From Mytilus californianus (lineage: Eukaryota), in NCBI RefSeq assembly GCF_021869535.1, contig NW_026262734.1, forward strand, positions 101,370,001 to 101,434,000: a stretch of DNA of 64,000 nt, in the 5' to 3' direction. How positions within the stretch are numbered: the first letter of the stretch is position 1; every line of letters starts with the position of its first letter. This document shows, piece after piece, positions 1 to 64,000 of this stretch. The notes under the pieces were generated by a model, which was not told where the DNA came from, did no database searches, and saw only the letters and a program-made list of their open reading frames with translations. A program made the translations under genes and the position numbers.

Positions 1-66
1 GAAGAGATATATATGCATGTATGTATATGACCAAAAAGGACATAAAAATAATAACCAATATAAAAA

Positions 67-475
67 TAAGATGATGTAGTATGATTGACAATGAGACAAC
101 TCTCCACAAGAGACCAAACAACTATAGGTTACCGTACGGCCTTCAAAACTGAGTAAAACCCATACCGCATAGTCAGCTATAAAAGACCCCGAAATGACAA
201 ATGTAAAAAATTCAAACGAGAAAACTAACGGCCTGATTTATGAACAAAATAATGAACGAAAAACAAATATGATACACAGAAACAGACCACAACCACTGAA
301 TTACAGGCTTCTGACTTGGGACAGGCACATACAGAATGTGGCGGGGTTAAACTAGTTTGAAGGCGCTAACCCTCCCACTAACCTGGGACAGTGGTGTAAC
401 AGTACAACATAAGAACAAACCATAAAAATCTGTTGAAAAGGGCTTAGCTCATCAGATAGATACAAAGAAGACATA
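67..475 (+). repeat. Abundant dispersed repeat family R1 (GATGTGGTATGATTGCCAATGAGACAACTCTCC...)
   Basis: Further copies at ~4815-5070(-), ~6000-6345(-), 8221-8463(+) and ~35270-35430(+), with short heads at ~37600, ~43520, ~50085, ~50605 and ~53100. Confidence 0.85.
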
Positions 476-791
476 TGAGGCCAACTTAACTTTTTTAAAA
501 ACGTCAAAATGTATCAATACCCTACATTGAGCCAATAGAGTAACATTGACTTCCGTCTGGGCTGTACCAAACACCAGCAGTACCAGATAAAATTTAGTAT
601 TGTAAGGTAGATCGGGGATTTTTCACCATCTAGATGCGGAAAAATAGCAGAAAACAATATGTACAGATCTAATTTCTTTAATGAAGTATGGAAATTTTGA
701 GAAAGGAATGAAATTCATTTGAAAGTTTGTTTATCTTCATATTGTCTTAATGTTGTGACTTTTTTCAAATACAGATTCTTTTTATCTTATT

Positions 792-1656
792 CAAAGGAGA
801 GGGTCCGGTAGACTAATTTTGGCCTAAAATTTCAAGAACATCTGATGGAAGATCAATTAATTTATGTAAAAGATTTAAACTGATGTGGTCAATAAAGACG
901 CTCAAATTCAAGCTTAAATATTAAGACTGAACACAAGTGCGGCCACTTCCATTTTAGACAAAAACCGTCTAATAATTAGCACAAATGGGTCAATATCCCT
1001 TATGCGTCTCAAATTGAGGAACACAAAAGTTGTGCGTAAACAAAAAATCTCTGTGTAGTGATATTGGACATGTTTCTATTTTTAACAAGTGACTGAGCTT
1101 AACCATTTGTGTTGATTTGAAAAGTAAAGGACCATAAAATAAATGTGTAAAAACTATGCAATTATTAAATGTATGCAAAGTATTAAATTTTCAAAGAACT
1201 TATTGTGTGAAAAAAGGGATTTTTTACCACCAAGAGCCGCATCACAAAAGGATTTTCGGGGTGTGCTAATTTACGGAAAAAAGAATCACACTTCGTACCC
1301 CGAAAATTTAACCACATATGTGAAAATGTTTCAGCTTCGAAATGAGCCATCATGCATATCCAAGTTTACGATATGGACTGTGCTACAGAGGAAAACATTA
1401 CCATTACCGCCTGTGTAAAATCAATTACGCATATTGCCCCAAATGCTAAAATTGTGAGGATTTCAGTAATTTTGAAGAAATTAATGATCCTAGTACCTGG
1501 TGCCTGTGCATTGCATTGTAAAAAAAAACCACCCATATTTATTTAACAAAAGTATTCTTCTTTCCAAAAATAGTTAAAAATTTACATTTTTAACAAATTT
1601 GTAAAAATGCTATATTTTTGGGGCCAAAAAGACGCATTACCGGACTTACTCCTTTG
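792..1656. mobile_element. Non-autonomous TIR element
   Basis: Imperfect TIRs CAAAGGAGAGGGTCCGGTA..TTTTGGCC and GGCCAAAAA..TACCGGACTTACTCCTTTG. Confidence 0.6.
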
Positions 1657-2974
1657 TCTCAACTTAACCACGTAGGGGAGATAACTGATAATTTTAATTT
1701 ATACAGGAATTAATAGTAAATTTAAATTATTTTTTTTTTTGTAGAAAGAGAACAAATAGGATGACCCAAGTTTGTTCATTCTGAAAACACATTATAAATC
1801 TCTTCTTAAACTTACTTTTAGAATTCTTTTATTTAGTTTTCTTTCGGCTATTCACACAAAAGTGGGTTATCCGTGTACACTATATACATGATATACCTAA
1901 TCTACTAATTTTACACATCCATGTATCTTGAAGCTAATGTCTTTGACAAATATGTTTTATTATATTTTTGAAATTTACATAAAAAAATTGAAATTCTATC
2001 ATTTTATTTAGCCATCCCCCCTTTTTCCCCCATGCAACCTGCCAATCAATATACCTTATTCTCTCAATTGTATGCAGGTTCCCACTTCCTTTCTGAAGAT
2101 GTGATATCAACAGTATATTCATGGTGGCTTTTGATCTACAATAAATTAGAGGCAGATATTCTTTCAATTTTCTGAGGCTCATGAAAGTGGATAGAGGGGA
2201 GCTTATGTCATGTATGTTAAACAAAGAACAGCAAATTGTCATGCATAAGTTTAAGTCATTAAAATTGACATACTCTGTACTCCACAACAGGTAACGACAA
2301 CACTTCAATTTCCTGGGTTAGAGTGTATCTTTGAGTATATATTTGTAAATCTCTTTCTATTAGCCATCACAATACGGAACTTATCTATTTTCTGTCGAAT
2401 TGAGGCCTGTTAATACACTGCATACACATACAACATGTACAACATGTACAATATGTGTTTGACATTATAAATATTTCAACTAATATGTATAAGTTACTTA
2501 TGGAAACGCTGTAATTATTATAACAATATCAAAATGAATATCTGTGGATTTGATAACAATGGCAGCAGGTCAAGAGAGATAACAATATTGCATGACCTAG
2601 TCTGGCCATACATGACCATAATGACGGAACACCAAAAATTATTGTACTTATTCACATACTTCATTGTATTCTTACCAGTCACACGTATTTATCCATACTG
2701 TTTTTGTTCGTCCCACTTAAAGAATATAATGGATACTGGGTTACATGAGACAGAGTCCTCCAAAGTTGTTGCGGTAAACATTGAAAACGAAAGTGAAACT
2801 AACCGGAAACGCCCACTACCTACATAACATCTAAATAAAAGACGGACATTTTCTTTTAGCTTCCGGAGGCTTGACAGTTGGTTTAATAACAATTTAACTT
2901 TTTGATTGAAGTTCATGTGGTGTGATTTAAATGTATTGAATTAGGCGTGGCGAAAAATAGCATAAAATCATCAT

Positions 2975-3525
2975 TAAAATTGAAAATGGAAACGAGAGAC
3001 AACAACCCGACCAAAGAGCAGAAAACAGCCCAAGGCCACCAATGGGTCTTCAACACAGCGAGAAAATACCGCACCCGGAGGCAGGCTTCAGCTGGTCCCT
3101 AAATGAAAATGTGTAATAGTTCAGAGAAAATGGACGTCACACTAAATTCCGAAACATATAGATGAACCAAAATTAGAAAAACATACAAGACTAACAAAGG
3201 TCAGAGGTTCCTGACTTGGGACAGGCGCAAAAATGCGGCGGGGTTAAACATGTTTTGTGAGATCTCAACCCTCCCCTATACCTCTAGCCAATGTAGAATA
3301 AACAAACACATAAAAATACGCACAGTAGAACTCAGTTTAAAGGAAGTCCGAGTCCGATGTTAGAATAGGTAACAGAAGAAACTAAGCAAAATCACAATGA
3401 TAACATAAATAAACTAACAGTTACTGACATGCCAGCTCCAGATCTCAATTAAACTGATCTGATTAAAAGATTATGTCTTCATCGTATGAAAATCAAGCAA
3501 AATCCCTCCTGTTAGGGGTGCATAG
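2975..3525 (+). repeat. Dispersed repeat related to R1 (…GAGACAACAACCCGACCAAAGAGCAG…)
   Basis: Reverse-orientation copies at ~39140-39790 and ~45040-45670. Confidence 0.8.
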
Positions 3526-5416
3526 ATTCTTGTTGTCGAAATATTTCAGAAAAAACCCCCATCTTTTTACTTTATATTTGTAGCAACTCCCAATACCTCC
3601 AGATGCATAAAGCTAGGACTCGTTATGACTCTATATTAAGTTCTCGATTAAAAAGGAATTACGTAAATCGAATGACGTATATATCCAACGCAATCATAGG
3701 TTTGAACGTTGTTTTCAATTTAGACTTGTTAATATATATATATATATATACAGAAATAATTATGAACAAATTTTGTATGTACGGAATTCGATTTCAGTAT
3801 ATATATAAACGGAATTCTTTATGTATATACGAAATGTGATTTACGCATATATGTAAATCGAATTTCGTATATAAATAAATCAAATTCCGTATATACAAAA
3901 TTATTTCTGTATATACGTAATTAGATATATATAGATTCTACCACTGCATCGAGTGTGATACGATATTTATCCACTCGAGACAGTTAAATTTTCAAATTTA
4001 AAACGCGAGGCTCGCCGAGCGTTTTAAATATTTAAAATTTAACTGTCGAGAGTGGATAAATATCGTATTACACGAGATTTGGTGGTGGAATCTGTTTCTC
4101 TAATGATTTTCAAACAATACGCAGGCAAATGTATTCCTTCTTTTCGAATGATCTGCAAAAAGATGTGTTCTTTCTATGTGACGTCATCAGGCATGGTCGC
4201 CTTTTTTCATGCCGTCACAATAGGAAATTCAGAGGAAAGCAAGAAAATTCGACGTCATAATCGGATTTTAACCAATGAAGAACTGAGATCATACGAACCA
4301 CACGTTGATTAATTTTTTTTTATACAATGGGTGCAGAAAGGGATAAATTGACGAAGAATTAGAGAAATGTATATACGGAATTATTTCTGTATATACGTAA
4401 TTCTTTTTCTCTATATACGGAATTATTTATGTATATATACATAATTCGATTTTTGTATATACGTAATTCGATAAACGTGTGTACGTAATTATTTTTGTAT
4501 AAACGTAAATCGAATTATGTATATACGCAAAAAGTATTGTTGACCTTGATTCCGCGCCACACTTTCCAATGACAGTAAGACTGAAGTAATAATCAGTCAA
4601 AATATTCAATTTAAAGTATTATGTAATGTTGTTTATGTAGATTTAGAATTAAAAACATCATAGTTATTCGAATATCATTTATAAACACTGAATTTAATTT
4701 ATGTAACAGAAAATAGTGCAACGATTACAACTATTGTTAAACAACAACAACAACACATAGCTGTGTATAATCTCAATTCATTTAAAATCTTCCACAGAGT
4801 AAAAGTTTAAAAATAAATAATGAATGTCGTTTGTTGTTGTATATCATATTTGTTTTTCGTTCATTGTTTTGTACATACATTAGGCCGTTTGTTTTCTTTT
4901 TTGAATTGTTTTTACATTTGTCATTACCGGACCTTTCATAGCTGACAATGCGGTATGGATATTGCTCATTGTTGAATGCCTTATGGTGACATATAGCTGC
5001 TAACTTCTATGTCATTTGGTCTCTGGTAGAGAGTTGTCTCATTGTCATTCATACCACATCTCCTGTTTTTTTTTATGTTCTTATTTTTATACTTGACGAA
5101 TCTCATGAGTTTTGGGGTACGTAAAAGTGTCGTCAACAAATTTCTATAATAAATATAATTGAAAAAGGCGAGCAAGCATTCAATAACCTCGTATTTTTTA
5201 AATTTGTTAAATGATATGTATATTATTTTAAACAAAGAAAAACACCTTAAAACAAAAGTTTGATATATGTACAAGATAGTGTACTGCCTTACATTACGAT
5301 CGACGCACACGAATAAACAACAATAATATATCAATCTTGTTTATAAACATTTACTTTTAAAAGAAACAATGATAAAATATATAAGTTTAGAAATTACATT
5401 ACTATTTGGATGTTAA

Positions 5417-7266
5417 ATGGACAAAAAGAATGAACAGGTATGATTTTCTCTCTCTCTTTATATACGTTTACTTATATGATCACCTTAACGGCTATTCATT
5501 TTTTTTCAAAGCTTATCGCAGATACGTTAATTGTCCTTTAATTTAATTTCTATATATACATTATGTGTAGTGCACATTATTATATACATTAGCAAGCCAA
5601 CTCGTCACATTCCTGTTATTCAAGTTGGACCTCTATACCTTGAAACCAATCACTAATTAAAAAATCTATCTCTTATTGCAGACTTTTTATGGATAAACAA
5701 GCCATGTTTTTGACTCCACTTATATAGTAATGCTTAAAAATTTACTTGTATTTTACTGTGTAGATAGAAGTATTTGTTGTTTTCATGTATATTTTCTTGA
5801 ATTACTTATAACTAAGATCTTATGACTAAGAAGAAAAGTGTCTTGTTGTTCAGTGCATGTTTTTTTTTGTTAAGCTTTGCGACCGTTTCTTTTCCTTTTA
5901 TATAAAGCCTCGGTAGTATGTCATAAGAGTGGTCTACAGTGATCCTTTCGAGCTGGCAAAACTTAGACTTAAAAATATTCATACTGCTACGGCACTGTCC
6001 CAGGTTAGGAGGAGGGTTGGCACCTTCAAATTAGTGTAACCACGCCACATTCTGTATGTTCCTGTCCCAAGTCAGGAGCCTGTAATTCAGTGGTTGTCGT
6101 TTGTTACTGTTTATCATATTTGTTTTTCGTTCATTATTTTCTACATAAATTAGGCCGTTAGTTTTCTCGTTTGAATTGTTTTACATTTGTCATTTCGGGG
6201 CCTCTTATAGCTGACTATGTGGCATGGGTTTTGCTCATTGTTGAAGGCCGTACGGTGACCTATAGTTGTTAATTTCTATATCATTTGGTCGTCTCTTATG
6301 GAGAGTTGTGTCATTGGCAATCATACCACATCTTCTTATTTTTATATATATCTGTTATATACATATAATTACACAAAATATTGAAATGAAATAATTGCAA
6401 TTTCCTTTATCTGAGGAATAACATTCTTCTGGAAAATGTACATATCAAAGTTTATTTGTTTTATTTATTTTTGTTTATTTGAAGCATTCTTTGATATCTT
6501 GTAGCATGGATTACCATCAGTTATCAACCTCAATGTAGGAGGGTATTTCTTCACAACGAGGCTTTCGACATTGCGAAAATATGAAGACTCCATGCTTGCA
6601 GCCATGTTTAGTGAAAGATACACACTAGACAAAGACAAAGATGGAAATTTCTTTTTGGATATGGATGGAAGTAGATTTAAGCACATACTTAATTACCTCC
6701 GCAATGAACAACATCTTCCGCCGCGTAATATTGCACAGGAAGTTTTGGCAGACGCTACATATTTAGGCATAAACGCACTTGTTGACCAAATTAGGTCACT
6801 TGATCATGACTGGGAAGATGTTCGCAATTCTGTTCCATATTATTCAGAAATGAAAGAAAAAATCATTAAACTAGGCGAGACAGTTGATGCCCACTCCGAA
6901 ATACCGCCATCTTGGAAATTTCACCCACATGTGATTCTTGACTTCATCATAGATGATGGTTTGCGGATAAATCAAGATCTTTATCAGAAAAGCAGAAGAA
7001 TTCTAAGACAAGGCAACATTGAAATTAACTGTCCTACTTACGAGGACGCCGTTGCTCTTGCTGGTTGCCTTTACAAAGACATTCTTAACGATGGCTACAA
7101 CGTAAAAATCGAAGAATTATTTCCCTGCTCTGGACAAGTCTGCAGTGATCAGCCGGTTTCAGAGATCAGCAGTACACTTTCATCAGATGAAAATATAGAA
7201 GTGTACACAAACTTCCGTTTTATGCTCATATTTGATTGGAAAAAATTTCCTTCCACTGAATTATAA
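5417..7266 (+). CDS. KCTD7-like: KCTD7/KCTD14-like BTB/POZ (T1-type) domain protein, join(5417..5437,6505..7266)
   Basis: Exon 2 follows acceptor ttgtag at 6504 and reads HGLPSVINLNVGGYFFTTRLSTLRKYEDSMLAAMFSERY...FFLDMDGSRFKHILNYLR...VPYYSEMKEKII. This closely parallels the KCTD7 BTB (VPLNIGGAHFTTRLSTLRCYEDTMLAAMFSGR) and its following MPYYK motif. Stop TAA at 7264-7266. Short exon 1 (ATG 5417, MDKKNEQ, donor gtatga at 5438) joins in phase 0 but is less certain. Confidence 0.85.
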
Positions 7267-7570
7267 ATACAAATGTTTCAAAACGCATTTTCTTTTAACT
7301 AGTTTTATATCTTAACAAATTATCACAAAATAACGTGATATAGAAAAGGGTGTCCTAAAAAAGCAAAATTCTTATGAAAATGAAAGAAGCAGAACAATGA
7401 TATCAACATGATGAAGGAAATGTAGGGTAAACGTCAACACATCTAGAAGCCAAGTTACCGCACTAGTATTCAACAACAGCTCTCGTTTTAATATGTCTAT
7501 TATGAACTATAATGCCTCTTTGTTTATTGAAGCCTCTGTTTTGTCGTTGAGGTCAATCTCTTATAACATT

Positions 7571-7820
7571 TGAACTGCGTCGAATCGAAATCGACCTTAT
7601 GCAAGTGCACGTATACATGTACATTTATAAGACTTTGATATATTTAGGAACATTCAAATACGAAATAAAAGATGAGTGTTTGTCTGTTTGTAGGGTTCTT
7701 TTATTAATTCAATTTTCAAACAGTTACATATTTTGCATAGAGATTTTTTCAACCCAAAATAAGTTAACAGATGTATAGATATTCATTTGCATAAGGTCGA
7801 TTTCTATCCGACGCGGCTCA
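7571..7820. mobile_element. ~250-bp MITE; second copy at 33724-33970
   Basis: TIRs ..GTCG(G/A)AT(A/C)GAAATCGACCTTATGCAA and TTGCATAAGGTCGATTTCTATCCGAC in both copies, with similar interiors. Confidence 0.8.
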
Positions 7821-8464
7821 TTTTTTGTTTTTGCTTATTCAGGATTTCATTTCTGTGTCTGATAAATCCAATCAAAACTAAGCCATACACTGCCTTACCA
7901 TAACCTGTATCCATAACAGCAACGATTTGACTTGACTTGTATATACAAAAAAATTACAATCATCTCCAAAGTTCTTTAATTGCTTGAATATGTGAAATTT
8001 CCGAGACCGACAGAAAAGTTCAATGGAATTGAGTCCCAGATAAACAAACGGATCATACGAAATCAACAAGATCATCTCCTAAATAATAAATCTGAATCTT
8101 TTATCTTTTTGATCGAAAAAAAAATCTGGATGGTAGCAAGCTGTTATAGTGTTTCTTTGCAAGAGATATAAATTGAGGGGGAAATTGGTACTTCTTTTTC
8201 TATTTGATTCAATTCATTAGATATAAAAAAGAAGATGTGGTATGATTGCCAATGAGACAACTCTCCACAAGAGACCAAATGACACAGAAGTTAACAACTA
8301 TAGGTCACCGTACGGCCTTCAACAATGAGCAAAGCCCATACCGCACAGTCAGCTATAAAAGGCCCCGAAATGACAATGTAAAACAATTCAAACGAGAAAA
8401 CTAACGGCCTAATTTATGTACAAAAAATGAACGAATAACAAACATGTAACACATATACAAACGT

Positions 8465-9270
8465 TTATTTCATTACGAAGTAAACAAAATATAGATGATA
8501 CAGTTGTGTCTTTTTAGATATTAATACAGTACACCCCAGGATCCTTCTAGTATACACTGTCTGTATCACTCTGCTCAGCTCTTCATCAAATTGCATATCA
8601 TGGCTTTGTGATATCAAATTCGTTGACCCGGCCTTTTCTAAAATAACTTTGATCCGGACATATCACCGATGTCATAATGGATGAACCGACGTTGACAAGT
8701 TTGACCCGAACTTATCAAGTCATCTTCGGTTTGCTCGTGAAACAAAGACAAACACTTGTTTCTATTATACAAGATACACAAATACAATCCGAATAATCGA
8801 TTATCAGAACAAGAACTTGTTCATCATATTTATATTGAGTTCACTCGACAAAAAAGCTTCATATTGTGACTCGCAGCTAATATTTTACATTATCGGTGAT
8901 CCCACTGTCTGTATCACTCTGCTCAGCTTTTTCTATTTGATTCAATCCATTAAGTTTATTTCATTATGAAGTAAACAAACTATAGATGTCATGATACTGT
9001 TGTGTCTTTTCAGATATTAATCCAGTACACTCCAGGATCCTCCTAGTCTGTATCACTCTGCTCAGCTCTTCATAACATTCCATATATCATGGCTTTGTGA
9101 CGTCAAATACGCTAACCTGGCCTTTTAAATAACTTTGACCCGGACATATCACCGACGTCATAATGAATGCACCGATGTTGATAAGTTTGACCCGATATGA
9201 AGCCTTTTTGAACCCGTTTGCAGCGCTCAATCGACAAAAAGCTTCATGTTGAGACTCGCAGTTGATATTT
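8465..9270 (+). repeat. Local direct duplication of ~300-450 bp
   Basis: GAAGTAAACAAA..TAGATG..TTGTGTCTTT.AGATATTAAT.CAGTACAC...GGACATATCACCGA occurs at both ~8478 and ~8968. Confidence 0.85.
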
Positions 9271-10800
9271 TACAATATCAATATGCAGACATGTAGAATA
9301 ACCATACATTGTTTCGAAATTTTATTTGTACAAGGCTAAGAAACAGGTAGAAAGCGAAGCTCTGTCGAGCATTTCTATCCTGTTTTGAGCCGAGTACAAA
9401 TAAAATGTACATTTCGAGACAATGTATGGTAATTTTTTTATAAACTGCAACTCCTACAACTGTTCCAAATAAAATATTTAGGGTAAAAAACCATCATTTT
9501 TCAATTCGGAGCGAACGACGTAAAAATTCCGCGAACCTGTACTTTTAATGACGTCATAAATAAAACTCTACGCAAACGCATTGTCAAACGTCATAAACAA
9601 GGCGATATACGGTTAGTGACTGTATATCACAAATGATTATACGGTCAATGCAATTTGATTGCGCAAATAGCACAGCTGCAGTAAATAACCTGATAATCGA
9701 TACATATCAATATGCAGACAACCTGATAACCGGTACATTTAAGGAATGACTGTAATATTTGTTCTGTCTATGAAGAAATAACCTAAAAAATGTGGTGCAC
9801 ACTAAATAACCCGCGTAGCTAAAACGTAAATTCCGTTTTTAAGGAGTAAATTTTGAAAAAAAAACGTTGGTGACGTCAAGGTCACATGACAAAATTATGT
9901 CTATGAGCTGATAGACAAAACACTGTCAGCCAATCAGAAGACGTCTTACATCCAAAATTAAATTATATCTGGATATCTTCATTTCTACTTCAGAATGCCT
10001 ATTTCTACTAGATTAAAGGATTTTGATCAAATTCCAATTTGTTCTGTGAAAAACCACCAAAGATACCAAGCTTCTAATTTTGTACGCCAGTCTCGTGTTT
10101 CGTCTACAAGAGACTCGTATTAGTGGTGCTCGAATAAACATAAGTTAATAGGCCAAATAGAGTACAGAGTTGAAGAGTCTTGAGGACCAGAAATCACGAA
10201 AGGTTTTACCAAATACAGCTGAGGTAATCTATTCCTGTGGTAAAATATCCGTAATCATGGTAATATTCAAAATTCAAATACAAAGTTTTGTAAACAATTA
10301 ATTTATTTATATTACCATATCAAAGATAAATAAGGTCATCGGAGAAATGCTGACTACTGGACTAGTGTAACATGTACCTTATCATCAAACAGAAAAAAGC
10401 CAACAACAAAAAAGCAGTAAAAATACGTATACGCTTAAGGAATGACGATTTATGAAACCAAAATTATAATAAATTGTGTTCGCACCAAATTTACGTTTTT
10501 TTAACATAAAACAACGTGTTGTATCACAACGTGCATGATATTTATACGAGTGACATTTCAAACATGCTTATTTACGCATTTTATTATTTTGACCTTTCAG
10601 TTTTTTACTTTTCTAGTGTTAAAGGGTTGATTCTTGTCTCCGTGACAATAACCTGACGTCTCGTTAAAATTTTATTCTATTTTGATGTAATTAGTCAATT
10701 TTTAATTTTTGTTTTGTATTTGTTCGTATATACTATATATGTATGTATGCTTTCTTTTTTCACATTTGACATTTACGAAAGAATTTACTTTACATTTAAT

Positions 10801-10880
10801 GACAAAACATGATATTGTTCTCGTAATTAACCATCTATCATAGCCAGTTTTATCCGTCTTAAACTGACATAAAACATCTT
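10801..10880 (+). promoter_or_regulatory. Conserved upstream block of gene A (paralogous block at 32963-33040 for gene B)
   Basis: A: GACAAAACATG...TTAACCATCTATCATAGCCAGTTTTATCCGTCTTAAACTG. B: GACAAAACATG...TTAACCATCTATCATAGTCAGTTTTATCTGTCTTAAACTG. The block lies ~60-140 nt before each ATG. Confidence 0.5.
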
Positions 10881-10938
10881 TTAATAAAACTGTAAACAAA
10901 TTTACTCATTATACCAACAAAATCGTTGCGGAGGAAAG

Positions 10939-13900
10939 ATGCATAAATTTGTTGTCCTATGTGTCTTGGTTATAGTTTCAACTTGCATAGCACAGAAGAC
11001 AAAAGGACGACCAAAGATTGTCGTTAAACCTAAAGGTAAGACAACTATATTATGAACCTGAATCGCTAACCTGACAAATTCACCCGAAGTTGCTAACAAG
11101 AAAAAAGAACCTCTGGTAAATTGAAATTGAATGTCCTTGTTTTTATCAATCCCCAATGATTCGAAACTCACGCATTGTAGTTTGATAGAAGATTTTTGAA
11201 ATTGACCAATGAGATTCCAAAATTGAATCTGTTGGACACGTTTTTCATCCGATCAAATTTAAACGAGGATCTTTTGCAGAAGACCTTCTATCATATATCA
11301 TGTCCGCGAAGTTTGCTAAAATGCCAGACGCGGTTTCAGAGAGGAAGATGATAATGCTGAATGAATTCTGTACAGAAATATATGCGTTTCAAAAGTAGAC
11401 TTCACCTTCAATGAGTGTACGTGGTTTTGGAATACATAGCTGTTTCAGGACGTCCAAAATAATTCTGTCGAGGCTCTTTGATACTAACTTATTCAAAACA
11501 TGGTTGGAAAAAAGTAAAAGGTCATGCCGATTTATGATAATATTATTAACACTGAAATTGGTACTTTCCAATTCGGTGTACTGGAACTATTAAACAAAGA
11601 TATAAGTTTAATGACGAGTTAGAATAATATGTCTACTTTAAATACGAGTGTAGCTTTAAAATCTAAAATTATGATATTTCAGACAAATAAGAGAGATTCC
11701 TTTCTGCAATTTTTTAGTTTTGTTTTATTGTTTTTTGCTGAAACCAAAGGACGATTTTATGAATCCGTTCCACGGTTTTGGTCTTGTGATTCACCCGTTC
11801 AAAAGAAGGGAGTATATTGTTTTACCTCTGTCTGTTCGTATATCATTCCGTAACAATTGGGGGGGGTTGTAGTTTTTTTTTCTTTTCTTTCTCTGTTGTA
11901 TTTGTATTTGTTTTGTTTAATATTTTGTTAATTTTTTTATGGTTTATTGTTGGTGTTTTGGATCATTTTTTTCTATTCATTTAATTATTCATAATTCAAT
12001 GATGTAAATATTTTTAGGAATTTCAGTCAACACAGATATTGAGAAGTGTCGAACTTGTAGCCGGTATTTTAAAGGAGACAACAGGCAGCTGTGTAACAAT
12101 TTGTTTTGCAGTAGTAAGGTTTTAATGATAATCTTTTAAGAGTAACATGCATATATAAAATTTTGGATTGAAACAATAATTTTAAAAGATTATGAGTTCA
12201 GTCGCTTGTGAAACCATTCTACTTAAACTGGTCAGGGCTTTTGATAGGACGCCAGTTTATAAAGGCGTGGTAAGAAGTCACTGAATGGTCTCCAATAAGA
12301 TTTCCTATTTGAAAAATTATGTTTGTAAAAGTTTGGGGCATGTTAACGTTATGAGTCGTAAAATAGATTCGCAATTTTATGGACTCTATTCATAATGACG
12401 TTGATTTCGATAACTTGCTCTGTAAAAACTGAGATGCAATCGAGTATAAATCATTAGAAAAAAAATGAAAACAACACGTTATAAATTACATGCGTTTGAA
12501 GCGCTTTTCTGGATTTACCATCATCAGGAACGCTCAAAGCCGAATATTAGAAAGCCAAGGATGTATAAGAACCGAAGCAGTTGAAGAGTTGTATGACCAA
12601 AAAGGACCTAAAAAATTACCAAATCAATCTAAGGTCAACTTTGCCTGAGGGAATTGAAACCTTAGTTTCTTTATAATTTAAAATTTCATAAACGGACAAT
12701 TTTAGAAAGGTTTGTTATGAATCATGTCAGTACCGAAGCACTTACTAATGAGCTGATGATACCCTCAGGGACTACTAGCAGAGGTATCGAACCAGTGCTG
12801 TAAAAAATGAAAATAACAAGTTATAAATTTCATGCATCCGAAGCGCTTTTCTGGATTTACCTTCATCAGGAACGCTTAAAGCCAAATATTTAAAAGCCAA
12901 GAATGTATAAGAACCGAAACAGTTGAAGAGCTATATGACCAAAAAGGACCTAAAAAAATTACCAAATCCATCTAAGGTCCACTTTGCCTTAGGGAGTTGA
13001 AACCTTAGTTTTTTTATAATTCAAAAAATTATAGAAGTTTGGTTTGGTATAACCTGTATCAATTATAGCAACTAGATAGCAAATATTTCTATAAATGCAT
13101 AGTCTGTTTCTTATTTTCACAGAAGACAAAGCCAGAAAAAACTTGAAAAGTCCTCAAATATGCAGTTCGTGTACTAGAAAGTTTACAATCCTGAAGAAAC
13201 AACAGACGTGTAAGGAAGTTTTCTGTGCAGGACCTAGTATGTATAATACATTTCTGTTGATATGATATAAATGGCATATATCTTCATTTTACGGTTTGGT
13301 TTGGGATGGAGGTTTGAAACGCTCAATCTCAAAAATTAAAAGCCAAGGATTATGAGTACAAAACACGTAACGAGCTATATGACTTTAAACAAATGTAAAA
13401 AAAAGTAAATATATCTAAGGCCAATTTTGTCTGAGGGAATTGGAGACTAAGTTATCTGATAATGTCATAATTTATCAACAAATAATATAAGACAATTTTA
13501 TTATAAATCTTGTCAGTCCCGGAAGTGTATAATTTTTTACAATTATAACTAATGAGAATCACAATGATATAAAACATTCACCTACAATAGTAGTCACGTA
13601 CCTTTAGTCAATAAGGTTATTATCCTAGGAAATGAGAAAAAAAAATGTTGCTTGTTTGTTTTAGTTTAGATTCACTGGTTGCTCCAATTTTAGAAAATAA
13701 AATCCAAGCCTCAAATTATTCCTGACCGTTTTATATCATGCTAATCTATGAATGCAGCTTTAGATACATTATATTTCTCTTCAACAACACTTATCTAAGC
13801 TATAGGAATTGATTTTTTTTGTACTTTGACTGAAACACTGAAAACCGAAATCATATAGTCTCTGATTCGTTTGTTGAGTCTAGATATGTTGTTAGATAGT

Positions 13901-14815
13901 TGTTTAGTTATCCTCCTACAGTTTTAAAAATACACAATTAAAGTCTCAAACTATGATAATTCCTGACCTTTTAACATCATGCTAATATATGATAATTACA
14001 TCTTTAGACATATTGAATTTCTCAATTCGATTTCTTCAGCAACATTTATCTGAACGAAATAAATTGCATTTTATTTTACTCTGACTGAAACCCTGAAAAC
14101 CAAAGGCCTATGTTCTCTGTTATGCTGTTTAAATGTTATGTTAAAATAACTTTTGTAATAAAACTTTTCAAAACATTTGAAATTCGCATTATGAGGGATT
14201 TGAAAAAAACATAGTAAATTATGCGTGCCACTTGTGGAGCAGGATCTGCTTGTCCTTCTGGAGTACCTAAGAGCACCCCTTCCACAATTGTTTATATATC
14301 TTAGTGCAGTTAAGATGAATTATTCGACCAAAATTTAGATTTCTCATCTGTCACGTATAGGTGGTGCATGACGTATTTTTAAAAATGAAAATAAGATGGT
14401 ATAGTAAATTTGCCAATGAGAAAAATATTCACCAAAAAAACAAAGGGCATTGATATTATCAAATATAGATCAGTGAACGTCCTGAATTGCACATCACAGC
14501 TTTTTATTCACAAACTAATATACAGAAAATTCCTTTTAAACTATAATGAATAATAAAAAATAAAAGAAAAAAGAATTTAGTCAACTGTATTTTCACAAAA
14601 AGATACCAACACAGCTCAAAAAGAGCATGTGTACTGAAAAGTACAAATAAAGCAAAGAACACTGTATAAAGCATTGTTTTTATTCTGTTTTAGCAACAGT
14701 TGATCCTACCACCTTTCCCGCAAGAGCTTTGGCCTTTACAGTGGATATGCTATGTGCTTACTGCAGGGCTATAAATAATTATAATTGCCTTGTACACTAT
14801 GGTTGTCCACGGTAG
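10939..14815 (+). CDS. Gene A: secreted cationic cysteine-rich protein with three 4-Cys modules, 142 aa, join(10939..11035,12018..12113,13123..13236,14694..14815)
   Basis: All introns are GT..AG and phase 1, and the 429-nt join is open. Protein: MHKFVVLCVLVIVSTCIA-QKTKGRPKIVVKPKGISVNTDIEKCRTCSRYFKGDNRQLCNNLFCSKDKARKNLKSPQICSSCTRKFTILKKQQTCKEVFCAGPTTVDPTTFPARALAFTVDMLCAYCRAINNYNCLVHYGCPR*. The N-terminus is hydrophobic and signal-peptide-like. Paralog B has the same exon structure. Confidence 0.88.
12460..13030 (+). repeat. Dispersed/tandem repeat family R2 (GAAGCGCTTTTCTGGATTTACCTTCATCAGGAACGCTCAAAGCC), two tandem units in gene A intron 2
   Basis: Units start at ~12460 and ~12800. Other copies at ~13310-13500, ~53830-54060, ~20500-20830(-) and ~29400-29680(-). 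Confidence 0.8.
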
Positions 14816-15340
14816 ACGATTGTGTACCATAAGACAAACAAGCTAATCTTAAAATACTTTGTTTATAGTTCGTTAATCGTGGATAAAATTTATCTAAACT
14901 GTGCGGGTTTGTTATTATTTGTTTTAGTTTTACGCCATGTGCCGTCTTAATAGGCAAAGGTGGATCGGGGGAGGGGTATGGCCAATCGGATAAATATCTG
15001 CCTTAAGATTAAAGGACCCTCGAGGAATACAACTACAGGTCATTGGACCGTAGTCAAGAAAGAGAAAAACCCATAAGGTATATTTAGCTATAAAATTCCC
15101 GGGTAGCACATTGTGAAACAAACAAACTAACGTTATGGTCTAGGCCTATATGCAAAACGAAAAAACTGAATGAAAACTTTGTTAAAACAAAAGTCTTTTG
15201 AAGTCTTATATAAACGGAACGCACGTCTGGCGTGCCAAATTATAATTTTAGTATCTTTCAGCTCCCAAACTAGATAATATATTTTGTTGTTGCTATGCAT
15301 AATAAGTATGTTACTTATATGATTGTTAAAAAGCCTGCTC

Positions 15341-18300
15341 GTCAACTGCGTACAATGGGATGCAACTTTCATTGTACCTAATTGATAACGCCATGTACAA
15401 GATTTGCCTCCCTGCCCCCTTGCCCCCATTGTTACTTCATCCGGAGATCATTTTCCAGCCACATTTTATTATGTATTTGATATTTTTTTTATCCAATGTA
15501 AAATTAGAGAACTAGGAAACCTCCAGCTTATCTAAAGGATTTTATTCTATCTTCTTATGAAATGCATCAGTTTCCGACCTTGAAGATATTACCTCTGAAC
15601 ACATGGTTCAACTTCAGTCTTCTACACCAAAATATGAAGCAAGTGCTACCGTTCGTACAAAAATCCTACATCTACGAACATTGTGACATAACTGGACAAA
15701 CCAATTGAAGAATAAACAATTCAGATTAAAATATTGGAACGGAAGTTGTTGGCCGAACAACACGGGCTCTTTGTAGACAAGAAAACATCCGGTGTTGATA
15801 AAAAGACTTCAAGAATCAAAGCGAAGGACAATGGTAAAATTAAAATTAAAACATTAAAACTGGTAACCTTGAATCAGTTACGGGATACAGATAAGGTCAA
15901 CAAACAGGCTAAAGAGCTCAATCAGCACCTTTATAGATCAATCTTCAGATTCAGATTCTACTTCTTCAAGTGACAATGACGAGGATAAGAGTCAAGCCCA
16001 AATTAAAGGTAATGATTGACTATATGCATTGTTCAAAGACAAACAAAAACGTAACGCATTTTCGGGTGAAGCAAAGGCCGCTAAGGATCGGGTAACTTAC
16101 GATGTGTCATGGCCACATGAGCATGCCCAAACCAAATCAGTGAATTATTCGGATGAACACTTCGGACTCACACAGATTGTTAGAGGTGAAACATTTGACA
16201 TACATAACATAGAAGCCATAGCAATGCTCAGACAGAAGCATTTGATTAATCTGTTTTTTCTCGCCGGAAAATGGTCCTTTGCGGAGACAAAGGATTTTAA
16301 TGCCGTAGTTTTGCGTTCAAAAGAAGTCATAAAAATTGGTCTCATGTATTTTTAGAAGAACTAGGCCAAACTCTCCTTAAATTTTCATCTAAACTAACAG
16401 AAGAAGTACTCAACGATAAAGTTAATTGCAATCCCATTTGCGGCGCCTAATTATCAAGCGGAAAACTGTAGTCGTTCCGGGGATCATTTTGGAGCCTATG
16501 AAGACATGTTTGCAGGAAGTGCGTTCGTAAAGGCAAAGACTCAAGAAACTCGTCCGTTCGACATCCATTGAAGGATTGTCCGCATCATGAATGATGTTCA
16601 ACTTCAGTGCTACATTGTGCATCTGCTTAAATAATCAATAATTACATTCAGCATAATATCATGAAACCACCTGCTGTGCCAGGTGTGTACTATAATGAAT
16701 ATATCATTCGCAAAGAGAAATCATGTTCCTCTGGAAATGTGGGCGTGTTATTGTGTGATAATTTTGTGAAACCTCCTGCAATTCCAGATGTGATTGTTTC
16801 CCCTGATATTCAGGTGTGTACTTTAGTGAATTTACCATGTTTAAAGAAAAAATCATATTCTCCTGCAAATGCGGGCGTGCTATTGTATGGTCCTCAAAAT
16901 TTGTTTGGAATATCCTCTGCAAATAAGACAGACATTTTTATAGCAATATTTGTAATTTTGTGCTTAGAGTTGTGTTTATTTATGAAAATGATGCATATTT
17001 ACTGCAACCTTTATTATGTAGCACTGATTTTGACACTGTTATCAAAGATAACCATTGTTGTTGATGAAACTAATAATATACTTTTAGTTTTAAATGTTTG
17101 TCCTTGGTTTACGAAAACAGCAGGGTCTATAGACTATTTTCATATTACCGACTTTTTACTTAGAATTATATAATTTTTCGACCTAATCTGTGGTAGGACA
17201 TCCTGGAACTCAGTCAGGTAAGAGCAACCAAAAGAAGTAAAATTAAACATATAATCGGTGCAATTTGGGGGGAAAGTTTACTGTTTTCCGATTATTTTTT
17301 TGTGTATAGAAAAATATGAAACAGTTAATTTCCCCCGAAAATTCCACCGATTGAAAGCTTGATTTTACTTCTATACGTTGCTCTTACTTGGTCGAGTACC
17401 AGGATGTCCTACCAAAGAGTAGGGTATCTGTCGAAAAAATACTCCAGAGTCAAAAGTCGGTAATATGAAAATAGTCTACTGATTTTAAATATCGTTCAAA
17501 TTTAGTGAAATGGATATGAATATTTTTTCACGTGTTCGTGAAGCCGAATTTTAAGCATTCATGATTGTAAAATTCCAGTACGTTCTAATGTTTTAATATT
17601 CAATTTAGGGAAAACTTTTGGAAGATTATAGGACGGAATAAGAACATGTTGAATTTAGTACATCAACTATGGTGCTTGTGTATGAAAAGTAATGTTCAAT
17701 TGAGTGTGAGTTATATAGCATCTGTGGGAAATATGTTATCGGATTTGCTATCCGGTTAAAATCGGTCGGAGAAGAAGAAAACACAGTTCTTCATAAAATC
17801 TAATGTGTACAATTAAGATTTTGCTGAGAAAGATGTACCTAACCTAGTTACATGTTTAATGATGTCATCAATATCTAGGTGTGCATACATGATACATTTG
17901 TACTATTTTAGTATAATTAGTGATAAGTGTAACTATACTAACTAGTATTACATAGTTGTGTATCTAATTACTGTTGTCTTGTGACTTCCTGGTCTTTAGT
18001 CCAAAAGAGCAGTTTTACAGAAGAGGTCAAGCTTGCTAAAGGAGCAGCCCCTCGGTCTGGTATTTTTTCTAACCCGAAAAATCAACTCAATGCATACAAT
18101 ATATTTTGAGTGTTTTATAAATTTCGACCATTTATATTTTCCATTGTGTAAGGATGCCTTGTGTGCTAACGCAGGTTCTGTTAAAAACAAATATATCTGG
18201 CATGAGTACCTGGAGTCAACTGTTTGAGTTTGCTATGGACCTTTTTTTATCTACAGATTAGAAATTGAATTTAAGGGGATTGAGCCACAAGATTCAGTAT

Positions 18301-18717
18301 GTGGCCGTGTCAACATTGTCATTGTTTTACTTGACATTGTTAAGTTGTTGAATATATTTATGATTGTGTAGGTGCTTCTTTATGGCGTTTTCTAACGTTG
18401 GCATATTTCAATATGCTTAGTGCGTCGGATCTGGTCAGAAGCTCTCTGTCTTTTAATTTCCGGGGACAATTGAACAGGAAGAATGGTTTTGGTAGTCATA
18501 GGGCATCCTTCTTTTATTGAATTGGTCAAAGACTATACACGATCATGATTATGCACATGTTTTTTTCTTCTTCCCTATATTTGATTGCATTATTATAATA
18601 AAGCACCTTTCGCAAAACACTATTAGTTGTCGATTGCGTACAATGAGAGGCAACTCTCATTGTACCTAATTGATTACGCCATGTACTTGATTTGCGTCCC
18701 TTGTAACGTCATCCAGG
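15341..18717 (+). mobile_element. Tyrosine-recombinase retroelement (Ngaro/DIRS-like) remnant retaining ORF1
   Basis: 16029-16355 reads SGEAKAAKDRVTYDVSWPH...QIVRGET...RQKHLINLFFLA...FNAVVLR. This is followed by NYQAENCSRSGDH and HVCRKC...RHPLKDCPH (to ~16590), the gag-like and zinc-finger pattern of Ngaro ORF1. It is flanked by a ~100-bp imperfect direct repeat (15341-15446, 18629-18717). No RT or YR recognised. Confidence 0.6.
17181..17421. mobile_element. ~240-bp near-palindromic MITE-like element
   Basis: TGGTAGGACATCCTGG...GTAAGAGCAAC pairs with GTTGCTCTTAC...CCAGGATGTCCTACCA, with pairing over most of the length. Confidence 0.7.
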
Positions 18718-19603
18718 TTTTAGTTAACATGTGGTTTTAAGAAAGAAAGCATGTCCATGTTGTAATGTACTATTATATTATTTATTTATGTATTTCTCTG
18801 TGCTAAGTGTTCTGTTTGTACTGTATTCCTGTGACGTTGTGTTGTCATTTTAGCAAAATGTGTATGACCCCTCAACTAAAAGTTGGGGGCATATTGTTTT
18901 ACCCCTGTCCCTCCGTCCGTCTGTTCTTATTATTTACTTGCATAAAAGGTGCATAGGGTTTCCGGATTACTCCTCCTACAGTTTGAGTGCTAGGAGTGTT
19001 TTCACTTTGCTGGCTGTTTGTACATATATTGAAGGTATGCAGGTGGTCAGGGTTTTGATTTTAATTAATATTTGCTCTTTTGGGAGATAGTTGAAATTTG
19101 TCTTTTTTTGGAGTATATACTTGCATCAGAGGATAAATCCTCCTACAGTGAAAGATATACCTATGTGCTCTCATGCTCATCTTTGTGTATTTTAAAATAA
19201 CACTTTGCATCTGCTGGGGCATCATTTGTGTCTCCCAGACACCATTATATCTCAAAGCAAGTCCTACATTGACTTTGTTATAATACAGTTATTTCAGAGT
19301 GGAGTGCGGGGGCATCACTTTGTCTAGTTAACATTGCCATATAAGCGGGAGGTTTGGCTAGCCATGAAACCATTTTTTCTTAAAATATCCTGTGCCAAGT
19401 CAGGAATATGGCAGTTATTATCTACAGTCCGTTTCTATGTATGTTGGCGTTTGATTTTGTTGTAGTTCAGTGTTTCTATTGTTCCGTTGTTTGCCTCTTA
19501 TAGTTAATGTGTTTCCCTAATATTGTTAGCTTTATTAAGGTAGCTTTAAGATAATCTTCAGTGTCAGATTTATAAGCATAAACAAACTGTGTTTTTATTT
19601 AAA

Positions 19604-20010
19604 GGTCTCTTTGGTCATGGTGCATACCTATGTTCAAGGACTCTTCGGTCATGGTGAATACCTGTGAACATGATCTTTTTGGTTATGGTGCAAACCTGTG
19701 TTCAAGGTCACTTCGGTCATGGTGCATACCTGTGTTCAATGTCCAATCGGTCAATGAGTATACTTGTGTTCAAGGACACTTCGGTCATGGTGCATACCTG
19801 TGTTCAAGGTCTCTTCGGTCATGGTACATACCTGTGTTCAAGGTCACTTCGGTCATGGTGCATATCTGTGTTCAACTTGGTATCTTCGGTCATGGTGCAT
19901 CCCTGTGTTCACAGGCACATTTATTGACATGTAAATTAGTTTATTCAACAAACCTCGGTCATGGTGCATATCTGTGTTCAACTTGGTATCTTCGGTCATG
20001 GTGCATTCAT
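19604..20010 (+). repeat. Degenerate 34-bp minisatellite (GGTCACTTCGGTCATGGTGCATACCTGTGTTCAA), ~10 units
   Basis: The recurring core GGTCATGGTG is spaced ~34 bp apart, with some longer units. Confidence 0.85.
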
Positions 20011-21989
20011 GTGTTCACATGCACATCTATTGATGTGAATTAGCTTATTCAACAAACCCAACATTACAATTTCCTTTGCGAAATTATATACTAGTATCTA
20101 AAAACGTGCAAAAGCATGCGCCAAGTCATCTTTTAAAAAAGAGTCGGAAAATAATGAGAGAACCTTCAAAAATCGAAGATAAACCATTGACAAAAAGAAA
20201 GAAAAATGACAAAAAGACGAGCATGCCCTCAAAATACTATACAGAAAACTAAAGATTTAACAAAACGAAACCTACTAATACCGGGTTGAATTAAGGCTCT
20301 ATGGAAGGGTATATGCTGCTCCTGCTCCACAAGTGGCAACCGTCGTTAAATGTATTATTCCGTATATTAATCACTTTCTATAAATATCAATATTCCTCCA
20401 TATTCAACCTAAACGCACCAAATGTATAAAGTAGTATTTTCAATTACTAGCTCTAAATTCGGCTTATCTTTTCAGGTCTCTTTTGGTCATACGGCTTATT
20501 GCGTATTCGGGTTTTTATTCATCAACTTCTTTGAAATTTTTGATTTTGAGATTCATGATGAAGGCAAATCCAGAAATACTCTTCGGACGAACCAAAAACA
20601 TTTTTTTCCTTTTATGAGCAATGGGTCGATACCGCCGCTGGTTTACTGTTAGTCACCGAGGGTATCGTTCGCTCAGGAGTTTTTCGGTACCAAAATTTTA
20701 GTTTATTCGTTTGAAGTTCTTTTTTTGTCATATAGCTACTCACATATTTAGGTATTTTTTTTACATTCTCGCATTGAGATTTTTGGGTTTGCGCGTTCCC
20801 GATGAAAGTAAATCCTGACAAGCACTTTGGACGCACCAAATTTGAAAAGTATTATTTACATTTAGACCCGGTTTATGGTTGGGTTAGTGTTGCTCAGTCT
20901 TTAGTCTTCTATTTTGCGTTTTGTGTTCTGTTGTTTGTCTTTTTGTCATTTTTACCATGGCATTGTCAGTTTGTTTTCCGCTTATCAATTTGCATATCCC
21001 TTTAATTTCGTTATCAAGTGGTTTGAAAGAATTTGTCAACAGATATTTCCTAATTATTTATCAAGTTCATTAACGATATAAGTATTTTGATATAAAACAA
21101 GATACAAACATGATCAAATATGGTGCCGAATAGTAGTTCGTTCGATCCTGACACATAGCTTCATGGTAGGAACAGCTAGTTTAAACGATACTTTTCGTAG
21201 TCTACTACATGCATGTATGGAGTCAAGCTAGATTGTTATAACTTGGGTGTGAATTGTCATTAGAGCTACTTCGTAATTCCACCTGTGTGTTACTACTTTT
21301 TCGAGGAGCATTATTGCATTTCAGATTTTGATCCATTTTTTTTTTTAATTACGGAAGAGATATTGGTATATTGTAATGTCTTTGAGCTTGTAGTAGCATA
21401 TGTTATAGCAACTCGAACCCAAATCAAGATCATGGTCATGATTGATGATTGCCGGATCATCTGAAGTATTGTTGGGACCCGTAATATGATCATCTGAATG
21501 ATTATTGGGACATGTAATATGATCATCTGAATGATTATTTGGACACGTAATATGATCATCTGATGGATTGTTGGGACCAGTAATTACATTGAATTTTGAG
21601 ATTGGTTATTTAATGATTTTGATTAAAATAAGTAATAAGGGGTTCCCAAAGTAAGTGTGAAAAATAATACGTATTGTTTGAACAAGCTGTGTGAAAACAT
21701 AATAAAGATAAGTAATCTTTCAATTTTCAACGTCAAATCATTAAAGGTACGAAGTATGAAAACATAATTACTGAATTATAACATGTATAAGTAATTCAGA
21801 TATTTTTTTATTGCAGATAATTGTGCGAAAGGCAATATTATAAAATCCGATACGAGATGCTTAACTAAAAATAATTTATATGTTTACTAGTATCATAATT
21901 TGTTATTCTCAGCTCGGTTAATGTGTTGCTAATTTTGAAATATGCTAGAAACATCGGAAGCGATGTATATATATACAAGAAAAATTAAC

Positions 21990-22375
21990 CATTTATCATT
22001 CAATTCTGAATACTGTAAGAATGAAGAAAGAAGTTCTATTTTCCCCTCAGCTCGGTGGCGACAGAACAGTGCGAGTTTTAAAGGACGGTGAAAGTTTCCA
22101 GGTTCAGATTTATGAAGTCATGGAAAAATGAAGAACCAAGCCGTATTAAAGAACAAGCATTGAATCTATCCAGATGGAAGATTTTTAATGACAATATCAA
22201 GGTGGCGACGGATGCAGTAAGATAAATAAAGCGAGGAATGGAAGTTGAAAACGGATGGTGTTATTGCAAAGTTTGGACGAAATTAACTTTTGCATACCTG
22301 ATGAATTTGACGATATTGTGCCGTGCTATTTGTCCGCTGACCACCACAATCAGGAACGCTTTATAAGATGTAAAA
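21990..22375 (+). pseudogene. Small Polinton accessory gene remnant, possibly PC4-like ssDNA-binding
   Basis: Broken frames read LGGDRTVRV, LNLSRWKIF and CIPDEFDDIVPCYLSADHHNQ. These resemble small PC4-like ORFs that I recall from invertebrate Polintons. Not verified by search. Confidence 0.4.
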
Positions 22376-25300
22376 TTGCCATGTATGCACTGTCTGTGTC
22401 CATTTCTATGTACAAGAAATCTGACGTGTCAACATATCTTATCATAAAATCATAGTAAAACTCAAGCATCGTCATTTTAGCCTACTGTAGAATAAAGAAG
22501 CCTAATTGTATCGGTAGATCGAGAACCAGAATTTCCCGTGTTTTGGACATCTCAATAATAATTTTCTTGCTAAGGTCGCTGTCACCTTCCCGTCGTCTTT
22601 CGATGACTTGATCTACGAAGGTATTGGAACAGTTCATGGCGGAGAATTCAATAACCTGATGTATTTATGTGACTTGCATACCATGTATAAGAAACCATCG
22701 CAGTAGTACAGATCCTAAAAGTATTTTCCTAGCTTTCATACCTCCAATAAGTGAACGACGAGGTTTTTCTGACAGCCCTTGATCACTCGCGACATTTTGC
22801 GTGTGCTCCCCTATGCTTTCAAATGGAATATTAGTGTTGCAGAACAGTGGTGACATCTCTTTAAAATATCTAAACAGACTCATTTTGTTTCCTGAATGTT
22901 TTTTTTTCAGGTCGGTGGAACTTCGATATCTACTTCTAAAACACCAAACAGCATTCAGAATTTGTTTTACTGTGACATTACCTTTATTTTTCGTAAAAAA
23001 GGTAGACGATCCAGTTTGAATGTGGTTTTGTAAAGTTCGTTCTCTTTTTTGCAAACTTAAGTACTGACATTCCTAAATTTCTACAAGATTATATCCTTGT
23101 TCCCGGAAAACATGGATGTATTTTGTGTTCTTTTCAATTTGTGTGTCTTCTGTGCTCATTTTGAATGTTTTTCGTAAGACAGCAGTTGCGTCCATGATAA
23201 CAACCATGAAATTGATAGATGGTTGATGTTTCAGCACAACAGCCGTCTACTGGATATGATCCGACACGCTTCTCCATACCGTCGTTTAAATTGTGTTTAA
23301 TATCGCGATCTGTTATTTTCCGGAGCAAATCCAGTAATATGCGCTTATATATTTGTCGCGCACTTCGGGGACGAAATCGTTATCCTCTTTCCTTTTTATG
23401 TTTGTCCTGTTGGCTTTTGCTGGTTCAAAGCCCATAGATACAATGCAAATCTAACAATCTTTTTGCACGATTTTTCGGAGTTATTACGAATAAACGTTTC
23501 ATTCGTTTTAGCATGTCTGAAAAATATAATTGAAGGTCCGCCGACAATATTATTCTGAACTGTTTGATAAAGATCAATGTCATTTTGACTGAACAAAGAG
23601 TAGACTGCAACGCATTTTTTGCTGGATTGAACAATATTTCTCGTGGTATTCCCTATATTTACATTGCTACTTTGAAAATTTCTACACCGCGGTTGAAATA
23701 ATAGCAAACCATCCTTTCTGTTGCGGTTACGTAAGGCCAAAAATCAAAGTTATTGTGCCAGATGAGAAGACCGCGGATAGTCCTCATCTTTTACCTTTTC
23801 CACACTTCTTGACAGTACTAATACTCTTCTTCGCTTATGTTTGTAGCCTTCAGGTTACTGTAAAAAGCCGTATGAAGGGGTAATGTATGTTCATCAAGTT
23901 TTTTGGGTTCTGTCAAAAACTCGTAAGGAAAAAAATCCTTTATACACTTTCACATCGAATGCTTTCAGAAAGGCAGAGTATGAAGTACCTGTGGACAAAT
24001 AGTTTGTGATATCCAGAAATTTAAAATTTTCATTTCAAAATACAAGTGTAAGAGTTTATTTTCTTAATTATGACATTTGAACCCTCGAACAAGTTCATTT
24101 GTTCCAAAAAGTGTCTTTTCAAGAGATTCAAATCGTAGCGAGCAGAATTGAATCCGAGAACTGACACTTGTTGACAATACAGTTCAAATCGACCTTGCAA
24201 TTGACGTAGCGCGTTACACATTACAGCTCCATGGTCTTCCTAATGAGATATGGCGGAATCAAGTCATTCTAAAACGTCCTCCATCTCTCACATGCAAGCT
24301 CGTAATACGCAGCAGCGATCACCATGATGTAATTGATCATTTCACCTACTAAATTGCTGCAGTCGGGATTGATAAAACTTTTCGCTTGCTGATAACCATC
24401 AAGGTTAGAGCAAACACTTACAGAAATAGGACGGTGACAGGTTTCCTACTTGAGTCCTAATCCTTCAATCTCTTCATCTACAGGTTCTAGTATAAGTTCA
24501 CAATTAAAAACAATAAAGTATGAATACACCCGTTTTTACATGTCAACACCAGTTTCGTATTCTTCGAGCACATCAGAAATATTTTGTCTTGAACGATGAA
24601 ATCCACCCAGATAACTTAACGTTGTCTTATTCTAGCATTTTCTCTGATGTTGGATACATAGCAATGCACTGGTAAAGTAACGTTCGTATATTAGACATTT
24701 GTATTTGTTACTGTAGGCTTTCATCTTTGAAATATACAAGAAGTGAGAACAATGGAGGTTTAAGTTCATCGTATCTTCATATTGTGTCATGCACCTGCAA
24801 TGCAGCACTACAGTTCCGTCATCTCTTAGATTGTAAATTTTAACGTTTATATGAAAACATTGCTCAAAAGAGTGTCATTCACGTATGTTAATTCCAAGGA
24901 AGGACTTTCTGGAATGGGACCCACCTGTAAACTCCTTAAAACGTTTGAAAAACGATATTGCTGTTGATTCTCTTTTTTTTTTTTTTTCTCCATTGTGTAT
25001 GGCGAGACAACGGAATGCACACAAATTGTCCATATATTTCTTTCCTGTACTTTTGTTTTTGGTCAGATCTTATATGTTTTTATTGGAAATAATATATTCA
25101 GGCAGTTCTACGCCACCAGCTCCAAGCATGAAATTTGTTTTGAACACGATAATTTTCATATTCGTTAAAAAAAAATTTCCACTTATTGTTTTGTTTCTGT
25201 AACAATATGTATTCGTTAATGTCGATCTGATTCAGCAAACGTTTTATGTTTTTGTGAATATCAAATGGTCTCATTCTGGTCAGGGATGAAGTATCTCAGG

Positions 25301-25589
25301 TCATTTGTTTCAATACTCTGCAAAATGAGCCCAAAAGGAAATATTTAAACGGAAAGCCATCGGTTGACCACTATATATTCTGAGCGCTTCGGCCATTATT
25401 TCTTGGACGCTAATTTCATTTGCAAGAGGATACTGTAAGAGTTTTGGATTAAACTGACTTCATCTGGTGCCAATATAAACCTTGTATTTGCCTTGTTGTG
25501 TCCTCGAAAGTTTTGTTGCCATCATACGGCAGTGGTTTGTCCTCTTCCCATGGTGGTGTTTGTAATTTCAAGCCGCTACCTTCTTAATA

Positions 25590-27478
25590 GACCTTTTCAA
25601 CAACTCACGACACCGACTATTGACATCTACAGTTTACAGGAGAAATAGAGGGGTCGTATCAAAGATAAAAAATCATTCAGGTAGAACATGCATGTAACAT
25701 AAACGTAGTACTACATATTCGATTTAAACGGTATTATTAAAAAAAAACGGATATTGTGCAAATAGCTATTCTGGATTTTCTGTGTTTTTCCCCTTTCTTT
25801 CATATAATTCTTAATCATATGTAAAAAATATTTATAAACCATTTCTCTTTCAATTCTATAAATCTTTTAAAAAATCGGCAATCTATTCACATCCGAATCT
25901 ATTGCTTCTTCTCTTATGTAAATTAAATATAATTATTGATATCTAGTTGTACGAATTTTCCATGGAAGACTACTTCGCTTGCCAATAGCCGTTAACTCGT
26001 TTTGGGAATGTTATTTTATGACTCTACATTTTATCCTCCCCATAGTAACAATGTTACGGATAGGACATTGCAACTAGACTATCTGTCTGTCCGAAACGCG
26101 TCCAAAACACACTTGTGGACATTGTAGAGGTTGCGTCTCAGCAGATCTTCACTATACTTGTTGTACATATTGAATATAATTGACTGTTATAAGTTCCCGA
26201 ATGAATCAGACCTTGTCCCTTTGTTTTTGGTACATTTTTTCCGTTCCCGGACATAATCATTACGGGAAACACGTCTAGTATGTTGTAAGAAGCTATAACT
26301 GCTTACCCTGTCGGAGCACTTACGTTGATCCCAGTTTTACGGAGTCAGTGTTTTCTCATATAACTTTGGTCTTCTATGAGAAAATTGTCCTTTTCTCTTG
26401 TCTTCCGATTTTTTTTCTTTATTTTCCCTTTTGTTGATCTACGCTTTGGTTTTTTGGTCAATAGTATATTCTTTTCTCGTTAGAATTTTTAGTTTACAAT
26501 ATTATGCTACGGCCTTGGATTTTATCTCTTTGTTTTGTCGGAGCCGTTCAGATCTCGCTGCTTGGTACTGAATTCGAAGATCACGCGGTAACTCTGAATG
26601 TCAGGTTTGTGTGTTGAATCGTGTGATTTATTCGTGCCGTGTCCATTGTCCGTGCCTGCCTTTTCTCATTATTGTCAAAGTCTGTTTTGTGTAATTTGAA
26701 TTGAAAAAATATAACGAAAATATGAAATAGAACATTCGCCTTATCTAAATGTTCTGTCCATACACATTTAAGTTGAACATATAGCATGAGCGAATTAAAA
26801 AAAAACCCTACTAAGTATAAAGTACATTGTGAAGGCATCCGAGGCAAAAAAAATAACGGACTTTGTAATGACATGTGCCGCACTTGCCAATAGACATAAA
26901 ATAATTGTCTGTTTACATATTCACAAGTTTTTTTTCATTTTGATACCTTAAAGTAGCTAGATTCTCATCTTCTAAAAATATAGAATAGAATATTAAAGAT
27001 TTCCCTTTTATTTATTCATTAGGGTCTGGATGGGGGTCCCTCAACTCTGTATTCTCTTTTTTTTAAATATTTTTCTCTATTTTTCTTTTATTTTCCCCAT
27101 TATTCTCTATATTCTTTATTATAATTTAGAACCCCAGTATTCTCTATTCTTTATTTTTTGGGCCTATTTTTCTCTTTTTTTTTTACCATGATTTTGTAGT
27201 ATTGGTCTATTTATGTCTATTCTGTAAACCCCATCTAGACCCTTATTCGTACTCAATTTAAAATAAAATTAAAGAATTTAAATCAGTAAATGGTTTATAA
27301 CCAAAACAAGAAAAAATATCGTTATGGTGAATACAAATAGGCCGGTGAAACATTTTTTCCTTTCAATTCAGTTACTGATAACAATTATATCCAACCATTA
27401 CTACTTTGAGATGACCACTTACATCTAACCTGTCGTAGTCGTTGTCAACTGTAGGTGTAGATAATTGTTGAAAAGGTC
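25590..27478. mobile_element. 1.9 kb non-autonomous TIR element with TA target duplication, inserted in pPolB
   Basis: Imperfect ~36-bp TIRs GACCTTTTCAACAA... and ...TTGTTGAAAAGGTC, with TA on both flanks. Removing the element and one TA restores the pPolB frame (LSH-Y-*-EGSGLKLQ). Confidence 0.8.
27022..27242. mobile_element. PIF/Harbinger-type (Tourist-like) MITE nested in the TA element
   Basis: TIRs GGGTCTGGATGGGG and CCCCATCTAGACCC, with 3-bp TSD TTA at 27019-27021 and 27243-27245. Confidence 0.7.
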
Positions 27479-28229
27479 TAGTGGGACAGGTTCCTATGCA
27501 GATAAAGTTCCCATTTGTTGTCAAAACATTAATCACATGTTCTACATTTAAATGACTGTTTGGTATTCGTTGAAATGTTTTTGGCCACTGTTGAATTTTC
27601 ACTATGCATTTTTTGATGATTAAGTAATTCTTTCTTTTTCCAAAGCAGATGTGTTGACAATTTTCACATTTTATGCCCTTATTCCTTCTTTGAATTGGTT
27701 CTTCCTGTGAATAAGAAAAGGATCCGAAATTTAGAACCGTTAGCAGAAAGTAAGCGAAATATTTTTAAAACAATTACTAGTATATAAAATACTTCAGAAT
27801 GAAGTTTTGATTTTAAGGTTGTCTCTATTTGCCAACACGTGTGGCTTTTGGTCTTTTTTTGCTTCAATAAACATTGGCCTTAAAATGACTGAAAAGTAGT
27901 TTACATCCGGAACAAGAATGAATAAACATTTAATATCTTCATTATGTGTTTAATTCCATCTCTATTATAACAGATATAAATAGTAAGAATAATATGTTAA
28001 CTTTTCATTTTGTTTTGCTTGTGTTAAATAACTACTTCCAGGGATAGGGTTTGGACAGTCCGCATCAGAACTAATCTGAAATAAATGTATAGGTTTAGCT
28101 TCTTTGCATTGCATATGAAATGTGAAGTAAGCCAAAACTGTAAAACGTATTTTGGTTTCTAAAACATCAATCTAAGTTAAAAGTTAATAAATTGATTTGT
28201 ACGAATTTGAAATATCAAAAAGAAATTAC

Positions 28230-28490
28230 CTTTTTCTGACTATCTTTACATGTCTTCTCGTGTCTTATTCGGTTTGTGTTGAATGAAAATGAGAATTCGT
28301 TCCAACATTTTCGACAAGGAAACTTTTTGTTGGTCAACGTTGGCTTCGAAAGGTTTTCAATTTGCAACAAAAAATGTTAACTCATTATTATCAACTTTTC
28401 CTTGACACCTTTTTTCATGACGATTTCTGTTTCTTGTATTAGTAAACTTTGTGTTACACATCTTACAGAAAGTATTATTGACCAAGTTTC
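28230..28490 (-). pseudogene. C2HC zinc-finger coding remnants inside the Polinton, upstream of pPolB
   Basis: After acceptor ttttcag the minus strand reads FCKMCNTKFTNTRNRNRHEKRC, then FPCRKCWNEFSFSFNTNRIRHEKTC in a shifted frame. Confidence 0.55.
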
Positions 28491-31250
28491 CTGAAAAAAT
28501 TAACAAAAATTAACACAAAACATATAACAACTTAAAAAAGAACAAAAAAGTGATGAAATTAAAATTGACGATTGTCTCGAAATGGATTAAACTATGGGAT
28601 TTAATATAACAGTGAATTACATGTACCTTTTCTTTTTTTTATGAATAAATTCTTCAATTACTGATAATCAGCAACTAAAATTCCTCGGACCTCTGCTGTA
28701 CAGATTCCACATTTTAACGTTTTCCTCTCTCCTTCCGTGAAATCTGTTCTTCTGCATGAAAAAGAACATCATTCCGATTCATTATGGAAAATTTCGTAAT
28801 CGAGTTCTGTTAAACTGTTATAATTGTTTTTTTAACTTTTTTTAACGTAAACCGATTTGTTTTTGGTTACTAAACCTTTAAAAAAACGAATAATCAGACC
28901 GTTAAAGCAAAAAATCATTTGCCCGTGTGTGAACAACTTATTACTTATTTAACAATTTATCATAAAATAATCAATCTCAGAATTCAATATAATTAAGGAT
29001 CCCAATAATCCTTCAGATGATAATATAACAGGTCCCACGTTGAAAATTGAAAGATTACATATCTTAAATATGTTTTCACACATCTTATTCAAACAATGCT
29101 TATTGTTTCTCACTCTTACGTTTGGAACCCCTTATTACTTATTTTAAACAAAATCATTTAAATAACCAATCTTAAAATTCAATCTAATTACGGGTCCTAA
29201 CAATCCATCAGATGATCATATCACAGGTCCTAATAATACTTCAGATGATCAAGCAACCATCAATCATGATCATGATCTTGATTTGGGTTCGAATTGCTAT
29301 AACGTATTCTACTGCTTGTTTATATGCATGATAATTCTGAATCATTATGAATAAGATTTAAGGATAAAAGATCATAGGAATATAGCACACAAATATAGGT
29401 CACTGCTGGTGGTGGTTTCCTCCTCGGGGCTACCTACAGCTCAGTAGTCAACACTTTTATGTTTTGTGTTATGTGTTATTATTGATACGGTCATAATTAT
29501 AAAGTAACTGTTAACAAAACTTTGAATTATGCGTAATACTAAGGATTTTTTGCCCTAGGAATAGATTACCTTAGCTGTATTTGGCAATATCTTTTGGAAT
29601 TTGGGTCCTCAATGCTCTTCAACTTTATACTCTAATTGGCCTTCTTAACTTTTTTTTATTCGAGCGTCACTGACGACGTTTTAAAAACATCCATCCATCA
29701 TCGTCATGTAATATTTACATGTATATGTATATTGTTCAAATGATGAATATGTTCTTGATAAAAAGTTAAACATTACTAATTTTTTCAAATTTTGCAGATA
29801 CCGAAAATTGATATAAAACATAAAATATTTGTAACTCAGCTTCCTTTGCATAGCAGTAGACAAATTCTGGATGATATTAACTATATAGTGTTTCAGAGAA
29901 AATATATTTCATATTTTTACACTATGTACCGCTGATAATCATGAACTATTGGCATAAAACAATTGATGCCGTCTCTATTATAGTATACCCTTGCTTTCTG
30001 AAGTCGATGGAATAAAGTGAGGACGGAGGACGTTCGGTCGTCCTTTCGTCTTCCCTTTCTCTTATGCATCCGTAACTACTTGACGACAAATGTTTGTGTA
30101 ACTTTCTCAGAATCTTCAGCATATAATAATGCCACGACTTTGCATTGCGGGAGAGTACCAATTTGTGAGCTTTGCCAAAAAAACGTATACTTTAGTTCTA
30201 TTCTAATATTAAACATATAAACTTTAAATGTCCTGTTGGAACGATTTTAACAATAGCATTGTCCTTACATAAACTTCACACTGACAAGAACCTTCTCAAA
30301 TTGCATTAGACAAGGAACATAGAATACCAGTTAAATATAAAATTTCACACGATATAAAACTAACAGTATTTAATTACAGTGGATACTTTGTCCAGAAAAT
30401 CAAACAGTACAATGCGTTTTCGAGTACACAGCGACGGGTAATAGGTGCTATGTACGCAGAAAATCTGGACTTCTTTCAAACGGAAGAATCATGATTTCCT
30501 GTTTGTTTGGTTTTTTTTTCTTCATTTTATCAGTGGAATAAATCTTTTTACAACAGATGATAAAATCATATAACTTCATATTTAATCAAAACAACTTATC
30601 ATAATCCTCATTACGTGTTGTGCGTAACAATAAAAAGTGCAATGAAGCAATTAAATCTTACATTTTAATAACATAAACGGAACCAATTTTTACTGCACCA
30701 GATGCGCATTTTCAACAGTTAATGTCTCTTCGATAATGCTCGGGGCCAAAATATTTGAAAATTTAAAATATAATACAAAAAATTAATGGTTGAAGAGTTG
30801 ATATAACATTGACGGTCGCTATAGTTCTCTAAAAAATCATTTCAGAGGACATAATTATTCACTTTAAAATTGAAGATCGGCATAACTTATATGAAAAACA
30901 TACAGGTTAGATTTGAGAATGATTATTTTGTTCAAATATTATTTTGAATCGTGTACAAAAACATCAGCAATAGAACGCTGAAATAAGATGATGATGATGA
31001 TTTGGACAATACAACAAAACCAACACAATCAAAATGCAATGTAAAGCATAAAATGGTCACAAAATAAACCAATACATTAAGAAAGGCAAAAAAAATAAAT
31101 AAAACATAGTCAATCAGTAAATGAAGAAAAACACGTCAAACCAAAATTAAAGCACTGACATTTTTCAATTTGAAGTTCAACAAAAATGATATTATTTTAG
31201 GTATATGCATGAAAACACAGGCTATCTATATACAATTATGAATAACAGGA

Positions 31251-31470
31251 GAGACCTAGTTGGCCGAGTAGTATTAGTAGTCACTACTTTGACAACACTG
31301 GTGTTGTGAGTTCGAGTGCGCTCGACTAGGAACTTAATTGACTATGATTACCATTGTTTCTACCGAGAGTCGTTGGTCCTATCCCAGTAATCCGGCTTTC
31401 TCCATAATGAAAACTTGCTGCCACAATATAGCCAATAGTGCTGAAAGTGGCGTTAAAATTCAACAAGCCA
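31251..31470 (+). mobile_element. tRNA-derived SINE (degenerate)
   Basis: A-box-like TGGCCGAGTAG, B-box-like GTGAGTTCGAGT, and a 3' tail GCCACAATATAGCC...GAAAGTGGCGTTAAA typical of mollusc SINEs. Confidence 0.65.
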
Positions 31471-33085
31471 TCCATTCATATAGACAGTATATCAGCAAAA
31501 GATGTTTACTAGTAATAGCTATAGTCCACTCGACGGAAAAGTATTATGTATACTCTTGAATTAATAAATACACAATGCAATTTGCCACGTAATAAATATT
31601 TTCAAGGGCATTTTATAACTCTTTTTAAAAAAGCTGATCGGCACTGATTTATGAACTTGTCAGAAAAATTACTGATATACACAAATTTAATATAAATTTA
31701 ATAAAAATCTGACAAGTATTGTGCACGTGAGAGCGCTTACAATTCAATTTTCCATATAATTGATATTTCATAGGTACATAACTGTTTATAAAATAGTTGA
31801 TCGGCACTGATTTTCGAATATGTCCGAGACATTGTTGATTTAAACATTTGATATAAATTTGACAACAAGCTGGCATTTCGGCCAAAATCTGGCAAGAAAT
31901 TATGCACGTGAGAGAGCTTACAAGATCCGGCTGACGGAGGACCGGACGGACGTCCAGTATTTGTATTCCACCCGCAAAAAAAGAAACAAAATCTGAGTGG
32001 ATCATATGAACTAAAAATTGAGCAAGAACGGCGCGTCGAAGGATAAGCGTCTCCTGCTATAAATGCAATAACATATATGCAAACAAAACACTATTTGTTA
32101 TAAGTGCGAGTCTGTGACTCTTTTTGCCTATAATCTCGTAAGTCATGAACTTTTCAGTATAACTTACGATCAACCTTAGTCCCAAGGTTTTTTTTTTGTG
32201 AATAGAACCCCTGAATATGGGTTTACAGAATAAAGCAAAATGGGCGAATACAATAAAGAAAACAGAAAATAGCAAAAAATAAAGAATAAAGAATTATTAT
32301 ACGGTGCTAAGTAAAAAGATACCCCCAACTAGTCCATACCATTACAAGTAAGTGTTGTTTCAAAAACTAAAATAGGAAACAAGTGTGACAATTGGAACGG
32401 ACAATACATCCTTGCTTATAAGTTATGACAGGGCACATTAAGTTATAAGTTATGACAGGGCACATTAAGTAGTACCATCCATTCTTATTATTTACATATT
32501 CTATTTAAGGAGGAAAGAATTTCAAAACAATTGAAATTGATGCATTGTGTCTCATCAATTGAACAATGGAAACATATCTGTTATGTCAGTATCTCGCCAT
32601 ATATTTTTTGCAATTAAAACCAAAGTAACAATAAAATATGTTCTCATCGCATGTAAATTTTTAGATTGTGCTTCAAGTCAAAGCGTGAATAATACAAAGA
32701 CGTGTGACCTTTGTAAAATGTTGTATTACGCACTTTCAGTTTGACCTTTTAGACCTTTGCCAGTGGTAACTATTGGTTGTATGCCTCAGTGACGGAAATA
32801 CAACGTCTCTAATTTATTTAATTTTTTTGGGGGGTAATCAGTCTTTCTTTTTTAAATTTTCATTTTTTGTATCAATTTGTACGTTTAAATACATGTATAT
32901 GTATACCTTTTCATTTCACTTTTGACAGTTACGAAACAATGAATAATACATTATATTATATTGACAAAACATGAACTCTTGTTCGCACTTAACCATCTAT
33001 CATAGTCAGTTTTATCTGTCTTAAACTGGTGTAAAAACAACTTCTAATTTACACACTATAACAACAAAATTATTGTGGACGCAAG

Positions 33086-36000
33086 ATGCAGCAATTCGTC
33101 GTCATTTGTTTATTGGTTATGCTACCAATTTTTATTGCTCAAGGAAGAAGGCCGAAGAATGGAGCTAAACAAGGTAAGAAGGCCTGATGTTTAGGTTCTT
33201 TGAAAATAAAACGCTCACATGACAAAACTTTTGTATTGCTGAAGAGAAATTAATTTCTGACAAATTTAACTTTGCCATCGAATGGCTTTGTTTTCATCAT
33301 TCCCCTGAAGTTTCAAAATTTTCGCCTTCGAGTTTGAAGAGAAAATATTTTTGATTAGCCAATAAAAGTACAAAATGCCTCTGGCAGACATGTTTGTTAT
33401 TAGATCGTAATCAAACGAAGGGCATATGTAAAAGGTTTTTTTACTAACTATATTCTTGCAAGGTTTGATTGAAATTGACCCATGCCTGTTTGTGTAGACA
33501 GGAAGAGAAATTGTGTTTTTCTATATGGTTTAAATGGGAACACTGTCGCTAATGCCAATGCAGCCATGTAAGCCATCTGACCAACATCAATGAGGATATC
33601 TCGTTTCTCAATTCATTTCAAAATAGCGTTTTATATATGTCTACAGTTTTGGTATCCTTACAATTCACAAAATAGTCACTGATAAGCAAACGTGAGTACA
33701 TGTACGAGAGGAAAATCATGATTTGAGCTCTGTCGGATAGAAATCGACCTTATGCAAATGCACGTATACATGTACATGTATGAGGCTTTGATTGATTTTT
33801 TAAATTCAAATACGAAATAAAAGATGACTTTTGGTCTGTTTTGTAGATTTTCTTACAAAAGCTCAATTTTCGAATAGTTACAGAATTTCAATAGAGATTT
33901 TTCAACGCGAAATAGGTTTACAGATATGATAAGTATTCATTTGCATAAGGTCGATTTCTATCCGACGTAGACTGGTTCCCGATCGCAATATTCAGTATGT
34001 TACACATATATATATACAAATATAACGTGACAGTGTATGGCTATCAGCTAATAGCTGCGGTCTTTTTCACAAAAAATCTTAAGAGTAAAAATACTCATAA
34101 GTAATACACATTTCAGTATAACTTACGATCAATTTTAATCGTAAGATTTTTTGTGAAAAGTGTCGCAGGAACGTAGTCACGGGAACCAGGATATATCAGA
34201 CGCGGCCCATTTGTTTACCTTTGAGTTAGTGTATTGGAAAAAAAGTGTAGTATCGCAAGGTTACACAGAGCATAAAAATACCGCTGTCCATTAAATGCTT
34301 ACGACGGAACTTGAGTACAAAATATTTAATATGTTACCATTCGATCGTTCGTTGATATATTTAAACGCATTGTAACATCCTGGAGGCATACACTCAATCT
34401 ATACATACGCGGCATAATTTAATAAAGAGGCGGAATATACCAAGGAAACATTCAAAACTCATCAGTCAAAGAGCAACTGTCAACGCCATACAAAAACAAA
34501 CGAGAGAATAAATGCGAAACAACAGACAAGTCCACAAAACACTACATATATATAAAACTAAAGTCCGAGCAACACGATCCCTACCAAAAATCGGGAACGA
34601 TTTCAGATGCTCCGGAAAGGTACGCAGATCCTATTCCACCCTTTATGTTTCAAGAAATATTAAGCTTAAGAAACAAAAGCTTTTATTTTTTCTAAGTGAT
34701 ACTGTTAACATTTAATATGTGCTATTTCTGAATGACTGTTTTGTGATACTAATTACAATTTGAGAATCCTGAGTACTACATGAGTAAGTATTTCAATGTT
34801 GTGTGCCTTTGGCAACAGAGTAAATTGTATGGTTTGAAGTACAGAAAAATAGAATGGAATTTTTCAAACTTATTACGTGCTTCAATGATGATTTACATCC
34901 AACGGTTCCTTTAAATCATGTGTGGTCAAACTTACATAAATGTTCGTTTAACATGTTTAAGAATTAAATTAGAAGAATGTCTAGTTTGAAATAACATTTA
35001 TAGTATAAACTAATAGTTAACGATATTTTCAATGCATTAAAAATTCCTTTGTAATTGTTTCGTATTTCTTACCAAAATCTTTTTTTTTTATTATTTGTTT
35101 TTTATCCTGTGTTGTTAATTATATATGTTGTATTTTTTAATTTTTCAGACACCCGGGCTGATATTAGAAAATGTCGTGATTGTAGACGATTCTTTAAAGG
35201 GGATAACTTCCAGCTGTGTCTAAAGTTATTTTGCAGCAGTAAGGTTTTACGAAGAAATAATATATAGATATAGGAAGATGTGGTATGAGTGCCAATGAGA
35301 CAACTCTCCATCCAAGTTACAATTTATAAAAGTAAACCATTATAGTTCAAGGTACGGCCTTCAACACGGAGCATTGGCTCACACCGAACAGCAAGCTATA
35401 AAGGGCCCCAAAAAATTACTAGTGTAAAATATGTATGGATTATTGCAATATGTTCTGCATATAGACATTGATAAACCCTAATTGCGAATTAAACAAACAA
35501 ACAAAAAACATTATAGGAAACATTTTAAGTAAACGTTTTAAAACCTGAAATAATAATTACATTTTGTATGATTAAAAGAATAGTACTGTACACGTATAAG
35601 AAAATTTCACTCAGAAATAATACGATTTTAATCAATTATTTGTTATAAGACTATAGGCATAAAATTGACTACAGTTCTAAGCTGTCAGTTTATTTTCGAC
35701 TTATGAGTTTGAATGTCCCTTTGGTATCTTTCGCCTCTCTTTTTTCTAATATATTGTGGTATACGAGTTGAATGGGGGGAGGGGGAGAATAAAGTTAATG
35801 TAAAGTATTTTTAAAAAACTCTCCAAGACTTGTCATTGGAATATTCAAGGAGAGGGGCGAAAGATACCAAATGGACATTCAAACTCATAAGTCGAAAATA
35901 AACTGACAACGCCATGGCTAAAAAAGAAAAAGACAAACAGGCAAACAATAGTACACAAAACACAACATAGAAAACTAAAGACTGAGCAACACGAACCCCA

Positions 36001-38932
36001 CCAAAAACTCAACAATCGCATGTAAATGAATACGAATGAAACTGGTTCATGGCCTCTATCTCGACGGCAAACTTATGAAGTCGTGATAACCTGTCAATTA
36101 TCCCCATTAACATTTATTATTCGACAAATTTGGAAAAATTCTTGGACATGCTCATTAAACAACCAAAAATATGGACAAATATCCAAAAGAGAGGCGAAAG
36201 ATACCGACAACGCCATGGCTAAAAAAGAAAAAGACAAACAGACAAACAGACAAATAGACAAATAGACAAACAGACAAACACCAGTACACAAAACACAACA
36301 TAGAAAAATAAGACTGAGCAACACGAACCCCACCAAAAACTTGGGGTGATCTCAGGTGCTCCGGAAGGGTAATAAGATCCTGATCCACATTTGGCACCCG
36401 TCGTGTTGCTCATGTTAGTACAAACCCGGGGATAAGTCTAATTGGGTAGGTCAAATTCGGGGAAAAGGGGATGGGATTGTAGTTACGTCAGTTGGAACAT
36501 ATCCGTCGTCATCTGTGAAACAGATATTCAATAACGGTCAAACAATCGTGATGGCGCCCGCTCAATTCATTACTTGGAACTCTTGATTTGATAACTTTCT
36601 AGTGAGCAGCTGCAACCCTCTATCAAGGAAATCATGATAGGAAATACAAGCCCTAGAATATCGTATCAACTAAGATATATACTCCGTATGTAGGCGCTGC
36701 TGGAATGTTGCTACATAGAAATGGAAAGGTCACAATTGGGAAGCTGAAATCATCTCTTTTGTCGTAAAGTTATGTTTTCAACCGACCTTCATCGTCAGTT
36801 TCTAGATGTAACTCAAGATATGAGGCATAAATCGAAAGTTTGGTATGTAACCATTGAGATGCAAATCGAATGTTTAAAATCGACTGCTAAAAATGATATG
36901 CAGCTGTATGATTCATTGCTTTGCTTTAACCTGTATCGATTCAGATCTAGTAAACTTATTGTCAATCTTTTGTTTGCATACGAAGATTTGTTTTATTTCC
37001 ACAGCTGACAAGACCAGAAAGAATTTGAAAAATCGTAAAAGATGCAACTCATGCACTAGGTTCAGAGCCCAGAAGAAACAACAGACGTGTCGGGAAGTTT
37101 TCTGTACAGTACCTAGTACGTAGACTTATTTCATTATTTTGGTATTATTGGAACACTAACTTCATGGTTTGTGGTAGGGGAGAGGCAGGAGTTCGGTTGG
37201 GAACTCAATGGGGAAATATACGCATACATGGTACGAATCTGATCTAGCTGGAATTAAAAAAAAATATTTTGAAAGGTTTTTTTTTCACGATTATAACTCC
37301 TGAAAATCAAATGAGATATGAAAACAGACACGTATTTTTTAATAAATTAGATTATATATAATCCTAAGAAAATGCTAACTTATTGTTTAAGTGATTGTAG
37401 TTTTAGATTGATTGATAGGTTGTTTTCTCAACTTCTGTCAATTTTAGAAACCATAATAATTGAAGCTTCCGTGTATTTCAGACGGTTTTATATCTTACCC
37501 GTCTTAATATTTTAAATCCATGCTTGAATACATGAAAAAATACTTGAATTAAAAAAGAATGTTATAAATAAAAAGCGTTGTAAAAGTGCAAAGATATTTT
37601 TTACACATTGTGACTTGGATGGAGAGTTGTCTCATTGGCACTCATACCACATCTTCTTATTTCTAAAGATATTTTATCATCTCTTTCCCTAATCAATAGA
37701 TATCCTAAACAACTCGAAGGTTAAGTAGTAAGAATATCTAAAGGGCTTCCGGTCGATTTCCTTTTGTAAAAGGGGTATCCATTTGAACTAAAGTTTTCAA
37801 GGAAAAAGGGGGTATCCATTTGAACTTAAGTTTTCAAGGAAAAAGGGGGTATCCATTTGAACTAAAGTTTTCAAGAAAAAAGGGGTATCCATATGAACTA
37901 AAGTTTCCAAGAGAAAAGGGGAAATACAAATTTCTAAGCGTCACAGAAAAGCAATTAGTCTAACACTTTTCCTCTGACACGTTTTAGTTTGAATAATAAT
38001 CACTTACAGAAATTGCTACATCTATTGCTATTTATTGAAGCAGAAGGTAGCATTTTATTTCGCCTCTACAAATTTTTGCACTAGTTTAAAGACGTACTTG
38101 CAATTTGTATTTCACTAGAAATACATTTTTGTTTCACAAAATTATATATTCGTTTTATATAAATCAATTCAGCTTCATTTTTTTGCTTTGAAATACTTCA
38201 CATTTCTTTCCCTGCCTTTACAGGCATAAAAGGCGCAATACCCCTCAGACGAGTTCAGCGCACTCCACGTGCGAGATGTAAGTGAGTTTGAAAAAATCAT
38301 ACTGTTTTATTCATATTTATTGAATTAAATTTGCATTTGCTATACAAAATTTGATGCGGTATGTATACCTTTTTTCTGTTTTTTTTTTATTTATTTATTT
38401 ATCTTATTGCCGGGGGGGGGGGGGGGCATTCTTAGGAAATCCTTGAACTTGTTTATGGAACAAACCAATGGAATTTTACCTAGTAGTATCTAATGATTCT
38501 TGGTTTTATGATTATAATATTTGTCACGTGCTGTTGGTATTCAGAAGGATTTTTGAAAAGCACATTGCAGGTTTTTCATTGCAAAATTACTTTTAGGCAT
38601 TTAATAAGCGAAGTGAGAACAAAATCCAGCAGTTGCATTGCTGGACCTTTTTTCTGAATGATCATGTTTCCATGATATAAAGTGTATATTAAAAGTGTTC
38701 ATACATCGTATAACACACTAGCACATAATGGCATAACAAAGCAAAGGAATCTGATATGGAACATTCTTAAATAAAAATCATAAGAGCAGTATTTTTTCAT
38801 TCTGTTTCAGCTTCTCTTGATCCAAACACCTTTACCAGAATAGCAACTGCTTTAACAGTGGACATGTTGTGTCAATATTGTAGGATTAGAAGAAATCGTA
38901 ATTGTCTTCGAAAGTTTGGTTGTCAAGGCTAA
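33086..38932 (+). CDS. Gene B: paralog of gene A, secreted cationic cysteine-rich protein, 136 aa, join(33086..33173,35149..35238,37005..37115,38811..38932)
   Basis: All introns are GT..AG and phase 1, and the 411-nt join is open. Protein: MQQFVVICLLVMLPIFIA-QGRRPKNGAKQDTRADIRKCRDCRRFFKGDNFQLCLKLFCSTDKTRKNLKNRKRCNSCTRFRAQKKQQTCREVFCTVPTSLDPNTFTRIATALTVDMLCQYCRIRRNRNCLRKFGCQG*. All 12 mature Cys align with gene A. Upstream, intronic and 3' UTR segments are also visibly homologous. Confidence 0.88.
36185..36775 (-). mobile_element. 5'-truncated Penelope-like retroelement (RT C-terminal remnant plus tail)
   Basis: The minus strand reads LYDKRDDFSFPIVTFPFLCSNIPAAPTYGVYI...GRHHD..DRY.ISVSQMTTDMF. 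Short tail fragments of the same family occur at 35680-35740, 35848-36010, 34440-34630, 20840-21000 and 26290-26400. Confidence 0.75.
37771..37920 (+). repeat. ~37-bp tandem repeat (GGGGTATCCATTTGAACTAAAGTTTTCAAG), 4 copies; 3 copies at 43690-43800
   Basis: GGTATCC occurs at 37774, 37811, 37848 and 37884. Confidence 0.85.
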
Positions 38933-41059
38933 AGAGAAGATTGTGCGAATTATCGTCTACAAGACATGCAAGCTTCATGATCTGTGAATATTTTGTTTAT
39001 ATTCCATTAATTGTTCATTAAATATATCAAACATTATAAGTTTGCATCATTTTAAGCAATTCAACTGTTTGTATTGCCGGATTAGACATTTTTTTCTTCT
39101 TTACTTTATAATTACACCTTCGATTTGATATGTTATTTTATTGACATGCTATTTACAAATGTAGCATGATACTGGTTATGTTCTTCTCATATATTTTATG
39201 GTGGTATGATACAAAACCCCTAACGGGAGGGATTGTACTTGATTTTCATATGCTGAAGACATAATCTTTTAATCAGTTTAATAGAGGTCTGGAGCTTGCA
39301 TGTCGGTAACTGCTAGTATTCCTTTGTTAATTTATGTATCATTGTCATTTTGCTTAGTTTCTTTTGTTACCTATTCTGACATCGGACTCGGATTTCTTTT
39401 AAACTGAGTTTTACTGTGCGTATCGCTGTGTGTTTGTTTATTCTACATTGGCTAGAGGTATAGGGGGAGGCCGGTTGAGATCTCACAAAACATGTTTAAC
39501 CCCGCCGCATTTTTACGCCTGTCCCAAGTCATGAGCCTCTGGCCTTTTAGTTTGTTAGTCTTGTATGTTTTTTTGATTTTAGTCCATTTATATGTTTTGG
39601 AGTTTAGTGTGGCGTCCATTTTCATTGAACTAGTACACATTTTTGTTTAGAGGCCAGCTGAAGCCCGCCTCCGGGTGCGGGATTTTCTCGCTGTGTTGAA
39701 GATCCATTGGTGGCCTTCGGCTGTTTTCTGCTCTTTGGTCGGGTTGTTGTCTCTTTGACACATTCCCCATTTCCATTCTCAATTTTATTTAGAAATACAA
39801 GACTTTTTAGAAGCTGCACTTGGTGTTCTCCTACTCTTACAGTCAATTCTATTACGATTTTAATTACAGTGTAGTGAATATCAATATTAAAAGCACTGGC
39901 TACGATAACGTTGAAAAACGTAACAATAACAAAAAGCTGTTGTTACGTTGAACACTTTTAATTGTCGAATGTTAGGATGGATTAGGCACTTGCGAACGCA
40001 ACAGAATTTGTGCCTATGGGTACGTTGTGTTATTGTTACGTTAACGTTAATGCATTTCAATGTTTGCTGGGAATACTAATATATTATGTCACATATACAC
40101 AATTTCATAACAAAAACGAGGTAAAAGAGTTCGAAATGTTCAATCATGCACAAATATTGTATTTATTAAAAAAGATATCTGGACAAAAAACGCGAGAACT
40201 TGAAGTCTGTGTCACTTTAAACTACAATGCTATCACATGAATTCAATTCATTTAAAACGTGTACTGTAAATTCAGAAATTATTGCGAGGTTTTTATTAAT
40301 GCGAATAATGCGATTGAGTGAGTATCGCAATAATAAGAACTCGCATTCTGATATCTGATATAAATAACTGTATGCAGATTTTCATGCAATCGCAATAATT
40401 AATCTCGCATTTTTGTCCTTTCCACAAAAATCGCAATAATAAATGCACGCAATAATTTCTGAATTTACAGTATTGATATTATGACCCATTGATATTTATA
40501 CTCCATCTGATTTTGAAACTAAATTACATCCACCATGGATTCAAACATAAATAAATTGCTTCGCCGAGCGCAGCTGGATACGACCGCAGAGGTCCAACCC
40601 TGAACAGTTGGGGCAAAAATGGACACAATATTCTCACTTGATACAGGTCTGAATTTGGATTGTAATTAAATATTTGACACATAATAGGTTTCCGACACAG
40701 AATAACTGTAGTCAAAGAACTTGAATTGGTTATGTGATTTGAATATATATTCATTTGTTTGCTCTTGTGCAATACACTATGCTGTTGCGAATTGACGAAT
40801 TAGCAAAAAAAAAAGAAGATATTTAAAGAAATTTTCTTTTTAATTTCTGAAAACTTGAGAACAAATTGTCCCCACCCCCCCAATTTTTTTTAACCTCCCC
40901 CCCCCCCCCTTTTTTAAAAAAAATTCTTTCCCTCAAGATATGGTCATAATCGCAATTCAAATTTCCTATGGAGTTTGCAACCAAATTTAAAAGCAGTGTA
41001 AGAGGGGTAATTCAAAATGTTGTGTTTGAATTACTTCCCTTACACTGCTTTTAAATTAT

Positions 41060-41482
41060 GTTTTGTACTTAAGTAATTGTCCATTAACCAGGACACCCTT
41101 GTTTTTCCCCCTTTTTTGCCCCTAATTCCTAAACGGTTTGAGTCATAACCCCCCAAAGCCAATTTTTACCATCCCTTTGTGGTATGGAAACTTGTGGTAT
41201 AATTTCAGAGAGATCAATACACCATTCCACAAGTTATGTCTGGAAACTAGAAAAATGCTTATTTGGGCCCCTTTTGGCCCCTAATTCCTAAACTGTTGGG
41301 ACCATAACCTTCAAAATCAATCCCAACCTTTCTTTTGTGGTCATAAACCTTGTGTTTAAATTTCATAGATTTCTATCTACTTATACTAAAGTTATTGTGC
41401 GAAAACCAAATGTCTTCGGACGACGCGGACGTCTACGTGATACCAATATACGACCGCAAAATTTTTTGCGGTCGTATAAAAA
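41060..41482 (+). mobile_element. Helentron-associated (HINE-like) element with 3' stem-loop; shorter copy ending at ~46940
   Basis: Ends in the perfect hairpin TATACGACCGCAAAA-TT-TTTTGCGGTCGTATA followed by AAAA, preceded by a GGACG-type microsatellite. Confidence 0.5.
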
Positions 41483-42084
41483 GTTCACAATAGTTTTGTT
41501 TTAACTTTGCTTTTAATGCACCAATTTTTCGCGAACTTCGTTTATATTACTGTATAAGATTTGAATCTTGATATGTTTTTAGTTTTGATTCAAATGCATC
41601 CAAAGTTTGAAAATTTTCATCAATTCGCCTCTCTTTTTCTAATATATTGTGGTATACGAGTTGAATGGGGGGAGGGGGGGGGTGAATAAAATTAATGTTA
41701 AGTATTTTTAAAAAAACTCTCCAAGGCTTGTCATTGGAATATTCAAGAAGAGGGGCGAAAGATACCAAAGGGACATTCAAACTCATAAGTCGAAAATAAA
41801 CTGACAACGCCATGGCTAAAAAAGAAAAAGACAAACAAACAGACAAACAATAGTACACAAAACACAACATAGAAAACTAAAGACTGAGCAACACGAACCC
41901 CACCAAAAACTCAACAATCGCATGTAACTGAATACAAATGAAACTGGTTCATGGTCTCTATCTAGACGGCAAACTTATGAAGTCGTGATAAGCTGTCAAT
42001 TATCCCCATTAACATTTATTATTCGACAAATTTGGAAAAATTGTTGGACATGCTCATTAAACAACCAAAAATATGGACAAATAT

Positions 42085-42695
42085 CCAAAAGAGAGGCGAA
42101 AGATACCGACAACGCCATGGCTAAAAAAGAAAAAGACAAACAGACAAACAGACAAACAGACAAATAGACAAATAGACAAACAGACAAACAGACAAACACC
42201 AGTACACAAAACACAACATAGAAAAATAAAGACTGAGCAACACGAACCCCACCAAAAACTTGGGGTGATCTCAGGTGCTCCGGAAGGGTAATAAGATCCT
42301 GCTCCACATGTGGCACCCGTCGTGTTGCTCATGTTAGTACAAACCCGGGGATAAGTCTAATTGGGTAGGTCAAATTCGGGGAAAAGGGGATGGGATTGTA
42401 ATTACGTCTGTTGGAACATATCCGTCGTCATCTGTGAAACAGATATTCAATAACGGTCAACCAATCGTGATGGCGCCCGCTAAATTTACTACTTGGAACT
42501 CTTGATTTAATAACTTTCTAGTGAGCAGCTGCAACCCTCTATCAAGGAAATCATGATAGGAAATACAAGCCCTGGAATATCGTATCATCTAAGATATATA
42601 TTCCGTATGTAGGCGCTGCTGGAATGTTGCTACATAGAAATGGAAAGGTCACAATTGGGAAGCTGAAATCATCTCTTTTGTCGTAAAGTTATGTT
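42085..42695 (-). mobile_element. Duplicate of the Penelope-like remnant in tandem copy 2
   Basis: Near-identical to 36185-36775, with a longer (AGACAAAY)n tract. Confidence 0.75.
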
Positions 42696-42925
42696 TTCAA
42701 TCGACTCTCATCGTCAGTTTCTAGATGTAACTTAAGATATGAGTCATAAATCGAAAGTTTGGTATGTGATCATTGAGATGCAAATCGAATGTTTAAAATC
42801 GACTGATAAAAATGATATGCAGCTGTATGATTCATTGCTTTGCTTTAACCTGTATCGATTCAGATCTAGTAAACTTATTGTCAATGTTTTGTTTGCATAC
42901 GAAGATTTTTTTTTTATTTCCACAG

Positions 42926-43036
42926 CTGACAAGACCAGAAAGAATTTGAAAAATCGTAAAAGATGCAACTCATGCACTAGGTTCAGGGCCCAGAAGAAAC
43001 AACAGACGTGTCGGGAAGTTTTCTGTACAGTACCTA
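42926..43036 (+). CDS. Duplicate of gene B exon 3 (module 2) in the second tandem copy
   Basis: Identical to 37005-37115 except one synonymous change (AGA>AGG, Arg). Acceptor cacag and donor gtacgt are intact. Confidence 0.7.
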
Positions 43037-44676
43037 GTACGTAGACTTATTTCATTATTTTGGTATTATTGGAACACTAACTTCATGGTTTGTGGTCGGG
43101 GAGAGACAGGAGTTCGATTGGGAACTCAATGGGGAAATATACGCATACATGGTACGAATCTGATCTAGCTGGAATTAAAAAAAAATATTTTGAAAGTTTT
43201 TTTTTCACGATTATAACTCCTGAAAATCAAATGAGATATGAAAACAGACGCATATTTTTTAATAAATTAGATTATATATAATCCTAAGAAAATGCAAACT
43301 TATTGTTAAGTGGTTGTAGTTTTAGATTGATTGATAGGTTGTTTTCTCAACTTCTGTCAATTTTAGAAACCATAATAATTGAAGCTTCCGTGTATTTCAG
43401 ACGGTTTTATATCTTACCCGTCTTAATATTTTAAATCCATGCTTGAATACATGAAAAAATACTTGAATTAAAAAAGAATGTTATAAATAAAAAGCGTTGT
43501 AAAAGTGCAAAGATATTTTTTACACATTGTGACTTGGATGGAGATTTGTCTCATTGGCACTCATACCACATCTTCTTATTTCTAAAGATATTTTATCATC
43601 TCTTTCCCTAATCAATAGATATCCTAAACAACTCGAAGGTTAAGTAGTAAGAATATCTAAAGGGATTCCGGTCGATTTCCTTTTGTAAAAGGGGTATCCA
43701 TTTGAACTAAAGTTTTCAAGAAAAAAGGGATATCCATTTGAACTAAAGTTTCCAAGAAAAAAGGGGTATCCATTTGAACTAAAGTTTCCAAGAGAAAAGG
43801 GGAAATACAAATTTCTAAGCGTCACCGAAAAGCAATTAGTCTAACACTTTTCCTCTGACACGTTTTAGTTTGAATAATATACACTTACAGAAATTGCTAC
43901 ATCTATTGCTATTTATTGAAGCAGAATGTAGCATTTTATTTCGCCTCTACAAATTTTCGCAGTAGTTTAAAGACGTACTTGCAGTTTGTATTTCAATAGA
44001 AATACATTTTTGTTTCACAAAATTATATATTCTTTTTATATAAATCAATTCAGCTTCATTTTTTGCTTTGAAATACTTCACATTTCTTTCCCTGCCTTTA
44101 CAGGCATAAAAGGCGTAATACCCCTCAGACGAGTTCAGCGCACTCCACGTGCGAGATGTAAGTGAGTTTGAAAAAATCATACTGTTTTATTCATATTTAT
44201 TGAATTAAATTTGCATTTGCTATACAAAATTTGATGCGGTATGTATACCTTTTTTCTGTTTTTTTTTATTTATTTATTTATCTTATTGCCGGGGGGGGGG
44301 GGGGGGGCATTCTTAGGAAATCCTTGAACTTGTTTATGGAACAAACCAATGGAATTTTACCTTGTAGTATCTAATGATGATTATAATATTTGTCACGTGC
44401 TGTTGGTATTCAGAAGGATTTTTGAAAAGCACATTGCAGGTTTTTCATTGCAAAATTACTTTTAGGCATTTAATAAGCGAAGTGAGAACAAAATCCAGCA
44501 GTTGCATTGCTGGACCTTTTTTCTGAATGATCATGTTTCCATGATATAAAGTGTATATTAAAAGTGTTCATACATCGTATAACACACTAGCACATAATGG
44601 CATAACAAAGCAAAGGAATCTGATATGGAACATTCTTAAATAAAAATCATAAGAGCAGTATTTTTCATTTTTTCAG

Positions 44677-44798
44677 CTTCTCTTGATCCGAACACCTTTA
44701 CCAGAATAGCAACTGCTTTAACAGTGGACATGTTGTGTCAATATTGTAGGATTAGAAGAAATCGTAATTGTCTTCGAAAGTTTGGTTGTCAAGGCTAA
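44677..44798 (+). CDS. Duplicate of gene B exon 4 (module 3, terminal) in the second tandem copy
   Basis: Identical to 38811-38932 except one synonymous change (CCA>CCG, Pro). Acceptor tttcag and stop TAA are intact. Confidence 0.7.
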
Positions 44799-47700
44799 AG
44801 AGAAGATTGTGCGTATTATCGTCTACAAGACACGCAAGCTTCATGATCTGTGAATATTTTGTTTATATTCCATTAATTGTTCATTAAATATATCAAACAT
44901 TATAAGTTTTTAGCATTTTAAGCAATTCAACTGTTTGCATTGCCGGATCAGACATTTTTTTCTAGCAACAACATTGTTTTCTTTTGTTTTACATTCAAAT
45001 TCTTTAATTTATAATTACTACTTCGATTTGATATGTTATTGACATGCTATTTAGCATGATACGGGTTATGTTCTTCTCATATATTTTATGATGGTATGAT
45101 ACTAAACCTCTAACGGGAGGGATTGTGCTTGATTTTCATATGCTGAAGACATAATCTTTCAATCAGTTTAATAGAGGTCTGGAGCTTGCATGTCATTAAC
45201 TGCTAGTATTCCTTTGTTAATTTATGTATTATTGTCATTTTGCTTAGTTTCTTTTGTTACCTATTCTGACATCGGACTCGGACTTCTTTTAAACTGAGTT
45301 TTACTGTGCGTATTGCTGTGTGTTTGTTTATTCTACATTGGCTAGAGGTATAGGGGGAGGGCTGAGATCTCACAAAAACATGTTAACCCCGCCGCATTTT
45401 TACGCCTGTCCCAAGTCATGAGCCTCTGGCCTTTTAGTTTGTTAGTCTTGTATGTTTTTTGATTTTAGTCCATTTATATGTTTTGGAGTTTAGTGTGACG
45501 TCCATTTTCGTTGAACTAGTACACATTTTTGTTCAGGGGCCAGCTGAAGCCCGCCTCCGGGTGCGGGATTTTCTCGCTGTGTTGAAGATCCATTGGTGGC
45601 CTTCGGCTGTTTTCTGCTCTTTGGTCGGGTTGTTGTCTCTTTGACACATTCCCCATTTCCATTCTCAATTTTATTTAGAAATACAAGACTTTTTAGAAGC
45701 TGCACCTGGTGTTCTCCTACTCTTACAGTCAATTCTATTACGATTTTAATTACAGTGTAGTGAATATCAATATTAAAAGCTCTGGCTACGATAACGTTGA
45801 AAACGTAACAATAACAAAAAGCTGTTGTTACGTTGAACACTTTTAATTGTCGAATGTTAGGATGGATTAGGCACTTGCGAACGCAACAGAATTTGTGCCT
45901 ATGGGTACGTTGTGTTATTGTTACGTTAACGTTAATGCATTTCAATGTTTGCTGGGAATACTAATATATTATGTCACATATACACAATTTCATAACAAAA
46001 ACGAGGTAAGAGAGTTCGAAATGTTCAATCATGCACACATATTGTATTTATAAAAAAAGATATCTGGAGAAAAAACGCGGGAACTTGAAGTACAATGCTA
46101 TCACATGAATTCAATTCAATTAAAACTTGTATTGATATTATGACCCATTGATATTTATATAGGAAGAAACCTACCTTTGGTTTGGACGTACTCCATCTGA
46201 TTTTGAAACTAAATTAAATCCACCATGGATTCAAACATAAATAAATTGCTTCGCCGAGCGCAGCTGGATACGACCGAAGAGGTCCAACCATGAAACTAAC
46301 AGTTGGGGCAAAAATGGACGCAATATTCTCACTTGATACAGGTCTGAATTTGGATTGTAATTAAATATTTGACACATAATAGGTTTCTGACACAGAATAA
46401 CTGTAGTCAAAGAATTTGAATTGGTTATGTGATTGAATTTATATTCATTTTTTTGCTTTTGTGCAATACACTATGCTGTTGCGAATTGACCCCCCTCCCC
46501 CCCAAAAAAAAAATAATTTACATACCCCACCCCCCTTTCTTTCCTTTTTTGCAAAAAAAAAAGATATTTGAAGAAATTTTCTTTTTAATTTCTGAAATCT
46601 TGAGAACAAATTGTCCCCACCCCCAATCTCAATTCAAATTTCCAACATGTGGTATAAGTTCAGAGAGATCCATACACCATTCCACAAGTTATTGTCTGGA
46701 AACTAGAAAAATGCTTATTTGGGCCCCTTTTTGGCCCCTAATTCCTAAGCTGTTGGGACCATAACCTTCAAAATCAATCCCAACCTTCCTTTTGTGGTCA
46801 TAAACCTTGTGTTTAAATTTCATAGATTTCTATTTACTTATACTAAAGTTATTGTGCGAAAACCAAATGTCTTCGGACGACGCGGACGTCTACGTGATAC
46901 CAATATACGACCGCAAAATTTTTTGCGGTCGTATAAAAAGTTCACAATAGTTTTGTTTAAACTTTCCTTTAATGCACCAATTTTTCGCGAACTTCGTTTA
47001 TATTACTGTATAAGATTTGAATCTTGATATGTTTTTAGTTTTGATTCAAATGCATCCAAAGTTTGAAAATTTTCATTGAATGACAATTTGGTAATGGGAA
47101 TAACTTCGTCCATTGTTCAAAGTATAAATGACAGTAATAAGGATAATTGTTTTGTTAAATACATGTGAACAATTTTCTAAACTAAACTGTCAGTAATATC
47201 GGACAGTCCCATATGATAAAAATATGTCTCTGGTTATATGTACATATTGTCAACGAATTTATGGAGCATCCAAAGTTGTAAACAACTACCGCTCAATGTC
47301 CAGTCTTCGACAATGATCAAAGGTATAGTAAGGCATCGACTATTCATCTGTTGTGGGGCATGTGTTTTTCCGTCAAACATGTTTTTTCAACTTTTATCTA
47401 AAACAAACTACCTTAAACCAAAGCTTTTAACCTTTTACATTTCCTTGTTCAGTGGACCATGCAATCTAGGTCAAAACTTCATAATTAACATGTGTTTTAA
47501 GTTTCACGTTGATAAGACTTTAAACTACATGTACCTCAAATCAAAACTTATAAAGGGATTAACAGATGAACAGACAGGAAAATATAATGCCTCATGGCAT
47601 ACAATACAATACAATATGTCATACCTGTCAACCTATGACAATGAAAATGCAGGTGATGACCTGCATAGAAGAATGAAATCTCAGGTCATAATGTGGACGA

Positions 47701-49320
47701 ACTTTTTCGAGTTGAACTTCAGTATTTAGGGGACATTTTTCTTATAATTTATATAGAAGTTTCCAAAACATGTTCACATGGTTAAGTAATTTAAAATTGT
47801 ACATAATTATTATTATTTAATTGCACCTGAAGGCCATTGATAGATTTGTGTTACATTGCCTTAATTCCTGTTCATATTCATTCCATGACATACAATGTGC
47901 CAATTTGTGTTTTCTTTACATACATTTGTGCAGCTTTTAAACAGTAGAACTTATCATAAGTTGATATTAGAGTATAATAAAATAAAGTTAAACAATTAAA
48001 AGAGGTATAGATGAAAAAAGTAATTTTCAAATTTTTTAAGGTAGAACAAAAAGTAAAAGTATTATTCTGATATGTTTGTGCATTCAATTCATTTTAGATT
48101 TAATCTTTTTACAAAAAAAAACATAAGTTTAAGGAGTATATTGTGAATTGACAAAAAAGGGGAAGTAACTCAAATTGTTTTGTAAACAACTTTGAAATAC
48201 ACAAATTACGACCTAAAGCTAAGGTAATTGGTGTTAATTAACAGTGTGTTTGACACCAAAGCTGTCAAGTGAAGCCATGCACTGAAATGGGTCAATTAAG
48301 CTGAGTTTACACAGCAAGTTGAACTTCTTGTCCAGGAAGAATTACGAATTTGCCGGTATTTCATTGAAAGCACTTTATATCTAATCAGTCTGAAGGCTAA
48401 GGAATCTGGGTGAAAACGGGTTATTTTCTGAATTCCCGGGGTAATTTGGTCACCCGGCACGTGTTCCAGGTGACCCCTCAGAATTGTGAAAATCTGGGGT
48501 CACACCCGCAGGATCCGGGTCAGTTGACAGGTATGATATGTGTTTATTCCAATCAAGGTCCCTTAGGGGGCAATGACAAATATACAAGCAAACAAAAATG
48601 CACAAAAACCCTTTTTGAAAATGTTTCAGAAAAATGTATAAATGAATGCATTCTCAAATTCTAGCCATTTTTGTTATTTTGAGAATTCTATGTTGATGCC
48701 AATTCTGAGTCACCTTTTAATCAGGGACAGTCTATACTATAGTATAGAAAATCCCTGTTTTAATTTATCATTTTTTTAGACTTTAGGCCATATAGAATTT
48801 GCCTTTTTGGAATAACCACCTGTATTGTTGAAAACTGTAACTTACGTCTCGGTTATCTTTTGGTTATTTGCGTTGTTTGGTTGTAGTCTAATGGACGCCA
48901 ACCACATACCTTCATTTACAAACACCCTTTCATCGCAAACAAATTATATATTGCGTCAAAAATTCTGGATCCCACCCTCCTAAAAAAGATCTCAATGGGT
49001 CTAATGATTTCAGAAGCATTTTTTTTTAAGTTTACAGAATGAAAAAAACATTTGATATAATTTTGTGCATTGCTCAAAACCCAAATATTTGAAGCCAAGG
49101 AGGGTATGACCAAAAGGGAACCTAAAAAGCCTGAGGGATTCAGACAACATATAGATAACAAATCACAGACAGACAAATGTTGCAAAGTGACAGCAATAGC
49201 TCCCACCTTAATTAAGACAGTTGAGCTAAAAACTCCTTTAACCTATAGATAATTCAAATGGCAGATATTCTTGATCAAATATATAAAGACTAAATATATA
49301 TAGTTATGATTTATTGTAAA

Positions 49321-52300
49321 TCAAACAATTTCTAGTGGATCTTTGTCAACAGCAGATACAAAAATGTCTACTCCAGGAAGTTGAGGCTCAAGCCTCATTT
49401 TCAAATGTTTTAAAAATCCTCGTTCAGTGTTGCTATGGTCACATAGTATCACATTTGTCCCACTGTATACAGCATGAAGAACGTCGTGATGGGACATTTC
49501 ACCTGTCAAATACAGTGATGCACGTACATCCTTTAATAAGCTTCCTCCTGACCCTGCACAAACTGCCACAGTCTCTAAACTATTTGCATCTGCAATGTAA
49601 AAACAAATTTGGAAATTAGTTCTTTATTTTGCGTTGATAAAATATGTCAGTGTGTTTGAAACAAATTTATAAAGTGTTATTTTTATTTGAAAAAATTTCC
49701 AAAATGGAAAAAACAAAATGTTCTCTACTCAAACCAAATTTTCAAATGCCTACGAATAAAAGGATATTTGGGTTTAATGTCACAGAAACAGCAACAAACC
49801 AATAGTAAACTTCAAAAGATAAATGACTAAATAATATATGTCAAGTTCTAAATTGCCATTGAGTCTAAACATGTAGTTAATAAATCTTAGAAAGACTCAA
49901 AAAAATTGTTCTCAGATTTTTCTGACATTTATTTTGCAAAAAATTATCAAGTGGATGTTCCTGTAAGACACCAATGCCCTCCTTCACAAAAAGACTGAAT
50001 AATGCTAGCTACTTTTCATTATTCCTAAACAGATCCTGAATGAAGTCTACCTCATATGAATAAAAGAACAATATAAAAATAAGGAGATGTGGTATGATTG
50101 CTAACGATCTATTAAGATCAAAATGACTAAGATGTGAACAATTACAGATCTCTGTCAAGCCTTCAACAATGAGCAAAAGATGTATTTAGCTTAATTGTCT
50201 CCAAATGTCCTTAGATCTGTCTCCTGATAACCTTCCAAAGTCATTCAACAATCACTTAATTAATTAATAATTTTTAATCACAAAGTCAAATGTTTAAAAA
50301 TGTGATGCAACATTTTGCAGGAACTTCTACCATTTTAAGTAATGGTGCACAAATTTGCATTCAAGTGTAAATACATCTATTACATATATAGTACAATATA
50401 GTAAGCTATAAAAGGCCCCAGTATGTAAAATATTAACCAATTAAAAAGATAACAAACAACCTACTTTATACCACAACAAAGACAGAAAAAAATATCTGGC
50501 AAACAGAAAACAAAGATAACCATTGAATTTCAGGTTTCTGGCTTTGGCCAGTAACATAAAGAATGTGGCAGATATTAATATGTTTGTGAACCTCAATATG
50601 AAAATCAGAAGATGTGGTATGATTGCCAATGAGACAACTCTTCACCAGAGACCAATGATGTCATGGAGATAGGACTGGTGTTAAGCAATTTAAAATCATG
50701 AAAAAAGATGATGATGATGGATGGCTGCTTAACGTTCAGCTGAAATTAATATGCATATTTAGGATGAGAACATGTTAATGTAATATGAATATTAACCCTG
50801 CTTTGTACTAGACTGACACGCTGAGTCGGATTTTTAACGTGCTAGTTCACAAGGTAACAGTCTGCAGGAAGACATGTCACCTTACCGGACACATTATTCT
50901 GACTCCGAGCCGACAAGTCTTTGCTCTTACTCCTTAATGCAGCATGCTTAGAGGAGAAGTAGGAAATACTAATTTTAAAGTCTTTGGTCATGAAAATAGA
51001 GGTGTAGAGTAATTAGTCAAAGAGAGAGCAACATATCTTTATCATATGCTGATAGTTTTTTTTTAATCATCAACCATGGTAACCTTATTTATTTTCAATC
51101 TTCTTAAAGCCATAAAACATGGACATGGAGTATATAGGCTCTCGGTCATAAACCTATACTCAGTACTCGGGAGTACAAAGTTTGTGCTCAAAAGTCGAAA
51201 CAACAAATTCAGTATTTTGATTGGTTGCATGGCTGTTGTGAAAAGAATCAAAACTATATTATTTCCAAAAATCTAGAAAGTAGTTAGCAGGTTTATGGAC
51301 TGTTTTGTCAAAATTTTTACTTTAAGATATAATTGGAGAAATATTAAATGCCAGTTAGGGTCATCAACCCTAGTTCAAAATGGTGTTCATTGAAACATTT
51401 TAATTTCCAATTAGTTCTGCAGATAAGCTATTGGCCAAAAATCTTCAAATGGCTAATACCATAGACATTGACTGAACAATAGGTTTTTAAGGGAGAAATC
51501 TGATTCCAACTAATCTAACCAGAAAAGTAATAAAATTTATAGGTTTAAATGTTTTAATGTGATGTAACTACTCGGCTATCCTACCTGGAGATTTAGCTAT
51601 CCTAATAGAACCTAGTTGTAGATGTGACTTGACTTTCTGTATTGCTTCATCTACTGTTAATTTGTTCTTTAGTTTCCCTATTCTTCCCATACCATAACCA
51701 GCTTTAGGAACCTGTGGTAATTTACAATCAAAAGAATTATGTGAATTGTTTCCAAAACTAATATCACTGAAATTACAGTATTATAAAATATTAATCATGT
51801 TGGGTCATTGTGATTCTTTTTTTCTTCTAATAAATTGGATTACCCTTCTATAATATTGCTTTAGAAGTTTTGTTTGCTACAGAAATACTATGAAAATTAC
51901 TCTCACTGAGGTTGAGTGATTCACTGTCAAACAGGGCGATTGCTTCTGATTTGAGGTAATAACTCTGATTTATGAACATCTATTACATACTGAATGTAAC
52001 GGAGATATTTCTGTGCGAATCTCCCACAGCCAACAGCATTCAAAGTAAAACTTCAACACGAAGAGTGATCAATAACTAATCCCCTTTGTGTTTGTAGTAC
52101 TTTTAGTACAATTTAGGCCTGAAAATTTTCTAGCTATTCAAACATTTCATATATTAACTGACCTTTGACATCTGTTTAACCTCTATGAACTGTGCTGTGT
52201 ATTTGTTCATTACAGTTACCACTTTACTAACATTGTTCTGTGAACAACCAACTGTAATCATCTGGTCATCTGTGTCACTGTAAAATTAACATAAAATTTC

Positions 52301-55300
52301 TGTAAAATCTGGTTTTTCATGAAACCATTTACAAGGCATTGGTTCACTGTAATTTGAAACATTTATAAAAATAAAAGTTTACAAACCTGTGACATCAATG
52401 AATGTGCCAAACCACTCAAATTTTACAATCATTACTGTGACTAGACTGTAAATAATTTGGGTTGATAAAACAAATTGCAATTTGGTCAGAATATTGAATG
52501 AACTGCAATAGGTAGAGTGCAACACTTACAGTCAAGTCATAATTAAGTCAACTGAAATTTTGGTATATGACCATTATTAACGAACATTATAATACTACCC
52601 CATTAATTTACATGTTTAAAGTACAAAATTGATATTGTCAAAAGAAAATACATTACTCAACAGTTGTGAGCTAAAGTACACAACAATTCAAAGTCTATTT
52701 GAAATTCATTTTTAGTCTTAATATGGGTACCATTAATAGAGCAGGGACTGTTTGCATTAACAGATATAAAGTATACAGAAAACTCATTTTTTTATCATTT
52801 GAATGGTATTATGATGATCTTTTATTTTTAATTTCAATTCGATGGGTTCAAAAAGTGGTTCAACAATAAACACCTCTTCCTTTTTTCCATGATTTCTTTT
52901 GAAAATGTCCATTTATAAGACACGTTATAATGTACACTAGAATTACAAATTAAAAAAAAACAGCACATTCAAGCATCCAACTAGATGAACTTTCAGAAAA
53001 CTTTTGCAGCATTAGCTTATTGATTTGAAGGTCTCTCAGACTTTCTGACAGGTCTGGTAAAAAAATCCAAGTTTTATATAAATCACTTAATCAGGAGATC
53101 AGAAGATGTAGTATGATTGCCAATGAGACAACCAGTTTCGTTTAAACTTCTTACATAAAGTAAATAAATTTTTTGGGGGGGAATGGGAGATAACTCAAGA
53201 CATATAGCTCATATACACATTAAGAATGGATTATATACTAAATGTTTAAAAATTCTTGATTTTCACACTACATAACAATATACTTAAATGCATAAAGTCA
53301 GGGAAGAGTTGGGCCCCAGTGGCCAAAAATTTTACTTTTTAAAATTCAATAGTATGATTTTTTATTTACTTTTTATTTATGCATAATACCTGACTTCAAT
53401 AACAAAACTTACGCAGAAAGGGTATGTAATTTAACATGAGGAATGCCAGACAACTCTTCCTGTAACTGGTCACATTGATTTCTCGGTACACAACAACTTA
53501 TACTGTTGGACATGTTACTGTGAAGTTCCATTGCATGCTGTATAGGTCTGACATCAACAATATCTGAAATACAGTTAATAACAATAGATTTGTATATTCT
53601 GGTACCCTTTTTGTACCTTAAGGATACAAACCTAGACTTAAGGGACATAACTCTTCAAAATTACAGGTACGTTTGTATTAACCTGTCATGAAAAAATACT
53701 AAAAGCTTTCAGGTTACACAGATTTAATCAATTTTATTTCATGTAAACACTCCTAAATAAATTGATAAAACTGATTTTTTTAAAGACATTACTCATTTAA
53801 AGAATTATCTCCCTTAAAAAATGTGAACACACTCTATAAACATGCGTCTGAAGCACTTTGCTAGATTAACCTTCATCAGGAACGCTCAAAGTAGAATATT
53901 TGAAAGCCAAGGATGCATAATAACAGAAACAATTGAAGAGCTATATGACCAAAAAGGACCTAAAAATAATATCCAAATCCATCTAAGTTCAATTTTGTGG
54001 TTTGCATAAGGGAGTTAAAAATTTAGTTTCTTAATAGTTTCTAAATTTATAAATGGACTTGAACCAGGCTTTTCCTTTCAAAAGTAACTACACATATACT
54101 TTTTCAGCAGCATATGTAACATACAACTATGACTGCCTTAGCTAGCCTCATGTAGTAACAAGCTATTTTGACCATTGTTGACCCCACTTTCCAAATTAAA
54201 TGCAGTCTTTTATTCCCTTGTTAAAGTAAGTGGTTATATATATGCTATAAGTAGCTGTCCTATGCAGGGTTTTAATTGTTTGTTTTACTTTTACAACAAA
54301 ATGTCTTGGTAGGCTTAGTGGAAGTTTGTGTGCATATACAACTGGTTTATCCACTAAACATTTTGTGTCTGGACCAAATTAGACTACCGTACTTTCCGGA
54401 ATATAAAACGCACCCCTAAATAAGGCGCACAGCCGTTTTTTGGGGGAAGAAGTGTTTTTTTCCTTACATAAAACTCACCTGAATATAAAGCGCACCCTGA
54501 TGAAAATGTATTATGCATTCTACTGACCTTAGAGTAATGAATGTTCACTCGTTTTTGTAACTCACTCAGTAACATGTTTATTTCTATTTTCAGATTGTTG
54601 AGAAAGTTGAAAAGCATTTTGATTATATTCATTTGTTTCATATTAAAATAAAGAATGTTAATAAAATTATTATACTTTTCTTATTGTTTTAATTAATCTT
54701 ATTTAACGAATTTAACGGTACACATTTGTATCTAGACCATGTGTTGCTTGTTGTAGTTTGTCTTTGTTTGAAAGTTTATTTTTGAAGGATTCAAACATGA
54801 ATGTTTATTATTTTTTACTCTTGAAGTCAAATTCTTATTCCCCACTCTTGCATCTAGCCTATCATATCTACCCCCTCTTCAATAGAAAGTTATCAGAGAC
54901 CTTGAATAGTGATCAAATGAAATAATCTCTAATGACACAGCTGATTTAACTAAACTGAAATTAAATTAATCTTCTGGTGAGTCATACATCATGTACATAC
55001 TAAATAAAAAAATTCCTGTCTGGAAAACTAATAAGCATACTGTTATTATAACACAACAATTCTGACTGACATCATTTACATATTATATATTACCAAATGC
55101 TTTTATTAACCAATCATTTACTCCATCTTGAACACAATCATAGCTAGTATGAGGGGAGAAAACTCCTATTCTATTTTCCAAACATGTTGTCACAATTCTC
55201 TCTTTCCATGTTTTCTGAGTAACACATTTCATTCCAGTAAATATTGGTGGATGATATGAAATGATTAAATTGGTTCCCATGGCAACAGCTTCATCCATTA

Positions 55301-55876
55301 CTGGAGGAGTTAAATCATTGGTCAACATGATTTTCTTAATCTGGAATAACATACATATACACATTATTTAAGTGACATTAATAAAAGACTCATATATGAA
55401 GTTTTATTTCAGAAATCATGAGTACTTTAAATGTATTGTTATTTTGATAAGAACTCCATTTAATGGATATCTTCAATAAAAATTGACTACCCAAAGAAAG
55501 CATTAATTTTCACTAATTCAATGTTAATTTAGGATTATTAATAGTGTATGCAGCAATTAATGTGTCATCTTTTATTTCTTAATTAAAGTTAGTGGTCAAA
55601 CTGTTTGTATCTGGACAAAGGCATCTTTTTTATGTTTTTACAGTACAAATTCAATCTAATAAAATATGTTCAATCTCTCATCTCTGTAAAAAAAAATTTT
55701 AAATGAAATATATATATATGTACTTGTAATGGTGATGATGGCTCTACTAACAGTCCAACATTGTCCCATTTCTCTGCCAGTGAAGTCGGAGCAAACTGAT
55801 TCAACTTTTTTACCACTTCTTTCAACTCCATTACTTTAACTGATCTTATAGTTGAAAATAATCTGGTAGATAGCAT
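49321..55876 (-). CDS. NIF3L1: NIF3-like protein 1 (GTP cyclohydrolase 1 type 2 homolog), 353 aa, complement(join(49321..49589,51585..51711,52163..52277,53413..53563,55094..55340,55724..55876))
   Basis: Six GT..AG exons join in frame (1062 nt). Hallmark motifs: LAEKWDNVGLLVEPS, MLTNDLT, IISYHPPIF, FSPHTSYDCVQDGVNDWL, GYGMGRIG, VAVCAGSGGS, LYLTGEMSHHDVL, VILCDHSNTERGFL, DKDPLEIV*. Confidence 0.96.
54385..54500 (+). mobile_element. pogo/Tigger-like transposon end (one TIR only)
   Basis: TACCGTACTTTCCGGAATATAAAACGCACCC...AATATAAAGCGCACC matches the Tigger2/pogo terminal pattern. Confidence 0.45.
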
Positions 55877-55988
55877 TTAACTTCACCTGAAAAAGAACAT
55901 TATATAAGTCATTTTAATATTATAACAGTGAATAACCAAAAACTGGAAAATTTTAATAAATCAGATTAGGTCTTGGTCTTTAAACTAA

Positions 55989-56659
55989 CAGTCAGGGGTA
56001 CTACTTGTACAAGTAATCTTTATTTACTTGAAGAAGTAAATAAAATATACTTATACAAGTTAATTATATTGTTTGAATAATCTCCCCTTAATTTTCAAAA
56101 AAATTTACTTGTATAAGTAAATTTTTTTTACAATCCCACAAAAATTCTCAAGTTTTGAGATGTAAAATCATGCCTTTAACAATTTTTCTCAGGTTAGCTC
56201 ATAATTTTTGATAAGAGTTCAATGTTTCATCTCATTAATTCAACAAAGAAACTGATTGAGCAAAGATCTTAAGTATTTGTGCAAGGCCTTCAAAAATTGC
56301 TCCTTGGGGGCTTGTAAATGAGCAGTGTTCTAAAGATAACAGACAAATGAGATTTTCATTGTCCATGAAATTACACTTAAATGAATAGTAAAGACATCTG
56401 CAAAGGACAGACAATTCAAAATTCTGTTAGAGCAAAGAAGTTCTAAGAATTCAAGAAAAGAAGATAGGATGACTTTTTTACTTGTATAAGTAAAAAAATC
56501 TGAATGTGTAAGGGACATAACTAGGCCAAAAAATAATTTACTTATACAAGTAAATAAAATACACTTGTATAAGTATCCTACAAATTTACTTATATAAGTA
56601 TATTATAATTACTTCTTCAAGTAAATAAAAATTACTTGTACAAGTAGTACCCCTGACTG
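55989..56659. mobile_element. MITE with ~70-bp TIRs and 5-bp TSD, upstream of the NIF3L1 start codon
   Basis: TIRs CAGTCAGGGGTACTACTTGTACAAGTAA and TTACTTGTACAAGTAGTACCCCTGACTG. ACTAA on both flanks (55984-55988, 56660-56664). Internal TACTTGTATAAGTA subrepeats. Confidence 0.8.
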
Positions 56660-57659
56660 ACTAATGGTAAATCCAACTTAGTAGGGTTAACCACACATGC
56701 AGGGCTTATGGTCGTCAATTGGTTAACCAGGAAGTAAATATAAAACTGACTTACCCCTTAGACAAGCATATACATGGCAAACCCTTCTACGTCAGGTTAG
56801 TTTCATAAATTACTACTAAATATTCCAGATTTCAAAATTTGTCTAGTTTTGTCTTCTTGATGAGGACTTTGTCTTCTTATAAGTCTTATGCATTCCACAG
56901 CTGAACAAAGGTGGAGTCATTTAGAGTTCAGATTGGTATAAATTTGACAAATTAACTGTCCAAGGGAAGACATATGAGCCCCAAACACCACAAAAAGACC
57001 ACCAACCTCAAACATTCTATTCAATTTTAGATAAGCACAATGAAAAATTTGTTAAATTTTGTTTAAATTATAAAATTTATCAATTAAAGAGACAACTTGT
57101 ATTATCATAGTCCCTCTTCTTATTGTTTTGAAGTGACCCATCAAGACCCATCAAGAAAACTTGGATGTAATTTACAGACTAATAAATAATTCTGACAACA
57201 GCGCTCTTAACAGGACTGTATTTTTTGGTGCTCTCAGGATATCCAGTTACTATTTCTTATTATTTTGTACATATTTATTTACATATTTATCCTCGTTCAA
57301 AGGTAAGCCAAATATATAAATAAAAATGAAAAATATATTTAGGTGTTTTTTGTGGTATTTTTAAGGTGATTGGAGACGTGCAGTGGTGTTCAGCCCCCCC
57401 CCCCATAAAAATCAAATGGTAGCTCCCTAAAGAATACTTGTTGTTTCACATGCACGGTATTTAAAAGTTACTTTAAATGCCAAAAAAAAATAGGTATTAT
57501 ATAAATATCACAATGAGTGCATGTATTTTACAAAATAGTGATCAAAATTTGGTATCTGGTTTTTAAAACAGTTGACAGAGGACACCTTGTTTAATTTGTG
57601 CTCTGAAGCTGTCAACAGTGGTTGACTGTACTGTGGCTATTAGTAGCATGTTCCACTGA

Positions 57660-57988
57660 ATGATGGTGCACGGAAAAAATGACTATTTATATGTTTCCTT
57701 TGTGGTTCGTATGTCTGTAAGTATTTGAATGGTTTTGTCTTGTTCTGCTGTCGGTTGGTATAATACTTCAGATGCTATGGCAATAAGGCTGTGATTGAAA
57801 GTGTAATTGGTTCTTGTGTGTTTATTTTTTACTTTTTTTATGAAAGAATGATGGAGTTGGAAGATCTGGACACGACATGTCATCATTCAACAATTTAAAA
57901 GAAATGGAGCGAATGACAATGAGTTCATTATCACCAAAGATAAGTTTTAAGAGAAGTCCATCACTAGGGCAGTCTCCTGATAGTACAG
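57660..57988 (+). CDS. Candidate 5' coding exons of an unidentified gene divergent from NIF3L1, join(57660..57716,57847..57988)
   Basis: ATG at 57660, strong donor GTAAGT at 57717, pyrimidine tract plus aag acceptor at 57846, donor gtactt at 57989. The join is open: MMVHGKNDYLYVSFVVRMS/NDGVGRSGHDMSSFNNLKEMERMTMSSLSPKISFKRSPSLGQSPDST. No recognisable domain. Confidence 0.3.
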
Positions 57989-58113
57989 GTACTTATACTA
58001 TGATACTACAATGTACTAGTTGTAGTTAAACATTTTTCATGACCCTCATACATTTGTACATGACTCTGGCATGTCTGATATGATTTATCTTTTTGATTTC
58101 ATTTTAAAACTAT

Positions 58114-59809
58114 GGGTTACACTAATGACTGGACCGAATGACAGGACCGAATGACAGGACCAAATAAAAAATGCTAATTACTTTTTTATTTTTTTCAAAG
58201 GATTAATTTCAAATTTGAAATATAATAAGATTTCATCATTTAATATATAAATTTAAAAAGAAAAAATTATATTTTTTTTCAGAAGCTTGCGAAAACGTGA
58301 CCTGACCTACGCTGACAATGACAGGACCAATATCGAGAATGACAGGACCAAATAAAAATGCTAATAACTTTTTTATTTCTCGAAGGATTTGTTTCAAATT
58401 TGAAATTTAATTAGATTTCAACATTTAATACATAAATTTAAAAAGAAAATATATTTTTTTTTTCAAAAGCTTGCGAAAACGTGACCTGACCTACGCTGAT
58501 AATGACAGGACCAACCTCGACAATGACAGGACCGAAAAAAAATGCTAATTACTTTTTTATTTCTCAAAGGATTTATCTCAAATTTGAAATACAATAAGAT
58601 TTCAGCATGTTTTACATAAATATAAGAAAAAATTGAGAAAAAAAATATTTAAGCTTGCCCGAAAGTCTATAAATGTTCGTTTGTAAATATGTTTGATAAT
58701 AGTTTACATGCATTACCTTTCAGTTATTTTTTAGGTAAGATAATTTCTATCACATAATTTTGATTTAAATGCTTTCAAACATAGACGTAGTTTTTTTTAT
58801 TGTGATCTATAATTTAAAGTTTTCAGTTTTTATATCTTCTTTTTACAAGTACATTTTTAATTATCTATTTGCATGTGTAATCCTACTTATTTTTTCTTTA
58901 TTTCAGGGTGGGGTACACTGCTAGCTAGGTCCTCGTCCTGTACCCTGGGATGACTATAAATGTCATGCAGAATGCTAGCAAAACAGTTAAAATTATTTTA
59001 CAGAATCAGTATTTAGATTATACACAAATTTGATATAGGAATTAAACTAATCTGGACTTTAGAATTGAATTTAGATTAGTCTGGACTTGAAAATAATAAG
59101 AACATTGATCAGGAGGATTTTTTTTATAGTTTTTAAATTTGATAAAATGAATGGTTTAAATCTTAATATTTCGAAAAATTTGAAGTAAATACTTTTACAT
59201 ATAGATATGTAATTAGTCATCTTTCCTTGTCATGATAACGGTTAATTATGACACAGTCAACGTAAGTTGGTCAAGTCAAGTTTATTACCCCAAAAAAAAA
59301 TTTTTTTTCTGATTATTTAGTAATTTCTTAGTTATTCATGATCCAAATTTAACAATTTTCTAATTTTGTTATTTAAATAACAGAACATTAGGACTTTTCA
59401 TCGGTCAGGTCATGTCGATATTGGTCAGGTCAATGTCAACGTTGGTCAAGTCACATTTTCGCAAGCTTTAATAATTTTTTTCTTATATTTATGTATTAAA
59501 TGTTGAAATCTAATTAAATTTCAAATTTGAAACAAATCCTTCGAGAAATAAAAAAGTTATTAGCATTTTCATTTGGTCCTGTCATTCTCGATATTGGTCC
59601 TGTCATTGTCATCGTAGGTCAGGTCACGTTTTCGCAAGCTTTTGAAAAAAAAATATAATTTTTTCTTTTTAAATTTATATATTAAATGATGAAATCTTAT
59701 TATATTTTAAATTTGAAATTAATCCTATGAAAAATAAAAAAGTTATTAGCATTTTTCATTTGGTCCTGTCATTCGGTCCTGTCATTCGGTCCAGTCATTA
59801 GTGTAACCC
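58114..59809. mobile_element. Foldback-type Mutator (MULE) non-autonomous element
   Basis: Ends GGGTTACACTAATGACTGGACC... and ...GGTCCAGTCATTAGTGTAACCC. Perfect 9-bp TSD TAAAACTAT at 58105-58113 and 59810-59818. Arms of ~550 bp are built from ~190-bp subrepeats containing ATGACAGGACC. Confidence 0.92.
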
Positions 59810-59958
59810 TAAAACTATTGCACATATTTCTTTGGTAAATAGTAAGATGAAAAATGCCCCCTTAAAGCAATCTGAAAAGTCATGTCAGTAAACATACATT
59901 GAGGATATTGTTATGCCACCAAAATACATACCGGAAATTCTGAAAGGGTTATAATTCA

Positions 59959-62824
59959 GGGAAGCACTAATGACAGGACGATTGCCCGGATAGTGACAGG
60001 ACGATTGACCGGATGAGATATAAATAGTCATAACTTTTTTGTTATTCGGTAGATTTTTTTAATATTTGTAGACCTTAGAGATATTACACTATATTTTATG
60101 AAAATAAAACAAAATAAGTGAAAAAAATTATTTTTGAGCAATTAAAGTTGACCGGACGGATTTCACACTCGCCGATACACGCTATACATATATTCAACTG
60201 GTCGAAAACAAGTGTTAATATCTCTTTTGTTTTACAATATGTGTCGATGAAATTAAGGAATCTGTGAGAATAATAAATATATAATACGAAAATATAAACT
60301 TTATAGTAAACAAAAATGTTTTTCTGCCAAAAAAGTTGACCGGACGGTATTGACATTCGCCGATGTACGCGTTGATTATATTGAACTGATCGACAAAAAG
60401 TGTTTATAATTTTTTTGTTTTACAATATTTTTACATGAAACTAAGAAATCTACGAGATCAATAAATATATGATATGAAAATCTAAACTTTATAGTAAAAA
60501 AAAATAGTTTTTCTTCAAAAAAAGTTGACCGGACGGAACTAACATTCGCCGATATATGCTTTAAATATATTGAACTGATCGACACAAGTGTTAATATCTC
60601 TTTTATTTTACCATATCTGTCCATGAAATTAAGAATATTGGAGATTAATAAATATATTATACGAAAATTAAAACTTTATAGTAAAAAAAATTGTTTTTCT
60701 GCAAAAAAAGTTGACCGGACAGAATTAACATTCGCCGATATATGCTTTAAATATATTGAACTGATCGACACAAGTGTTAATATCTCTTCTTTTTTCTTTG
60801 TAATATCTGTCCATGAAATTAATGAATCTGTGAGATTAATATATATATTATACGAAAATATAAACTTTATAATAAAAACTTTGAGCCCAAAATTTTGATT
60901 TGAGTGAGTTCACCACGGCACTCTAGAAGTACTGATATTTAATTAGATTAATCTAATTTTGACACTTGTCGTAATCACCAATCAAACCAAATAACATGTC
61001 ATTAAAGTTTTCACACCTGAGACATCATATACATTTAATTGAATTACCTTATATAATCAGTTGGCAATTAGAATCCAATCAAAGAAGAAATTTGATAAAG
61101 TTCAAGATTACAGATTAACTTTTAACTCACCTAGTAATAACAGAGACATATAATTGTATTATATGTCTCTGGTAATAACTACTCAATTGTTCGGTCATAT
61201 CTGCTCTGACTTTCAACCAGTTCAGATCGCACAAATTATAGTTCTACTATAAATTGTTTAATAGCATGTCTTTTTAAAGACAATTTTCAAATACATATTG
61301 ATATATATATATAGATTGATAATAGTGCTACTATATATTGCTTTATTCAAAACAATGTCTTTTTAAAGACAGTTGTCGAAAATATATTTATAAATACATA
61401 AATAAATAGATCGATAATAGTGCTACTATATATTGCTTTATTCAAAAGCATGTCACAGTCTTTTTAAAGACAGTTGTCGAAAATCTATTTATGAATACAT
61501 AAATAATTAGATATTCTCGACTATCAGTCTTATTGAGCCTGATATCACAATATATTGTGCGTTGCTACTATTATAGCGCCTCTTACTAGTAGACAAAATA
61601 TCAAAATGGATAGTGGGTCAATTGTCTATATGTATACAGATGTATTACATCAAACAGAAATAGTAGATATTTTAACAAATCCCGAAACATCTCGTACATC
61701 GAATGTTCCCCCTTATAAGCCAAAGGCAAACGAAGTTTACTTGTTTCAAACTGGGGCAGATGATTGGAAATGTGACCAATATCTGTGGATAAATAATGGT
61801 ACAAAATCAGTCACCATTGGTAATGATGTTCTTAAAAAACATTTTTACAAAATCCGATTACCAGGAACAACAGACAATACAAACGGTAGAAAAAGACCAG
61901 TTGGTTCTTTACAGTTTAAGAAAACTGCATATAGTTTCAAAAGTAAAAAAAGCTTAATACTTGTGCATTATGAGGGAGATGAAACGGTGTATGTACCCGT
62001 TGGCCATGGGAACAGCAAAAAGTCACACCCCCCGAGTATACACGCTCTGCTAAAGCATATATCGGCGAATGTTAATTCCGTCCGGTCAAATTTTTTTGAA
62101 GAAAAACATTTTTTTTTACTATAAAATTTATATTTTCATATCATATATTTATTGATCTCACAGATTTCTTAGTTTCTTGTAAAAATATTATAAACACTTT
62201 TTGTCGATCAGTTCAATAATCAACGCGTACATCGGCGAATGTCAATACCGTCCGGTCAACTTTTTTTCCAGAAAAGCATTTTGTTTTTCTACAAAATTTA
62301 TATTTTCATATCATATATTTATTGATCTCGCAGATTTCTTAGTTTCATGTCAAAATATTGTAAAACAAAAAAATTATAAACACTTTTTGTCGATCAGTTC
62401 AATATAATCAACGCGTACATCGGCGTATGTCAATACCGTCCGGTCAACTTTTTTTGCAGAAAAACATTTTTGTTTACTATAAAGTTTAAATTTTCGTATT
62501 AAATATTTATTATTCTCACAGATTCCTTAATTTCATCGACAAATATTGTAAAACAAAAGAAATATTAACACCTGTTGTCGACCAGTTGAATATATGTATA
62601 GCGAATATCGGCGAGTGTGAAATCCGTCCGGTCAACTTTATTTGCTCAAAAATATTTTTTTTCATTTATTTTGTTTTTTTTTCATAAAATATAGTGTAAT
62701 ATCTCTAAGGTCTACAAATATTAAAATAATCTACCGAATAACAAAACAGTTATGACTATACACATCTCATCCGGTCAATCGTCCTGTCACTATCCGGGCA
62801 ATCGTCCTGTCATTAGTGCAACCC
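59959..62824. mobile_element. Second, related foldback MULE carrying a truncated transposase N-terminus
   Basis: Ends GGGAAGCACTAATGACAGGACGATTGCCCGG and CCGGGCAATCGTCCTGTCATTAGTGCAACCC. Arms at ~59959-60880 and ~62050-62824, each with four ~190-bp units (GTTGACCGGAC). No TSD found. Confidence 0.85.
61606..62050 (+). pseudogene. N-terminal fragment of a MULE transposase (CG-1-like DNA-binding region), truncated
   Basis: MDSGSIV...DDWKCDQYLWINNG...FKKTAYS...ILVHYEGDE...GHGNSKK. A one-base shift in the C-run gives EYTRSA. The frame then runs into the right TIR arm at ~62050. Resembles the N-terminus of animal MULE transposases. The DDE core is absent. Confidence 0.7.
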
Positions 62825-63599
62825 CAATGCATGCAGATGCGGAAACGGATAGTAAAACTCGGTTTTTATAGTTTTAAAACTTGCATAATTAAATACCCTT
62901 TTGGTGACAAAATTTGAACTGAATTTACATTTTTAGTATTCAATTTTAATCTCCTTGCTGTTATGTATGACCTTATTGGACATTTCAGCAAAATAGAGAG
63001 TGTTTGTAGGAGTCGAGAGTCCATGTACGGTTCGGAGTTTAAGATAGCAAACTACATTTCCGTTCATGATTGCGTAATCACAAATTGGAAAACTGCCTTG
63101 CTCTAGGTTAGTAGGTTTGTAACTACTTTACATTTTAAGTATCAATATCAGACACAAAAAACCTCCTACGTCAAACTTTTAATGACAGGTACACTTTGTT
63201 TTTGACAAGGTACCATATAAAAGACTTCTCAACAAAATGTTACTGAAATATTTTGGTCTTTCAAAAGACAAATAAGAAGTATAAATTGTGTGTTCTTTCC
63301 TTTCTCAGAAAGTTTCTGTTAAACAGGACACACAGACAAGATCAAGAAAAATACCCGCTATGGAGGCATGATACATGTACAATGATGTATGTCACCTCAT
63401 CATGATCTGCTCATAATCAGTCTGCCCCCTACATGTACATGCCCTAGTCCAAATAATTATGACGTCTTTGAAGGCTATTTTAAATTTTTGCTTTGACGCC
63501 TTCCTGCGACCGATGTAAGGCGTCAAAGAAAAAAAATATAATAGCCTTTCAAGACGTCATAATTATTTGGACTATCTGCCCCCCAAAGAAATATGGTAA

Positions 63600-63990
63600 C
63601 AAAATTAAAAAGAAAATCGGTGAATATTTGTTTTCAAGAAAGATGTGCTGGAGGACAAAAATGTAAACACTTTTGTAGTACAGTTAAACCATTTCTCTCT
63701 AAAAAAAAGTCTAACTGCAGCCAACAAAAAATTGTACTAGTGGACGAAAATAAAATTTTAAACAACACTAAAGATGTTTGTGACAACTTTAATACTTTTT
63801 TTGTTAATGTTGCCAATTAATGACATAGTCAAAGGTACTATTTTTGAAGAAAAAACACACCCTAGTATTTTGGAAATTAAAGCTAACATGCAACATGATA
63901 AATTTTTTGATTTTAAACCTATACAATAGAATATTTTTATTTCCCAAATTACAGGGCCCATAAAGGGCATAAAATCAGATACAATTGATT
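63600..63990 (+). mobile_element. LINE ORF2 remnant (endonuclease-RT linker region)
   Basis: VKPFLSKK...KIVLVDENKILNNTKDVCDNFNTFFVNVAN and HPSILEIK...FFDFKPI, typical of the EN-RT linker in CR1/L2-group LINEs. Frameshifted. Confidence 0.7.
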
Positions 63991-64000
63991 TACATAATTG

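What the first reader, a model, noticed from the sequence alone, without database searches (positions are those of the whole stretch)
10939..38932. Cryptic two-gene family of secreted, highly cationic, tri-modular 4-Cys proteins (candidate undescribed host-defence peptide precursors)
Seen: two spliced paralogs invisible to the ORF track. Each has a signal-peptide-like N-terminus, a short K/R-rich leader and three modules: C-x2-C-x11-C-x4-C, C-x2-C-x11/12-C-x4-C and C-x2-C-x7-C-x5-C. Both have 12 Cys, and hand-counted mature net charge is about +17 (A) and +23 (B). Known: these spacings do not match the mussel Cys-rich families I know (defensin, mytilin, myticin, mytimycin, mytimacin, big defensin, CRP-I). 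Inference: CxxC paired with a Cx4-5C suggests disulfide-stapled helical hairpins, as in alpha-hairpinins or the terminal helices of saposins. A cationic multi-module precursor in a TE-rich, duplicating locus fits antimicrobial or toxin-like function. An alternative is a Cys-rich byssal/cuticle or shell-matrix protein.
Basis: partly seen in the sequence, partly recalled or inferred. Interest (0 to 1): 0.88.

Follow-up and report, generated by a model that had tools for sequence, protein, structure and literature searches.

The report
Mussel-only secreted basic cysteine-rich proteins
Two neighbouring small genes in the California mussel genome encode secreted, strongly positively charged, 12-cysteine proteins known only from Mytilus mussels; one is already in public annotation as 'uncharacterized', and nothing yet shows that they are antimicrobial.

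Summary
Two four-exon genes on the + strand, A (10939-14815) and B (33086-38932), encode 139/142-aa and 136-aa proteins. Each has a signal-peptide-like start, 12 mature cysteines in three 4-Cys units, and net charge +17 (A) and +23 (B). The window is Mytilus californianus. My B model is identical to RefSeq 'uncharacterized protein LOC127710758', so B is not cryptic. No A protein from this species is in the collection.

Both genes have 1:1 orthologues in the same gene order in M. edulis, M. galloprovincialis and M. trossulus; M. coruscus has B. An exhaustive profile search of 1.84 billion proteins found nothing else, and Pfam, PDB and the paper library gave no match.

Units 1 and 2 are homologous; unit 3 is not detectably so. 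Structure models are low-confidence all-helical. dN/dS is 0.1-0.24 for B and 0.4-0.6 for A, with no expansion and no hypervariable mature part, unlike classic mussel antimicrobial families.

Function is unknown. A secreted disulfide-locked polycation binding polyanions is my best reading, and a host-defence role is only a candidate.

The parts
10800..10866 (+). Conserved upstream block of gene A (promoter or 5'UTR), 73-139 nt before the ATG
   Evidence: Near-identical to the block before gene B and before the orthologues in M. edulis and M. coruscus, although the coding dS between A and B is about 1.
10939..11035 (+). Gene A exon 1: ATG, signal-like hydrophobic segment, basic leader; ends in phase 1
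   Evidence: aligns to exon 1 of orthologues P0008-P0011.
12027..12113 (+). Gene A exon 2 (4-Cys unit 1). An in-frame alternative acceptor gives a start at 12018
   Evidence: The M. edulis orthologue uses the acceptor that matches 12027.
13123..13236 (+). Gene A exon 3 (4-Cys unit 2, C-x2-C-x12-C-x4-C)
14694..14815 (+). Gene A exon 4 (conserved non-basic segment plus 4-Cys unit 3, then stop)
32962..33028 (+). Conserved upstream block of gene B, 58-124 nt before the ATG
33086..33173 (+). Gene B exon 1 (signal-like segment and basic leader)
   Evidence: The joined B model equals P0001.
35149..35238 (+). Gene B exon 2 (4-Cys unit 1)
37005..37115 (+). Gene B exon 3 (4-Cys unit 2)
38224..38277 (+). 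Gene B cassette exon 3b: 54 nt, phase 1-1, Cys-free, polybasic, 18 residues
   Evidence: Matches the extra segment of the 154-aa M. coruscus and 152-aa M. edulis isoforms. It has AG/GT flanks and is conserved in all five species.
38811..38932 (+). Gene B exon 4 (4-Cys unit 3, then stop)
35730..41623 (+). Tandem duplication, unit 1 (holds B exons 3, 3b and 4)
   Evidence: Self-BLAST: 35730-40266 matches 41624-46134 at 94.3%, with further pieces up to 47076. No such duplicate is seen in four other species.
41624..47076 (+). Tandem duplication, unit 2. It carries copies of exon 3 (42926-43036), cassette 3b (44104-44157) and exon 4 (44677-44798), and has no exon 1 or 2
   Evidence: Copies of exons 3 and 4 encode the same residues as B. 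The public gene index lists a 136-aa product bounded exactly at 42926 and 44798.

Best explanation
A and B are old tandem paralogues of a Mytilus-restricted gene family.

Each makes a small protein of about 13 kDa that enters the secretory pathway through a cleaved signal peptide. It folds into a mostly helical body locked by six disulfides, two per 4-Cys unit, and carries a conserved excess of 16 to 27 positive charges.

I think the protein works outside the cell as a whole molecule, not as a polyprotein cut into three peptides. Its likely mode of action is electrostatic binding to polyanionic surfaces. The leading candidate role is mucosal or humoral host defence, that is, binding to microbial envelopes.

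In B, an alternatively spliced polybasic cassette between units 2 and 3 adds four more charges. It may also add a protease-sensitive hinge.

Shown here: the genes, splicing, conservation, charge, Cys pattern, taxonomic restriction and purifying selection.

Inferred: secretion, disulfide bonding, helical fold, polyanion binding, and above all the defence role.

My confidence is about 0.95 that the family is real and expressed in some form, about 0.6-0.7 for 'secreted disulfide-locked polycation acting by charge', and about 0.3 for host defence specifically. The number given is a compromise over the whole statement.
For: Genes and splicing:
- The gene models have GT-AG junctions and identical phase-1 intron positions in both paralogues.
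- B equals RefSeq protein P0001.
- Orthologues keep the same exon sizes in five species.

Protein features:
- The 12 Cys are invariant. Net charge is conserved at +16/+17 in A-type, +21 to +23 in B-type, and +27 with the cassette.
- The first 18 residues form a hydrophobic core followed by small residues at -3/-1 in most members.

Selection and conservation:
- dN/dS is 0.11-0.24 for B and 0.40-0.60 for A, so both are under selection as proteins.
- Linkers between units are as conserved as the units, which favours an intact protein.

Structure:
- Two independent AlphaFold runs place a helix-turn-helix over each 4-Cys unit.

Distribution:
- No relatives exist outside Mytilus among 1.84 billion representatives. 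Lineage-restricted secreted Cys-rich cationic proteins are typical of invertebrate defence effectors (PMC4558851, PMC5577615 abstracts).

Regulation:
- A shared, strongly conserved upstream block suggests co-regulation of A and B.
Against: - No expression or localisation data could be obtained, and no paper mentions the proteins.
- The family is single-copy, syntenic and under purifying selection, and the signal is not more conserved than the mature part. Mussel antimicrobial families such as myticins and CRP-I are multigenic, hypervariable in the mature peptide and subject to presence/absence variation (PMC7356231, PMC10138031, PMC7653742).
- There is no anionic pro-region.
- The predicted helices are not more amphipathic than shuffled versions.
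- Structure models are low-confidence, with pLDDT about 51 and pTM about 0.29. No signal-peptide predictor was available.
Confidence: 0.4

Rival explanations
1. A structural or redox protein of a mussel-specific secreted material. It would be a thiol-rich basic protein of the byssal cuticle or plaque (in the manner of mfp-6 or the Cys-rich mfp-16 to mfp-19 of the M. californianus cuticle gland), or a shell or periostracum matrix protein. It would bind anionic or DOPA-rich partners and cross-link or protect them through cysteine.
For: - It has the same general class of size, basic charge and about 10 mol% Cys.
- Byssal proteins are lineage-restricted, single-copy and conserved within Mytilus, which fits the synteny and dN/dS seen here.
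- Cys-rich proteins mfp-16 to mfp-19 were reported from the same species' cuticle gland (PMC9999432).
Against: - Tyrosine is scarce, 1 to 4 residues per mature protein, and there are no low-complexity repeats, unlike DOPA adhesives.
- The invariant, evenly paired Cys pattern looks like folded disulfide units rather than free thiols.
- The exhaustive search returned only entries named 'uncharacterized' or 'hypothetical'.
- The mfp-16 to mfp-19 sequences could not be obtained for a direct test.
Confidence: 0.25
2. A secreted signalling ligand or a processed peptide precursor (hormone-, pheromone- or growth-factor-like, heparin-binding type). Basic sites, especially those in the alternatively spliced cassette, would be cut to release one or more disulfide-locked units that act on a receptor.
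For: - Strong purifying selection on B and 1:1 orthology fit an endogenous partner.
- An R-[KR] pair is conserved in linker 1-2.
- The cassette is polybasic in all species and contains a furin-like run in M. edulis.
- The most conserved segment of the whole protein is the non-basic start of exon 4.
Against: - With about 25% K+R, dibasic pairs arise by chance.
- The pair before unit 2 is missing in the M. californianus A protein.
- There is no amidation or other precursor hallmark, and no match to any hormone or growth-factor family in Pfam.
- The family is restricted to one genus, which is unusual for a signalling system.
Confidence: 0.15
3. The C-x2-C ... C-x4-C units are zinc knuckles of an intracellular nucleic-acid- or lipid-binding protein, and the hydrophobic start is not a cleaved signal.
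For: Weak sub-threshold hits of exon 3 and of A-type proteins to FYVE and AN1 zinc fingers. Very basic composition.
Against: - All hits are far below the curated cut-offs (10-16 bits against about 28), and the profile search of PDB found nothing.
- The N-terminus is a textbook signal shape in every member.
- The third unit has different spacing.
Confidence: 0.03

Closest known systems
Plant alpha-hairpinins and their multi-modular precursors (MiAMP2, Sm-AMP-X, vicilin-buried peptides)
   Same: A signal peptide is followed by tandem 4-Cys units of about 25-35 residues. The units are basic and predicted helix-turn-helix, with one module type repeated by internal duplication (PMC7191063).
   Different: The defining motif is two CXXXC pairs. 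Here the pairs are C-x2-C and C-x4-C or C-x5-C. These are animal proteins with no sequence similarity to the plant family. No evidence of cleavage into modules was found, and the fold is not established.
Conserved cationic Cys-rich mussel defence proteins (big defensins, mytimacins/macins, defensins, mytilins, myticins, mytimycins, CRP-I)
   Same: Secreted, cationic and disulfide-rich, in the same organisms.
   Different: No sequence or profile match of any kind. The Cys spacing and exon plan differ. The protein is about 120 residues with 12 Cys, it has no anionic pro-region, and the family shows no expansion or hypervariability.
Thiol-rich basic byssal proteins of Mytilus (mfp-6; mfp-16 to mfp-19 of the M. 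californianus cuticle gland)
   Same: Small, basic, about 10 mol% Cys, Mytilus-specific, same species.
   Different: Very low Tyr and Gly. The Cys are ordered in fixed units.
Twin-CxnC helical hairpins (CHCH domain, small Tims)
   Same: Two cysteine pairs on two predicted antiparallel helices.
   Different: Those are intracellular proteins of the mitochondrial intermembrane space, have symmetric Cx9C or Cx3C spacing and are not basic. No Pfam hit. This resemblance comes from my general knowledge only.

Membership tests
alpha-hairpinin | Two CXXXC motifs, one on each helix (PMC7191063) | tested here: not met
   Spacings are C-x2-C with C-x4-C (units 1, 2) and C-x2-C with C-x5-C (unit 3) in all members.
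alpha-hairpinin | Helix-loop-helix fold with C1-C4 and C2-C3 disulfides | tested here: inconclusive
   AlphaFold places helix-turn-helix over each unit, but mean pLDDT is only 50.8 and 52.0. Coordinates and disulfide geometry were not available. Foldseek against PDB gave nothing at E<=0.001.
Saposin-like proteins | Match to the saposin domain profiles, with six Cys in the saposin pattern | tested here: not met
   No Pfam family at E<=10 apart from chance hits. No PDB sequence match.
Known mussel Cys-rich antimicrobial families (defensin, mytilin, myticin, mytimycin, big defensin, mytimacin, CRP-I) | Detectable sequence or profile similarity to a named member or its Pfam model | tested here: not met
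   The exhaustive HMMER profile search of 1.84 billion representatives returned only the two clusters of this family. Word-indexed searches returned only 'uncharacterized' or 'hypothetical' Mytilus proteins. Pfam gave none.
Known mussel Cys-rich antimicrobial families | Multigene expansion, with a hypervariable mature peptide against a conserved signal or pro region | tested here: not met
   There is one A and one B per genome, in conserved gene order. dN/dS of the mature part is 0.1-0.6 and close to that of the signal.
Thiol-rich byssal proteins (mfp-6, mfp-16 to mfp-19) | Sequence identity or similarity to the deposited foot-gland proteins | not testable with these tools
   The paper that describes them is not held. 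No held paper or supplement prints the sequences. No tool finds a protein by name.
Thiol-rich byssal proteins (mfp-6 type) | Tyr/DOPA-rich composition together with Cys | tested here: not met
   1 Tyr (B-type) or 4 Tyr (A-type) in about 120 mature residues. The mfp-6 composition is from my general knowledge.
FYVE / AN1 zinc fingers | Score above the Pfam gathering threshold | tested here: not met
   Best scores are 16.1, 10.2 and 9.3 bits against cut-offs of about 28. PDB FYVE hits have E of 0.11-1.3.
Midkine / pleiotrophin | Match to the PTN/MK domain profiles | tested here: not met
   No such hit for any full-length member at E<=10.

The most novel reading that the evidence does not exclude
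The family would be a new structural class of animal extracellular polycations. It would be built from tandem, asymmetrically stapled (C-x2-C / C-x4-5-C) helical hairpins, would have arisen within the Mytilus lineage, and would serve as a conserved (not hypervariable) arm of mussel mucosal or humoral defence. In B, the alternatively spliced polybasic cassette would act as a switch that lets the most conserved C-terminal unit be released by proteolysis.
Probability: 0.18. Interest if true: 0.6.

Novelty: new variant of a known kind. Interest (0 to 1): 0.4.

Why it matters
Mussels are a main source of new invertebrate defence and biomaterial proteins. Here is a clean, conserved, genus-restricted pair of genes with an undescribed cysteine framework, no Pfam family and no literature.

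If it is a defence factor, it would be an unusually conserved one next to the hypervariable mussel families. If it is a byssal or matrix component, it would add a folded, disulfide-locked polycation to that toolbox.

It also shows an annotation gap. No gene A protein from M. californianus or M. coruscus came back from the protein searches, so it appears missing from their protein sets, although the M. californianus gene is intact and its orthologues are annotated in three sister species.

Thousands of lineage-specific secreted Cys-rich proteins remain uncharacterised in mollusc genomes, so without expression data this is a candidate, not a discovery.

Tried and rejected
1. Exon-by-exon Pfam and PDB searches by reference gave only chance-level hits (DUF3377, DUF6811, FYVE). 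I rejected these.

2. Full-length Pfam scans of eight public members gave only Tra1_central, FYVE and AN1 at E of 0.14-1.6. Rejected.

3. A PDB profile search gave 0 hits. Foldseek of the low-confidence model gave nothing below E=4.9.

4. The hydrophobic moment of the predicted helices, tested against shuffles, was not significant. This gives no support for amphipathic membrane-active helices.

5. I considered that the two M. galloprovincialis A alleles (18 of 139 residues different, dS 0.13) signal balancing selection. I rejected this because neighbouring B shows the same dS (0.14-0.16) among the same genomes, so it is a regional haplotype divergence.

6. Global MAFFT intron distances are unreliable because of indels and were not used.

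7. The KGD motif in unit 1 as an integrin-binding site: it is not conserved in the M. edulis group. Rejected.

8. Paper searches by accession numbers, locus names and three short motifs copied from tool output gave 0 papers.

9. The mfp-16 to mfp-19 sequences: the paper is not held and no supplement carries them.

10. Rfam and tRNA scans of the window found nothing.

11. 'TE-rich locus': none of the ten longest ORFs has a transposon domain. The window holds many short interspersed and tandem repeats.

Full report
OBSERVATION

A six-frame regular-expression scan for the three cysteine patterns finds eight stop-free matches in the 64-kb window. All are on the + strand. Block-shuffled sequence gives 0.09 on average and never more than one.

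Extending each to splice sites gives two four-exon models:
- A: 10939-11035, 12018-12113, 13123-13236, 14694-14815.
- B: 33086-33173, 35149-35238, 37005-37115, 38811-38932.

Every junction is GT-AG. All three introns are phase 1 and interrupt the same positions in both genes.

I joined the exons as they stand, inside scripts only, to test the splice model. This gives proteins of 142 and 136 residues. Each has 12 Cys after the hydrophobic N-terminal segment. Net charges are +17 and +23, and the proteins share 79 of 142 identical positions.

HOW THE SEARCHES WERE DONE

The joined models have no reference, so they were not sent to any search tool. Exons were searched one by one by reference.

To reach full-length relatives despite the length window of the search for homologous proteins, I gave it a stop-free open frame of the window (42736-43041). 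This frame ends with a copy of exon 3, and I scored only residues 62-102.

That search returned public proteins. One of them, P0001, is identical to my joined B model. From then on, full-length work used public protein ids. The joined A model was never searched; its exons entered alignments as separate fragment rows.

WHAT AND WHERE

The window is Mytilus californianus assembly GCA_021869535.1, record JAKFGE010000008.1, with window position = record position minus 101,370,000.

Gene B is RefSeq 'uncharacterized protein LOC127710758'. Several transcript isoforms give the same protein.

B-type orthologues exist in:
- M. coruscus (136 and 154 aa);
- M. edulis (136 and 152 aa);
- M. trossulus;
- M. 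galloprovincialis.

A-type orthologues of 139 aa exist in M. galloprovincialis, M. edulis and M. trossulus. No A-type protein from M. californianus or M. coruscus is in the 5.8-billion-sequence collection. Gene A of this window therefore appears to be unannotated, although it is intact.

1. A exon-2 acceptor. The M. edulis A gene uses the acceptor that corresponds to window 12027, not 12018. The two are in frame and 9 nt apart, so the orthology-supported A protein has 139 residues.

2. Cassette exon in B. B has a 54-nt, phase 1-1, Cys-free, polybasic cassette exon at 38224-38277 with good AG/GT flanks. It encodes the extra segment of the long M. coruscus and M. edulis isoforms and is conserved inside the intron in all five species. 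It raises the net charge to +27. Gene A has no counterpart.

3. Tandem duplication.
   - Positions 35730-41623 are duplicated in tandem at 41624-about 47076, with 94-97% identity. Substitutions are 2.5% outside exons and 1% inside.
   - Unit 2 carries copies of exon 3 (42926-43036), the cassette (44104-44157, one residue different) and exon 4 (44677-44798). It has no exon 1 or 2.
   - The copies encode the same residues as B. The public gene index lists a 136-aa product bounded exactly at 42926 and 44798. This fits isoforms that splice B exons 1-2 to the duplicated 3' exons.
   - M. edulis, M. coruscus, M. galloprovincialis and M. trossulus have no such duplicate. It is either specific to M. 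californianus (or to this individual) or an assembly artefact.

GENOMIC CONTEXT

The order glycosyltransferase (-), KCTD-like BTB gene (+), A (+), B (+), NIF3 (-) is the same in M. edulis, M. galloprovincialis and M. trossulus. M. coruscus shows B followed by NIF3.

In the window, the KCTD-like ORF is at 6571-7263 and NIF3 starts near 49321 on the - strand. This is a stable locus, not a generally duplicating one.

None of the ten longest ORFs carries a transposon domain. Short interspersed and tandem repeats are common.

FAMILY LIMITS

I built a profile from five B-type proteins plus the four A exons and ran it with HMMER against all 1.84 billion cluster representatives. It found two clusters, the B-type and the A-type, and nothing else at E<=0.001.

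Other searches also came back empty:
- Pfam gives no family for exons or full-length members. The best chance hits are FYVE at 16 bits against a cut-off of 27.8, plus AN1 and Tra1_central.
- PDB sequence and profile searches give nothing meaningful.
- No held paper contains the accessions, locus names or three short motifs.

As far as annotated proteins show, the family is confined to the genus Mytilus. Absence elsewhere is tentative, because genes with such short exons are easily missed. Gene A in two Mytilus annotations is an example.

ARCHITECTURE

Profile-profile comparison shows that units 1 and 2 (exons 2 and 3) are homologous over their whole length (probability 87%, E 4e-6). That points to an internal duplication of a symmetric phase-1 exon.

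Unit 3 (exon 4) shows no similarity to either unit beyond the C-x2-C pair. Its N-terminal, non-basic half is the best-conserved stretch between A and B.

Two AlphaFold2 runs, one on B from M. californianus and one on A from M. galloprovincialis, give all-helical models with a helix-turn-helix over each unit. Confidence is low: mean pLDDT 50.8 and 52.0, pTM about 0.29. Foldseek against PDB finds nothing.

The disulfide-stapled helical-hairpin idea is therefore plausible but unproven. The defining CXXXC/CXXXC motif of alpha-hairpinins (PMC7191063) is not met.

The predicted helices are not more amphipathic than shuffled versions.

EVOLUTION

- A versus B: dS is about 1 and dN/dS is 0.30, so the duplication is old. 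It predates the split of the M. californianus/coruscus and M. edulis groups, because both paralogues occur in both groups.
- B orthologues: dN/dS 0.11-0.24.
- A orthologues: dN/dS 0.40-0.60.
- The signal segment is not more conserved than the mature part.
- The 12 Cys and the high charge are invariant.

This is purifying selection on a folded, charged protein. It is not the pattern of hypervariable mature peptide, multigene expansion and presence/absence variation described for myticins and CRP-I (PMC7356231, PMC10138031, PMC7653742).

The linkers between units are conserved. The only constant basic pair is an R-[KR] in linker 1-2. In a protein with 25% K+R this is weak evidence for processing. 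The cassette is the only place with a furin-like run, and that is seen in M. edulis.

REGULATION

About 200 nt upstream of the ATG is strongly conserved between A and B and across species. It has a near-identical 67-nt core at 10800-10866 and 32962-33028, even though synonymous sites between A and B are saturated. This suggests shared cis-regulation.

The core holds one or two GATA-like motifs on the opposite strand. That is my reading of the alignment and I did not test it.

INTERPRETATION

Established:
- a real family of two tandem genes;
- restricted to Mytilus as far as annotated proteins show;
- under selective constraint.

Inferred from the sequence:
- small secreted proteins;
- Cys-locked by disulfides, with the high positive charge itself measured directly.

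Its biochemical mode is most simply that of a disulfide-stabilised polycation binding polyanionic partners as an intact protein.

Which partners it binds is open. My rough weights are:
- host defence: about 0.3, the leading candidate;
- a byssal, cuticle or shell matrix role: about 0.25. The composition argues against a DOPA adhesive, and mfp-16 to mfp-19 could not be compared;
- a processed signalling precursor: about 0.15;
- an intracellular zinc-finger reading: unlikely.

Its functional label is only a hypothesis, and 'cryptic' and 'duplicating' are overstated.

- There are no N runs in the window.
- Joined exon models were built only inside scripts, kept in /scratch and printed for checking. 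They were not sent to search tools.
- Short DNA anchors in scripts and three 5-6-letter motifs in one paper search were copied from tool output.
- One slip: early in my own reasoning I began to recall a comparator pheromone peptide (Aplysia attractin) letter by letter from memory.

Noticed in passing
window 10800-10866 and 32962-33028 (also L003, L004, L005 about 60-140 nt before each ATG): A 67-nt core upstream of both paralogues is almost identical between A and B and across species, although their synonymous sites are saturated. It contains GATA-like motifs on the opposite strand and is probably a shared promoter or 5'UTR element.
   Followed up: partly
window 35730-47076: A clean 5.9-kb tandem duplication with units abutting at 41623/41624. 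It is absent from four other Mytilus assemblies. It may be a real recent or polymorphic duplication giving alternative 3' exons, or a haplotype assembly artefact.
   Followed up: partly
window 6571-7263 (+): An ORF with a BTB_2 (KCTD-type) domain, E 2.6e-7. It corresponds to the 260-aa BTB_2 gene that sits upstream of gene A in M. edulis, M. galloprovincialis and M. trossulus.
   Followed up: partly
window about 49321-54798 and beyond (-): A NIF3 (DUF34_NIF3) gene of 353 residues lies downstream of B on the opposite strand, as in the other species.
   Followed up: no
window 61555-62121 (+): An ORF with a borderline CG-1 (CAMTA-type DNA-binding) domain hit, 23.1 bits against a cut-off of 23.5. 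It lies among 188-bp tandem and inverted repeat arrays at 60090-62693.
   Followed up: no
window 19602-20058 and 37768-37921 / 43687-43802: Minisatellites: a 34-nt unit with 9 copies, overlapped by a 137-aa ORF with only a spurious Pfam hit, and a 36-37-nt unit inside B intron 3 and its duplicate, with different copy numbers (4.2 against 3.2).
   Followed up: no
L006 versus L007 (M. galloprovincialis gene A, two assemblies): The two M. galloprovincialis assemblies carry A alleles differing at 18 of 139 residues (dS 0.13). One allele is nearly identical to M. edulis. Neighbouring B shows the same depth of divergence, so this is a regional haplotype or introgression effect.
   Followed up: yes
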